Below, one piece after another: positions 1-64,000 of a stretch of 64,000 nucleotides of DNA; positions within the stretch are counted from its first letter, which is position 1, and every line of letters begins with the position of its first letter. Made by a program: the position numbers and the translations under genes. Source of the DNA: Mustelus asterias (lineage: Eukaryota); assembly GCF_964213995.1 (NCBI RefSeq), contig NC_135808.1, positions 4,216,001 through 4,280,000 of the forward strand. The letters run 5' to 3'. A model generated the notes under the pieces. That model ran no database searches and was not told the DNA's origin. It saw only the letters and a program-made list of their open reading frames with translations.

Positions 1-717
1 GGGCCACGGGAGGAGGCCAAGTGGGTGACGGCCAGGAAGGGTAAGGCTAGGGTGGTTGAGAGCACCCCGGTGGATTTGCCCCTGCACAACAAGTACTCCT
101 GCTTGAGTACTGCTGGGGGGGACAGCCCGCCTGGGGGAAGCAGCAGTGGCCGTGTCTCTGCAGTGGAGTCCAGCCCTGTAACTCAGAGGGCTAAGGAAAA
201 GAGGAGGAAGGCGGTATTAATCGGGGACTCGATGGTGAAGGGGACAGACAGGCGTTTCTGCGGAGGTAGGCGGGATTCTCGTATGGTGGTCTGCCTCCCT
301 GGGGCCGGGATCCAGGATGTCGCTAGTCGCGTCCCGGAAATCCTGAGGTGGGAGGGAGAGGAGCCTGAGGTAGCGGTACATATTGGTACCGCTGATGTGG
401 GTAGGAAGGGAGAAGGGGTCGTGAAAAGGGAGTACAGGGAATTAGGGAGACAGCTGAGAAAGAGGAAAGCAAAGGTAGTAATCTCAGGATTACTGCCTGT
501 GCCACGGGAAAGTGAGGGCAGGAATGGAGTGAGGTGGAGGATGAATGTGTGGCTGAGGGACTGGTGCAGGGGGCAGGGATTCAGGTTCCTGGACCATTGG
601 GACCTCTTTAGGGGCAGGGGTGATCTGTATACAAAAAACGGGTGGAACTTGAACCACACGGGGACCAATATCCTGGCCGGTAGGTTGGCTAAGGCTACTG
701 GGGAGAATTTAAACTAG
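1..717 (+). CDS. CR1 ORF1 (5'-partial), SGNH/GDSL esterase-like domain
   Basis: Frame is open from base 1 (GPREEAKWVTARK...). Motifs LIGDSMVK, CLPGA and VHIGT; ends ...ENLN* at TAG 715-717. Confidence 0.9.
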   Translation, partial: GPREEAKWVTARKGKARVVESTPVDLPLHNKYSCLSTAGGDSPPGGSSSGRVSAVESSPVTQRAKEKRRKAVLIGDSMVKGTDRRFCGGRRDSRMVVCLPGAGIQDVASRVPEILRWEGEEPEVAVHIGTADVGRKGEGVVKREYRELGRQLRKRKAKVVISGLLPVPRESEGRNGVRWRMNVWLRDWCRGQGFRFLDHWDLFRGRGDLYTKNGWNLNHTGTNILAGRLAKATGENLN

Positions 718-722
718 ATAGG

Positions 723-3700
723 TTGGGGGGAGGGGAGCTAGAAGAGTTGACTAGGATCAAGGAACTAATTGATGGGGGGGAGGATGCAGGGGTAAGGGGA
801 ATTACAAAATTAATGGTAGAGGAGAGGGTGCAAGTGAATGAAGGCAGTAATTTAGATAAGGGAGTAGAGGGAGAGGGTGTTCGCGACTCATCAAAGCGGG
901 TCCAGATAAAAGCTGGAATAAGGACACTTTGCCTGAATGCACGAAGCATTCGGAACAAGGTGAATGAGTTGATGGTGCAAATCAGCACAAGTGGGTACGA
1001 TCTAGTGGCCATTACAGAAACGTGGCTGAAAGGTGACCAGGACTGGGAGATGAATATCCAGGGGTATCAGGCGTTTAGGAAGAATAGACAGGAAGGAAAA
1101 GGTGGTGGGGTCGCGCTATTAATAAGAGATAATATCAGGGTAGTACTGAGGGATGACAGAGGCTCTGAGGAACAAAACGTGGAATCGTTATGGGTAGAGA
1201 TGAGGAATAGTAGAGGGAGAAAGACACTAGTAGGTGTGGTATATAGGCCCCCAAATAATAATGTTGAGGTGGGGAGGGCTATAAACAAGCAGATAAGGGA
1301 TGCGTGTAAAAACGGAACGGCAATAATCATGGGGGACTTCAACATGCACATTGACTGGCAGACTCAAGTCGGTAAGGGTGGAATGGAGGAAGAGTTCTTA
1401 GAATGCTGTCGGGATAGTTTCCTTGAACAGCATGTTACGGAACCGACGAGGGAACGAGCTATTTTGGATCTGGTATTGTGTAACGAGGTAGGTAGAATTA
1501 AGGATCTTATTGTGAAGGACCCTCTTGGGTCTAGTGACCACAATATGGTCGAATTTCTGATTCAGATGGAAGAGGAGAAAGTTTGGTCTCAAACCAGTGT
1601 CCTCTGTTTGAACAGAGGGAAATATGCTAGGATGAGGGATGAATTGGCTAAGGTAGACTGGGAGAGCAGGCTGGCAGGTAGGATAGCTGAGGAACAGTGG
1701 AGGATTTTTAAGGAGATCCTTTTCAGTTCTCAGCAAAAATATATTCCAGCAAAAAACAAGGATTGTAAGAAAAGGGAGAACCAGCCGTGGATAACGAAGG
1801 AAATAAAGGAGAGTATTAAAATAAAAACAGCTGCGTACAGAGTGGCCAAAAATAGTGGAGAAACAAGTGATTGGGAAAAATTTAAGAAACAACAAAGAGA
1901 GACTAAGAAAGCGATAAAGAAAGGAAGGATAGACTATGAAGCTAGGCTAGCAATTAATATAAAAAATGATAGTAAAAGTTTTTATAAATATATAAAAAGG
2001 AATAGAGTGGCTGGAGTGAATGTTGGACCCTTGGAGGACGAGAGGGGGGAGTTAATAGTGGGAAATGAGGATATGGCTGAGTCTTTAAATAAGTTTTTTG
2101 TGTCGGTCTTCACGGTGGAGGACACAAATAGTATGCCAAATATTAACGATAGAGGGTTGGCAGCAGGAGAAATACTTAATACGATTAATGTTACCAGAGA
2201 GGCAGTGCTGGGTAGACTAATGGGACTGAAGGTGGACAAGTCCCCGGGTCCGGATGGAATGCATCCCAGGGTATTGAAAGAAATGTCAGAGGTAATAGTG
2301 GATGCGTTAGTGATTATTTATCAAAACTCGTTGCATTCTGGGGTAGTGCCGGTTGATTGGAAAACGGCTAATGTTACGCCGCTGTTTAAAAAAGGAAGGA
2401 GACAAAAGGCGGGTAACTATAGGCCGGTCAGCTTAACGTCTGTAGTAGGGAAAATGCTGGAATCCATTATTAAAGAGGAGTTAGCAGGGCATCTGGATAG
2501 AAATGGTTCGATCAATCAGACGCAGCATGGATTCATGAGGGGAAAGTCGTGCTTGACGAACATGTTGGATTTTTATGAAGATGTGACTAGGGCGGTTGAT
2601 AGAGGAGAACCGGTGGATGCGGTGTTTTTGGATTTCCAAAAGGCGTTTGATAAGGTGCCCCATAAAAGGCTGCTGAAGAAGATTAGGGCACACGGAGTTG
2701 GGGGTAGTGTGTTAAAGTGGATTGGGGACTGGCTATCCGACAGGAAGCAAAGAGTCGGAATAAATGGGTGTTTTTCCGGTTGGAGGAAGGTAACTAGTGG
2801 CGTGCCGCAGGGATCGGTACTCGGGCCGCAACTGTTTACCATTTATATAGATGATCTGGAGGAGGGGACGGAGTGTAGGGTAACGAAGTTTGCAGACGAC
2901 ACAAAGATAAGTGGAAAAGTGAATCGTGTGGAGGACGGAGAAGATCTGCAGAGAGATTTGGACAGGCTGAGTGAGTGGGCGAGGATATGGCAAATGGAGT
3001 ATAACGTTGAGAAATGCGAGGTTATACACTTTGGAGGAAATAATAACAAATGGGATTACTATCTCAATGGAAACAAATTAAAACATGCTACCGTGCAAAG
3101 GGACCTGGGGGTCCTTGTGCATGAGACGCAAAAGCCCAGTCTGCAGGTACAACAGGTGATCAAGAAGGCAAATGGGATGTTGGCCTATATTGCGAGGGGG
3201 ATAGAATATAAAAGCAGGGATGTCTTGATGCACCTGTACAGGGCATTGGTGAGGCCGCAGCTGGAATACTGTGTGCAGTATTGGTCCCCTTATATGAGGA
3301 AGGATATATTGGCATTGGAGGGAGTGCAGAGAAGGTTCACCAGGTTGATACCGGAGATAAGGGGTTTGGATTATGAGGAGAGGCTGAGGAGATTGGGTTT
3401 GTACTCGTTGGAGTTTAGAAGGATGAGGGGGGATCTTATGGAGACTTATAAGATAATGCGGGGGCTGGATAGGGTGGAGGCGGAGAGATTCTTTCCACTT
3501 AGTAAGGAAGTTAAAACTAGAGGACACAGCCTCAAAATAAAGGGGGGTCGGTTTAGGACAGAGTTGAGGAGGAACTTCTTCTCCCAGAGGGTGGTGAATC
3601 TCTGGAATTCTCTGCCCACTGAGGTGGTGGAGGCTACCTCGCTGAATATGTTTAAAGCGCGGATGGATGGATTCCTGATCGGTAAGGGAATTAAGGGTTA

Positions 3701-3728
3701 TGGGGATCAGGCGGGTAAGTGGTACTGA
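723..3728 (+). CDS. CR1 ORF2: APE endonuclease plus reverse transcriptase
   Basis: LNARSIRNK, AITETWL, YRPP, MGDFN and SDH (APE); KSPGPDG, YRPVSLTS, LDFQKAFDKV, GVPQGSVLGP and FADD (RT). No stops over 1001 codons; frame open from 693; first ATG at 813. Confidence 0.97.
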   Translation: MGGGELEELTRIKELIDGGEDAGVRGITKLMVEERVQVNEGSNLDKGVEGEGVRDSSKRVQIKAGIRTLCLNARSIRNKVNELMVQISTSGYDLVAITETWLKGDQDWEMNIQGYQAFRKNRQEGKGGGVALLIRDNIRVVLRDDRGSEEQNVESLWVEMRNSRGRKTLVGVVYRPPNNNVEVGRAINKQIRDACKNGTAIIMGDFNMHIDWQTQVGKGGMEEEFLECCRDSFLEQHVTEPTRERAILDLVLCNEVGRIKDLIVKDPLGSSDHNMVEFLIQMEEEKVWSQTSVLCLNRGKYARMRDELAKVDWESRLAGRIAEEQWRIFKEILFSSQQKYIPAKNKDCKKRENQPWITKEIKESIKIKTAAYRVAKNSGETSDWEKFKKQQRETKKAIKKGRIDYEARLAINIKNDSKSFYKYIKRNRVAGVNVGPLEDERGELIVGNEDMAESLNKFFVSVFTVEDTNSMPNINDRGLAAGEILNTINVTREAVLGRLMGLKVDKSPGPDGMHPRVLKEMSEVIVDALVIIYQNSLHSGVVPVDWKTANVTPLFKKGRRQKAGNYRPVSLTSVVGKMLESIIKEELAGHLDRNGSINQTQHGFMRGKSCLTNMLDFYEDVTRAVDRGEPVDAVFLDFQKAFDKVPHKRLLKKIRAHGVGGSVLKWIGDWLSDRKQRVGINGCFSGWRKVTSGVPQGSVLGPQLFTIYIDDLEEGTECRVTKFADDTKISGKVNRVEDGEDLQRDLDRLSEWARIWQMEYNVEKCEVIHFGGNNNKWDYYLNGNKLKHATVQRDLGVLVHETQKPSLQVQQVIKKANGMLAYIARGIEYKSRDVLMHLYRALVRPQLEYCVQYWSPYMRKDILALEGVQRRFTRLIPEIRGLDYEERLRRLGLYSLEFRRMRGDLMETYKIMRGLDRVEAERFFPLSKEVKTRGHSLKIKGGRFRTELRRNFFSQRVVNLWNSLPTEVVEATSLNMFKARMDGFLIGKGIKGYGDQAGKWY

Positions 3729-3953
3729 TCCACGTCAGATCAGCCATGATCTTGTTGAATGGCGGGGCAGGCTCGAGGGGCTAGATGGCCTACTCCTGCT
3801 CCTATTTCTTATGTTCTTATAAACTAAATGTCTGTTTAAATTCTCTGATTTCAGAGTTACTGCCCAGGCCTGAAGCCTTTGACCTGCTGCTTATTGAGCA
3901 GACAAGCCAGAGCACAAGGTGACGACCCAAATTCCCCGTTTCTGCTCACTTAC

Positions 3954-3980
3954 CCTGGCTTGCCTTGTGCTTCTCATTTT
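3954..3980 (-). CDS. BTN gene B 27-nt juxtamembrane micro-exon (ENEKHKASQ)
   Basis: ttccactttcag|AAAATGAGAAG...CCAGG|gtaagt, phase 1-1, resembles gene A exon HLEKDLCKT. Confidence 0.75.
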
Positions 3981-4140
3981 CTGAAAGTGGAAGAAAGGAA
4001 GAACGGTGTGAGAAATAGCGCTAAACTCTGAGGAGGAATGTCCGTCTCGGCACAGTGCCCCCCCGTCCAAATCCTTCCCAATCGCTCATCAAAATAAAAC
4101 CAGTCACTGGCGTCAAGTAGGAAAGGGAGCAGCCAATCAG

Positions 4141-6140
4141 CGCACAGCAAGATCCCACAGGGCGCAGCGAGATCCCACAGTACACGGCGAGATCCCACAG
4201 TGCACGGCGAGATCCCACAGGGCACGGCGAGATCCCACAGTGCACGGCGAGATCCCACAGTGCACGGCGAGATCCCACAGTGCACGGCGAGATCCCACAG
4301 GGCGCAGCGAGATCCCACAGTACACGGCGAGATCCCACAGGGCGCAGCGAGATCCCACAGTACACGGCGAGATCCCACAGTGCACGGCGAGATCCCACAG
4401 GGCACGGCGAGATCCCACAGTGCACGGCGAGATCCCACAGTGCACGGCGAGATCCCACAGTGCACGGCGAGATCCCACAGGGCGCAGCGAGATCCCACAG
4501 TACACGGCGAGATCCCACAGGGCGCAGCGAGATCCCACAGTACACGGCGAGATCCCACAGGGCGCAGCGAGATCCCACAGGGCACGGCGAGATCCCACAG
4601 GGCGCAGCGAGATCCCACAGGGCACGGCGAGATCCCACAGGGCGCAGCGAGATCCCACAGTACACGGCGAGATCCCACAGTGCACGGCGAGATCCCACAG
4701 GGCACGGCGAGATCCCACAGGGCACGGCGAGATCCCACAGTGCACGGCGAGATCCCACAGTGCACGGCGAGATCCCACAGTGCACGGCGAGATCCCACAG
4801 GGCGCAGCGAGATCCCACAGTACACGGCGAGATCCCACAGGGCGCAGCGAGATCCCACAGTACACGGCGAGATCCCACAGTGCACAGCAAGATCCCACAG
4901 GGCACGGCGAGATCCCACAGGGCGCAGCGAGATCCCACAGGGCACGGCGAGATCCCACAGGGCGCAGCGAGATCCCACAGGGCACGGCGAGATCCCACAG
5001 GGCGCAGCGAGATCCCACAGTACGCGGCGAGATCCCACAGTGCACGGCGAGATCCCACAGTGCACGGCGAGATCCCACAGTGCACGGCGAGATCCCACAG
5101 GGCACGGCGAGATCCCACAGTGCACGGCGAGATCCCACAGTGCACGGCGAGATCCCACAGTGCACGGCGAGATCCCACAGTACACAGCAAGCTCCCACAG
5201 TACACAGCAAGCTCCCACAGTACACAGCAAGCTCCCACAGTACACAGCAAGCTCCCACAGTACACAGCAAGCTCCCACAGTACACAGCAAGCTCCCACAG
5301 TACACAGCGAGATCCCACAGTACACAGCGAGATCCCACAGTACACAGCGAGATCCCACAGTACACAGCGAGATCCCACAGTACACAGCAAGATCCCACAG
5401 TACACAGCGAGATCCCACAGTACACAGCGAGATCCCACAGTACACAGCGAGATCCCACAGTACACAGCGAGATCCCACAGTACACAGCGAGATCCCACAG
5501 TACACAGCAAGCTCCCACAGTACACAGCAAGCTCCCACAGTACACAGCAAGCTCCCACAGTACACAGCAAGCTCCCACAGTACACAGCAAGCTCCCACAG
5601 TACACAGCAAGCTCCCACAGTACACAGCAAGATCCCACAGTACACAGCAAGATCCCACAGTACACAGCAAGATCCCACAGTACACAGCAAGCTCCCACAG
5701 TACACAGCAAGCTCCCACAGTACACAGCAAGCTCCCACAGTACACAGCAAGCTCCCACAGTACACAGCAAGCTCCCACAGTACACAGCAAGCTCCCACAG
5801 TACACAGCAAGATCCCACAGTACACAGCAAGATCCCACAGTACACAGCAAGATCCCACAGTACACAGCAAGATCCCACAGTACACAGCAAGATCCCACAG
5901 TACACAGCAAGATCCCACAGTACACAGCAAGATCCCACAGTACACAGCAAGATCCCACAGTACACAGCAAGATCCCACAGTACACAGCAAGATCCCACAG
6001 TACACAGCAAGATCCCACAGTACACAGCAAGATCCCACAGTACACAGCAAGATCCCACAGTACACAGCAAGATCCCACAGTACACAGCAAGATCCCACAG
6101 TACACAGCAAGATCCCACAGTACACAGCAAGATCCCACAC
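4141..6140. repeat. 20-bp minisatellite, about 100 units (tacacagcaagatcccacag and variants)
   Basis: Exact 20-bp period over 2 kb with blocks of variant units. Confidence 0.98.
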
Positions 6141-6399
6141 TCAGTGCCCACAGACAGACAGACTGGGCCTCACTGACAGGCTGGGCCTCACTGACAGACA
6201 GACAGACTGGGCCTCACTGACAGACAGACTGGGCCCCGCAGTGTTAACAGCCTCCTGCCACTTTACACCTCCAATCCCAGCTCCCCATCCTGTCCAACAC
6301 TGATCTCTCCCATTCCAGAGCAGTTTATTCACTCAAAGTGCTCGGAATCTTTGGAACTCTCTTCCCCAGCGGATGTGGATCTGCCGTCTCGGAGTTATT

Positions 6400-6880
6400 T
6401 ACGGGATGTGGGTGTCGCTGGCTCGACCAGCATTTATTGCCCATCCCTAATTGCCCCTTGAGAAGGTGGTGGTGAGCTGCCTTCTTGAACCCGCTGCAGT
6501 CCCTGAGGTGTAGGAACACCCACAGTGCTGTTAGGGAGGGAATTCCAGGAATTTGACCCAGCGACAGTGAAGGAACGGCCGATATGTTTCCAAGTCAGGA
6601 CGGCGAGTGACTTGGAGGGGAACCTCCAGGTGGTGGGGGTGTTCCCAGGTAGCTTCTGCCCTTGTCCTTCTCGATCGAAGTATTAGTATATTTGGAAGGT
6701 GCTGCCTAAGGAACCGTGGTGAGTTCCTGCAGTGCATCTTGTAGATGGTTTACGCGGCTGCCTCTGTGCGCGGTGGTGGAGGGAGCGAATGTTTGTGGAA
6801 GGGGCAGCAATCAAGTGGGCTGCTTTGTCCTGGATGGTGTTGAGCTCCTTGCGTCTTGTTGGAGCTGCTCCCCTCCAGGC
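6400..6880 (-). mobile_element. 3' fragment of a second LINE family (also 19195-19990 -, 42150-43020 +, 44790-44890)
   Basis: Shared tail aagaaggcagctcaccaccaccttctcaaggg...gggcaataaat; the 42150 copy shows decayed RT C-terminal coding (QDLDNIQAWADK, YKTQVRSVMDYSPLAW). Confidence 0.7.
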
Positions 6881-7262
6881 GAGTGCATTCGAGACAGAGC
6901 TCGATAGTATTTTGATTTCCCGGATAATACGGGAGAAGTGCAGTTGAGAAGATCTGCCATGATAGTATTGAATGGCAGAGCAGGTTCAAGGGGCTGAATG
7001 GCCTCTTGTTCCTATTTCTGATGAACACCATTGGCTTCAAAATGGATTGGGAAATCCTGAGGGCATGAGCGCTGCCACAGAAATGCAAATCTTTCTGAAT
7101 CTCCCTGGAGACATCCAGACGGAGGTAGTTCAGTGTTGTATCGCGAGCCTCCAGATGACAGTATCGCAGACAGTCTTCTCTCTAACACGACAACTGTACT
7201 CCCACATCACCGGCTTCTCATTCCCCCCAATATCTAACTCTCCGTTACTAATGGTTACTCAC

Positions 7263-7289
7263 CGATTTCACCCCTCAGCACATGATTTT
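7263..7289 (-). CDS. BTN gene B 27-nt micro-exon (ENHVLRGEI)
   Basis: tcctgttacag|AAAATCAT...AATCG|gtgagt, phase 1-1. Confidence 0.8.
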
Positions 7290-7714
7290 CTGTAACAGGA
7301 CAAAAAAACAGCATCAAATCAGCAGAGACCCTTCACCCCTCAAACCATCTCCTATCCCAAACCCACACCACTGGTCCTCATCCAAATGGCAGGAACCGTC
7401 TGCCACTGTCTCAGTCTGACAGTGAAACAGAGCAGCGCCTCGGGGGGGAAGGAAAATAAACCACAGAACAAGGGGGCAAGAGGGGGCAGTGAGGAGAGGG
7501 GGGATATTGAAACAGTAACGCTGCACTGTGTGACAGAGGGAAGGATAGAGGGTCTCTGGGGCTCCGGATGGAGGGTGAGCACGGTCAGGTACAGAGGGAG
7601 GGTCTCGGGACAGATACGATATCATTCAGGGTCAGACTGTGAATTCCTCCCAACTGGGAAATCACAGATTGTGACTTCAGTCCGTTTCCCGCAGTCTCAT
7701 TAAACATCACTTAC

Positions 7715-7741
7715 CAAGCAAGCCTGCAGATTTCTCTAAAC
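7715..7741 (-). CDS. BTN gene B 27-nt micro-exon (GLEKSAGLL)
   Basis: tttctttacag|GTTTAGAG...CTTG|gtaagt, phase 1-1. Confidence 0.8.
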
Positions 7742-8000
7742 CTGTAAAGAAATGCAAGAACTGAATTAGTATCAGACGCATCGTGACTCTCCCGGCACTC
7801 TCCCTCTGTCAGACTGGAGCCGAACGTGCCGGGTTAATAACACATTAACAAAATCCACTGAGAGACAACTCTCCACAGACACTGTCAGCCAGGCGGAGAG
7901 CTCATCACACTTAGTGATTTGATTTTGTGTCAGGGATCATTAGTCTCTGCATACAGTTAATCCGAGATGAGGTTTCAATGTTTGAAGCTGAAGATCTCAC

Positions 8001-8120
8001 CTTGGATCTTACTCTGTAATTTTCGATAGAACCAAAACATGAGACAGACTGCAGCAAGTACCAGGAAGAACAGGATCCAGAAGGCAACCATCCACCCAGA
8101 AGCATGGGGAAAGAAGACAT
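8001..8120 (-). CDS. BTN gene B transmembrane exon (DVFFPHASGWMVAFWILFFLVLAAVCLMFWFYRKLQSKIQ)
   Basis: 120-nt phase-1 exon with AG/GT, BTN-type FFP..S.W motif and a hydrophobic helix; same length as the gene A TM exon; absent from the ORF track. Confidence 0.88.
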
Positions 8121-8154
8121 CTGAATCGACAGAAAAAAGCAGTTAGCCGCTTGA

Positions 8155-11100
8155 GAGCCGGTTCCCCCTCCCTCACTGTCCCGGAACCGGTTCCCCTGCA
8201 CTCACTGTCCCGGAACCGGTTCCCCCCTCACTCACTGTCCCGGAACCGGTTCCCCCCTCACTCACTGTCCCGGAACCGGTTCCCCCCTCACTCACTGTCC
8301 CGGAACCGGTTCCCCCCTCACTCACTGCCCCGGAACCGGTACCCCCCGCACTCACTGTCCCGGAACCGGTTCCCCCCTCACTCACTGTCCCGGAACCGGT
8401 TCTCCCCTCACTCACTGTCCCGGAACCGGTTCCCCCCTCACTCACTGTCCCGGAACCGGTTCCCCTGCACTCACTGTCCCGGAACCGGTTCCCCCCTCAG
8501 TCACTGTCCCAGAACCGGTTCCCCCTCCCTCACTGTCCCGGAACCGGTTCCCCTGCACTCACTGTCCTGGAACCGGTTCCCCCGCACTCACTGTCCCGGA
8601 ACCGATTCCCCCCTCACTCACTGCCCCGGAACCGGTTCCCCCCTCACTCACTGCCCCGGAACCGGTTCCCCCCGCACTCACTGTCCCGGAACCGGTTCCC
8701 CCCTCACTCACTGTCCCGGAACCGGTTCTCCCCTCACTCACTGCCCCGGAACCGGTTCCCCCTCACTCACTGCCCCGGAACCGGTTCTCCCCTCACTCAC
8801 TGTCCCGGAACCGGTTCCCCCTCACTCACTGTCCCAGAACCGATTCCCCCCTCACTCACTGTCCCGGAACCGGTTCCCCCCTCACTCACTGTCCCGGAAC
8901 CGGTTCTCCCCTCACTCACTGTCCCAGAACCGGTTCCCCCTCACTCACTGTCCCGGAACCGGTTCCCCCCTCACTCACCGTCCCGGAACCGGTTCCCCCC
9001 TCACTCACTGTCCCGGAACCGGTTCCCCCCTCACTCACTGTCCCGGAACCGGTTCCCCCCTCACTCTCTGTCCTGGAACCGGTTCCCCCCTCATTACTGT
9101 CCTGGAACCGGTTCCCCCTCACTCACTGTCCCGGAACCGGTTCTCCCCTCACTCACTGCCCCGGAACCGGTGCCCCCTCACTCACCGTCCCGGAAACGGT
9201 TCCCCCTCACTCACTGTCCCGGAACCGGTTCCCCCCTCACTCACTGTCCCGGAACCGGTTCCCCCCGCACTCACTGTCCCGGAACCAGTTCCCCCCCTCA
9301 CTCACTGTCCCGGAACCGGTTCCCCCCTCACTCACCGTCCCGGAACCAGTTCCCCCTCACTCACTGTCCCGGAACCGGTTCCCCCTCACTCACCGTCCCG
9401 GAACCGGTTCCCCCTCCCTCACTGTCCCGGAACCGGTTCCCCCTTCACTCACCGTCCCGGAACCGGTTCCCCCCTCACTCACTGTCCCGGAACCAGTTCC
9501 CCCGCAGTCACCATTCGGGAACCGGTTCCCCCCTCACTCACTGCCCCGGAACCGGTTCCCCCTCACTCACTGTCCCGGAACCGGTTCCCCCCTCACTCAC
9601 TGTCCCGGAACCGGTTCTCCCCTCACTCACTGTCCCGGAAATGGTTCCCCCTCACTCACTGTCCCGGAACAGGTTCTCCTTCACTCACTGTCCCGGAACC
9701 GGTTCCCCCTCCCTCACTGTCCCGGCACTGGTTCCCCCCTCACTCACTGTCCCGGAACCGGTTCCCCCTCACTCACTGTCCCGGAACCGGTTCCCCCTTC
9801 ACTCACTGTCCTGGAACCGGTTCCCCCCTCACTCACCGTCCCGGAACCGGTTCCCCCTCACTCACTGTCCCGGAACCAGTTCCCCCGCAGTCACCATTCC
9901 GGAACCGGTTCCCCCTCACTCACTGTCCCGGAACCGGTTCCCCCCTCACTCACTGTCCTTGAACCGGTTCCCCCTCAGTCACTGTCCTGGAACCGGTTCC
10001 CCCCGCACTCACTGTCCTGGAACCGGTTCCCCCCGCACTCACTGTCCCGGAACCGGTTCCCCCTCACTCACTGTCCTGGAACCGGTTCCCCCCTCACTCA
10101 CCGTCCCGGAACCGGTTCCCCCCTCACTCACTGTCCCGGAACCGGTTCCCCCCTCACTCACTGTCCCGGAACCGGTTCCCCCCTCACTCACTGTCCTGGA
10201 ACCGGTTCCCCCCTCACTCACCGTCCCGGAACCGGTTCCCCCCTCACTCACTGTCCCGGAACCGGTTCCCCCCTCACTCACTGTCCCGGAACCGGTTCCC
10301 CCCTCACTCACTGTCCTGGAACCGGTTCCCCCCTCATTACTGTCCTGGAACCGGTTCCCCCTCACTCACTGTCCCGGAACCGGTTCACCCCGCACTCACT
10401 GTCCCGGAACCGGTTCCCCCCTCACTCACTGTCCCGGAACCGGTTCCCCCCTCACTCACTGTCCTGGAACCGGTTCCCCCCTCACTCACTGTCCCGGAAC
10501 CGGTTCCCCCTCACTCACTGTCCCGGAACCGGTTCCCCCCTCACTCACTGTCCCGGAACCGGTTCCCCCCGCACTCACTGTCCCGGAACCGGTTCCCCCC
10601 GCACTAACCGTTCCGGAACCGGTTCCCCCCTCACTCACCGTCCCGGAACCGGTTCCCCCCTCACTAACCGTTCCGGAACCGGTTCCCCCCTCACTCACCG
10701 TCCCGGAACCGGTTCCCCCCTCACTCACTGTCCCGGAAATGGTTCTCCCCTCACTCACTGTCCCGGAAATGGTTCCCCCCTCACTCACTGTCCCGGAACC
10801 GGTTCCCCCCTCACTCACTGTCCCGGAACCGGTTCCCCTGCACTCACTGTCCCGGAACCGGTTCCCCCCTCTCTCACTGTCCCGGAACCGGTTCCCCCCT
10901 CTCTCACTGTCCCGGAACCGGTTCCCCTGCACTCACTGTCCCGGAACCGGTTCCCCCCTCTCTCACTGTCCCGGAACCGGTTCCCCCCTCACTCACTGTC
11001 CCAGAACCGGTTCCCCCCTCACTCACTGTCCCGGAAATGGTTCTCCCCTCACTCACTGTCCCGGAAATGGTTCCCCCCTCACTCACTGTCCCGGAACCGG

Positions 11101-11630
11101 TTCCCCCCTCACTCACTGTCCCGGAAATGGTTCCCCCCTCACTCACTGTCCCGGAACCGGTTCCCCCCGCACTCACTGTCCCGGAACCGGTTCCCCCCTC
11201 ACTCACTGTCCCGGAAATGGTTCCCCCCTCACTCACTGTCCCGGAACCGGTTCCCCCCGCACTCACTGTCCCGGAACCGGTTCCCCCCTCACTCACTGTC
11301 CCGGAACCGGTTCCCCCCTCACTCACTGTCCTGGAACCGGTTCCCCCCTCACTCACCGTCCCGGAACCGGTTCCCCCCTCACTCACTGTCCCGGAACCGG
11401 TTCCCCCCTCACTCACTGTCCCGGAACCGGTTCCCCCCTCACTCACCGTCCCGGAACCGGTTCCCCCCTCACTCACTGTCCCGGAACCGGTTCCCCCCTC
11501 ACTCACTGTCCCGGAACCGGTTCCCCCCTCACTCACTGTCCCGGAACCGGTTCCCCCCTCACTCACTGTCCCGGAACCGGTTCCCCCCTCACTCACTGTC
11601 CCGGAACCGGTTCCCCCCGCACTCACTGCC
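8155..11630. repeat. About 30-bp minisatellite (ctcactcactgtcccggaaccggttccccc), about 115 units
   Basis: Direct tandem period; most units contain the palindrome GGAACCGGTTCC. Confidence 0.98.
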
Positions 11631-11739
11631 ACCCCCGGTGTTAATGACACTAATTCTTCCTGTTTTCACATTTATCCTCAATCATATTGATGCCCATATC
11701 GCTGAATCTTTCTGGAAGCCATCCTGGCGTGTGACTGAC

Positions 11740-12024
11740 CTGCAATCTGGATGTGGGCCTCTTGTGTCGCCTCCAGGTCTTTGTTGACAATGACACACGT
11801 GTACTCGTTCCTGGAGCGTTGGGGGACCTCGATGAAGCTCTGAACCGCCATCAGTCCCTCCGGGTCCACCTGGTACTGGGTCTGTGGCTGGGCTGTAACA
11901 TTCTCTCCCTGCCCGTTTACCCAGCGGACAGGCGGCTGCGGGAACCAGCGCTCTGATCTGCAGCCCAGTCTGACGCCATCTCTTGTGTAACCCTCCATCC
12001 CGATCCGGGGCTGCTGGCCTGTAC
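11740..12024 (-). CDS. BTN gene B IgC (B7-type) exon
   Basis: GTGQQPRIGMEGY...VRLGCRSERWFPQPPVRW...YTCVIVN...IQIA; 285 nt; tgttgcag| and |gtcagt. Confidence 0.93.
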
Positions 12025-14040
12025 CTGCAACAACACCGACATTAGGCAGGAGAGTAGGCCGCAAAGCCTGTGCTGGGTTACCTGTACTAACTCCCCCTGC
12101 TGGAGGGGGTTATCATGGTCAAAGGAGTTAGGGAAAGACCCCAGTCAGAGGTAGTGGGGGAGCGGGGGGAGTATGGGGCAGTCCAGGTGGGAACTACCCA
12201 AGATCAAATTAATCCCCGCCAACAGTACAGGCTCTTGGGCCTTTGAGGAGGCTCCAGAAATAAACCCTCATATTTCTTTGATGCACAGACAATAAAAGGC
12301 TAATATTTTACTTTAGGCACCTTTTAGAAATCTTCAAAAACACATTGAATTGACTACAAGCCTGATGTCCACCATTAAATGGTTCTCTGTTATTTCAAAG
12401 TTATATTTCGCGTGATTTGAAAGCGGGTTACTCACAGGAGCTGGACCCCACCCTCTGGCTGAAAGTTCTTATTCCTGGTGACAGACGTGTTCCTGGCTGG
12501 ACAGATCTGGTCAGTTATTTTACACTGGGTGATACGTGAGGGAGTGGGAGCAGGAACCAGCTCACAATCAGTTAATTCAGACACCAAGCGCAATTTTAGG
12601 ACAATTTATCGCGACTGGATTGACAGTATCGTTCCTGGCACAGGAAAACTCCATCCCGAGGTTTGTGAAAGGAGAGGTGGCAATCCCAGCGGGAAAACGG
12701 ATAAATCTCTGAATCCGATTGCCCCAAATTCCCGGGAATAGTTCAACTTGGCCGCTCGCTGATGAAGGAATTGGCATCGTCCTCAGCTGAGCGATACCGA
12801 GAGAGTTTAAAACACCACCGGGGAGAGGGGCAGGAAACTACTAGAAAGTTCCACCGGTCCCGTACATCACAAGAAGAGTAAAATAGAAACAGGAACTGGC
12901 CCTCCAGCCTCTCAAGCCTGTTCTACCAGTCACTGAGTTCATAACCAACCTATCTTCCTGCACTATCCACAACCTCCCTTAACCCGCGCCCATCTCGACC
13001 ACCCCCCCCTCTCAGTATTCCCACTCAAGATTCCATCCACCTCCTCCTTGAACATTCCCAACAACCGAGCATACACAGGTCCCTGAGGGGCGGAAATATT
13101 TGACCAAAAAAGGGAGTTCCGGAAAGGCTCATTCAGTCGAATGATCCAGGAATGAGGGGATTATCCGGCAAGGAAAAATTGAGTGGCTAGGCCCATGCTG
13201 CCTGGCTTTTGAGAGGATAAGAGGTGAGCCCATGCCAGATTCTGAAGGGGTTTGGCAGGGTGCCTACCATCCCCATCCACCCCGACCCACCCCGCCCCCC
13301 TGGGATTGAGGATCTGGAACACGAGGGAGGGGCCACAGTGTCAGGATGAGTTGGCCATTTTGAGGAGGCATTTCTTCATTCACAAGGGCTGTGAATCGCT
13401 GGAATTCTCTGTCCCAGAGGGATGGGGGTCACTACATTCAACTCAGAGCTCCATAGATTTTTGAATATGAAGGGAATTAGGAATGACCGGTGTTGCAAAG
13501 TTGAGTCGAGTAATTGTAGATTCAGAAGTTGAAAGTTAGAATTGATGTTTCTAAATTGTAAAATGCGAAGGGTGAAGGATTGCATGTTCCGTTAAAAGAT
13601 GGTCTTTTTCTGTGCTAAAAAAAATGCAAGTACACAGAGAACCCAAACTGGAACATTAATATCGAAAGGCCAAGCAGCAATGTTACCAAGACAACAGGCT
13701 TTTGAATTTAGCCAATCAATTTGAATCAGGCACTTAGATACCAAGAACCTACTAAATTTAAGTCTGATGGTTTTGACAACCTTGGACCCCTTCTGTGCCC
13801 ACTGGGCACCGCAGGGGCTGGAGTGTATTACTGACCCTTTTAGTCACATTTTAATTTGACATTTTAAGTTTCCTTTCTACTTTGTCTTTTGTTTTGAGCA
13901 GTTCCCTTCTTTAGGGGGGGCTGCTCCTTTTGATTTATCCCTCAGTTAATTTGATTTAGTTCAATCGTTTTGCCAAAAAGATTGACCACCTTGGACCAAT
14001 CCTATTGTGGGAAATATTGATATGTAATCAGGGGTATAAA

Positions 14041-14241
14041 NNNNNNNNNNNNNNNNNNNNNNNNNNNNNNNNNNNNNNNNNNNNNNNNNNNNNNNNNNNN
14101 NNNNNNNNNNNNNNNNNNNNNNNNNNNNNNNNNNNNNNNNNNNNNNNNNNNNNNNNNNNNNNNNNNNNNNNNNNNNNNNNNNNNNNNNNNNNNNNNNNNN
14201 NNNNNNNNNNNNNNNNNNNNNNNNNNNNNNNNNNNNNNNNN
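14041..14241. other. Assembly gap (N run)
   Basis: 201 N. Confidence 1.
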
Positions 14242-15017
14242 CTTTCATAGCTTTATTTATGTCTTAGATAGCCATTTCGATAGCAAAGGTAGAACATAGA
14301 ACATAGAACAGTACAGCACAGAACAGGCCCTTCGGTCCACGATGTTGTGCCGAGCTTTGAAACCAAGATCAAGCTATCCCATTCCCTACCAAAGAAGAAA
14401 GAAGTTCCAGACAAAAGAATCGATAGGGAAGGCCCAGAATATTCCGGAAGACGCCAAACCTGGTTGTAATTGTGAGAGTGACTACATTCTATTTTGTTAA
14501 TGAGTGGGAATTGTATTTATCTCAACAGTATTCCATTAGAATCTTCTTTTATTTGCTTTGTTAATAGTTTAGTTAGTGTGTTCACTGTCAGTTAGATAAG
14601 TAAATTGTTACGTGTTGATTTTAGAGCGAGTGTCAGGGATTTATCTTGTATTTAACCATGAGGAGTTGTTGAAGGGCAGATCACACCACTTCACACAGTT
14701 TTTACAGATGATGGGGTGAGCTGCTCCTCTCTGGGTGATTCTATGTCAGTTCTCAGAAAGGAGAGATCCACCTTCGCTTTATAAAACCAGGAACAAGTGA
14801 AGTTGCTATCCGAGATCAGCCATGATTTCACTGAATGGCGGGTGAGCCTGATGGGCTGAATGGCCTGCCTACTCATGCCTCAATTCCCTGTCTTCTTACG
14901 TGGAGAATTCCAAAAATTCATTTAAGTGAAGACGTTTCGCCCCATCTCTGTCCTAAACCCCTCAGCCTGAGACCACGCCCCACCTCCTCAGCCCATGTTT
15001 TCAAAATGGCCACTGAC

Positions 15018-15377
15018 CTGCCACGTTGAGGATTACTTTGACCTCATCGTGTTTGTTGGCAAATGCGACGAAGCACTTGTATACGTCCTTGTCGGCGACA
15101 CGGGCATTTCTGAGTTTGAGGGAGAGATTCCCCTGTCCGATCTGGTTGAGGAACAGTTCAGTGCGGCCTCGGTACTCCAAGGGTTGATGCGTCAGATCCT
15201 CCATCCCGTCCTTGTACATGTGTATGGGTGAGGAGTAGCCAAATTTGCTGATCCAGCGGATTTCCATCTTGTCCAAATCTTTGGCTGGTACCAGCTGGCA
15301 GTCCAGGACCACGTCCCTGCCGACCGCTACCACAACTGGCTCGGGAGGTGCCGTCACCACAAAATCCGCCGCCGTAT
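15018..15377 (-). CDS. BTN gene B IgV exon
   Basis: DTAADFVVTAPPEPVVVAVGRDVVLDCQL...MEIRW...QPLEYRGRTELF...GNLSLKLRNARVADKDVYKCFV; 360 nt, phase 1-1. Confidence 0.95.
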
Positions 15378-15442
15378 CTATAACAACCAACCGACAGAGA
15401 GAGAGAGAATCAGATCCATCGCTCAGATTGTTACATCTACAC

Positions 15443-15738
15443 AGTGGCACAGTGGTTCGCACTGTCTTCGATTCCTGCCTTGAGTCACTGTCTGTGAGGA
15501 GTTTGCACATTTCCCTGTATCTGCGTGGGTTTCCACCGGGTGCTCCAGTTTCCACCCACACTCCAAAGATGTGCTGGGTTAGGTGGATTGGCCGTGCTAA
15601 ATTGCCCCTTAGAGTCAGGGAGACGAGCTAGGGTAAATATGTGGGGTAACGGGGATAGGGTCTGGGTGGGATTGTTGTCAGTGCAGACTCGATGGGCCAA
15701 ATGGCCTCCTTCTGCACTGTAGGGATTCTTTGATTCTA
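15443..15738 (+). mobile_element. HE1/V-type tRNA-derived SINE
   Basis: gtggcacagtggtt head, V-domain (gggtttcc.ccgggtgctcc.gtttcc) and CR1-like tail. Confidence 0.8.
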
Positions 15739-16384
15739 TAGCATCCGAGAGAGAGGAGACCGAGGGAGGGAAGGTGGGCGAGAGAGGGAGGGAAGGTGGG
15801 CGAGAGAGAGAGGGAGGGAAGGTGGGCGAGAGAGAGAGAGGGAGGGAAGGTGGGGGTGGGGGAGAAAGTGAGAGAGGCCAATATTCCATTTGTCTTCCCT
15901 AACACTGGCTGAACTTGATGCCAGCTTTTTGTGGTTTATGCACAAGGATCCCAAATCCCTCTGTGCTGCAGCTTTCTGCAGTCTTTCTCTATTTAAATAA
16001 TATCCAGCTCCTTTATTCTTCCCACCAAGGTGCATAACTCCACATTTCCAATATTATGTTTCATCTGCCAAGATTTTGCCCACTCACTTAACCTGTTTAT
16101 ATCCCTCTGTAGACTCTCTGGCCGGAATTCTACCATCCCACCTGCCACGGGAATCGGATCGGGCGAGGGACAAACAATGGGAAGATCCGATGAACTCGGG
16201 ATTTTACGTTTTTTAAAAAAGTTTATTTATTAGTCACAAGTAAGGCTTACATTAACATGGCAATGAAGTTACTGTGAAATTCGCCTAGTCGCCACACTCG
16301 GGCGCCTGTTCGGGTCAATGCACCTAACCAGCACGTCTTTCTGAATGTGGGAAGAAACCAGAGCACCCGGAGGAAACCCACGCA

Positions 16385-16745
16385 GACATGGGTTCATGTC
16401 ACACTATTTGTAATCCCCACGACTTGCCTGGGCTTGCAAAATCTCACTAACTGTCCTGGCTTGAGACAATACACATCTCTTTAACCTGTGCTTAACGCTC
16501 TCTCCACTCACATTGTTTGTACCTGTAAAGACTTGATTACCTATAAAGAGTCGCATTCCAATCATTATCATGCAATTGAGTTTGTGTCTATGTATGCCCT
16601 GTTTGTGAAACAAATCCTGCACTCACCTGATGAAGGAGCTGTGCTCCGAAAGCTCGTGCTACCAAATAACCCTGTTGGACTTTAACCTGGTGTTGTGAAC
16701 TTTTACTGTGCCCACCCCAGTCCAACGCCGGCATCTCCACTCCAT
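16385..16745 (+). mobile_element. Penelope-like element 3' end/pLTR
   Basis: ...GFMSHYL* remnant, pLTR with hammerhead and ccccagtccaacgccggcatctccac tail. Confidence 0.75.
16624..16658 (+). ncRNA. Minimal hammerhead ribozyme
   Basis: CAC-CTGATGA-A-GGAGC(tgt)GCTCC-GAAA-GC-TC-GTG. Confidence 0.75.
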
Positions 16746-17189
16746 TGTATCCTTTACAATGGGCTCTAACGTTTCCACAATGACAGACGTTAAGCTAACT
16801 GGCCAATAGTTACTTGTTTTTCCTCTCACTCTATTTTTGAATAAAAGTGTTACATTGGCAGCTTTCCAATCCTTTGGGACTTTTCCAGAATTTAAGGATT
16901 ACTGGAAGATTACAACCGGTGCATCCACTATCTCTGAAGCTACTTCCTTTAATATCCCAGAATGCAATCCATCAGCTCCAGGGGACTTAACGGCCTTTAG
17001 TCGCATTCGTTTCCTTGGTACCTTTATCTCCAGTGATTCTTATTGATTTATTTCCTCCCCCGACCCTTCTGCCCCTTGATTATTTAGCAGTTCAGAGATG
17101 GACAAGCTACCAATCCATCCCACCAGGCAAAAGATCAAATGCAAAATAAGTTATTATTTGTCACGAAATGTACAAGGCTTCATTCTTAC

Positions 17190-17265
17190 CGTGAAAGATC
17201 CAAACAAGAATCTGAAGCAGGAGAAATATTTTGGAAATCCGGATATCCAGCAGGATACGATGCAT
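17190..17265 (-). CDS. BTN gene B signal-peptide exon (MHRILLDIRISKIFLLLQILVWIFH)
   Basis: acaATG, hydrophobic leader, phase-1 donor G|gtaaga in frame with the IgV exon; exon begins at 17274 after an AG. Confidence 0.8.
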
Positions 17266-17397
17266 TGTTGTTACCTGAAATATCCCCAGATATTTGACAT
17301 CAGTAAAGTACAGACACTCGCACACATTCTCTCACAGGGGTGAGTGAGATTATACATCCTAAAATATCCCAGATATTTGACATCAAGAACACACTAG

Positions 17398-17695
17398 CGT
17401 GGCACAGTGGTTAGCATTGCTACCTCACAGCGCCAGGGACCCGGGTTCGATTCCCGGCTTGGGTCACTGTCTGTGTGGAGATTGCACATTCTCCCCCCGT
17501 CTGCGTGGGTTTCCTCCGGGTGCTCCGGTTGCCTCCCACAGTCCAAAAGACATGCTGGTTAGGTATATTGGCCATGCTAAATTCTCCCTCCCTATAACCG
17601 AACAGGCGCTGGAGTGTGGCGACTAGGGGATTTTCACAGTAACTTTGTTGCGGTGTTAATGTAAGCCTACTTGTGACACTAATAAATAAACTTTA
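17398..17695 (+). mobile_element. V-type SINE with an alternative 3' tail (partial copies at 16220-16390 and 29745-29885, -)
   Basis: tRNA-like A/B boxes, V-domain, tail ...gtaagcctacttgtgacactaataaataaac. Confidence 0.75.
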
Positions 17696-17943
17696 AAGAC
17701 ACAGACAGACACACAGACAGACACGAGTGGAAGTGGTAAAAGCTGTAGCAATCGCTGGAGAAACGGAATGGAAGGAGTGAGGATTAGTCGTGTAAAACTG
17801 AGGGCAGTACGAGACCAAAGTAGCACAGGAACAGAGAATTTATCCAACTTTCTTCATTTAGCCCGATCACTGTTCCTTAACCCCCTTACATGTTTATTTA
17901 GCTTCCCCCTTAATGTTCTCTGTACAATGCACCACAGCCACGC

Positions 17944-18778
17944 TCATAGTCATAGAGGTTTACAGCATGGAAAGAGGCCCTTCAGCCCAACTTGTCCATG
18001 CTGCCCAGTTTTTACCACGAAGCTAGTCCCAATTGCCTGCATTTGGCCCATATCCGTCTATACCCATCCTACCCATGCAGCTGTCTAAATGTTTTACAAA
18101 AGACAAAATAGTACAACTGTAGTACAATCTACAACTGCCTCTGGCAGCTCGTTCCAGACACTCACCACCCTCTGAGTGAAAAAATTGCCCCTCTGGACCC
18201 TTTTGTATCTCCCCCCCCCCCCCCCCCACCTTAAACCTATGCCCTCTAGTTTTACACTCCCCTATCTTTGGGAAAAGATGTCGACTATCTACCTCATCAA
18301 TGCGGCTCATTATTTTATAGACCTCTATAAGATCACCCCTCAGCCTCCTACACTCCAGAGAAAAAAGTCCCAGTCTATCCAGCCTCTCTTTATAACTCAA
18401 GCCAGTAGCATCCGAGTAAATCTTTCCTGCACTCTTTCTAGTTTAATAATATCCTTTCTATAATAGGGTAACCAGAATTGCGCACGGTATTCCAAGTGTG
18501 GCCGTACCAATGCCTTGTACAACTTCAACAAGACGTCCCAACTCCTGTAGTCAATGTTCTGACCAATGAAACCAAGCATGCTGAATGCCTTCTTCACCAC
18601 TTTGTCCACCTGTGACTCCACTTTCAAGGAGCTATGAACCTGTAGTCCGAGATCTCATTATTCTGTAACTCTCCCCAGTGTCCTGCCATTAACTGATTAA
18701 GTCCTGCCCTGGTTCAATCTACCAAAATGCATCACCTCACCTTTATCTAAATTAAACTCCATCTGTCATTCATCGGCC
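17944..18778 (-). mobile_element. CR1 LINE 3' fragment
   Basis: Decayed ORF2 C-terminus (LYKALVRPHLEY, RRLRGDLIEVYKI). Confidence 0.9.
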
Positions 18779-20227
18779 CTCTTGTGTCAGTGAGTTCCAC
18801 ATTCTCACCTGTATTTCAGATTGGATTTATTCGTGGCTGGATTGGATTTATGACACCTCGGGGGGGTCTGGAGAATTCCGGCCTTGCCTTTATATAGCAT
18901 CTTTCACACCATGCCAAACCGTCTTTAACCAATGTTGTAATGTTTAAACATGGCAGCCAATGCACACACACCAAACTCCCACCGTCAGCAGTGTGATCAT
19001 GAGCAGGTAATCTATTCTTTGGGAGTTTGATTGGGGGCTGAATGTTGGCCAGGACACCAGCACCTAACTCCCCTTCCTTTGAAAAAGTGGCTATGTCATC
19101 GTTTATATCCACACCCCAAGAGGAAAGTTGGGCCTGGTTTAAATGCCTCAACTGAAAAACAGCATCTTTGACAGTGCACACTCCCTCAGTTCATTTATGG
19201 GATGTGGGTGTCACTGGCTAGGTTAGCATTTATTACCCATCCCTAATTTCCCCTTGAGAAGGTGGTGGTGAGCTGCCTTCTTGAACCCGCTGCAGTCTCT
19301 GAGGTGTAGGTCCACTCACAGTGCTGTTAGGAAGGGAGTTCCAGGATTTTGACACAGTGCCAGTGAAGGAATAGCAATAAATTTCCAAGTCAGGATGGTG
19401 AATGACTTGAGCTCTGATAAAGAGTCATCTTGACCTGAAACGTTGGCTCTATTCTCTCTCCCACAGTTGCTGTCAGACCTGCTGAGATTTTCCAGCATTT
19501 TCTATTTTTGTCTCCGATTCCAGCATCCACAGTAATTTGCCTTTATCTACGGTGAGTGGCTTGCAAGGGAATGTCCAAGTGGTGGTGTTCCCAGGTATCT
19601 GCTGCTCGTGTCCTTCTAGATGGTAGTGGTCATGGGTTTAGAAGGTGCTGCCTAATGAACCTTGGTGAGTTCCTGCAGTGCATCTTGTAGATGGTACACA
19701 CGGCTGTCAGCTTGTGTCGGTGGTGGAGGGAGTGAATGTTTGTGGGTTAGCAATCAAGCTGGGCTGCTTTGTCCTGGATGGTGTCGAGCTTCTTGAGTGT
19801 TGTTGGAGCTGCACCCATCCAGGCAAGTGGGGGGTATTCTATCACACTCCCGACTTGTGCCTTGTAGGTGGTGGACAGGCTTTGAGGAGTCAGGAGGTGA
19901 GTTACTCACCACAGTGTTCCTAGCCTTTGACCTGCTCTGGTAGCCACAGTAGTTATATGGCTAGTCCAGTTCAGCTTCTGCTCAGTGAGATGTTCAGTCT
20001 AGATTTTTTTGTGTTGGAGTGGGACTTGAATCCACAATTTTCTGAGGTAGCAGCCACCACTTCGCTTTTCCTCAGCTGTTCAATATTCCTGATAACTTGC
20101 CCTTCTCACAACCTCAGAAGATCTCAGAGGCAGTAGCAGTTTTTTTTTTAAAGGAAAAGTCTGGGAAAGACTGGGAGAATATCCCACATTGGGGGCGGGG
20201 AAAGGTCAGTCTGGTCCTATGGGAAAT

Positions 20228-20950
20228 CATAGAGCTTCACGGCACAAAAAAGGCCCTTCAGCCCATCGTGTCTGTGCCAGCTGTCAGGGACTTATCTATT
20301 CTAATCCCACTTTCCAGTATTTAGTCTGTAGCCGTGTCTGCCACTGCATTACAAGTGCTCACCTAAACGCTTTTTAAATGTTGTGAGGGTTCCCACCTCA
20401 CCCACGCTTTCAGGCAGGGAGTTCTGGATTCCTCTGGGTGAACAGGTTTTTCCTCAAATCCCCTCTAAATCTCCAGCTCCTGACCTTGAATCTATGCCCC
20501 TGGTTATTAATTTGATTTATTATTGTCACATGTATTGGGATAGTGAAAAGTGTTGTTTTTTTGTGCGCTATACAAAGCATACTGTTCATAGAGAAGGAAA
20601 GGAGAGAGTGCAGAATGTAGTACAAAGAACAATACAGTACAGGAACAGGCCCATCAGCCCTCCAAGCCCGCGCCGCTCCCTGGTCCAAACTAGACCATTC
20701 TTTTGTATCCCTCCATTCCCACTCCGTTCATATGGCTATCTAGATAAGTCTTAAACGTTCCCAGTGTGTCCACCTCCACCACCTTGCCCGGCAGCGCATT
20801 CCAGGCCCCCACCACCCTCTGTGTAAAATACATCCTTCTGATATCCGTGTTAAACCTCCCCCCATAGCAAGGGTGTGGAGAAAGATCAACTTAATGCAAG
20901 GTAGGATCGTTCGAAAGCCTGACAGCAGCAGGGAGGAAGCTGTTCTTGAG
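20228..20950 (-). mobile_element. Nested LINE 3' fragments (old CR1 end, then a Rex1-like end split by a younger CR1 end at about 20630-20860)
   Basis: The Rex1-like tail matches 41630-41830 in reverse; the CR1 tail lies inside it. Confidence 0.6.
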
Positions 20951-21324
20951 TAAGCTCCTTCCTATTTACCCCTATGTCCCGATCAGGTCCCTCCTACCCC
21001 CTCACTGCTACCCCAGAACTTCTCACCAGACTCTCCTCTCGGGAAGAGTGGGATATGAGAGAGATCCCTTGCCAAAACCTTCAGCAAAAGACTCAGGAGC
21101 TCTGGACTCTCATCCCAGCGATCCAACCCCTCCCTAATCTCGCCGCCGAGGCCTGTGTGTTGCTTTCACCAGTCTGTCTGTGTGGGATTTGAATGGCCTG
21201 CCTGAGTCTGTACAGCAGCCGCTCTCTCTGTACAGCAGCCGCTCTCTCTGTACAGCAGCCGCTCTCTCTGCACTGACTCAGTTCCACTGAAATTGACAGC
21301 AGCAGAAATTAACAAGAAACTCAC

Positions 21325-21475
21325 CGACTGAAATGTATAAACCGACAAGAGCGGCCCCCCCCAGCTTCGACTCGGCAGGAGCAGGGCGGGTGGATCAAGA
21401 AATCTTTCAGTTTCAATTTGATGTCACCTCCGCTTTTTCTTCCGATTGAAATCTACAGAGGGCGGTCCAATTCAC
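21325..21475 (-). promoter_or_regulatory. Putative non-coding first exon and promoter of BTN gene B, with ISRE core
   Basis: Perfect donor CG|GTGAGT after 21325, GC box 21384-21390, GAAACTGAAA (minus) at 21405-21414, CRE-like TGATGTCA and CCAAT-type motifs in unique CpG-containing sequence. Confidence 0.5.
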
Positions 21476-21829
21476 AAACTCCGGAACTGACAAGGGTTTT
21501 ACCCCAGCTATCCTCAAAGCCCCCTCTCTGCAATATTACATTGTCTAATAGTTTGTCTCAGTTCCTGCCCATTCCCCCCCCACAACACAATTCAGATTTA
21601 AACTTCCCTGATGTTCACCAACATTTATCAGCGTGTAGGGAAGTCATTCGGCCCATCATGTCGGTGCTAACCAAGGAACACCTGTACAGTTTCATCCCCA
21701 CTTTCTTCATCCAGGTCCCTGTAGCTTGGCATGTTTCAGTTATCTGAAGTATGTTTGTTTTTATTAATGAAAAGAGGGTTTCTGTCTCTACCACCCCTTC
21801 AGGCAAAGTCCCAGACTCCCCCACCCCCC

Positions 21830-22440
21830 CCCCCCCCGTCCCATTCCCTCCCCCCCATCCCATTCCCCCCACCGCTCGTCCCATTCCCCCCACCCCCCGC
21901 CCGTCCCATTCCCCCCACCCCCCGCCCGTCCCATTCCCCCCCAGCCCCCGCCCGTCCCATTCCCCCCACCCCCCGCCCGTCCCATTCCCCCCACCCCCCG
22001 CCCGTCCCATTCCCCCCACCCCCCGCCCGTCCCATTCCCCCCACCCCCCGCCCGTCCCATTCCCCCCCACCCCCCGCCCGTCCCATTCCCCCCACCCCCC
22101 GCCCGTCCCATTCCCCCCACCCCCCGCCCGTCCCATTCCCCCCACCCCCCGCCCGTCCCATTCCCCCCGCCCGTCCCATTCCCCCCCACCCCCCGCCCGT
22201 CCCATTCCCCCCCACCCCCCGCCCGTCCCATTCCCCCCACCCCCCGCCCGTCCCATTCCCCCCGCCTGTCCCATTCCCCCCCACCCCCCGCCCGTCCCAT
22301 TCCCCCCCACCCCCCGCCCGTCCCATTCCCCCCCACCCCCCGCCCGTCCCATTCCCCCCCACCCCCCGCCCGTCCCATTCCCCCCACCCCCGCCCGTCCC
22401 ATTCCCCCCACCCCCCGCCCGTCCCATTCCCCCCACCCCC
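21830..22440. repeat. About 24-bp C-rich minisatellite (cccccgcccgtcccattccccccac), G4-prone on the minus strand
   Basis: Tandem units with four G-runs per unit on the minus strand. Confidence 0.95.
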
Positions 22441-22528
22441 CAACCCTTCTCAACTGAGGGAGGAATTCCCACCTGCCTCGGGAATCGTAGCAGGCGGGAC
22501 GCGCTCCATGCAAAGGTCTGTTGACCTT

Positions 22529-22982
22529 GGGCTGGATTCTCTGACCTTGGGGCGAATGTGGCCAGAAAATCGCACCCTAAATATTTCATGGCCCCCGACA
22601 CAGAGGGGTTGGAAAATGTAGTGAGCCATTCAGAAGACCTCGGCGGGAGTGGAAAGTCTTGCCAGTAAATTCCACTCTCTGGCCAAAATCTTCCATCCTT
22701 GTCCGCAGTTGGGATTTGCCAGTGCCGGTTTAGGCTGAATGGAATGGAACGCCAAATTTTCCGTTCTCGCACACAACAGCTCCCGCTATGGACGAGCCTG
22801 GAGAATCCTCTGGGTGTAAAATTTTGCATGAAATCCGCTCCACCTGCTAATGAAATCTCCGGTCTCATTCACCTCGCTGCTGCTGCAGGCGAGAATGGAG
22901 AATTTGGCACTTAGCGATATCTCCACTCACAGCAGCGGGACTGGAGAATCCCAGCTGCAGGCGAGGTCAGAGGATCCAGCCC
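22529..22982. mobile_element. MITE-like element with terminal inverted repeats (similar element at 23007-23222)
   Basis: gggctggattctctgacc ... ggtcagaggatccagccc (1 mismatch). Confidence 0.5.
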
Positions 22983-23733
22983 AAGATCTTACTACACTCT
23001 TGCTATGGCCAGGATTTTCCAGCCCCGGTTCCTGCGGTGGGTTTTCCAGTGACAGAGGCAACTTGCCATTGGCCACTGGCGGGATCTTCCAGTCCCAACG
23101 AAGTTAGTGGCCATTTGTGTTGCTCGCTGTCCGTGTCGCCGGGGAACCCACCGCCGCTCGGAAAGTAATCTTCGATGGGACTGGAAAATCCCACCAGCGG
23201 GAAGGGCAGGAAAATCCCAGCTCGATTCAACATCTTCTCAACCACCTTGTTTCAAATAACCCGACCCAATCCAATCGCTCCTCACAGCCACAATTCTCCT
23301 GTAAATCTCCTGTGAACCCTCCCTGTGTGATCACATCACCATTCCAAGAGGAAAAACTTTGGTAACTCATTCTCCTCCTGCCACCTTTGATGTTTATTTC
23401 CGCATGTGTCCCTGGGAACTGCCCGTACAGCACAACGCGCTGTGTTACAGAACTGCTCAGGATAAACTTCGATTTTAAAAAAGCCACATCTATTTGCAGA
23501 AATGCTTTGCAAAGACACAGTCCAGAAGGAGGTGGGGCAACAGTCTCTAACCCCAGCTGCAGAGGGGGTTAAGACTCCAAACACGCAGGAGGGATCTGAT
23601 GGGAAGGGCCTTTCTCACCAGTAACCAAGCTATGTCTTTGCTCTTGTTTGAAAGTTACGCCTTCATCACCACTTTATCGACCTGTCAGCTACCTTCAGAG
23701 ATCCATGGACATGAAAATCATGTTCCTATTCAC

Positions 23734-24192
23734 CAGTGATGGGCAACCTGGGCTGCATGAGTGGTCCTCTGTTGTCTCAGTGGGCTACTAGATTGAAATG
23801 GGGCTTGTTCACGAACCATGACCCCATGAATAAGATTAAATACATTTAATACACGCTGAATATTTCACAACGAGTTAGAGAAGATGTTTAATTATTTTTA
23901 CATTAATAGAACTATCAGCAACTTCAAAATAGTAAAAAGAAAATAAATATTGACACGTTGAACACAGGGAATGGCTCTCACAGTAACATGTGCAAACAGC
24001 ACCTCACTTCTCTTGACCTTGCTTTACCAATGTATCACTTCAGTAATTCCGTACGGAAAAACAACGCAGACAGAAATCAGTGGAATGTGACAACCCTGCA
24101 CTTGGGTAACCGTCAACAGATTGTCTTGTGAACCGCACTTGGAACCCAAATGGGCCGAATGTGGCCCCCAGGCCGCCGGTTCTCCACCACTG
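23734..24192. mobile_element. Possible decayed hAT-type non-autonomous DNA transposon
   Basis: cagtgatgggcaacct ... cggttctccaccactg imperfect TIRs with an AT-rich interior; TSD not clear. Confidence 0.4.
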
Positions 24193-26767
24193 CTGTATGC
24201 TTATTAATATTGGATCATCTGCTGAGGATTCCCTTGCTTTATTCACCCTCCCCGAATGCTCTACCTCACAATTTTCCAAATCGAACCCCATTTGCCACCT
24301 TGCTGTCCTGTTCTGTCCTCCCTCACAGAGGCACCTTTCAGTGTGTCGATGGGACCAGCTACAAAGCTGATTGTACAAACCATCCGATTTCACTCCCATT
24401 CAATTCCAGGCTGCGAAACCAGGAATTCTCTCGAGCCTCTGGCTTTCCCGCAGTGTGCTCACTGAAACGGGGGCAGCCAGTGGGCAGATTTACTGAGGCA
24501 GATGCAGGGCCTGTTCCCTCGCCCTGCCCACAGCGAACGTCCTGGCTGTCCAGTACCTCAGCGAATAATCATCTAGGAGCTGTCTTTGCATAGAGAGTGG
24601 GCTTGAAGGGCCGAATGGCCTACTCCTGATCCTATTTATTATGTTCCTTATCTCAAGATGAAAATGTCCCAGTACGCAGGCTTTAGCCAATGAGATAGTT
24701 CATTGTAAATTCAGCTGTCATTCATAACTTCCCTTTCAGTCGATTACAAGCCTGTTTCAGGGTCACAAAACATCTGGATCACTAAAACATACCATCATCT
24801 TCCTTTACCCAGTTCCTTCACATTTGCTCAAACATTAGCTTGCCATATTGTATGATTTCATAAAGAAGTTCTGAGGCTTGTATGGTTGAACATTAAGTGT
24901 TCATTGATAACAGGGTGTTGGTTTAGCTCAGTTGGCTGGATGGCTGCTTTGTGATGCAGAGTGAAACCAACAGTCTGGGTTCGATTCTTGAATTGGGTGA
25001 TGTTATTCATGAAGGGCTGCCTTCTCGCCTGAGATGTGGTGACCCTCAGGTTAAATCACCACCAACCCATGGTCATCTGGGATTATGGCAACTTTACATT
25101 GAAAACACAAAATTATCGACATAAATATAGTCCAAGCGATGAGCTAACTCCATGCTGGTCTCAACACAGGTCTCTATCCAGTCCATAACTCTCTCAGGAG
25201 ATGTATTGTTTTACATTGCACTGTGGGCAGTACTTTTACCCCAGTCCCACATTTAAAAAAAATTCATTCATGAGATATGGGCGTCGCTGGCTGAGCAGAG
25301 TTTATTTCCCACCTTGAATTGCTCTTGAATGGAGTGACTTACTTGGTTATTTCACAGGGTATTTAAGAGTCAACCACTCTGCTGTGGGTCTGGAGTCACA
25401 TGTAGGTCAGATCAGGTAAGAACGGCAGATTTCCTTCCCTAAAGGACACTCGTGAACCGGACGGGTTTTTCTGACAATCGACAATGGTTTCATGGTCATC
25501 AAATTCCAGATTTTTATTGAAATATAATTGGGGGGGATTTGAACCGTGGGTCTCTGGATTACTAGTCCAGTGACAATACCATTACTCCACACCCCCTCAG
25601 AATGGACCCTGGCTATTCCGGACACCCCTTATCCTCCAATCTCCAGGTCAGAAGATCATGGGTTAGAGTTCCGCTCCGGTCAATTGTACCCACAGGTCCA
25701 AGCTGACACGCCAGTGCAGTACTGACAGAATGGCTGTATTTTCACTGAGACATTGAAGCCAGACGCTCATCTTCCCTCCCAGGATTAAGTGAAAAGTTTA
25801 TACGTTCACTATTGGATTGAGAGAAGGGGAGCGAGTTATCCCGGTCAATATTTATCTATCATTCAGCTTCATGGAAACAGATGATCTGATCATAATCACA
25901 TCACTGTTTGTGGGATCTTGCTGTGCGCAAATATGCTTCTGTATTTTCCACATTATGACAATTCAATACTTCCCAGGCTGTGAAGTGTGAAGGGGAAAAT
26001 GCTGAGCTGGTGAAAGGTGCTATAGAAATCCAAGCTCTCTCTTTCTTGAGGACGGAATACAGAGGCAAACACAGCTAGCCCCTGCTGTCGATGGGTGAGG
26101 GGGATGGGAATGTGGGCTGGAGGAGGACAAGGGCACAGAATGATCCCACACAGAGGCTACTCGACAATGTGGGTAGTGCGACGTCAGACGCTAATGGAGG
26201 CGCAGGTAATCCTGAAGGTTTTTCATCACATAACCTCTCATAATAACATAAGAACTAGGAGCAGGAGTAGGCCATCTGGCCCCTCGAGCCTGCCCTGCCA
26301 TTCAATAAGACCATGGCTGATCTTTTCGTGGCCTCAGCGCCACTCTCATCTCCAACTGCTCCCCTCCCCCCACCAGCAAATCTCTCCCCCCATTGGCCAC
26401 TCAAAACATGCATTGTCATGGCAACAAGTCCAAAGATGTGCGGGTTAGGTTGATTGGCCAGGTTAAAAAAATTGCCCCTTAGAGTCCTGGGATGCGTAGG
26501 TTACAGGGATTAGTGGGTAAAATATGTGGGGGTAGGGCCTGGGTGGGATTGTGGTCGGTGCAGACTCGATGGGCCGAATGGCCTCCTTCTGCACTGTAGG
26601 GTTTCTATGATTCTATGATGCAGAGTGATGCCAACATCATGGGTTCAATTCCCGTACCAGCTGCCGTTATCCATGAAGGGCTGCCTTCTCGCCTGAGGTG
26701 TGGTCGCCCTCAGGTTACATAGACATCAGCCTATGGTCATGGTGTTACATTGATAACACAATGTAAT

Positions 26768-27088
26768 GGGGCAGCACGGTGGCACAGTGGTTAGCACTGC
26801 TGCCTCACAGCGCCAGGGACCCGGGTTCAATTCCCGGCTTGGGTCACCGTCTGTGTGGAGTTTGCACTTTCTCCCCATGTCTGTGTGGGTTTCCTCCGGG
26901 TGCTCCAGTTTCCTCCCACAGTCCAAAGATGTGCAGGTTAGGTTCATTGGCCACGCTAAATTGACCCCAGTGTCAGGGGGATTAGCAGGGTAAATATGTG
27001 GGGTTTCAGGGATAGGGCCTGGGTGGGATTGTTGTCGGCGTGGACTCGATGGGCTGAATGGCCTCCTTCTGCACTGTAGGGTTTCTAT
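26768..27088 (+). mobile_element. Full-length HE1/V-type SINE (others at 26428-26618 +, 34487-34745 -, 58880-59220 -)
   Basis: gggcagcacggtggcacagtggttagc (A box), gggttcaattccc (B box), V-domain and CR1-type tail. Confidence 0.88.
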
Positions 27089-27409
27089 ACCGAACTACGT
27101 ACATATATACAAGCCATAGTCCAAGCTAATGAGCTAACACCCATGCTGGTCTCAACACAGGTATCTGTCCCGGAGATTTCATCTTCAATTCCGGGAGCCT
27201 CTGGAGTAATCCTGGAGCGTTGGCAACCCGACTTCACCAGGGAGCTGGACTAACTATCGCGATACAATGACTGCACAACCAAACATTAGAAGCCTCTTTC
27301 ACAATTAATTTGTTTTATTAGAAACACGCAGTGCAATCTCTCCAAGACCACAGGAATAACAAAACTCTTGATCAAACGCCGCTGGCCGGGAGGTTTAGGC
27401 CCTGGGTTT

Positions 27410-27850
27410 TCTTCAGGTAAGCGTTCTCCAAGGCGGCCTTCGCGACACACGACAGCGCAGAGTCGCTGAGCAGAAACTGATAGCCAAGTTCCGCACACAT
27501 GAGGACGGCCTCAACCGGGATGTTGGGTTTATGTCACATTATCAGTAACCCCCACAGCTTGCCTCCTGGGCTTGCAGAATTTCACTGGCTGTTCTGTCTG
27601 GAGACAATACACATCTCTTTAACCTGTGCTTAATGCTCCCTCCACCCACATTTCTGTACATTTAAGACCTGGCTGGCTGTAGAGATTTGCATTCTGATTA
27701 GTATTCTGTAACTTGATTTGTGTGTCTGTTTGCACTGTTTGAGAACAGAGACCACTCCATCTGACGAAGGGGCAGCGCTCCGAAAGCTTATGGTATTTGC
27801 TACCAAATAAACCTGTTGGACTTTAACCTGGTGTTGTGAGACTTCTTACG
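27410..27850 (+). mobile_element. Penelope-like element: GIY-YIG C-terminus plus pLTR
   Basis: SVLQGGLRDTRQRRVAEQKLIAKFRTHEDGLNRDVGFMSHYQ*, followed by a pLTR with a hammerhead at 27757-27793. Confidence 0.85.
27757..27793 (+). ncRNA. Minimal hammerhead ribozyme
   Basis: CCAT-CTGACGA-A-GGGGC(agc)GCTCC-GAAA-GC-TT-ATGG. Confidence 0.75.
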
Positions 27851-28436
27851 ATGTCAGGTAATCCAGACTCGAAACGTTAGCTCTATTCTCTCCCCACAGA
27901 TGCTGTCAGACCTGCTGAGATTTTCCAGCATTGTCTGTTTTAGTCCTGACGAAGGGTCACTGATTTGAAACATTCACCCCATTCCTCTCCACAGATGTTG
28001 ACCAACTTGCCAGGTACTTGCTACCCTACCCACTGCTTCAGACACTTAGGGTGGGATTTTCCACCGAGCCATTCAACCGTCCATTGATTTTGGCCAAAGT
28101 GGCCAGAAAAATCTGGCCTTAAAAGCCGGAATTCTCCATCCATCATAAAAGGATCTTAATGATCCATTGGATAAACAGATGGGAGGGAGGTATCAAATTC
28201 ATTCTTGGATTTATTAGGAAGCTGCTTACATTTATGAACTCTGTTTTGCTCTTAATTCTCTCCCCACTTCCCCCCACCCCACAAGTGGACATTTCTTCCA
28301 GAGGGAGTAGGCAAGTGAAGAGTGAGTGGCCCATTCCCTGAGGTGGGAGGAGGGGATGACAGGGCAACAGAAACAAGGCAGTAAATTTGTTTCACAATCA
28401 GAAAATGCTGGAAAATCTCAGCAGGTCTGAGTAATA

Positions 28437-29725
28437 AGGAGAAGCTGGATAGACTGCGACTTTTTCCCTCGAGCTTAGGAGACTTAGGGGTGATCTTATA
28501 GAGGTCCATAAAATAATGAGGAGCATAGATCAGCTAGATAGGGATATAGATAATCTAAATGAGTGGGCGAGGGTCTGACAGATGGAGTACAATGTTGGTA
28601 AATGTGAGGTCATCCATTTTGGTAGGAATAACAGCAAAATGGACTATCATTTAAATGGTAAAAAATTGCAACATGCTGCTGTTCAGCACCCATGCTGCTG
28701 GGTGTTCTTGTGCAGGAATCTCAAGGAGTTGGTTTGTAGGTGCAGCAGGTAATTAAGGCGGCAAATGGAATTTTGGCCTTCATTGCTAGAGGGATGGAGT
28801 TTAAAAACAGCGAGATTATGTTGCAGCTGTATAAGGTGCTGGTGAGGTCACACCTGGAGTACGGTGTACAGTTTTGGTCTCCTTACTTGAGAAAGGATAT
28901 ACTGGCACTGGAGGAGGTGCAGCGGAGATTCACTAGGTTAATTCCGGAGTTGAGAGGGTTGGTTTATGAGGAGAGACTGAGTAGACTGGGACTATACTCA
29001 TTGGAATTCAGAAGAATGAGGGGAGATCTTATAGAAACATAAAAGATTATGAAGGGAATAGATAAGATAGAAGCAGGGAAGTTGTTTCCACTGGCGGGTG
29101 AAACTAGAACTAGGGGGCATAGCTGCAAAATAAGGGGAAGCAGATTTAGGACTGAGTTGAGGAGGAATTTCTTCACACAAAGGGTTGTGAATCTGTGGAA
29201 TTCCCTGCCCAGTGAAGCAGTTGAGGCTACCTCATTAAATGTTTTTAAGGCAGGGATAGATAAATTTTTGAACAGTAAAGGAATTAAGGGTTATGGTGAG
29301 CGGGCGGGTAAGTGGAGCTGAGTCCACAAAAAGATCAGCCATGATCTTATTGAATGGCGGAGCAGGCTCGAGGGGCCAGATGGCTGACTCCTGCTCCTAG
29401 TTCTTAGGTTCTGATAGTCAATATCTTTTCCCAAAGAAGGGGAAGTGTAAAACTAGAGGGCATAGGTTTAAGATGAGAAGGGAGAGATACAAAAGGGTCC
29501 AGAGGGGCAATCTTTTCACTCAGAGAGTGGTGAGCGTCTGAAACGAGCTATCAATTTTGTCCTTTAAAAAGCGTTTAGACAGTTACATGGGTAAGATGGC
29601 TATAGAGGGATATGGGCCAAACATGGGCAATTGGGACTAGCTTAATGGTAAAAAATAAGGTGGCATGGACAAGTTGGGCTGAAGAGCCTGTTTCCGTGTG
29701 TAAACCTCTATGACCTCCATGACTA
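28437..29725 (+). mobile_element. CR1 fragment (about 28537-29412) nested inside an older CR1 fragment
   Basis: Outer ORF2 text breaks at ...cagctagatag and resumes gatagtcaatatc at 29413; the inner copy has its own 3' UTR. Confidence 0.8.
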
Positions 29726-29914
29726 TTTTAAAGTTAAAGTTTCTTAAAGTTTATTTATTAGTCGCAAGTGAGGCTTACATTAACACTGCAATGAAGTTAC
29801 TGTGAAATACCCCTAGTCGCCACACTCCGGCACCTGTTTGGGTCAAGGCAGCTAACCAGCACGTCTTTCAGAGTGTGGGAGGAAATGAGGAAAACATCTC
29901 TGGAGAGAAACATC

Positions 29915-31181
29915 TCATGGCTTTGTGCGTGGTAGGTCATGTTTGACCAATCTATTAGAGTTTTTTGAGGAGGTTACCAGGAAAGTGGATGAAGGGAAGG
30001 CAGTGGATGTTGTCTACCTGGATTTCAGCAAGGCCTTTGACAAGGTCCCTCATGGGAGGTTAGTTAGGAAGGTTCAGTCGCTAGGTATACATGGGGAGGT
30101 AGTAAATTGGATTAGACACTGGCTCAATGGAAGAAGCCAGAGAGTGGTTGTGGAGGATTGCTTCTCTGAGTGGTGTGCCGCAGGGATCGGTGTTGGGTCC
30201 ATTGTTGTTTGTCATCTATATCAATGATCTGGATGATAATGTGGTAAATTGGATCAGCAAGTTTGCTGATGATACAAAGATTGGAGGTGTAGTGGACAGT
30301 GAGGAAGGTTTTCAAAGCTTGCAGAGGGATTTGGACCAACTAGAAAAATGGGCTGAAAAATGGCAAATGGAATTTAACGCAGACAAGTGTGAGATATTGC
30401 ACTTTGGAAGGACAAACCAAAGTAGAACGTACAGGGTAAATGGTAGGACTCTGAAGAGTGCAGTTGAACAGAGGGATCTGGGAATACAGGTACAGAATTC
30501 CCTAAAAGTGACGTCACAGGTGGACAGGGTCGTAAAGAGTGCCTTTGGTACATTGGCCTTTATAAATCGGAGTATCGAGTATAAACGTTGGAGTGTTATG
30601 GTAAGGTTATATAAGGCATTGGTGAGGCCGAATTTGGACTATAGAACAGTTTTGGTCACCTAGTTACAGGAAGGATGTAAATAAGGTTGAAAGAGTGCAG
30701 AGAAGGTTCACAAGGATGTTGCCGGGACTTGAGAAGCTGAGTTACAGAGAGAGATTGAATAGGTTGGGACTTTATTCCCTGGAGCGTAGAAGATTGAGGG
30801 GAGATTTGATAGAGGTGTATAAGATTTTGATGGGTATAGATAGAGTGAATGCAAGCAGGCTTTTTCTGCTGAGGCTAGGGGAGAAAAAAACCAGAGGGCA
30901 TGGGTTAAGGGTGAAAGGAGAAAAGTTGAAAGGGAATATTAGGGGGGGGCTTCTTCACGCAGAGAGTGGTGGGAGTGTGGAATGAGCTGCCGGATAAAGT
31001 GGTAAATACGGGGTCACTTTTAACGTTTAAGAAAAACTTGGACGGGTTCATGGATGAGAGGGGTGTGGAGGGGTGTGCACTGTCCAAGCGCAGGACAGTG
31101 GGACGAGGCAAAAAATGGTTCGGCACAGACAAGAAGGGCCAAAAGGCCTGTTTCTGAGCTGTAATTTTCTATGGTTCTATG
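29915..31181 (+). mobile_element. 5'-truncated CR1 LINE (RT region, frameshifted)
   Basis: RGRSCLTNLLEFFEEV, LDFSKAFDKV, PQGSVLGP, FADD; ttctatggttctatg tail. Confidence 0.93.
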
Positions 31182-31508
31182 TGGTTTGAGAGCTAACCAG
31201 GATCATCCAAACTCCAAATGTTGGCCCTATTCTCTCCCCACAGTTGCTGTCAGACCTGCTGAGATTTTCCAGCATTTTCTGTTTTTGTTTCAGATTCCAG
31301 CTTCCACAGTAAATTTCCTTTTAATCCATTAGTTTCACTTTGCACAGACATCCAGTGTCTTATAAAGCTTTAGTAGTGAGCATGCCATCAATTCTTTCAA
31401 CATTGATGCCCATTTGAAAATAGAAATCAGTATCGAAGTTGGCAAATATTGGACCATCTTTTTCTCTTTGCAAAAGAATTGGTTTTGATCCTTTTTGTGT
31501 GGTCCATC

Positions 31509-31514
31509 TTTATT
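31509..31514 (-). terminator. Candidate AATAAA poly(A) signal of BTN gene A
   Basis: tttatt on plus, about 60 nt past the stop codon. Confidence 0.5.
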
Positions 31515-31575
31515 GTCCCAAGCTGCCCTGAGGTAAGCCTGATCTGTTTGTCTTCACTGATTGGACCGTGGGGAG

Positions 31576-32090
31576 TTAGAGGGGGGAGATTTTCATTTCC
31601 TCTTTCGATCCCCAGGGGCTGAAGAACGGGTAGATTTTCTCGGTGAAGGTGGTGGTGAAGCTGTAGATTGGCACCATGTCATCGGCGCTGTAGAACCGAA
31701 CCATCCCCTCCTCATAGTTCAGGTAGATGCCAATTTTCTGGGTGGTTGCCGGGCACGGGATGGAGTCGGGGGAGTTGGAGTTAACCTCGTAGGTGTGGCC
31801 CCGCTTCCCGATGGTCCAGAAACCGTTCTCCGGGCTCAGTGTGACCCAGTCGTCCCTGGAGATGGTCCCTTTCACCACTCCCAGGTCCCAGTCTGGCTTG
31901 CTGCCAACCAGCACCTCCCAGTACTGGCTGCCCGCCTCGCATCCCTCCCTGGCGATCAGGAAGAGGCGGGAGTTGAACCTCCTGCTGTTCTGCGGAAGCT
32001 CCTGCCAGCTGTCGTTGAACGTCACAGTCAGCTGGTCCTTCGAGACCGCCAGGAAGGGGTTGGCGGTCTCGGGGTCGAAGGTCACCGGAA
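31576..32090 (-). CDS. BTN gene A B30.2 (PRY/SPRY) terminal exon
   Basis: VPVTFDPETANP...YWEVLVG...WDLGV...LSPENGFWTIG...IGIYLNYEEG..FY...IYPFFSP; acceptor gtgttgccag|; TAA 31578-31576. Confidence 0.96.
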
Positions 32091-33149
32091 CTGGCAACAC
32101 AAAAAGGAGGTCACAGGTCAGGCCCAAAAATCACTGGGAATGAGAAGACAGGTACAAAAACAGGAGAGGGGTGAAGACAGTACAGTGCAAGAGGAGGCCA
32201 TTTGGCCCATCCTATCCATGTGTGTGTCGCCTTCCTGGCAGAGTTAGCCAATTAGTCCCAGATATCTCAAGGGGGCTAGAATTCGAAGGGGTGGAATTTT
32301 GCAGCAGTTACATAGCATTCACACTCCGTGAACTGGCAGTGCTTTGGGCACTGTGCCAGAGGAAGGCTACATTTGCCTTAACGTGGGTGCCACACAATGT
32401 AACCAGGACTAACAGGGGTCAATCCTGTCTACTTTGTAGTTGATTGTCTATCGAAGATTAAGGAATGATTCAATTAATGAGTTCAATTTAATTGAAGGAA
32501 AATTTACCCCCAAGGGCTCAAGAATGGGTCGACCCTCTCAGTGAAGGTGGCGGTGAATCTGTAGATAGAATGTGGGCATCGCTGGCAAGGCCATCACTGT
32601 TGCCCATCCCGACTTGCCCTTGAACTGACCTTCCTTGGCCATTTCAAAGGGTAGTTAAGAGTCAACCACTTTGCTGTGGCTCTGGAGTCACATGTAGGCC
32701 AGACCGGGTAAGGAAGGCAGATTTCCTTCCCTAAAGGGACATAAGTGACCCAGATGGGTTTTATGACAATGGTTTCATGACCATCAAATTTCAGATTTTT
32801 ACTGAATTCAAAATTGTGGGATTCGAACCCTGGGTTGCTGGATTACAATACCACCTCCCCAGCTCAATACCATCTGATGACAGCTTCATGGTTACCATGA
32901 CTGCGCCTCTGAAAGAGCATTTTATCTAATGCCACTGCCCTGCCTTATCCCTGTCACCGTGCACATCCTCTCTTTTCAGATAAAAATCCAATTCCCCTTT
33001 GAATACCTCGATCGAAGCTGTCTCCTCCACCCTCTCAGGAAGTTCCTTCCAGACTCCAACCACCCTCTGGGTTAAAATGTTTTCTTTACATCATTACTCC
33101 TTCTTTCACCCATCATTTTGAATCTGTGCCCTCAGGTTCGTGATGCTTG

Positions 33150-33940
33150 ACTGGACGGTCCTCCCAGTTCCATATCCCACACACTGGACGGTCCTCCCAA
33201 TTCCATATCACACATAATGCATGGTCCTCGCAGTTCCATATCCAATACACTGGATGGTCCTCCCAGTCTCATATCCCACCCACTGGATGGTCCTCCCTGT
33301 TCCGTATCCCACAAACTGGAAGGTCCTCCCAGTTCTATATCCCACCCACTGGATGGTCCTCCCAGTTCCAAATCCCACCCACTGGATGGTCCTCCCAGTT
33401 CCAAATCCCACTCACTGGTTGGTCCTCCAAGTTCCAGATCCCATCCACTGGATGGTCCTCCCAGTTCCATATCCCACCTACTGGATGGTCCTCCCAGTTC
33501 CATATCCCACCTACTGGATGGTCCTCCCAGTTTCATATCTCACACACTGGATGGTCCTCCCAGTTTCATATCTCACACACTGGATGGTCCTCTCAGTTTC
33601 ATATCTCACACACTGGATGGTCCTCCCAGTTCCATATCCCACCCACTGGACCATCCTCCCAATCTCATATCCCACACACTGGATGATCCTCCCAATTCCA
33701 TATCTCACCCAATGGATGGTCCTTCCAGTTCCATATCCCATCCATTGGATGATCCTCCCAGTCTCATATCCCACACACTGAATGGTCCTCCCAGTTCCAT
33801 ATCCCACCCACTGGATGGTCCTCCCAGTCTCATATCCCGCACACTGAATGGTCCTCCCAATTTCATATCCCACCCACTGGATGGTCCTCCCAGTCTCATA
33901 TCCCACCCACTGGATGGTCCTCCCAGTTCCATATCCCATT
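33150..33940. repeat. 33-bp minisatellite (ccactggatggtcctcccagttccatatcccac), about 24 units
   Basis: Tandem period 33. Confidence 0.95.
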
Positions 33941-34040
33941 TGGGTTAAGCTAAGCCTGTGAAGGAAGTGGCTGAGGAGAGGATTCCCTCAATGTGAGGCC
34001 TGGGAAACACGGCAAAGCGACTGGAAAGTGTTTCTCTCAC

Positions 34041-34067
34041 CTGCGGCACTGATGACTCGTTCAGCAG
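34041..34067 (-). CDS. BTN gene A 27-nt pre-B30.2 micro-exon (AAERVISAA)
   Basis: tgtgtttcag|CTGCTGAA...GCAG|gtgaga. Confidence 0.85.
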
Positions 34068-34819
34068 CTGAAACACAAGACACAACGATGAAGAATCTTC
34101 AAAGTATTTCCCAGAGCGTTACAGTCCAGAGAGAGGCCCTTCAGCCCATCACTCCTGAATCCACCACAACACTGCTCAATAAATATCCTGACGCACCTTC
34201 TTTTATTGTGTTCAACCTCAGTATCACACAGGGCAGAATATTCTGGAATATGGCAATGGCCATTTCCCTTCCACACACGTTGAGGTAGGATTTTTGATTT
34301 CCTAGAGTGGGAATGTGACTGAAGGGAACAGTTGAACCTTGTGGGGGTTTGGGCTTGTTGGATCAATGGCATTTTCCTTTCGGTAACTTCTGACTTTATA
34401 AGTGTTACAATTGAGGACTCTGTGTCCAGGTACATTCAGGACATTGTGCAACACTCCAGTGGAAGCTAGTGTTCAAACCCAGAGAATCATAGAATCCCAA
34501 CACTGCAGAAGGAGGCCACCCACCACAATCCCACCCAGGGACTATCCCCACAACCCCACATAATTACCCTCTTAGTCCCCCTGACACTAAGGGCCAATTT
34601 AGCATGGTCAATCCCCCTAACCTGCACATCTTTCGGACTGTAGGAGGAAACCAGAGCACCCAGAGGAAGCACATGCAGACACGGGAGAACATGCAGACTC
34701 CGCACAGACAGTGACCCGAGGTCGGAATTGAACCCGGGTCCCTGACTAACTCAATCACGTCTCCAATGAATGGTAGGGCAGTGTGATCACCCACTGGTCT
34801 GTCTCGCCTTACTCTGTAC

Positions 34820-34927
34820 TCTGAAGTCTCACAACACCAGGTTAAAGTCCAACAGGTTTATTTGGTAGCAAAAGCCACGAGCTTTCGGAGCGCTTGCTGC
34901 TCCTTCGTCAGGTGAGTGAGAGTTCTT
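34820..34927 (-). mobile_element. Penelope pLTR fragment with a hammerhead (34876-34914), sense to BTN gene A
   Basis: Minus strand: CAC-CTGACGA-A-GGAGC(agcaagc)GCTCC-GAAA-GC-TC-GTG, then AATAAA (34862-34857). Confidence 0.8.
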
Positions 34928-34929
34928 AC

Positions 34930-34977
34930 TCTGACAGTAGCGGGAGCCTGTCTCTGAGGGGTAGATGCTATAAGACA
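34930..34977 (-). CDS. Candidate optional 48-nt exon of BTN gene A (VSYSIYPSETGSRYCQ)
   Basis: Strong acceptor ttctctgtctctgtctcccacag|, donor A|gtaaga, phase 1-1, no stop. Confidence 0.35.
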
Positions 34978-35053
34978 CTGTGGGAGACAGAGACAGAGAA
35001 AGTGAGGCAGTCAGACCAGCATTGCACCAACCCAGTGAGAATTAGGACCTTAC

Positions 35054-35080
35054 CTGTCTTGCACAGATCCTTTTCCAGAT
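35054..35080 (-). CDS. BTN gene A 27-nt micro-exon (HLEKDLCKT)
   Basis: ttttcattacag|ATCTGG...ACAG|gtaagg. Confidence 0.82.
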
Positions 35081-35885
35081 CTGTAATGAAAATAAGGCAC
35101 CATTATTAATGAAAGACCAGGTCACCGTGACATATCCAATGTTCTACTTGACCAGAACAAGCCCAACATCCCTCCTGTCAAAGGTCATCCAATCAGAAAG
35201 AACCTGGCTGCCTCCTTCCACTTTCCCTAACACAGTGTGGTCTCAACACAGCTCTTACTGATCCCCTCATCCTTCCCGTCCTCACTGTGAGACTCCAATA
35301 CTCCAATCATCTCCTGCCCTAGTCTCCAAGTAAACACGAGAGAGAGGGCGGGGGGGATGAGAGAGAGGGGGTTGGGGAGGTGCTGAGGGAGAGAGGAGGG
35401 GGGGGCTGAGAGAGAGAGGGAATGAGAGAGGGGGAGAGAGAATGAAAGAGAGGGAAAGGGAATGAGAGAGAGGGAATGAAAGAGAGAGGGAATGAGAGAG
35501 AGACAGAGGGAGAGGGAATGAAGGGGAGAGGGGCTGAGAGGGAGGGACAGAGAGGCATACAGAGAGTGAGTGAGAAAGAGAGACAAAATGAGGGACACCC
35601 ACAGGACAGAGACAGGCCATTCAGCCCGACAGGTCTTTCTCTGCTTTCCTCAAAAGATAAAAACATCTCTTCCGCCTCTGTCGTATTAAATCTTTCCGTC
35701 ATTTGGAAAATGGCTCTCAGGTCACTCCTCAGTCTCCCCGTTCAGGATTTGCTGATAGACAAATCCTCTCAGCTCTCCATTTTTAATTCCCAAGTCCAAA
35801 TCGAGACAGAAACAACAAAACACTAATCTGTATTCATATAGGCCCTTCCATTGGCTAAAATATCCCTGGGGTAGAAACAGAGAGT

Positions 35886-35916
<31 letters not shown>

Positions 35917-35953
35917 GAAAGTTCCTTCTCACATTAGACTGAGAGTAACTTAC

Positions 35954-35974
35954 GTAAATTAGACTTGATGTTAT
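35954..35974 (-). CDS. BTN gene A 21-nt heptad micro-exon (DNIKSNL)
   Basis: tttttcctcag|ATAAC...TTAC|gtaagt. Confidence 0.8.
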
Positions 35975-36119
35975 CTGAGGAAAAACAAAATTAAAAAGGT
36001 AAATTAGTTGGTGCTGGTGGAGAAATAGTGTTCATGTTTGTTTGTACAAATGTGCAGAAACTGGATCAAGTGGAGTTTTCACTCGACAGGGAGGGAAAGA
36101 AAGATCTTTTACAAAGACC

Positions 36120-36780
36120 CACCTCGGGGCCTGGGGCTGACCTCGGGCCCTCGAACTGAGCTCAGCCTTGGACCAGGCCTCGGGCCTGGGGCTGAACCCG
36201 GGGCCTGGGGCTCACCTCGGGGCCTGGGACTCACCTCGGGGCCTGGGGCTGAGTTCAGCCTTGGACCAGGCCTCGGGGGCCTGGAGCTGACCTCGGGGCT
36301 TGGGGCTCACTTCGGGCCTGCAGCTAATTTCGGGGCCTGGGGCTGACCTCGGGGCTTGGGGCTCACTTCGGGCCTGGAGCTAATTTCGGGGCCTGGGGCT
36401 GACCTCGGGGCCTGGGGCTCACCTCGGGCCTGGAGCTAATTTCGGGGCCTGGGGCTGACCTCGGGGCCTGGAGCTAATTTCGGGGCCTGGGGCTGACCTC
36501 GGAGCCTGGGGCTCACCTCGGGGCCTGGAGCTAATTTCGGGGCCTGGGGCTGACCTCGGGGCCTGGATTTGAGTTCAGCCTTGGACCAGGCTTTCGGCCT
36601 GGAGCTGAGTTCTATCCTGGACCTACAGCTGACCTTGGGCCTGGAGCCGACCTCGAGGCTTGGAGCTGAGTTCAGTCCTGGCTCAAGCCTGGGCTTGGAT
36701 CTGAGCTTAGGTCCATCAGCCCAGGATTTGAATTTGGTCCCCTGAACTTGGGCCTGAACCGGAATCAAGCCTGGGACTGA
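36120..36780. repeat. Degenerate 18-19-bp G-rich repeat (ggggcctggggctgacctc / ggagctaatttc)
   Basis: Tandem variant units. Confidence 0.85.
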
Positions 36781-37114
36781 GCTGATAGAGAGTAACAGGC
36801 AAGCCTCATAACTGTCCTCAATTCTCTGCAAATGCAAGTTGTTCAGAACCCTCTATGGCTGTGGCCATTACAAAGGTCACTGTGCATCAGTCACGTCCTG
36901 GGAGGTGAGTGCATTAGGAGGCATAGGGGGGAGAGGCCGTCAGCCTCAGGATCCTGCTCTGTTCAGCAACAGTGACCCGCACGCTTACTGTCAGATGGCC
37001 GAGGATTATTCCGGGATTTGGGATTAGGAATCAAGAAAGAGGACATGTCCGCCTGCTGATGTTGATACAAATTTGCTCAGCTATCCAGGCAGATGTTCGA
37101 ATTGGAAAACTCAC

Positions 37115-37135
37115 CAACAGCAACTTGGAGCATGG
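37115..37135 (-). CDS. BTN gene A 21-nt heptad micro-exon (SMLQVAV)
   Basis: cttttctttcag|CCATG...GTTG|gtgagt. Confidence 0.8.
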
Positions 37136-37965
37136 CTGAAAGAAAAGCAGAAAAGAAATGTCAGCCGAGAGCAGAGTAACAGACTGGGAATCTTGGCCTA
37201 GCAGCTCTTAGTTAGCGCAAAGCCTATTGGTCAATTAAATCAGTACTGACACCTCAAACTCCCACCAATCCCTTCACGGCAAGCTGTTCCCTTGTTGGCC
37301 ATCTACAAGTATTAATTTAGGTCAGTATTTATTGCCCATCCCCAGTTGCCCTTGTTCAGAGGGCAGTTGAGAGTCAATGACCTCGCTGTGGCTCCGGAGT
37401 CACGTGTAGGCCAGACCGGGTAAGGACGGCAGATTTCCTTCCCTAAAGGACATCAGTCTTCCAGATGGGATTCAAACCCGTGTCCCCAGAGCATTATCCT
37501 GGGATTCTGATTACCATCCGAATACCACTAGGCCAGCGCCTCCCCGACACAGAATACTCTGGAACATAGTGGTCTGTCCATCATTGGAGATATCCCAAAA
37601 TGGCCTGAGAATCAACCCGGCATTTCCCTGGTGGCGGGGAGAAGGGGGGGGCTGGATTTTGGTGGGGGTCCGTGCATGCGTGGTTTATAGGATAGTTGGC
37701 CATTTAAATCCCCTGTAACAAGTTAGAGCAAGGGCTGTATCTTACATGCCCTTGCTCGGTGTGTTTCCTCCCAGGGTGAGGTCGGCATATGAAACAGGGT
37801 GTGTGCCCACCCTACCGCCACCCCCCCCCCCCCCCCCCCCACCCCCAAGCTCACCCCCAAATCCAGCAGCCCACCCACCTTGTCGAAATTGGTAACCAAG
37901 TGTCAATTAGGCCAAGTCCACCAAGTCAAACGACTCGGATACTCCACACTCCAACACATAGGACG

Positions 37966-39577
37966 AGGTACTGGGGTTCTTGAGGAACATTAAGGTAGAC
38001 AAGTCCCCAGGGCCTGATGGGATATACCCCAAAATACTGAGAGAAGCAAGGGAGGAAATTGCTGGGGCCTTGAGAGAAATCTTTGAATCTTCACTGGCTA
38101 CAGGGAAGGTCCCAGAGGATTGGAGAATAGCCAATGTTGTTCCTTTGTTTAAGAAGGGTAGCAAGAATGATCCAGGTAATTACAGGCCGGTGAGCCTTAC
38201 GCCAGTGGTAGAGAAATTATTGGAGAGGATTCTTCGAGACAGGATTTATTCCCACTTGGAAATAAGTGGACGTATCAGTGAGAGGCAACATGGTTTTATG
38301 AAGGGGAGGTCATGTCCCATTAACTTGATCGAGTTTTTCGAGGAAGTGACGAAGATGATTGATGAGGGTAGGGCAGTGGATGTTGTCTACATGGACTTCA
38401 GTAAGGCCTTTGACAAGGTCCCTCATGGCAGACTGGTGCAGAAGGTGAAGTCGCACGGGATCAGAGGTGAGCTGGCTACGTGGATACAAAACTGGCTCGG
38501 TCAAAGAAGACAGAGGGTAGCAGTGGAAGGATGCGTTTCTGAATGGAGGGCTGTGACAAGTGGTGTTCCTCAGGGATCAATGCTGGGACCTTTGCTGTTT
38601 GTAATATATATAAATGATTTGGAGGAAAATGTAACTGGTTTGATTAGTAAGTTTGTAGACGACACAAAGGTTGGTGGATTTGCAGACAGTGATGAGGACC
38701 ATCAGAGGATACAGCAGGATATAAATCAGTTGGAGACATGGGCGGAGAGGTGGCAGATGGAGTTTAATCTGAACAAATGTGAGGTAATGCATTTTGGAAG
38801 GTCTAATACAGATAGGAAATATACAGTAAATAGCAGAACCCTTTAGTGTATTGATAGGCAAAGGGATCTGGGTGTACAGGTACACAGGTCACTGAAATTG
38901 GCAATGTAGGTGGAGAAGGTAGTCAAGAAGGCATACGGCATGCTTGCCTTTATTCGCCAGGGCATTGAGTTTAAAAATTGGCAAGTCATGTTGCAGCTTT
39001 ATAGAACCTTAGTTCAGGCCGCATTTGGAATATAGTGTTCAATTCTGGTCGCCACACTACCAGAAGGATATAGAGGCTTTGGAGAGAGTACAGAAAAGAT
39101 TTACCAGGATGTTGCCTGGTATGGAGGGCATCAGCTATGAGGAGAGGTTGGAGAAACTTAGTTTGTTCTCACTGGAACGACGGAGGTTGAGGGGAGACCT
39201 GATAGAAGCCTATAAGATTATGAGATGCATGGACAGAGTGGATAGTCAGAAGCTTTTACCCAGGGTGGAAGAGTCAATTACTAGGGGGCACAGGTTTAAG
39301 GTGCGAGGGGCAAGGTTTAAAGGAGATGTACGAGGCAGATTTTCTTTTTTACACAGAGGGTGGTGGGTGCCTGGAACTTGTTGCCAGGGGAGGTAGTGGA
39401 AGCAGATATGATAGTGACTTTTAAGGGGCGTCTTGACAAATACATGAATAGGATGGGAATAGAAGGATATGGTCCCTGGAAGGGTAGGGGGTTTTAGTTA
39501 AGTTGGGTAGCATGGTTGGTGCAGGCTTGGTGGGCCGAAGGGCCTGTTCCTGTGCTGTAATTCTCTTTGTTCTTTGT
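37966..39577 (+). mobile_element. 5'-truncated CR1 LINE (RT region)
   Basis: KSPGPDG, YRPVSLT, MDFSKAFDKV, PQGS and FVDD, with stops and frameshifts downstream. Confidence 0.95.
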
Positions 39578-40299
39578 AAACCGGGAATGGGGAATGTGGG
39601 GTAAGAGGGGAGAGAGTCGGTGGGATGTTGGTTTGGTTTTATTGGTGGTTCTTATTGATCTGAATGCAATGCCAGGGTAGAGAGGCAACACCCGCGCCCA
39701 GTCCGCCCCTGTACCCATTCCGGGGTCACCAGTACCCATTCCGGGGTCACCTGTACCCATTCCGGGGTCACCTGTACCCATTCCGGGGTCACCTGTACCA
39801 ACTCGTTTGGCAACCAGAGTCCCTCCCTCACACCTCCCCCAACCACCCCCTCCTCCCCTCCCCACCCCTCCACCACCCACTCCAGCTTCCCCCACCCCAC
39901 CCCCCTCCTCCCCTCCCTCACCCCCCCAATCACACGCTCCGGCTTCCCCTACCCCCCACCTACAACCTGCTCCGGCCTCCCCCACCCCTCTCCCCTTCCA
40001 AACCCCCCACACCCACCACCCGCTCCGGCCTCCCATCGCCCACCCGCCCCCCCCCCCCTCCCCCCCACCCCCGAAAGGAGAACCTGAAATTCCCAGCTGC
40101 CAGTGGCCATTTTGAAAAGTGGGATTTGCCGATCCGGGAAAGTTCCCGACTCTGCAGCCAGCCCAGGGATGAGGATCTGGGCCCGGATCCCAGTCACTCT
40201 GGAACACAGGGAATGCCGCAGCAACACTGCCCCGGATGCCTTATGGCGTTCCAATCACTTTCTAAACTGGATACTTTGGAACATTCCACATAGACAATG

Positions 40300-41100
40300 A
40301 GAAATAGGAACAGGAGTAGGCCATTCAGCCCCTCAAGCCTGCTCCGCCATTCAGTAGGATCATGGCTGATCCGACTTTCCTCACGTCCTTTTCCTTGCCC
40401 TTTCCTCATAATACTTGACTCTCTTAATGATCAAGAATCTCTCTATCTCAGCCTTATGTACTCACAAAGACTCTGTCCCCACAGCTCTCTGAGGCACAGA
40501 GTTACAAAGACTCACAACCCTCCGAGAGAAGAAATTCCTCCTTATCTCAGTCTTAAGTTGGTGCCCCCCTTTATTCTGAGACGATGCCCTCTGGTCCGAG
40601 ACTCTCCCATGAGGGGGAACATCCTCTCAGCATTTACCCTGTCAGGCTCCTTAATAATCCTCGATGTTTCATTGAGATTACATCTCATTCTTCTCAATTC
40701 CAATGAGCAGAGTCCCAACCTGTTCAACCTTTCCTCATTGGACAATCCCTCCATGTTGGGTGTAATCATAGTGAACTTTCTCTGAAATGCCTCCAATGAA
40801 ATAATTTCCTCAAACAAGGGGAAACTCAACACAGTGCTCCAGATGTGGCTCACCGGTACCTTACACAATTGCAGCAAGATTTCCCTACTCTTATACTCCA
40901 ACCCCCTTGAAATAAGGGCCAACATTCCATGAGCCTTCCTGATTACCTGCTGCCGCTGTGTGCTCGCTTCCTGTGTTTTGTGCATAAGTATCCTCAAGTC
41001 CCTTTCTGCAGTTTTTCTCCATGTGAATAATACTCTGTTCTTTCCTTCTCCCTTCCAACAGGAACAGCTTCACACATTCAACTTCATTTGCCAACTTACT
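40300..41100 (-). mobile_element. Decayed CR1 3' fragment
   Basis: QQVIRKAHGMLALISRGLEYK, ERLNRLGL..LE.RRMR. Confidence 0.85.
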
Positions 41101-41177
41101 TAACATCTCTCATCCGATGCCCAATGTCTGACACTGAATGTTCTGGATCATTCCACATTTACAGATCGTGGAGCTAT

Positions 41178-41858
41178 CAGTCAACGGGGACGAAGTAGAA
41201 AGGGTCGAGAGCTTTAAGTTTTTAGGTGTCCAGATCACCAACAACCTGTCCTGGTCCCCCCCATGCCGACACTATAGTTAAGAAAGCCCACCAACGCCTC
41301 TACTTTCTCAGAAGACTAAGGAAATTTGGCATGTCAGCTATGATTCTCACCAACTTTTACAGATGCACCATAGAAAGCATTCTTTCTGGTTGTATCGCAG
41401 CTTGGTCTGGCTCCTGCTCTGCCCAAGACCGCAAGGAACTACAAAAGGTCGGGAATGTAGCCCAATCCATCGCCCAAACCAGTCTCCCATCCATTGACTC
41501 TGTCTACACTTCCCGCTGCCTCGGAAAAGCAGCCAGCATAATTAAGGAACCCACGCACCTGGACATTCTCTCTTCCACCTTCTTCCATCGGGAAAAAGAT
41601 ACAAAAGTCTGAGGTCACGTACCAACCGACTCAAGAACAGCTTCTTCCCTGCTGCTATCAGACTTTTGAATGGACCTACCTCACATTAAATTGATCTTTC
41701 TCTCCACTCAGGCTATAACCAAATGCTGCACTCTCTCCTTTCCTTCTCTATGAACGGTATGCTTTGTCTGTACAGCGCGCAAGAAATAATATTTTTCACT
41801 GAATGCTAATACACGCGACAATAATAAATCAAATCAAATCAAATCAAATCAAATCAAA
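41178..41858 (+). mobile_element. Rex1/Babar-type LINE 3' fragment with (AAATC)n tail (second copy 49205-49692)
   Basis: VKKAHQRLYFLRRLRKFGMS...FYRCTIESILSGCI, RLKNSFFPAAIRLLN. Confidence 0.8.
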
Positions 41859-41867
41859 GACTCTTAC

Positions 41868-41894
41868 ATTGCTTGTCCATTACAGCCTTGAATT
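41868..41894 (-). CDS. BTN gene A 27-nt micro-exon (EFKAVMDKQ)
   Basis: tttttcttgtag|AATTC...CAAT|gtaaga. Confidence 0.8.
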
Positions 41895-43620
41895 CTACAA
41901 GAAAAAGAACAAGAGTCAATGGACAGCCATTCTTAACAATAACTTGCATTTACATAGCGCCTGTAACAACATTCAACATCCCGAGACATTTCGCCAGAGT
42001 GTTATGTGGAGGCCAAGTCACTGATTGTATGTAAGAAGGAAACAGGTCAATTTGGAGGCTCTATAGGTGTGAAGGGGTACAGATGGGGGTGGGGAAGGGA
42101 GCACGGGTGCATCTCACTGACACAGGATCAGCCATGGTCACGTTCACTGATGATTTTGCACAATGTTCAGCACCATTCGCGACTCCTCAGATACTGAAGC
42201 AGTTCATGTCCAAACGCAGCAAGATCTGGACAATATCCAGGCTTGGGCTGACAAGTAGCAAGTAACATTCACGCCACACAAGTGCCAGGCAATGCCCACC
42301 TCCAACAAGAGAGGATCGAACCATTAGTCCCAGGCATTACCATCACTGAATCCCCCACTATCAACATCCCGGGGGTTACAATTGACCAGAAACTGAACTG
42401 GACTTGCATATAAATACTGCGACTACCAGAGCAGGTCGATGTAGGAATCCTGTAGTTAGTTACTCAGCTCCCCTCCCCCTAACCCCCTCCCAACCCCCCA
42501 AAGCCTGTCCACCATCTACAAGACACAAGTCAGGAGTGTGATGGACTACTCCCCACTTGCCTGGATGGGTGCAGCTCCAACAACACTCAAGAAGCTCGAC
42601 ACCATCCAGGACAAAGCAGCCCCGCTTGATTGGCACCACATCCACAAACATTCTCTCCCTCCACCACTGACGCTCAGTAGCAGCAGTGTGTACCATCTAC
42701 AAGATGCACTGCAGCAACTCACCAAGGATCCTTAGACAGCATCTTCCAAACCCACAAGCACTACCATCCAGAAGGACACGGGCAGCAGATAGCTGGGAAC
42801 ACCCCCACCTGGAGGTTCCCCTCTCCAAGTCAGTCATCATCCTTCACTGTCGCTGGGTCAAAATCCTGGAATTTCCTTCCTAACAGCACTGTGGGTGGGC
42901 CTACACCTCAGGGACTGCAACGGGTTCAAGAAGGCAGCTCACCACCACCTTCTCAAGGGACGACTGGGAATGGGCAATAAATACTGGTCTGGCCAGTGAC
43001 GCCCACATCCCGTCAATGAATAAAAAGAATGGTGGAGCAGGATTGAAGGGCCGAAAGGACTGCTCCTGCTTCTATTTTTCTATGTTTCTGGTTTATCAAA
43101 TAAAGTTAGACAGTCGGCAACCTAAGGATCGATTTCCCAAAGGCTGGATTATATTTCGGATTTCCAGCATCTGCAGTATTTTACCTCTATTTGAGGTGGA
43201 GGATTTGCGGGGACGGGAGTTGGTCGCTGTCAGTGAGCGCACAGCTGACAGCAGAACTGGGGTTAACCAGTTAACTAGTGGTATTAACTATTAAGGAGAC
43301 TCGGTGAACCCGCTCACTAACATTTCCCGAGGTCTGGAACATACAGTCAGCCTCCAGCTACACAAAATCCTTGTTTACAGCTTTCAGTGATAAAGGAGCC
43401 TGGACTCCCACTGAGAGGCCTGGAGACAGGGCTGAGCTTTACGGTCTTGGGCAGGACGATGACACCTCAGACAGTGCGGCATTCCCTCAGCACGGCCCTC
43501 GGAGTGCGTCAACCTTAATCATTCTGCTCACGTGTCTGGAACGGGATTTGCATGTACAACCTTCAAGGTGACAGTGCTCCCCATTGGGCTGTAGCTAGCA
43601 CTCGAATACAAGTGAGGGAG

Positions 43621-44082
43621 GGCAGGTAAAGGTGGCAGGGGCAGAGGGTAAAGGTGGCAGGGGCAGAGGGTAAAGGTGGCAGGGGCAGAGGGTAAAGGTG
43701 GCAGGGGCAGAGGGTAAAGGTGGCAGGGGCAGAGGGTAAAGGTGGCAGGGGCAGAGGGTAAAGGTGGCAGGGGCAGAGGGTAAAGGTGGCAGGGGCAGAG
43801 GGTAAAGGTGGCAGGGGCAGAGGGTAAAGGTGGCAGGGGCAGAGGGTAAAGGTGGCAGGGGCAGAGGGTAAAGGTGGCAGGGGCAGAGGGTAAAGGTGGC
43901 AGGGGCAGAGGGTAAAGGTGGCAGGGGCAGAGGGTAAAGGTGGCAGGGGCAGAGGGTAAAGGTGGCAGGGGCAGAGGGTAAAGGTGGCAGGGGCAGAGGG
44001 TAAAGGTGGCAGGGGCAGAGGGTAAAGGTGGCAGGGGCAGAGGGTAAAGGTGGCAGGGGCAGAGGGTAAAGGTGGCAGGGGC
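43621..44082. repeat. Near-perfect 21-bp minisatellite (gggtaaaggtggcaggggcag a), about 22 units
   Basis: Invariant tandem units. Confidence 0.97.
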
Positions 44083-44107
44083 AATATGTAAATTGAGTGT
44101 TACTTAC

Positions 44108-44134
44108 CTTTCAATGATGGCCGTTTGCGAAGCT
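44108..44134 (-). CDS. BTN gene A 27-nt micro-exon (ELRKRPSLK)
   Basis: ttctctttcag|AGCTT...AAAG|gtaagt. Confidence 0.85.
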
Positions 44135-44182
44135 CTGAAAGAGAACAGAGAGGTTTACACACATGTTGCACTGTTTGATCAC

Positions 44183-44738
44183 TCACACACATGTACACAT
44201 TCACACACACNNNNNNNNNNNNNNNNNNNNNNNNNNNNNNNNNNNNNNNNNNNNNNNNNNNNNNNNNNNNNNNNNNNNNNNNNNNNNNNNNNNNNNNNNN
44301 NNNNNNNNNNNNNNNNNNNNNNNNNNNNNNNNNNNNNNNNNNNNNNNNNNNNNNNNNNNNNNNNNNNNNNNNNNNNNNNNNNNNNNNNNNNNNNNNNNNN
44401 NNNNNNNNNNNNNNNNNNNNNNNNNNNNNNNNNNNNNNNNNNNNNNNNNNNNNNNNNNNNNNNNNNNNNNNNNNNNNNNNNNNNNNNNNNNNNNNNNNNN
44501 NNNNNGCGCGCGCACACGCGCGCGCACACGCGCGCGCGCACACGCGCGCGCACACACGCGCNNNNNNNNNNNNNNNNNNNNNNNNNNNNNNNNNNNNNNN
44601 NNNNNNNNNNNNNNNNNNNNNNNNNNNNNNNNNNNNNNNNNNNNNNNNNNNNNNNNNNNNNNNNNNNNNNNNNNNNNNNNNNNNNNNNNNNNNNNACACA
44701 CACACACGCGCGTACACACACACACACGCGCGTACACA
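44183..44738. repeat. (CA)n/(CG)n alternating purine-pyrimidine tract interrupted by N gaps
   Basis: cacacac...gcgcgcgcacacgcg; N runs at 44211-44505 and 44562-44695. Confidence 0.85.
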
Positions 44739-44889
44739 TTTAATGGGATGTGGGCATTTCTGGCTCGGGCAGCATTCATTGCCAATCCCTAACTGCCCTC
44801 AGGGACTGCAGCAGTTCAAGGCAGCTCACCACCACCTTTGGAGGGCAATTAGGGATGGGCAGTAACATAAGGCACAGATATCCCATCCC

Positions 44890-45510
44890 TCAATACCTCC
44901 CCCGTCTTCCAATAACTCCCCACGTCTCCAAATAACCCCCGTCTCCCAATATCCCCCCCGTCTCCCAATATCCCCCCCGTCTCCCAATATCCCCCCCGTC
45001 TCCCAATATCCCCCCCGTCTCCCAATATCCCCCCCGTCTCCCAATATCCCCCCCCCGTCTCCCAATATCCCCCCCCCGTCTCCCAATATCCCCCCGTCTC
45101 CCAATATCCCCCCCGTCTCCCAATATCCCCCCCGTCTCCCAATATCCCCCCCGTCTCCCAATATCCCCCCCGTCTCCCAATATCCCCCCCGTCTCCCAAT
45201 ATCCCCCCCCGTCTCCCAATATCCCCCCCCGTCTCCCAATATCCCCCCGTCTCCCAATATCCCCCCATCTCCCAATACCCTCCCCCCCCCCCCGTCTTCC
45301 AATATCCCCCCGTCTTCCAATATCCCCCCGTCTCCCAATATCCCCCCGTCTCCCAATATCCCCCCGTCTCCCAATATCCCCCCGTCTCCCAATATCCCCC
45401 CGTCTCCCAATATCCCCCCGTCTCCCAATATCCCCCCATCTCCCAATACCCTCCCCCCTCCCCCCCGTCTTCCAATATCCCCCCGTCTTCCAATATGCCC
45501 CCATCTCCAG
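44890..45510. repeat. About 19-bp C-rich minisatellite (tctcccaatatcccccccg)
   Basis: Tandem units with a variable C-run. Confidence 0.95.
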
Positions 45511-45596
45511 GGACCACCTTGCCTCACAATAATGTCCTGCCTTCCAATGACATCCCACCTCAGAATGGGGCCCTCTCAGGGGCCAGTCTGCCTCAC

Positions 45597-45716
45597 CTTC
45601 CATATTTTTCCACTCTCTGTACTGATAGAATGCCGCTGCGCCCAATATTGCGATGAATAAAATGAATAACAAGATGAATGCGGTGAAGAATTTCGACATC
45701 CGGGGGAAGAACTCAT
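45597..45716 (-). CDS. BTN gene A transmembrane exon (DEFFPRMSKFFTAFILLFILFIAILGAAAFYQYREWKNME)
   Basis: 120 nt, ctgttcccag| and |gtgagg, hydrophobic helix. Confidence 0.92.
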
Positions 45717-45959
45717 CTGGGAACAGAAGGAAGATTTCCGTTTATTAAATTACCCGCGGTCCTTACCCTCAATTCACTCCTTGTGCCGTCAACAAAACCT
45801 TCCCACCACCATTTATACCTTTATTTAGAAACTCTAACAGCGTCACACAGAGTGCTCGCAGTCGGCAGTCTACCCCCAGGGGTGTCAGAGGAACTGACAC
45901 TCCCAGTTAAGTACAAGGCAAAGACTCCCTGATTGGCCCAACAATTGGACCCAATCTTT

Positions 45960-46350
45960 TTGGCCACTCAAATAAACTAACTCAAATTATCTCAGGGACA
46001 AACTAAAAAGGGCAGCTCCCAAAAGGAAACTTAAAACATCAAATTAAAATGCGATTTAAGGGCTCAACAATGCAACCCAGTCCCTGCGGTGCCCAGCGGG
46101 CACGGAAGGCGCTAACGGTGCCCTCAGATACCGCATGCTCCCTCCCCGGCTGCGAATATAGCCGCAGTAGAAGGGCAGACAGTCGGGTCAGATTATCCCC
46201 TCGGTCGCCGGCTGCCTGGACTTCTAGATGGCAAGCTTTGCCAGGGCCACCAATTGGATCTGAAATCAGGGAGCTCATACTCCAATAGGCCAACCCCAAT
46301 GGCCTGATTGAAGCCATTACACAGTCTCTCCCCAGATTGAGCCCTGCTCA
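45960..46350 (-). mobile_element. L1/Tx1-like LINE 3' remnant (short second copy at about 13790-13960 +)
   Basis: REHAVSEGTVSAFRARWAPQGLGCIVEPLNRILI* is shared by both copies; clade assignment is from recollection. Confidence 0.5.
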
Positions 46351-48646
46351 TGGAGAGTAACAATGGATACATTTGCGTCACTTTGGGGGAGTGGGGCACT
46401 CGGCCTATGTCACGGTTTCCCCTCTCGAGGAGCCCTCCGCTTCACATTTTGCCCCTAATCTCCCACTCAGACTCTTTGTTAAAAGGTCTGAAGTTTCCTC
46501 ACTCTATTAACCAGCACAGCCGCCCTGTAGAAAGGATTTTGTTTTTAACTGCTTTACTTTCAAAGATTCATCAGCTCGATTCGTGGGATGGCAGGGTTGC
46601 TGTACGAGGAGAGATTGAATCGACTAGTCCTGTCTTCACAGGAGGTAAGAAGATTGAGAGGGGATCTTATTGAAACGTATAGAATCCTGACAGGGCTGGG
46701 CAGACTGGGTACAGGGATGTTGTTTCACAGGAGTTCACAGTCTCAGGATAACGGGTCAGCCACTGAAACAAGGAGAACATCTTCACTCAGAGCCTGGTGA
46801 CCCTGTGGAATTCTCTGCCATAGAAGCGTGGAGGCCAAATCACTGAGTATATTTAAGAAGGAAATAGATTTTCTAACACTAAGAGGCGTCACGGGAGATG
46901 GTGGGGAGATGGAGGATCATCCATGATCATGTTGAATCGGAGAGCAGGCTCAAAAGGCTGAATGGCCTCCTCCTGATCCTAGTTTCTATGTTTCTAACGC
47001 AGACCAGGTCAATCAGATCTCTTCATAACCATCTCTATTTTAACATGAGGTACTCGAGAGACTGACAGTCGCCTCTCCTCCCCCCCCTCCGCATGGACAT
47101 GAGTGTAAAATGACAAATGGGCCAAACTGCGGCAAGTACAGTTCAGTGGAGGTGATGAGGGCGCATTAGTCATTTTGGACCAACAACACGGAGCAGTGGA
47201 GCTGAAAGAGTTTCAGGAGCCCCCCCCATGCAGACTGAAATACCATGGTCAGGTAAAAACTGACTTAAAATACATGAATGGATTATTCACCTTCATGAAG
47301 GGCTAGAATATAAACTGGAGGGGGTTTTTCTTTTTTACAATAGTGACTCCCCCTCGCCGAAAACAACAGGTGTCAGCTCAATCCATCATTTCAAATTTTG
47401 TCTACTGCTTAAACCAAAAGAGACACACTGTCGAAGTTTTTCATCTTAGACTCATCAGGGCAGATGCCAAATTTCAAAGGGAGCAACAAGTTATGCTGCA
47501 TGAGAAAAGGGTGATGATTGGTCGGCAAGTCGAATCTGAAGAATTCACCAGGGAACTATTGTCCCCGCCCCACGCCTTTGTTAAATTCAAAAAATGATGG
47601 AACGCCCAGCCATGTTCCTTTTGCCTGCAGAGGAGAGGTCCCTGTGTACAACTATATGTAGTTTGAATATAAGGGGGGTAACTATATGGTCCTATTTGAA
47701 ATTTGAGGCGTAGGAACAAGAGGAAGTCCCTCAAGTGTGTTCTGCCATTCAGTGGCCTAACCTACATCCCTATTTTTGTCCCATTTTGCTTAAGAAAATA
47801 TCTGTCAGCCTCAGGTTTAAAGTTAGCAACCAAGCTGACATCAATCGCCTTTTGCAGAAGAGAATTTCAAACTTGTGCACCCATCGCGTGTAGAAGTGTT
47901 CCCTCAGTTTAATTTGGCTCAAATTCTTTGCTGTGTCCCCACACACTGGAAGGAATTTTTCATAATCTACTCCACTCCCTTCAATATCTTAAAAAAAATC
48001 AATCCAGTTACTCCTCAACCTTCCAAATTCCAGATGCAGATCCCTCCTTTGTGTAATCGCTCCTGGTGGGTTAGGTCGGGGTAAGATTGTGTTAGATCAC
48101 AGATCAGCTCTGATCTCACTGGGACAGGCTGGAGTGGGCTGAATGGTCTCCTGTTGGTCCCCATGTCCTGACCCTCACCCCCAGCATTCTCCCCTCACTT
48201 GGTCAAAGGAGAATTTCCGTAGCAACTCTTGTGACCTCAGCGCTTCCCAAAGTGCTTTGCAGCCAATCAGGTGCGGTCAATGTTGAAAAGTAGGCAACAT
48301 GGCAGCCAATGTGCACACAGCAAGATCCCACCAATGTCATTAAGGTCATGACCAAGTCTTCTGTTTTAATGTTGAAGTGCATAAATATTGGTCAGGAGTG
48401 CAGAGATTATGTCTCCGCACCTCTTCAAAGTAGTGGCCTTAGAGAGCTCAGTTTAAGCGCACCGCTGACAGTGCGGCACTCCCTCAGTAAGGCGTCTGAG
48501 TGTCAGTCTAGGGCTGACAGGTGTCTGGGATGGGTACACAAACCATAGCAAAGCATTTATGTGGATGTGAGACACTTTGGGAGGTTCCATGGCTGCTCTG
48601 GATAATGTCCCTGTCTACAATTCCGCGCGCACTCCGTCATACTGAC

Positions 48647-48925
48647 CGGGAATGTTCAGGCTGCTCTCCTGGGAACGTTTCAGGGTCACACTGCTCACCA
48701 GGCAGCTAAAGGTGTTGGTGGAGCCGCTGGTCACCTCGACGGTGCTGGAAATGCTGAAGAGGCCGTCAATGCCCTTCACCGTCCTGGTCCTGGCTTTCTC
48801 CGTCATGCCATCCTCACCTACCCAGCGCAACTCGGGAGGCGGGTACCAGCGGGAGGAATTACACTGGAGGCCGATCCCCTCCGCGTGGTAACCGTCCAAT
48901 TGTAACGCAGGACGCTGGCCGAAAC
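48647..48925 (-). CDS. BTN gene A IgC (B7-type) exon
   Basis: SFGQRPALQLDGYHAEGIGLQCNSSRWYPPPELRW...DGLFSISSTV...FSCLV; 279 nt, phase 1-1. Confidence 0.94.
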
Positions 48926-49719
48926 CTACAATCAGGAGAGTTGTCAGTCAGTCAGGAGAAGAGGAAAGATCGGGAGTGATGCCCCACACTCTCCAGTCTG
49001 AGGTGAGGTCAGCCCCTTTGCAGATTTGGTGTCGCATTTGATTTCGAGTTGACCTTCGACCTCATGTTTGAGCCATCACTAAGACTGCCTATTTCCATCT
49101 CCGTGACAAGGCCCAACTTCATCCCTCATCTGCTCCTGAAACAACCATCCGTGCCTCCATTACCTCAACATTCACTGTCCCAACTCATCCCTGCCGGCTC
49201 TCCGAAATGCACCATAGAAAGCACCCTTTCCGGATGTATCACAGCTTGGTATTGGCTCCTGCTCTGCCCAAGACCGCAACAAAATACAAAAGGTCGTGAA
49301 TGTAGCCCAATCCATCGCCCAAACCAGCCTCCCATCCATTGTCTCTGTCTACACTTCCCGCTGCCTCGGGGAAAAGCAGCCAGTATAATTAAGGACCCCA
49401 CGCACCCCGGACATTCTCTCTTCCACCTTCTTCCATCAGGAAAAAGATACAAAAGTCTGAGGTCACGGACCAACCGACTCAAGAACAGCTCCTTCCCTGC
49501 TGCCATCAGACTTTTGAATGGACTTACCTTGCATTAAATTGATCTTTCTCTACACCCTAGCTTTGACTGTAACACTACATTCTGCACTCTCTTGTTTCCT
49601 TCTCTATGAACAGCATGCTTTGTCTGTATAGCACGCAAGAACATTATTTTTCACTGTATGCTAGAACATGTGACAATAATAAATCAAATCAAAAACTCGA
49701 GGTCATCACAAACCCTTGA

Positions 49720-52700
49720 CTGGCGATGAGTCCCGTTCCCGCTCACTCTCTCTGCTCACTGCCCTACACTGGCGATGAGTCCCGTTCCCGCTCACTCTCT
49801 CTGCTCACTGCCCTACACTGGCGACGACTCCCGTTCCCCGTTCACTATCTCTGCTCACTGCCCTACACTGGCGACGAGTCCAGTTCCCCGTTCACTATCT
49901 CTGCTCACTGCCTACACTGGTGACGAGTCCAGTTCCCCGCTCACTCTCTCTGCTCACTGCCCCACACTGGCGGCGAGTCCTATTCCCCGCTCACTCTCTC
50001 TGCTCACTGCCCTACATTGGTGATGAGTCCAGTTCCCCATTCACTCTCTCTGCTCACTGCCCTACACTGGCGACGAGTCCAGTTCCCCGTTCACTATCTC
50101 TGCTCACTGCCTACACTGGTGACGAGTCCAGTTCCCCGCTCACTCTCTCTGCTCACTGCCCCACACTGGCGGCGAGTCCTATTCCCCGCTCACTCTCTCT
50201 GCTCACTGCCCTACACTGGTGATGAGTCCAGTTCCCCATTCACTCTCTCTGCTCACTGCCCTACACTGGCGACGACTCCCGTTCCCCGCTCACTCTCTCT
50301 GCTCACTGCCTACACTGGTGATGAGTCCAGTTCCCCATTCACTCTCTCTGCTCACTGCCCTACACTGGCGACGACTCCCGTTCCCCGCTCACTCTCTCTG
50401 CTCACTGCCCTACACTGGCGACGACTCCCGTTCCCCGTTCACTGTCTCTGCTCACTGGCCTACACTGGCGACGACTCCTGTTCCCCGCTCACTCTCTGTG
50501 CTCACTGCCCTACACTGGCGACGAGTCCCGTTCCCCGTTCACTGTCTCTGCTCACTGGCCTACACTGGTGATGAGTCCAGTTCCCCGTTCACTCTCTCTG
50601 CTCACTGCCCTACACTGGCGACGACTCCCGTTCCCCGCTCACTCTCTCTGCTCACTGCCCTACACTGGCGACGAGTCCTATTCCCCGCTCACTCTCTCTG
50701 CTCACTGCCCTACACTGGCGACGAGTCCCGTTCCCCGTTCACTATCTCTGCTCACTGCCCTACACTGGCGACGAGTCCTATTCCCCGCTCACTCTCTGTG
50801 CTCACTGCCCTACACTGGTGACGACTCCCGTTCCCCGTTCACTGTCTCTGCTCACTGGCCTACACTGGCGACAAGTCCTATTCCCTGCTCACTCTCTCTG
50901 CTCACTGCCCTACACTGGCGACGAGTCCTCTTCTCCGCTCACTCTCTCTGCTCACTGCCCTACACTGGCGACGAGTCCTATTCCCCGCTCACTCTCTCTG
51001 CTCACTGCCCTATTCTGGCAGCGAGTCCCATTCCCCACTCACTCTCTCTGCTCACTGCCCTACACTGGCGACGACTCCTGTTCCCCGTTCACTATCTCTG
51101 CTCACTGCCCTACACTGGCGATGAGTCCTATTCCCCGCTCACTCTCTCTGCTCACTGCCCTACACTGGCGACGAGTCCTGTTCCCCACTCACTCTCTCTG
51201 CTCACTGCCCTACACTGGCGGTGCATCCCGTTACCGCTCACTCTCTCTGCTCACTGCCCTACACTGGCGACGAGTCCCGTTCCCCGCTCACTCTCTCTGC
51301 TCACTGCCCTACACTGGCGACGAGTCCCTTTCACGCTCACTCTCTCTGCTCACTGCCCTCCACTGGCGATGAGTCCCGTAACTCACTCTCTCTCTGCTCA
51401 CTGCCCGACACTGGCGACAAGTGCCGTTCCCCGCTCACTCTCTCTGCTCACTGCCCGACACTGGCGACGAGTGCCGTTCCCCGCACACACTCTCTGCTCT
51501 AAACTGGAGGCGAGTCCTGTTCCCGCTCACTCTCTCTGCTCACTGTCCTACACTGGCGACGAGTGCCGTTCCCCGCACACTATCTCTGCTCACTGCTCTA
51601 AACTGGAGGCGAGAGCCGTTCCCACTCTCTCTGCTCACCGCCCGACACTGGCGGTGAGTGCCGTTCCCCGCACACTCTCTCTGCTCACTGCCCTACACTG
51701 GCGGCAAGTGCTGTTCCCTGCACACTTTCTCTGCTCACTGCCCGACACTGGCGACGAGTCCCCTTCCCCGCTCGGTCTCTCTGCTCATTGCCCTACTCTG
51801 GCGACAAGTCCCGTTCCTGCTCACTCTCTGTGCTCACTCCCCTGCACTGGCGGTGAGTCCCATTCCGTACTCACTCTCTGTGCTCACTGCCCTACACTGG
51901 TGACAAGTCCCATTTCCACTCACTCTCTGTGCTCCCTGCCCTACACTGGCGACGAGTCCAGTTCCCCATTCACTCTCTGTGCTCACTGCCCTACACTGGC
52001 AGCGCGTCCCGTTCCTGCTCACTCTCACTGCCCTACATTGGCGACGAGTCCCGTTCCCGCTCACTCTCTCTGCTCACTGCCCTACACTGGCGATGAGTCC
52101 CGTTCCCGCTCACTCTCTCTGCTCACCGCCCTACAGTGGCAGTGAGTGCTGTTCCGCGCTCACTCTCAATGCTCGCTGCCCTACACAGGCGACGAATCCC
52201 GTTCCCACTCACTCCCATTTCTGGCTCATTCTCTCTGCTCACTGCCCTACACTGGTGACGAGGCCCATTCCCTGCTCACTCTCTGTGCTCACTGCCCTAC
52301 AGTGGCAGTGAGTGCTGTTCCGCGCTCACTCTCAATGCTCGCTGCCCTACACAGGCGACGAATCCCATTCCCACTCACTCCCGTTCCCCGCTCATTCTCT
52401 CTGCTCACTCCCCTGCACTGGCAGTGAGTCCCATTCCGCACTCACTCTCTGTGCTCACTGCCCTCCACTGGCGACGAGTCCCATTCCCCGCTCACTATAT
52501 GTTCTCTGCCCTACACTGTCTATGAGTCCCTTTCCGCGCTCACTCTCTGAGCCCACTGCCCTACACTGGCAACGAGTCCCATTCCCGCTCACGCGATCTG
52601 CTCACTGCCCTACACTGGCGACAAGTCCCCTTCCCCGCTCGGTCTCACTGCTCACTGCCCCACACTGGCGGCGCGTCCCGTTCCCGCTCACTCTCTCTGC

Positions 52701-53210
52701 TCACTGCCCTACACTGGCGACGAGTCCCGTTCCACGCACACTCTCTCTGCTCACTGCCCTACACTGGCAACGAGTCCCATTCCCCGCTCACACTCTGTGT
52801 CACTGCCCTGCACTGGCGACGGGTTCCTTTCCCACTCGCTCTCTGTGCTCCCTGCCCTACACTGGTGACGAGTCCCATTCCCCGCACACTCTCTTTGCTC
52901 ACTGCCCTACACTAACGCCGAGTCCCGTTCCCCACTCACTCTCTCTGCTCACTATCCTACACTGGCGACGAGTCCATTCCCGCTCACTCTCTCTGCTTAC
53001 TGCCCTACACTGGCGATGATTCCCGTGCCCCGCTCCCTCTCTCTGCTCACTGCCCTGTGCTGGTGATGAGTCCCGTTGCCCGCTCACTCTCTGCTCGCTG
53101 CCCTACACTGGCGACGAGTCCTGTTACCCGCTCACTCTCTCTGCTCACTGCCCTACACTGGCGACGAGTCCTGTTACCCGCTCACTCTCTGCTCACTGAC
53201 CTGCACTGGT
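49720..53210. repeat. About 50-bp minisatellite (gagtcccgttccccgctcactctctctgctcactgccctacactggcgac), about 70 units
   Basis: Tandem period of 48-50 with increasing divergence rightwards. Confidence 0.97.
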
Positions 53211-53264
53211 TCCCGATCAATTGAGGTCCTGATTTGAAAACTCTCACCCCTCCGTGGCTGGTCA

Positions 53265-54030
53265 CCCCCCTCCCCATCTCCATAACCTCCTCCATCTCAC
53301 CCCCTCCCCACCCTCATAACCTCCTCCATCTCACCCCCTCCCCACCCTCATAACCTCCTCCATCTCACCCCCTCCCCATCCCCATAACCTCCTCCATCTC
53401 ACCCCCTCCCCACCCTCATAACATCCTACATCTCACCCCCTCCCCATAACCTCCTCCATCTCACAACCCCTCCCCATCTCCGTAACCTCCTCCATCTCAC
53501 CCCCTCCCCATCCCCATAACCTCCTCCATCTCACAACCCCTCCCCATCTCCGTAACCTCCTCCATCTCACCCATTCCCCATCCCCATAACCTCCTCCATC
53601 TCACCCATTCCCCATCCCCATAACCTCCTCCATCTCACCCATTCCCCATCCCCATAACCTCCTCCATCTCACCCATTCCCCATCCCCATAACCTCCTCCA
53701 TCTCACCCATTCCCCATCCCCATAACCTCCTCCATCTCACCCATTCCCCATCCCCATAACCTCCTCCATCTCACCCCCTCCCCATAACCTCCTCCATCTC
53801 ACCCCCTCCCCATCCCCATAACCTCCTCCATCTCACAACCCCTCCCCATCTCCGTAACCACCTCCATCTCACCCATTCCCCATCACCTCCTCCATCTCAC
53901 CCCCTCCCCATCTCCGTAACCTCCTCCATCTCAACCCCTCCCCATAACCTCCTCCATCTCACCCATTCCCCATCTCCGTAACCACCTCCATCCCACCCCC
54001 TCCCCATAACCTCCTCCATCTCACCCCCTC
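53265..54030. repeat. About 32-bp C-rich minisatellite (ccccataacctcctccatctcacccattcccc)
   Basis: Tandem units. Confidence 0.93.
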
Positions 54031-54307
54031 TCCTATTAATTTGCTCCACTTGAAAGTCTCTGATTTTAATCGCTCCACCATTGGCGGTTGTGCAGCAGTC
54101 AGAATCCGAAGGGCAGACTGCACAGAAACAGGCCATTCGGCCCAACCAGCCCATGCTGGTGTTTGGGTTCCATTCACATCTCCATCATCCCCCAGCTAAC
54201 TCAGTCACTGTCACCCACAATGCCCTTCTCTCTTATCTATGAGTCCCTTTCCGCGCTCACTCTCTGAGCCCACTGCCCGACACTGGCAACGAGTCCCATT
54301 CCCGCTC

Positions 54308-55140
54308 GGGGGGGGGGACGGAGAGTGATCGGGGGGGGGGGGCGGAGAGTGATCGGGGGGGGCGGAGAGTGATCGGGGGGGGCGGAGAGTGATCGGGGGG
54401 GGCAGAGAGTGATCGGGGGGGGCGGAGAGTGATCGGGGGGGGCGGAGAGCGATCGGGGGGGGCGGAGAGCGATCGGGGGGGGCGGAGAGTGATCGGGGGG
54501 GGCGGAGAGTGATCGGGGGGGGCGGAGAGTGATCGGGGGGGGGCGGAGAGTGATCGGGGGGGGCGGAGAGTGATCGGGGGGGGGGCGGAGAGTGATCGGG
54601 GGGGGGCGGAGAGTGATCGGGGGGGGGCGGAGAGTGATCGGGGGGGGCGGAGAGTGATCGGGGGGGCGGAGAGTGATCGGGGGGGACGGAGAGTGATCGG
54701 GGGGGGCGGAGAGTGATCGGGGGGGGGCGGAGAGTGATCGGGGGGGACGGAGAGTGATCGGGGGGGACGGAGAGTGATCGGGGGGGACGGAGAGTGATCG
54801 GGGGGGGCGGAGAGTGATCGGGGGGGGCGGAGAGTGATCGGGGGGACGGAGAGTGATCGGGGGGACGGAGAGTGATCGGGGGGACGGAGAGTGATCGGGA
54901 AGGGGAGTGATTGGGGGGGACGGAGAGTGATCGGGGGGACGGAGAGTGATCGGGGGGACGGAGAGTGATCGGGAAGGGGAGTGATCGGGGGGGACGGAGA
55001 GTGATCGGGGGGGACGGAGAGTGATCGGGGGGGACGGAGAGTGATCGGGGGGGACGGAGAGTGATCGGGGGGGGGGGGGGGGGGGAGAGTGATCGGGGGG
55101 ACGGAGAGTGATCGGGGGGACGGAGAGTGATCGGGAAGGG
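54308..55140. repeat. About 20-bp G-rich minisatellite (ggcggagagtgatcgggggg)
   Basis: Tandem units with a variable G-run. Confidence 0.95.
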
Positions 55141-55356
55141 GAGTGAATGGTGAGTTAAGGGCAGAGTGACTGACAGTGAGGGGAACTGAGGGGAGAGGAT
55201 AGTGAGTTGAGGGCAGAGTGAGGGCAGTGAGGGGGGACGATGGTGAGTTGAGGGCAGTGAGGGGAGAGGATGGTGAGTTGAGGGCAGTGAGGGGAGAGGA
55301 TGGGGTGTGTGAGTGACAGGGAGGAGAGGAGCCCTCAGTGACTGCCGCTGACTTAC

Positions 55357-55713
55357 TGGCGACAGTCAGCTTCACGGACGTCTGCTCGATGGCACTCTTT
55401 TGCTCGACCATGCAGAGATATTCGCCTTCATCGTCCAGCCTCACATCCTTGACTTTGAGGGAGACATTGCCCTGGTTAAAGGCCGTCTCAAAGAACTCAG
55501 TCCTGTTCATGTAGGCCTCAGCCTGTTGCTTGTCCACACCCGACCCAAAGGTGTACTTGCGAATGGGGATGTGACGATCTAAATCACTGCGAACCCACTG
55601 CAACTCCATGCCCGCCACGGGCTTCTCTGGAATCAGCTGGCATTCCAACACTGCCACCCCACCAATCATGGCAATGACAGGGTCTTTGGGTCCCGTCACC
55701 TTGAACACGGTAT
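55357..55713 (-). CDS. BTN gene A IgV exon
   Basis: DTVFKVTGPKDPVIAMIGGVAVLECQL...MELQW...QAEAYMNRTEFF...GNVSLKVKDVRLDDEGEYLCMV; 357 nt; |gtaagt. Confidence 0.95.
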
Positions 55714-56164
55714 CTGGAACTGGACGAGAGGGAAATCGCCGGTGTTAAATCCATTCACTGAGAACAGCAATACAACAACATCCGCAAAGAAGCTGCATTA
55801 ATATAGCTCCACTCATGACCACAGGAAATCCCAAATAGCCAATCGTATGGACACTGTTATAATGAGGGAATGTGTCAGCCAATTGAGATGGACCAAGATC
55901 ACTGGGCTCCTCCAATCCGCTGCCTCTTCTCATTCCCCCCCCTCCCCCGATTTCCATCATTCCACCAATTAGCGGCCATGCCTTCCATTGGCGAGGCCGG
56001 AATTCCCCGGATTCCCCTTCCTAAACCTCTCCACCCTCTCTCTCCTTATTCAAACTGCTCCTTAAACCTTTCCTCTTTGTCTAGGATTTCCATTTCCCAT
56101 CTCTGTGTGGCACAGGGTCCAATTCCGATCGATGGGAATCGCAAGAAGGTGGGGAGGAGGAGGA

Positions 56165-57590
56165 GGAGGCCATTCAGCCCATCAACTCTGCTCTGCCATT
56201 CACTGAAATCATGACTCATAGAGGTTTACAGCGTGGAAACAGGCACTTCGGCCCAACTTATCCTCTTTTTAAACCACTAAGCTAATCCCAATTGCCCGCG
56301 CTTCGCCCACATCCCTCTATACCCATCTTACCCATGTTTTTTAAAAGACAAAATTGTACCCGCCTCCACTACCATCTCTCGCAGCTTGTTCCAGACACTC
56401 ACCACCCTCTGTGTGAAAAAATTTCTGATGCGAAAATCCTCAACTCCACTTACCTGCCTTAGCCACATAACCCTCGACTCCATAATTGATTAAAAATCGG
56501 ACTATCTCAGCTTTGAACATATGAGCCAGCTCTATAGCCCTCTGTGGTAAAGAATTCTTTAGATTCACTACGCCTGAGAGGAAATTTCTCCTCATCTCTG
56601 TCTTAAATGGGCAACCCCTGATTCTGAGAATATGCTGTTTGGTCCTGGACTCTCCCACAAGGGGAAACAACCTCTCAGTGTCTACACTGTCAACCCCCCT
56701 GAGAATCCGATATGTATCAATAAGGTCACCTCTCATTTTCCTAAACTCCAGTGAGTACAAGCTCAGCCCACTCAACCTCTTCTCCATACCCGGGTTCAAC
56801 CTAGCGAACCTTCTCTGGACTGCCTCCAAAGCCAGTATATCTTTCCTTGGGTAAGGGGACCAAAACTGTTCACAGTATTCCCTTCCTGCCCAAGATCCCC
56901 GTCTGGAATGGATTCCACTACATCCCAAATTCAGAGGATTTAAAGGTAGACAATAATCCCAGCGAAGGAGTTTCTCTTCTCATTGGGTATCTCAGTGTGT
57001 TTTACCCCATTAAACACGTGATGGTCAGCCATTTACTCCCGCCTCCACGTTGAAAGGTTGTGGGTTCAAATCCCCACTCCAAAGTCACGGGGGCATAAAT
57101 GTAGAGCAACACTCTGCGCACAGCACTGAGGGAGTGCTGCACTGTCAGGCGTGTAGCTTTCGGGTGGGATATTTGGGTGTCTGTCCTCTTGGTGTCACTC
57201 TGCTATTACTTCCGTGAAAAGTTCTCCCAGATCATCATTAATCCAACAAGCAATACAAAGAACAAAGAACAGTACAGCACAGGAACAGGCCCTTCGACCC
57301 ACCAAGCCTGCACCAATCACATTGTCCTATCTAGACCAACCGCCTGTATCCCTCTATTCCCCGCCTGTTCATGTCTCTATCCAGATAAGTCTTAAATGTC
57401 GCTAATGTGTCTGCCTCAATCACCTCACTTAGCAGTGCATTCCAGGCCCCCACCACCCTCGATGTAAAAAATCTTCCCCCCAGCACATCTCTACTGAACT
57501 GTCCCCCCTTACCTTGAACTTGTGCCCCCTTGTAATTGTCATTTCTGCCCTGGGAAAAAGCTTCCAACTGTTCACCTTATCTATACCTCG
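56165..57590 (-). mobile_element. Cluster of CR1 3' fragments and a Deu-type SINE remnant
   Basis: EYCEQFWSPY.RKDILALE, RGDLIDTY; several CR1 tails. Confidence 0.75.
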
Positions 57591-57818
57591 AAACAGATCA
57601 TCATGCCATCATCTCATGGCGGTTTGTGGGATCTTGCTGTGTGAGTATTGGCTGCCACATTTCCCAGATTGCAACAGTGACTCTGGAGTATTTCGGGCGT
57701 CCTAAGTTTTCCCAAGGCCTTTCAGTAAGTGAAAATTAGCAATGGAGGGAGATTCAAACAGTTCTAACGTTAGTTAGTTGTACCGAGGGACTTTGCACTC
57801 GGCCTAAGCTGTGAGCAG

Positions 57819-58580
57819 TGTCACATGTGTGAGACTTAATAAGACAATATTCTTTAAAATATTCATCCTTTAATACAAAATAAAATATTCATCTTTGAGA
57901 GGAAATTGTGACCTCCTCTAAAACAAGGCCGGAGACAAACCCACAGGACCTGGCTGCCATGGGGACATGGGGCCCAGATCAAAACTTCTCAAAAATAAGG
58001 TGCAAGTTTTAACGCCTAGACACAGAGTAGGAAACAGGTGTCCTTGCTACTGTACAGACGTACAGTCAGTCAGACAAAGAGCTTGGGAAAGAAGACTGAC
58101 AGCAGGTGCTGGAAAAAAAGGGGCTGTTTTGGTGTTAACTGCCAAGCAGAGTGCTGGTGAATTCAGAACCCCTGTTACAAGGGACCATGCATTCTGAAGG
58201 CTTGCAAGGAACTGCCAGAGAACACCTCACTACTGAAAGTGCATTTGATGATGGTCAGAGATTGAATGAAGGAGGGAACTCTGGAAGATTCACCCTGAGA
58301 GAAGAGATCCTGCTAAAGCTGGGAGGAGCTCGGAACTTAAAGGACAAGATATTTCTGCAAGATTGCAATGTAATGTATAAACGTGGCATGAAATATTTGG
58401 TTCTATTAAGAAGTTAATGGGAATACAATCTCTGTAGTTTAGTGTATTAGTTGCCTGCTCGGTAATTTTTAGTCAATGTTGATTTTAATGTGTTTGTTAT
58501 AGTAAAAGTCTTAAAATGTGAAATCTTGCTCTGTGATTCTTTGCCCAGGAAATTTGCTTCCCTCCACGGGGATTGTAACA
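57819..58580. mobile_element. Probable solo LTR
   Basis: TGTCACA...TGTAACA termini, flanks GCAG/GTAG (4-bp TSD with 1 mismatch), internal AGTAAA. Confidence 0.45.
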
Positions 58581-58670
58581 GTAGACAACTGTCCTGTTGA
58601 AAAGGCGGCCTCATGCGTACATCAATATTGAGTGAGGGGGCGGAGGTATCTCAGCAGTGCTGTCTCTCAC

Positions 58671-58740
58671 CTGTCAGTGCAGAATGGATCCTGAGGAGGA
58701 GAATCAGAGACAGGGCCCAGGGCCCAATCCTCCAGGACAT
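58671..58740 (-). CDS. BTN gene A signal-peptide exon (MSWRIGPWALSLILLLRIHSALT)
   Basis: aggATG, hydrophobic leader, G|gtgaga phase-1 donor in frame with IgV; acceptor tatctttcag| at 58775. Confidence 0.85.
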
Positions 58741-59693
58741 CCTCAGTGAAACCCCAAAGCCTGAACGTGCAGGCCCTGAAAGATAAGAGGCTTGCATTAG
58801 GGTTCGACATTAAACTTCTTTGCTCATGAAAGAAACAACTACAACAGCAACTTCTATCGATATAGCTCCTTTAACATAGAATCCATAGAACCCCTACAGT
58901 GCAGAGAGAGGCCATTTGGCCCATCAAGTCTGCGCTGACTCACTGAAAGAGCATCTTACCCAGGCTCTCTCCCCCACCCTATCCCCAAAACACATTTCCC
59001 ATGGTTAATCCCCCTAACCTACACTCTTTGGACAATAAGGGTCAATTTAGCATAGCTAATCCCCCTAACATCTTTGGAGCGCAGGAGGAAACTGGAGCGC
59101 CCGGAGGAAACCTGCGCAGACACAGGGAGAACGTGCAGACTCTGCACAGTCTTTCAAGCCGGGAATTGATCCAGAGTCCCTGGCGCTGTGAGGCAGTAGT
59201 GCTAACCAGTGTGCCACCACTGATTTTCACAAGCTCTTCACAAGAGGGTCAATTTAAACGGTGAAGTGTGACACCGAACCAAAGCTGGAGATATTAGATC
59301 AGATGTCCAAAGCCTTGGTCAAAGAGGGAGGTTTGAAGGAGCGTTCTAAAGGAGGGAAGATAGGTAGAGAGGCCCAGGGGTTTGGGGAGGGGGAGTTCCT
59401 GAGCTGAAGATAACTGTAGATAAGTCAAGCAATGATGGAGCGATTGAAGTCAGGGGATGCTCGAGAGGCCAGAATTCGAGGAGCGTAGAATCTCTGACAC
59501 TGCGTTCAGACGCTCTGGAACTAGAGATTACAGGGATGGGGGGGTGGGGCAAGGATCTGGATGGATTTGTAAACAAGGACAAGAGGTTTAAAATCTTATC
59601 TGGGAGTCAGGTGAGTGAGCTAATCGAATCTGTGGTCAATATAGCGCGAGGAACAACACTCCACATCAAGGAATCTTTCCCACTTCGACTTAC

Positions 59694-59830
59694 AACCACT
59701 CGCGTGTCAGGAGGATTCGGAGTTTGACATTCAACCTCGTTGTTCCGATCCCAGTTAGTGTCACGACTGAATGGAAAGATTTCAGAATGGAAGGCTTGTT
59801 CAAAGGTTCAGAACTTGTACTTTCTTATAG
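59694..59830 (-). promoter_or_regulatory. Putative non-coding first exon and TATA-like box of BTN gene A
   Basis: Donor |GTAAGT after 59694; CTATAAGAAA (minus) at 59830-59821 in unique sequence. Confidence 0.35.
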
Positions 59831-59974
59831 AAAATGTAGACGAACAGAGTCACAGCTAATTCATTTAACAAGAAAACAATATTTATCACACATGAAAAGT
59901 TGGATTATAATACAATACTTCTTTATTCCCCCTTAGGTTCACAAATGAATACACGTTTCAAAATTAACAAAGTC

Positions 59975-62600
59975 CCTCTGGTCCTCTGTACTTCCAAGTG
60001 GCCTGTCGTTCATTGTATATTCCCTTACCTTGTTACTCCCCCCAAAATGCATCACCTCACACTTTTCAGGGTACAATTCCATTTTCCACTGTTCTGCCCG
60101 TCTAACCAGCCCACCTATATCGTCCTGTAATCTAAGGCTTTCCTCCTCACTATTTACTTTGTGTCAGCTGCAAATTTACTGATCAAGCCTCCCACATTCT
60201 CCTCTCAGTCATTAATATACACTACAAACAGCAAGAGAGCCAGCACCGATCGCTGTGGAACACCACTGGACACAGGCTCCCAGGCAGCAGGACAACCTTC
60301 GGCCCTCGCCCTCTGCCTCCTGCCACTGAGCCAATTTTGGATCCAATTTGCCAAATTCCCCTGGATCCCATGGGCTCTCACCTTCTTCATCAGCCTCCCA
60401 GGTGGGACCTTGTCAGAATCCTTACTGAAGTCCATGTAGACTACATCAACTGCACTACCCTCACCTACACACCTCCTCAAAAAATTCAATCAAATATGTT
60501 AGATATGATCTCCCCCTGACAAAGCCATGCTGACTATTCTCGATCAATCCTTTTCTCTCCAAGTGCAGATTAATTCTATCCCTCAGAATTTTTTCCAATA
60601 GTTTCCCCACTACTGAAGTTAGACTCACTGGCCGGTAATTTCCTAGTTTTTACCTACTTCCCTTTGTGAATAATGGTCCCACATTAGCTGCCCTCCAGTC
60701 CTCTGGCACCTCTCCTGTGGCCGGATGGGATTTGAAAATTGGGGTCGGAGCCGCTGCAATCCCCTACCTTGTGTCACACATCAGCCTGGGATATATCTCA
60801 TCTGGGCCTGGGGATTTATCCACTTTTACACCCGCTAACACCTCCTCCCTGTCAATGCTATGTGAATTATATCACACTCCCTGATTTCTCGACCCACATC
60901 ATCCTTCTCCATTGTGAACACAGATGGAAAGTATTCATTTAAAGCCTTACCTATGTTTTCTGGCTCGACATACAGACTGCCACTCAGATCCCTGATGGAC
61001 CTTATTCTACCCCTGGCCATCCTCCTGCTCTTATTATACTTATAAAACACTTTGGGATTTTCCTTTATTTTGCCCACCAGTCTTTTAAGTCCCCCCCCCA
61101 CCCCCCTCTTCATTTTCTATACTCCTCCAGGGCTTCCTAAGTTTGAGCTCCCTGAACCCACCACAAGCTTCCCTTTTCTTTCCTCATCCAACCCTGGATA
61201 TCCCTTGACATGATGTGGAGATGCCGGCGTTGGACTGGGGTAAACACAGTAAGAGTTTTAACAACACCAGGTTAAAGTCCAACAGGTTTATTTGGTAGCA
61301 AATACCATAAGCTTTCGGAGCGCTGCTCCTTTGTCAGATGGAGTGGAAATGTGCTCTCAAACAGTGCACAGAGACACAGAAATCAAGTTACAGAATACTG
61401 ATTAGAATGCGAATCCCTACAGCCACCCAGATCTTAAAGATACAGTCAATGTGGGTGGAGGGAGCATTAAGCACAGGTTAAAGAGATGTGTATTGTCTCC
61501 AGACAGGATAGCCTGCCTCTGTGCCCTGTATGAGAGCACATTTCCACTCCATCTGACGAAGGAGCAGCGCTCCGAAAGCTAATGGCATTTGCTACCAAAT
61601 AAACCTGTTGGTCTTTAACCTGGTGTTGTTAAAACTCTTACTGTGTTTATCCCTTGACACAGTCAGAAGTCTCACAACACCAGGTTAAAGTCCAACAGGT
61701 TTATTTGGTAGCAAATACCATAAGCTTTCGGAGCGCTGCTCCTTCGTCAGATGGAGTGGAAATGTGCTCTCAAACAGTGCACAGCGACGCAACATCAAGT
61801 TACAGAATACTGATTAGAATGCGAATCCCTAAAGCCAGCCAGGTCTGACGAAGGAGCAGCGCTCCGAAAGCTTATGGTATTTGCTACCAAATAAACCTGT
61901 TGGACTTTAACCTGGTGTTGTGAGACTTCTTACTGTGTTCACCCCAGTCCAACGCCGGCATCTCCACATCATGACTATCCCTTGACATCCAGGGTTCTCT
62001 GGACTTGTTGCTCCCCCTCTTCACTTTCATGGGGAACATGTGGCCCTGTACTCTCTCTATTTTCTTTTTGAATGAATCCCACTGCTCTGATATATATTTT
62101 CCTACAAGTATCTGCTCCCAGTTAACTTTGGCCAGATCCTATCTTATCCTATTCAAATCAGCCTTCCCCCAATTCAGAAAACCTTATTTCTGGTATACTT
62201 TTGTTCTTTCCCATAACTACCCGAAATCTTACCGAGTTGTGGTCACTGCTACTGAAATGTTCCCCACTGACACCTCTACCACCTGCCCACATTCATTCCC
62301 TAAAATAAGGTTCAGCACCGCCCACTCTCTTGAAGGCTCAAAAAGCTCTCTGGACGCATTTTAAGAATTCTGCCCCCTCTAAGCCTTTCACACTTTGACT
62401 GTCCCAAAAAATATTGGGGGAGTTGAAATCCCTGATTATTATTACCCTATTATCCGAACAATTCTCAGAGATTTGCCCACATATCTACTCTTCTATCCCT
62501 CCCTGACTGTTTGGAGGTCTATAATACACTGCCAGCAATGTGACTGCCCCCGTTATGTTTCTAGGTTCTACCCATAAGGCCTCATTTGAGGAGCTTGCTA
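59975..62600 (-). mobile_element. Old decayed CR1 LINE interrupted by Penelope insertions
   Basis: VDVVYMDFSKDSDKVP, KENPKVFYKY and ALNEYFPSVFT fragments. Confidence 0.85.
61209..61975. mobile_element. Two adjacent Penelope-like insertions, each made of inverted pLTRs, with four hammerhead motifs
   Basis: pLTR -,+,-,+; hammerhead cores at about 61305-61341 (-), 61549-61585 (+), 61717-61753 (-) and 61845-61877 (+); TATCCCTTGACA occurs three times. Confidence 0.85.
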
Positions 62601-63284
62601 AAATAATCACTCCTTGATCAATGTTCCAGATTGTTTAGTTTTCACTTTGTAACAATCTCTAAGCTCAATAAAAGCCCAGTTTTAACTGAAACCAAATCCC
62701 TCCCCATGCAAACACCTTTGTCTAACACGATAGGTTTACCCTTCCACACTGCACTGAATTAAACCCACTTAAACTGTACTGTGTTTCCAATAGTTAAATA
62801 CAAATATAGAACCCTTCAAACTACATCTGTTTTCCTGCCTTCTCCAGGCAGTACTGGGAATGCTTGTTAATCTACTCCGACTTTCACATTTAGGGTTGTG
62901 TGTGTTAGCGTATCCACCCAAGATTAATCAGACACTCTGTGTCCCCCGCACCCAGAGTTTATCAGACATCTGTGTGTGTGTGTGTCAGACACTGTCTCCC
63001 TCTATCAGACTGTAGCCTGGGTTCAGTGTGGCTCTTTCTGTATTTAGCCTGTTGGACTGTTTGATCTGAAGGTCATGGGTGTACAGAGAGTGCAAAGTCT
63101 CTCAACAGCTTCTTAGAGCCAGTTAGAGGAAGCTAAAGCAACAGGAACTAGTGCAGTGAGGGTGGGTGTGGCTCCTGTGTGTGGTGTGACCATTTTACAG
63201 GGAAGTCTTTTGAGAGAATGTACAGCCCAGAATATTCTGGATCACTCAAAGGGTATTCACACTCAGAATTCAACAATTCTTAAG

Positions 63285-64000
63285 CCCCTGTAAATACTGT
63301 CACACTCCCCAGGAACCCGCTGTAAATACTGACACACTCCCCAAGGACCCCCTGTAAATACTGACACACTCCCCAGGGACCCCCTGTAAATACTGACACA
63401 CTCCCCAGGGACCCCCTGTAAATACTGACACACTCCCCAGGGACCCCCTGTAAATACTGACACACTCCCCAGGGACCCCCTGTAAATACTGACACACTCC
63501 CCAGGGACCCCCTGTAAATACTGACACACTCCCCAGAGACCCCCTGTAAATACTGACACACGACCCAGAGACCCCCTGTAAATACTGACACACTCCCCAG
63601 GGACCCCCTGTAAATACTGACACACTCCCCAAGGACCCGCTGTAAATACTGACACACTCCCCAGGGACCCCCTGTAAATACTGACACACTCCCCAGGGAC
63701 CCCCTGTAAATACTGACACACTCCCCAGGGACCCCCTGTAAATACTGACACACTCCCCAGGGAACCACTGCAAATACTGTCACACTCCCCAGGGAACCCC
63801 TGTAAATACTGACGCACTTCCCAGGGGCCCCCTGTAAATACTGACACATTCCCTGGGGGACACCCTGTAAATACTGATCCATTCCCCTGGGACCCTCTGT
63901 AAATAGTAATACACTCCGTAAATAGTAACACACTCCACGGGGACCCCCTCTACATACAGACACACTTCAAGGGAACTCCCTGTAAATACAGATACACTCC
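63285..64000. repeat. 33-bp minisatellite (ccctgtaaatactgacacactccccagggaccc)
   Basis: Tandem units running to the window end. Confidence 0.95.

Follow-up and report, generated by a model that had tools for sequence, protein, structure and literature searches.

The two open reading frames of a CR1-type LINE from Mustelus asterias are, judging by comparative evidence, very probably joined by programmed −1 ribosomal frameshifting, which would give a predicted esterase–endonuclease–reverse transcriptase (RT) fusion of 1313 amino acids. The element lies in the window, the 64,000-nt stretch of DNA that was analysed (assembly GCF_964213995.1, contig NC_135808.1, positions 4,216,001–4,280,000 of the forward strand; positions below are those of the window). 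Most ribosomes would stop at the end of ORF1 and release ORF1p, and a minority would slip one base back at the heptamer U_UUA_AAC, where tRNA-Leu and tRNA-Asn may re-pair from UUA/AAC to UUU/AAA; decoding would then resume at CUA (714) in the −1 frame. In a full-length family member the predicted product has 309 + 1004 residues, with the junction ...GENLN/LDRLGGG.... Such expression would set a high ORF1p:ORF2p ratio and would tether ORF2p to ORF1p multimers on their own RNA. A −1 frameshift joining the two ORFs had been predicted in an earlier note on this DNA, and our comparative tests (codons, phase and absence of AUG) strongly support it.

The element spans positions 1–3820 and comprises the 3′ part of an SGNH-esterase ORF1 followed by an uninterrupted endonuclease–RT ORF2 (Table 1). 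The ORF1 profile matched the 'ORF1-encoded protein' of PDB 4c1b at 2.3e-39, and in ORF2 the Pfam models PF03372, PF14529 and PF00078 all scored above cut-off, corresponding to an APE endonuclease and an RT. ORF1 combines a Cys-rich zinc finger/coiled region with the esterase, and the Cys pairs are visible in full-length copies. The catalytic Asn, Asp and His positions of the esterase are altered in the window family. In CR1 LINEs the 3′ end carries short tandem repeats instead of poly(A), and the window element ends in the same way; folding of its 3′ UTR (3729–3820) was not above that of shuffles (z −0.88). Its architecture and its homologues in birds, lizards, turtle, sharks and rays are the grounds for placing the element in CR1. 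The host genome is 3.68 Gb, the closest named ORF1 homologues come from rays and sharks, and no ORF1 relatives were found in GTDB or in viral contigs. The family is young, the best 40 of 696 candidates being essentially identical across 560–1000. Among 30 fetched family copies, 11 have a full-length ORF1 of 309 amino acids, all 30 retain the heptamer and in 26 no stop interrupts the −1 frame up to the limit of the sequence retrieved. The window copy is 5′-truncated near −158, sharing sequence with fuller copies only from there, and has lost both the start codon (AUG) of ORF1 and the N-terminal half of the zinc finger; the proposed mechanism therefore concerns the family and not the window copy itself.

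Table 1. Features of the CR1 element in the window.
Feature	Position	Strand	Basis or remark
CR1 ORF1, 3′ part, with SGNH/GDSL esterase domain	1–717	+	Pfam Lipase_GDSL_2, 1.1e-10; PDB 4c1b
TAA closing the −1 frame upstream	690–692	+	Bounds the open stretch of ORF2
ORF2, −1 frame	693–3728 open; 714–3728 if entered at 714 after the predicted shift	+	Stop-free
Putative slippery heptamer U_UUA_AAC, ORF1 phase X_XXY_YYZ	708–714	+	Sequence and comparative alignment
ORF2 parts: linker of ~70 codons, then APE endonuclease, then reverse transcriptase	714–3728	+	
ORF1 stop TAG adjoining the heptamer	715–717	+	
Spacer of 10 nt (stop + 7 variable nt), constant length, varying sequence	715–724	+	Representatives
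Conserved G-rich element GGGGG-RN-GGG, candidate stimulator (putative mode)	725–734	+	159 copies
Remnant of an additional ORF1/ORF2 junction derived from a different CR1 lineage, in-frame join	763–783	+	Alignment with L206
First in-frame ORF2 ATG	813–815	+	T at −3, weak context; not conserved between lineages
Exo_endo_phos	~969–1541	+	Pfam
RVT_1	~2394–3041	+	Pfam
3′ UTR ending in ~2 copies of an 8-mer (3806–3820), poly(A) absent	3729–3820	+	Sequence reading

ORF1, in the frame of position 1, ends AAT TTA AAC TAG at 706–717, and re-reading of these letters confirmed that T_TTA_AAC stands in X_XXY_YYZ phase directly before the stop. The earlier note's description of ORF2, in the −1 frame, open from 693 after the TAA and with its first ATG at 813, was likewise correct. 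Since that TAA closes the −1 frame, a productive shift must fall within the last seven codons of ORF1; a −1-frame stop at the same place (frame open from −22) recurs in many lineages. The junction signal is real and far above chance. The arrangement of heptamer, stop, 7 nt and G5 occurs once in the window and in none of 100 shuffles, in-phase canonical heptamers occupy 29 of 8826 codon positions (0.3%) across the ORFs of these elements, and the full 27-nt pattern, which was derived from the same data, has 17,871 occurrences in the genome, as against 5 for the reversed control. The linker that follows looks chimeric in the window family: its pairwise alignment with lineage L206 is broken by three gaps (51, 6 and 6 nt), each a multiple of three, and the −1 frame is preserved in the chimeric linkers of both the window family and L216.

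We collected loci by anchors free of the heptamer, namely esterase-motif patterns (plus 40 fetched regions), an endonuclease-start pattern and two ORF1 protein searches, and added 36 metagenome loci, which by similarity appear bird-like and invertebrate-like. The ORF1 C-terminus, located without its last eight residues, was reached by 181 of the 212 loci from this genome and the metagenome contigs. The 181 ends read TTTAAAC in 147 cases, TTTAAAT in nine, GTTAAAC in two and CTTAAAC in one; the 22 with no such motif seem, on inspection, to have suffered point mutation or truncation. In 152 of the 159 copies with a heptamer the next codon is a stop (TAA 99, TAG 48, TGA 5), and 133 of the 159 keep the heptamer in its projected ORF1 phase. 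We compared codons in 21 lineage representatives (13 from this genome and 8 metagenomic), which were picked for the motif and an open linker and are not phylogenetically independent. The Leu codon is TTA in all 21, though TTA makes up 12% of ORF1 Leu codons, and the Asn codon is AAC in all 21, though AAC makes up 46% of ORF1 Asn codons; synonymous variation at Leu-Asn, which had been named beforehand as speaking against a slippery site, was thus not seen in any representative. The base before TTA is T in 20 of the 21, and the codon to which it belongs encodes six different amino acids among the 19 tabulated. The other 17 conserved ORF1 columns use mixed codons, with top-codon shares of 0.44–0.93. 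When a degenerate Gly-Leu-Asn-stop pattern was searched in the genome, the first 100 of 1131 matches, judged by eye, covered 97 distinct places, of which 88 read GGT TTA AAC and the remaining nine were single-base variants. Conservation of the heptamer thus goes beyond amino-acid need, as would be expected of a −1 frameshift signal.

Protein databases extend this pattern. The LN ending that the earlier note gave for other vertebrate CR1s does hold across sharks and rays, birds, lizards and turtle, being present in 31 of 47 ORF1 homologues and in 79 of 84 further matches, named bird, lizard, turtle, shark and ray proteins included. The end of the esterase is reached by 113 of 150 distant cluster representatives; of these, 83 have a terminal Asn (67 LN and 10 GN among them) and 30 lack it, so the signal is not in every esterase LINE. 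In de-duplicated proteins, LN is preceded by a residue with a possible T-ending codon in 55 of 55 cases, and GN by a residue with a possible G-ending codon in nine of nine, seven of them Gln (Fisher p 2e-6 for the covariation, kinship ignored). At the protein level, Gly-Asn endings would therefore fit a swap of U_UUA_AAC for G_GGA_AAC. A search of viral contigs and GTDB for the DNA of GN-ending elements gave no match, and no G_GGA_AAC variant was observed at the nucleotide level; three matches to the GN pattern in this genome were left out of the 212-locus tally.

Phase was analysed in 119 copies with both anchors, taken with no selection for an open frame. In 91 of these copies the linker leads into the endonuclease in −1 phase, and in 81 of the 91 it is open, with stops at 10 of 4428 codons in the −1 frame (0.23%), 306 of 4337 in the 0 frame (7.1%) and 435 of 4337 in the +1 frame (10.0%). 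A variable ORF1/ORF2 phase had also been named as evidence against frameshifting: the −1 phase prevails, and the 28 of 119 copies that are out of phase we read as decay, undated. Of the recurrent linker lengths, 13 are multiples of three and two are off-phase (128 nt three times, 191 nt twice); linkers from different lineages, 105 to 267 nt long, are multiples of three. A check anchored in the endonuclease, with 30 loci examined, found 20 of 23 heptamer-retaining copies in frame and open. The −2 frame is closed in all 19 representatives tabulated. An in-frame ATG before the endonuclease is absent from 35 of the 81 open linkers and from 11 of the 21 representatives; these 11 have their first in-frame ATG within the endonuclease itself, so that ordinary initiation would truncate the enzyme. 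The other ten representatives, including that of the window family, have an in-frame ATG in the linker, which in five of them is at most two codons past the stop. A search for natural single-ORF fusions gave 16 longer matches; all were bird gene models, and in none of them did a matching ORF1 end occur together with the start of an endonuclease, so they bear neither way on the question.

The open −1 linker and the constant stop would also be accounted for by termination–reinitiation, which we nevertheless consider unlikely. Ribosomes would then terminate at the end of ORF1 and, a short distance away, begin again in the −1 frame on an AUG or a non-AUG codon, to make a separate ORF2p in the manner of SART1 or L1, with the heptamer and the G-tract serving as a ribosome-retaining signal. 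Translation of L1 ORF2 is reportedly AUG-independent. In one representative the stop and an ATG overlap as TAATG, and four bird-like representatives carry an ATG two codons past the stop; moreover, in passages of reviews SART1 is described as using UAAUG coupling and L1 as using reinitiation (PMC5972666, PMC2881922, PMC3894237). However, among the representatives no start codon, cognate or near-cognate, is common to the lineages after the stop, and the SART1-type UAAUG is absent from the window family and confined to that one of the 21. Nor does reinitiation lead one to expect that synonymous sites spell X_XXY_YYZ exactly and in phase, or that LN and GN covary with the preceding residue.

A non-decoding cis element, acting in RNP assembly, in protein binding or in RNA 3′-end processing to an ORF1-only message, with ORF2 translated from an mRNA of its own or through initiation at an internal site, is in our view very unlikely. 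A constant sequence and spacing without structure would suit a protein-binding site, and TTTAAA resembles a rare variant of the poly(A) signal; such an element, however, leaves unexplained why the −1 frame is free of stops starting at the heptamer itself and how ORF2p is made in lineages with the first AUG inside the endonuclease. Most improbable, and largely refuted by the codon comparison, is an explanation by amino-acid constraint or common ancestry only, with C-terminal Leu-Asn required and its codons kept by descent: the lineages are related and 13 of the 21 representatives come from one genome, but neighbouring conserved residues have diverged synonymously whereas the Leu-Asn codons have not, the codon before them varies freely except for its constant third base, and ORF1 shares only ~30% identity with the bird-like and invertebrate-like loci. 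We also rejected readthrough and a −2/+1 shift (those frames are stop-rich), splicing (a sense-strand intron would be expected to vanish on retrotransposition, and no joints were found in four contig sets, a weak test) and transcription slippage at the G-run, which lies 3′ of the ORF1 stop, so that slippage there cannot join the ORFs.

The tract GGTTGGGGGGAGGGG starts at 721, 6 nt past the heptamer, as the earlier note had it, but it is conserved only at 725–729 (+11 to +15) and 732–734 (+18 to +20), the GG at 721–722 (+7/+8) being present in about half of the copies. Across the 159 copies G reaches 89–97% at +11 to +15 and 81–95% at +18 to +20; the run begins at +11 in 16 of the 21 representatives and covers most of +11 to +15 in the others. 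The further suggestion of a G-quadruplex (G4) at stimulator spacing found no support as the conserved stimulator. A three-tier G4 is possible in none of the 21 representatives, four G3 runs some 6–8 nt past the slip site were not found in them, and the conserved G5 is at +11, not +7; a two-tier pattern occurs in 12 of the 21, and ViennaRNA places a G4 in six, the window family included. According to passages of earlier work, synthetic G4 stimulators act best at a spacing of 6–8 nt and with three tiers (PMC3919603), and natural G4 frameshift stimulators were then not known, CR1 going unmentioned there (PMC5009743). Folding of 700–860 was not above shuffles (z +0.42), no stable hairpin or pseudoknot was found 5–8 nt downstream, and among the near-full-length copies scanned the G-tract had no conserved long-range partner, the best partners varying by lineage. 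The best partner in the window copy is in its own 3′ UTR and is not common to other copies.

Since G5-RN-G3 is constant in sequence and distance and has no conserved structure, it would most likely act through a bound protein or direct ribosome contact, perhaps aided by a pause at the adjacent stop; of the whole proposal this is the least certain part, with a protein-bound stimulator a possibility. As no conventional stimulator was found, the efficiency of frameshifting could be low. A broader and more tentative hypothesis is that the RT of esterase-type CR1s, in hosts from sharks to birds and seemingly in certain invertebrates too, is produced only as a Gag-Pol-like fusion, and that the frameshift is trans-activated by an RNA-binding protein, either a host G-tract binder or ORF1p, docking on the unstructured G5-RN-G3. 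If so, host or element would hold a tissue-specific dial on retrotransposition, and the element would be a G-rich mirror of the arterivirus signal.

CR1-group elements are described, in passages of a survey, as the dominant retrotransposons of most vertebrates, making up 22–34% of shark and ray genomes (PMC13343379). A conserved −1 signal, if true, would redefine CR1 ORF2p as an esterase-carrying fusion, explain the AUG-less ORF2s, correct the annotation of intact CR1s and their construction for retrotransposition assays, and add a chromosomal frameshift that is deeply conserved and whose unusual stimulator apparently lacks structure. As characterized in passages of two accounts, esterase-ORF1 CR1 LINEs (type IVB, CR1 subgroup 7, PMC4120745; survey PMC13343379) share with our element a zinc finger/leucine zipper and esterase ORF1, an APE–RT ORF2, short 3′ repeats and frequent 5′ truncation. 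The word 'frameshift' was not found in these two or in PMC3905857, whose passages leave ORF2 translation unaddressed. Full-text literature searches found no description of CR1 frameshifting; the first papers on chicken and turtle CR1 and the Repbase/Dfam notes fall outside their scope and may hold an earlier mention.

For LINEs in general, the mode of ORF2 translation is called an open question in a passage of one review (PMC3894237), and for Paramecium LINEs a +1 shift or reinitiation has been suggested, again in a passage (PMC5405496). The legend of a review figure states that ORF2 of Dictyostelium TRE5-A and TRE3-A requires a −1 frameshift (PMC5911963). On that statement, these are likewise APE-type non-LTR LINEs with a −1 shift, of another element family and in another host, to which CR1 adds an exact, widely conserved combination of heptamer, stop and G element. 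The SART1 and L1 systems resemble CR1 in having a bicistronic LINE RNA with ORF2 dependent on translation of ORF1; they differ in making a separate ORF2p from a start codon, whereas in CR1 the AUG is absent from 11 of 21 representatives. UUUAAAC is the slippery heptamer of coronaviruses. With viral −1 frameshifting (retroviral gag-pol, coronavirus U_UUA_AAC) CR1 shares a canonical in-phase heptamer and the passage from a structural ORF to a polymerase ORF in the −1 frame, but unlike the viruses it has no conserved hairpin, pseudoknot or G4 5–8 nt downstream, the spacing given in a passage of PMC3919603. At the arterivirus nsp2 site, as described in a passage of PMC7939443, −1/−2 frameshifting uses an unstructured conserved C-rich motif 11 nt downstream together with nsp1beta and a host protein. 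The CR1 motif differs in being G-rich, and in CR1 the −2 frame is closed; the likeness, which is positional only, is that the G element too is an unstructured conserved motif standing in the same 11-nt register.

The esterase encoded by ORF1 of the young, shark-type CR1 family to which the window copy belongs has GTAD in place of GxND and NGWNLN in place of DGLHLN, the latter change being present in all 30 of the 30 family copies; most relatives retain DGLHLN. On these altered motifs the enzyme looks catalytically dead, yet the family, which is young and abundant, continues to amplify.

The linker between ORF1 and ORF2 in this family looks chimeric on pairwise alignment with L206, with ORF1 and the slip site coming from one lineage and ORF2 from another, joined in frame. 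The linker of another junction locus, L216, is also chimeric and in frame; it is 267 nt long and includes a duplicated endonuclease start.

Features of the window CR1, its flanks and related loci
Feature	Location	Remark
Altered esterase catalytic motifs, window-family ORF1	226-237, 382-396, 637-654	motif reading
In-frame chimeric linkers	763-783; L216	L206 as alignment partner of the window family
CT-rich compound satellite	contig carrying the window, just upstream of it (about -2000 to -300 of L031)	long; upstream of the truncated CR1 insertion
20-nt tandem array	4143-6139	just downstream of CR1; about 100 copies, 94% matches; gives rise to long spurious ORFs

Older CR1-like ORF2 fragments are numerous on both strands (window 15700-62600), and none of them reaches an ORF1 junction. 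Decayed CR1 copies with a TTTAAAT variant (L075, L080, L082-L084, L086, L091) are near-identical across several small contigs; retrotransposition is probably not what multiplied them, and they more likely spread as part of a bigger repeat unit.

Among ORF1 homologues, P0018, labelled as an SGNH/GDSL hydrolase of Pseudomonas aeruginosa, ends in LN and is 53% identical to the shark-type CR1 ORF1 studied here; the record probably contains contaminating host sequence. One clade of esterase ORF1s (P0180, P0195, P0197, P0206, P0208, P0210, P0213, P0251, P0253, P0255) ends in (Q/S/A)GN and is predicted to use G_GGA_AAC. Further esterase ORF1s, ending in KN, SN, EN or FN, may use additional heptamers.

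What the first reader, a model, noticed from the sequence alone, without database searches (positions are those of the whole stretch)
3954..58740. Tandem pair of deeply diverged butyrophilin genes in a probable cartilaginous fish
Seen: two head-to-tail genes share the same SP/IgV/IgC/120-nt TM/micro-exon architecture but have visibly low protein identity. Known: mammalian BTN/BTNL proteins work as heteromeric pairs encoded by neighbouring genes (BTN2A1-BTN3A, BTNL3-BTNL8, Btnl1-Btnl6) that select gamma-delta T cells, and sharks are in the oldest lineage with gamma-delta TCRs. Inference: a candidate ancestral BTN heterodimer system for shark gamma-delta T cells.
Basis: partly seen in the sequence, partly recalled or inferred. 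Interest (0 to 1): 0.7.

Follow-up and report, generated by a model that had tools for sequence, protein, structure and literature searches.

The report
Conserved shark butyrophilin gene trio
These are two intact, spliced shark butyrophilin genes (immune surface proteins) that belong to a three-gene run kept in sharks and rays on the MHC chromosome; one likely pairs with the third gene just outside the window rather than with its window neighbour, and a role in gamma-delta T cells is plausible but untested.

Summary
Observation confirmed. Genes A (498 aa) and B (560 aa; its last 10 exons, with the B30.2, lie past the window) are intact butyrophilins, 34-37% identical, and match NCBI models. 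Spliced contigs of both occur in 4 of 4 runs laid. They are not an isolated pair: a third gene, C, lies upstream of A, and 8 clear BTN loci sit on the contig that holds all 140 MHC-I matches. A, B and C each form a strongly supported orthologue clade across sharks and rays, with neighbour order kept. The A+B heterodimer is the weak link. The IgC-to-B30.2 linker is 92 aa in A and in most C orthologues, but 132-150 in B. A fold of A with B and C gave weak support (0.48), and 0.28 with C replaced. B keeps the BTN2A1 Vgamma-binding positions (R/K/F/E); A does not. Neither has the phosphoantigen pocket. Shark BTNs and their MHC linkage are published (PMC12841164); I found no paper on this trio. New members of a known family with a testable hypothesis.

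The parts
58671..58740 (-). Gene A exon 1, signal peptide (ATG at 58740)
   Evidence: equals NCBI P0001 tail
55357..55719 (-). Gene A exon 2, IgV
   Evidence: Pfam V-set 1.3e-13; best single-domain PDB hits BTNL2, MOG, BTN3A
48647..48925 (-). Gene A exon 3, BTN-type IgC
   Evidence: PF22705 5.1e-15; spliced to the TM exon in 4 of 4 runs
45597..45716 (-). Gene A exon 4, 120-nt transmembrane exon
   Evidence: joint 45716-48647
34041..44134 (-). Gene A six micro-exons for the cytoplasmic stalk: 44134-44108, 41894-41868, 37135-37115, 35974-35954, 35080-35054, 34067-34041
   Evidence: GT-AG, phase 1, in frame; all present in P0001
31576..32090 (-). Gene A last exon, B30.2 (PRY-SPRY) and stop
   Evidence: PF13765 + PF00622; best PDB hit BTN3A1 4.8e-35
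17190..17265 (-). Gene B exon 1, signal peptide (ATG at 17265)
   Evidence: equals NCBI P0011
15018..15377 (-). Gene B exon 2, IgV, with R/K/F/E at the positions of BTN2A1 R65/R124/Y126/E135
   Evidence: V-set 2e-10; alignment to 8dfw; contig pieces ending at the exon edges in 4 of 4 runs
11740..12024 (-). Gene B exon 3, BTN-type IgC
   Evidence: PF22705 1.8e-19
8001..8120 (-). Gene B exon 4, 120-nt transmembrane exon
3954..7741 (-). Gene B first three of twelve 27-nt stalk micro-exons: 7741-7715, 7289-7263, 3980-3954. The other nine and the B30.2 exon lie beyond the window start (G000:C8:4215799 down to 4199333). Gene C lies beyond the window end (C8:4339230 down to about 4315360)

Best explanation
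A and B are intact, spliced butyrophilin genes of a C-A-B run kept in sharks and rays on the MHC chromosome; their proteins likely form membrane-anchored coiled-coil dimers, with A likely paired to the length-matched C and B likely dimerising on its own. Shown: gene models, domains, splicing, orthology, gene order, linker lengths and residue patterns. Inferred from human BTNs: dimers form through IgC plus a continuous TM/juxtamembrane coiled coil, the B30.2 reads a cytosolic cue, and the IgV binds a lymphocyte receptor. Inferred here: B (and less exactly C) offers a BTN2A1-like CFG face that could bind a germline Vgamma, while A supplies a strongly conserved B30.2 for a ligand other than a phosphoantigen. 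Odds by step: BTN identity about 0.97; A prefers C to B about 0.55; any of the three binds a gamma-delta TCR about 0.3.
For: Full architecture and exact match to NCBI models. Spliced contigs in 4 of 4 runs (3 samples, 3 studies). Orthologue clades with sharks and rays: A 8 rows 100/99, B 6 rows 100/99, C 4 rows 100/98, repeated in the B30.2 tree. Order kept: fused NCBI models read A-B in Scyliorhinus canicula, Narcine and Amblyraja, C-A in Hemiscyllium and Stegostoma, and C-A then a B-like IgC in Chiloscyllium plagiosum; skate B and A have consecutive accessions on one 116-kb contig. IgC-to-B30.2 linker: 92 aa in 12 of 14 A units (one 94 by domain edge, one truncated draft), 92 in 5 of 6 C units, against 150 in 5, 132 in 3 and 114 in 1 of 9 B units. 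A-C stalks align in register at 25% identity, A-B at 12-14%. A+C are sisters at 93/90. Human BTN dimers form continuous TM-JM coiled coils of about 120 A (10.1101/2024.10.02.616253, passages). Complex prediction of A with B and C: weak support, score 0.48, best control 0.28 (C replaced); runs agree in at least 66% of contacts, partner pLDDT at least 74; the mark was reached by 51 of 78 solved complexes and 2 of 108 mismatches, but at 0.60 or under by only 5 of the 78 and by all 4 mismatches that passed. R/K/(F,Y)/E pattern in 8 of 9 B units, 0 of 14 A units, 13 of 70 units overall. MHC-I: 140 of 140 matches on C8, nearest 0.54 Mb from B; class II alpha 2 of 2 on C8.
Against: No binding, trafficking or cell-type data. 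The A-C length match may reflect only shared ancestry as sister duplicates. In this genome C's linker is 83 aa (its first micro-exon was not found; a 200-nt N run lies in that intron), its B30.2 has a 5-residue deletion, NCBI fuses its ectodomain to A, and its expression was not tested. The fold is weak, used C from another shark, had three chains, ignored my alignments, gave no interface, and solved BTN dimers make a pass from memory likely. BTN3A1 pairs with BTN3A2, which is shorter and lacks a B30.2, so unequal stalks do not forbid an A-B coil. A+B as sisters is not rejected (p-AU 0.08 and 0.15). A+C support (93/90) is below the starred mark, and weak in the B30.2 tree (90/39). The R and E of the CFG pattern are common in BTNs. 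Squamates keep BTNs without gamma-delta TCRs (PMC12841164).
Confidence: 0.45

Rival explanations
1. One reading: A and B form an obligate heterodimer, like BTNL3-BTNL8, that selects shark gamma-delta T cells.
For: Adjacent and intact, adjacency kept in sharks and rays; both spliced in the same 4 of 4 bulk runs; B has the BTN2A1-like CFG pattern; sharks have a TRG locus with five V genes (PMC7349638, passages); an A+B clade is not rejected.
Against: B's linker is 40-58 residues (about 60-87 A of helix) longer than A's in all full models, while C matches A. Stalk likeness is A-C 25% against A-B 12-14%. At least six other BTN loci on the contig are possible partners. Tissue of the runs is unknown.
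Confidence: 0.17
2. [quoted passage not shown]
For: BTNs persist in squamates that lack gamma-delta T cells (PMC12841164). Alpaca BTN3 is thought to work as a homodimer (PMC11969061 passage). In B the B30.2 is the best-kept domain among sharks (72-84% against 60-66% for IgV in the full models). No phosphoantigen pocket.
Against: A and C hold the same 92-aa linker across sharks and rays while other paralogues range from 53 to 150; weak fold support for A when C is present (0.48 against best control 0.28).
Confidence: 0.35
3. B is a pseudogene, or the genes are B7-family members (VTCN1, HHLA2, CD276) rather than BTNs.
For: CD276 tops the PDB lists by whole-chain E-value; B seems to lack a B30.2 inside the window.
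Against: The CD276 score adds two domains (42-51 bits each), below BTNL2/MOG/BTN2A1 (69-79 bits). B has a B30.2 16 kb past the window and is spliced. The genome's VTCN1/CD276-like genes lie on other contigs and fall apart from the BTNs at 98/95.
Confidence: 0.01

Closest known systems
Human BTN3A1-BTN3A2/3A3 heterodimer plus BTN2A1 homodimer (PDB 8zhr, 8za9 and others)
   Same: SP-IgV-IgC-TM-heptad-B30.2 layout; clustered on the MHC chromosome; an A orthologue aligns over its whole length to BTN3A3/BTN3A1 (E about 1e-78) and BTN2A1; B keeps R/K/F/E at BTN2A1's four Vgamma9-binding positions.
   Different: About 35-45% identity only; no orthology shown; six phosphoantigen-pocket residues kept 0 of 6 in A and 1 of 6 in B; B's stalk is about 58 residues longer than A's, whereas BTN2A1 and BTN3A differ by about 10; B has no C-terminal tail after the B30.2.
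BTNL3-BTNL8 and mouse Btnl1-Btnl6 heteromers
   Same: Neighbouring diverged paralogues with the same domain layout; both chains are hit by A and B domains (22kk).
   Different: Co-dependent trafficking, gut-epithelial expression and Vgamma binding are not tested here; human BTNL3/8 lie outside the MHC (PMC12841164).
Cartilaginous-fish butyrophilins of Marenco, Olive and Pontarotti 2026 (PMC12841164) and NCBI 'butyrophilin subfamily N member-like' models
   Same: BTN genes in sharks and rays, on the MHC class I chromosome, with class-specific duplications.
   Different: The paper's text names no orthologue groups, trio, stalk lengths or pairing (its Figure S2 tree is a picture I could not read). 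NCBI fuses C with A or A with B in several species.
Chicken BG genes and the TRIM/BG region
   Same: Micro-exon heptad tails; position beside a large B30.2/TRIM cluster near the MHC (PMC8813856, passages).
   Different: BG has a single IgV, no IgC and no B30.2.

Membership tests
Butyrophilin (BTN/BTNL) | N-terminal B7-type IgV | tested here: met
   V-set in A and B; best single-domain PDB hits BTNL2, MOG, BTN2A1, BTN3A
Butyrophilin (BTN/BTNL) | BTN-type IgC2 | tested here: met
   PF22705 in both
Butyrophilin (BTN/BTNL) | Single TM followed by a heptad stalk built from micro-exons | tested here: met
   120-nt hydrophobic exon, then 6 (A) or 12 (B) micro-exons; coiled coil itself inferred from sequence
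Butyrophilin (BTN/BTNL) | C-terminal B30.2 (PRY-SPRY) | tested here: met
   best PDB hits BTN3A1 for A and BTN2A2 for B, TRIM21 close behind
Butyrophilin (BTN/BTNL) | Linkage to the MHC (typical, not universal) | tested here: met
   140 of 140 class I and 2 of 2 class II alpha matches on the same contig; class II 30 Mb away
Heteromeric gamma-delta-selecting BTN pair (A with B) | Both genes intact and co-expressed in one cell type | tested here: inconclusive
   Intact; spliced in the same 4 of 4 bulk runs, tissue unknown, runs chosen by A
Heteromeric gamma-delta-selecting BTN pair (A with B) | Physical heterodimer with co-dependent surface trafficking | not testable with these tools
   Needs cells; stalk lengths differ by 40-58 aa; the fold did not settle A-B (see Tried and rejected)
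Heteromeric gamma-delta-selecting BTN pair (A with B) | IgV binds germline Vgamma | not testable with these tools
   No shark TCR sequence was fetched; residue pattern only
Heteromeric gamma-delta-selecting BTN pair (A with B) | Orthology of A and B to the two mammalian partner lineages | tested here: inconclusive
   A+tetrapods p-AU 0.013, B+tetrapods 0.0014, but A+all bony not rejected on IgV+IgC (0.34); human BTN2/3/L3/L8 absent from the trees
BTN3A1-type phosphoantigen sensor | His351, His378, Lys393, Arg412, Arg418, Arg469 in the B30.2 (list from PMC5829056) | tested here: not met
   A has R, D, T, E, P, S; B has V, D, N, G, R, W (read from the BTN3A3 alignment)
BTN2A1-type Vgamma ligand | R65, R124, Y126, E135 on the CFG face (PMC7083227) | tested here: inconclusive
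   B has R, K, F, E (two identical, two conservative; 8 of 9 B units); A has Q, L, M, Q (0 of 14); pattern also in 2 H units, one other ray unit, a caecilian and an otter protein
B7 family without B30.2 (VTCN1, HHLA2, CD276) | No B30.2; IgV groups with B7-H3/H4 | tested here: not met
   B30.2 present; own-genome VTCN1/CD276-like genes form the outgroup at 98/95; no verified HHLA2 sequence was included

The most novel reading that the evidence does not exclude
Sharks and rays have kept a three-gene butyrophilin sensor: a C-A heterodimer with matched stalks plus a long-stalked B homodimer whose IgV binds germline Vgamma. It parallels human BTN3A1-3A2 plus BTN2A1 but arose from separate duplications and reads a cytosolic ligand other than phosphoantigen, which would date BTN-Vgamma recognition to the first jawed vertebrates.
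Probability: 0.12. Interest if true: 0.8.

Novelty: new member of a known kind. Interest (0 to 1): 0.42.

Why it matters
Whether BTN selection of gamma-delta T cells is as old as the gamma-delta TCR is open; BTN-TCR binding has been shown only in a few mammals (PMC12841164). Stable one-to-one orthologues A, B and C across sharks and rays, and a shark TRG locus with only five V genes, give a small test grid: three BTNs, their pairings, five Vgamma. The result also shows that public annotations fuse these neighbours and hide gene C.

Tried and rejected
A with B in the fold: the control run in which C was replaced scored 0.28, under the mark of 0.34; this is no evidence against A-B binding. No run holder was on record as RNA; I rely only on spliced joints and exon-edge pieces in contigs, not on depth. 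The class II beta search found nothing and is uninformative. 'A is BTN3-like and B is BTN2-like', suggested by best B30.2 hits and NCBI names, was not accepted: scores for BTN2, BTN3 and TRIM21 lie within about 30 bits and the trees give no such pairing. C's first micro-exon was sought twice without success. Deep branching among paralogues is unresolved on IgV+IgC; chondrichthyan monophyly is neither shown nor rejected (p-AU 0.45); the B+bony test was skipped for time. Rows left out: 17 of 70 units (mostly near-duplicates) from the, 72 trees, to which 2 own-genome and 4 outgroup rows (71) or 15 own B30.2 exons (72) were added; one search used 41 units; one search dropped one long branch. The shark MHC paper PMC10751288 has no mention of butyrophilin, BTN, TRIM or B30.2 in its main text (term search only; supplements not read). 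Sandstrom 2014 was not held. My second note gave D for the Arg418 position of A; the alignment gives P.
Full report
Gene models. The minus strand holds two multi-exon genes. With splice sites snapped to AG/GT, gene A has 11 exons and 498 codons, and gene B has 17 exons and 560 codons, without internal stops and all introns in phase 1. B runs past the window start: nine micro-exons and the B30.2 exon lie in G000:C8:4215799-4199333. Pfam gives V-set, BTN-type C2 (PF22705), PRY and SPRY for both. B equals NCBI P0011 letter for letter; A equals the last 498 residues of P0001, a model that fuses another gene's ectodomain in front. NCBI lists both under Mustelus asterias as butyrophilin-like. Domain identity between A and B is 34-37%, far above shuffles.

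Family, not B7. Single-domain PDB hits are BTNL2, MOG, BTN2A1 and BTN3A; CD276 ranks first only by adding two weaker domains. B30.2 hits are BTN3A1 for A and BTN2A2 for B, with TRIM21 close. The genome's VTCN1/CD276-like genes lie on other contigs and separate from all BTNs at 98/95.

Expression. Four contig sets (3 samples, 3 studies; found with A's last exon; not on record as RNA) all hold a contig joining A's IgC and TM exons exactly at my boundaries. The same four hold contigs whose match covers B's IgV exon (three end at both edges, one covers 339 of 360 bases); two are 2.3 kb long. This shows both are spliced in the same bulk samples; tissue and cell type are unknown.

Neighbourhood. The top 8 of 33 IgV matches and the top 8 of 14 IgC matches lie on C8: at 1.54, 3.29, 3.49, 3.59, 4.23 (B), 4.27 (A), 4.34 (C) and 19.83 Mb, plus a divergent IgV at 25.95 Mb. 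About 130 of the 150 listed B30.2 matches (hand count) are on C8. All 140 MHC class I matches are on C8, the nearest 0.54 Mb from B and most at 21-43 Mb; class II alpha lies at 34.3 and 34.5 Mb. So this is the MHC chromosome, but the cluster is about 30 Mb from class II. Gene C lies upstream of A on the same strand with an open model of about 487 aa; one expected micro-exon was not found.

Conservation. A, B and C each form a clade with both sharks and rays, at 100/99, 100/99 and 100/98 on IgV+IgC (57 rows), and again on B30.2 (66 rows) and on the concatenation (41 rows). Fused public models and accession order show A-B in a catshark, an electric ray and skates, and C-A in carpet sharks. The shark-ray split is some 250-300 million years old (recalled). 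In the concatenated tree A+C (93/90) and B+H (92/88) are sisters, below the starred mark, and 13 bony-vertebrate BTNs lie on one side of a branch (97/95). AU tests reject A+tetrapods (0.013) and B+tetrapods (0.0014) but not A+B (0.08); on IgV+IgC with an outgroup none of four tested groupings was rejected. No human BTN2, BTN3, BTNL3 or BTNL8 was available for the trees. The trio is therefore old within elasmobranchs, but not shown to be the ancestor of a mammalian pair.

Who pairs with whom. Human BTN dimers join through IgC and a continuous TM-juxtamembrane coiled coil, and the juxtamembrane part sets partner choice. The IgC-to-B30.2 linker is 92 residues in 12 of 14 A units and 5 of 6 C units, but 150, 132 or 114 in 9 B units; other paralogues have 53-72 or 108. 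A and C share an RP motif after the TM and lack the EW motif that precedes the B30.2 in B; their stalks align in register at 25% against 12-14% for A-B. A single fold of A (IgC to stalk) with B and with C from Chiloscyllium punctatum gave weak support: 0.48, best control 0.28 with C replaced, 0.00 with A replaced; contacts agree at least 66%, pLDDT at least 74. The mark was reached by 51 of 78 solved complexes and 2 of 108 mismatches, but at 0.60 or under by only 5 of the 78 and all 4 passing mismatches; like complexes are solved, so this may be memory. Against A-C: C here is 9 residues shorter, has a B30.2 deletion and untested expression, and BTN3A2 shows that a partner may be short.

Binding surfaces. 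The four BTN2A1 residues needed for Vgamma9 binding (PMC7083227) map to R, K, F, E in B. The pattern holds in 8 of 9 B units, 0 of 14 A units and 13 of 70 units in all; 4 of 6 C units have R, K, F, D. The six phosphoantigen-pocket residues of BTN3A1 (PMC5829056) are kept 0 of 6 in A and 1 of 6 in B, so phosphoantigen sensing by that pocket is unlikely.

What is known. PMC12841164 (main text read, parts 1-3 of 4; supplement text read, tree figure not visible) reports BTNs in all jawed vertebrates, on the MHC-I chromosome in two sharks and a ray, with class-specific duplications, and their retention in squamates without gamma-delta TCRs. PMC11788884 and PMC13262535 (passages) place BTN origin in gnathostomes. 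Other papers seen: PMC11969061 (passages, sections 10 and 13), PMC5829056, PMC7083227, PMC10665462, PMC8813856, PMC7349638 and 10.1101/2024.10.02.616253 (passages); PMC10751288 (term search, no hits). Six searches showed no paper on this trio or on pairing of shark BTNs; most hits were seen as listings only, and subscription papers and unread supplements may hold it. The scan's index returned two notes on other micro-exon B30.2 genes 10-13 Mb away.

Verdict. The added facts are the conserved C-A-B trio, the A-C stalk match and the split of surface features between B and A. The A-B heterodimer for gamma-delta T cells remains possible but is not the best-supported pairing. New member of a known kind; interest 0.42.

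Noticed in passing
window 1-3820 (+), inside intron 7 of gene B: LINE-type retrotransposon with an esterase ORF1 (GDSL, window 1-717) and an open 1011-codon endonuclease-RT ORF2 (693-3728), so a young copy.
   Followed up: partly
G000:C8:4339230-4315360 (L039-L041): Gene C has no protein of its own among the hits: NCBI P0001 joins its ectodomain to gene A. Similar fusions occur in P0002, P0003, P0004, P0031, P0298 and P0312.
   Followed up: yes
G000:C8 about 1.54-1.66 Mb (L045, L005, L010, L023; P0073): The B30.2 of the 1.54-Mb BTN model groups at 100/99 with nearby free-standing B30.2 exons, not with other shark BTNs: domain exchange or a mis-joined model.
   Followed up: no
G000:C8 0.7-32 Mb: Very large B30.2 exon cluster (about 130 listed matches) on the MHC chromosome, recalling the TRIM region beside tetrapod MHCs.
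   Followed up: no
G000:C8:3662448-3662708: An isolated MHC class I alpha-2-like exon among the BTN loci, 18 Mb from the nearest class I cluster.
   Followed up: no
G000:C8:25954592-25954924 (L053): Divergent BTN-like IgV; the closest catshark model has four IgV, one IgC and a B30.2 and is named hemicentin-1-like.
   Followed up: partly
window 4143-6139, 8158-11628, 49719-53209 and others: Long minisatellite arrays (periods 20, 30, 50) fill the introns.
   Followed up: no
window 31576-32090: A's B30.2 has motifs invariant from sharks to rays (RLF, KPDWD, KRG, PFFSPWGS), which suggests a conserved ligand site unlike BTN3A1's.
   Followed up: partly
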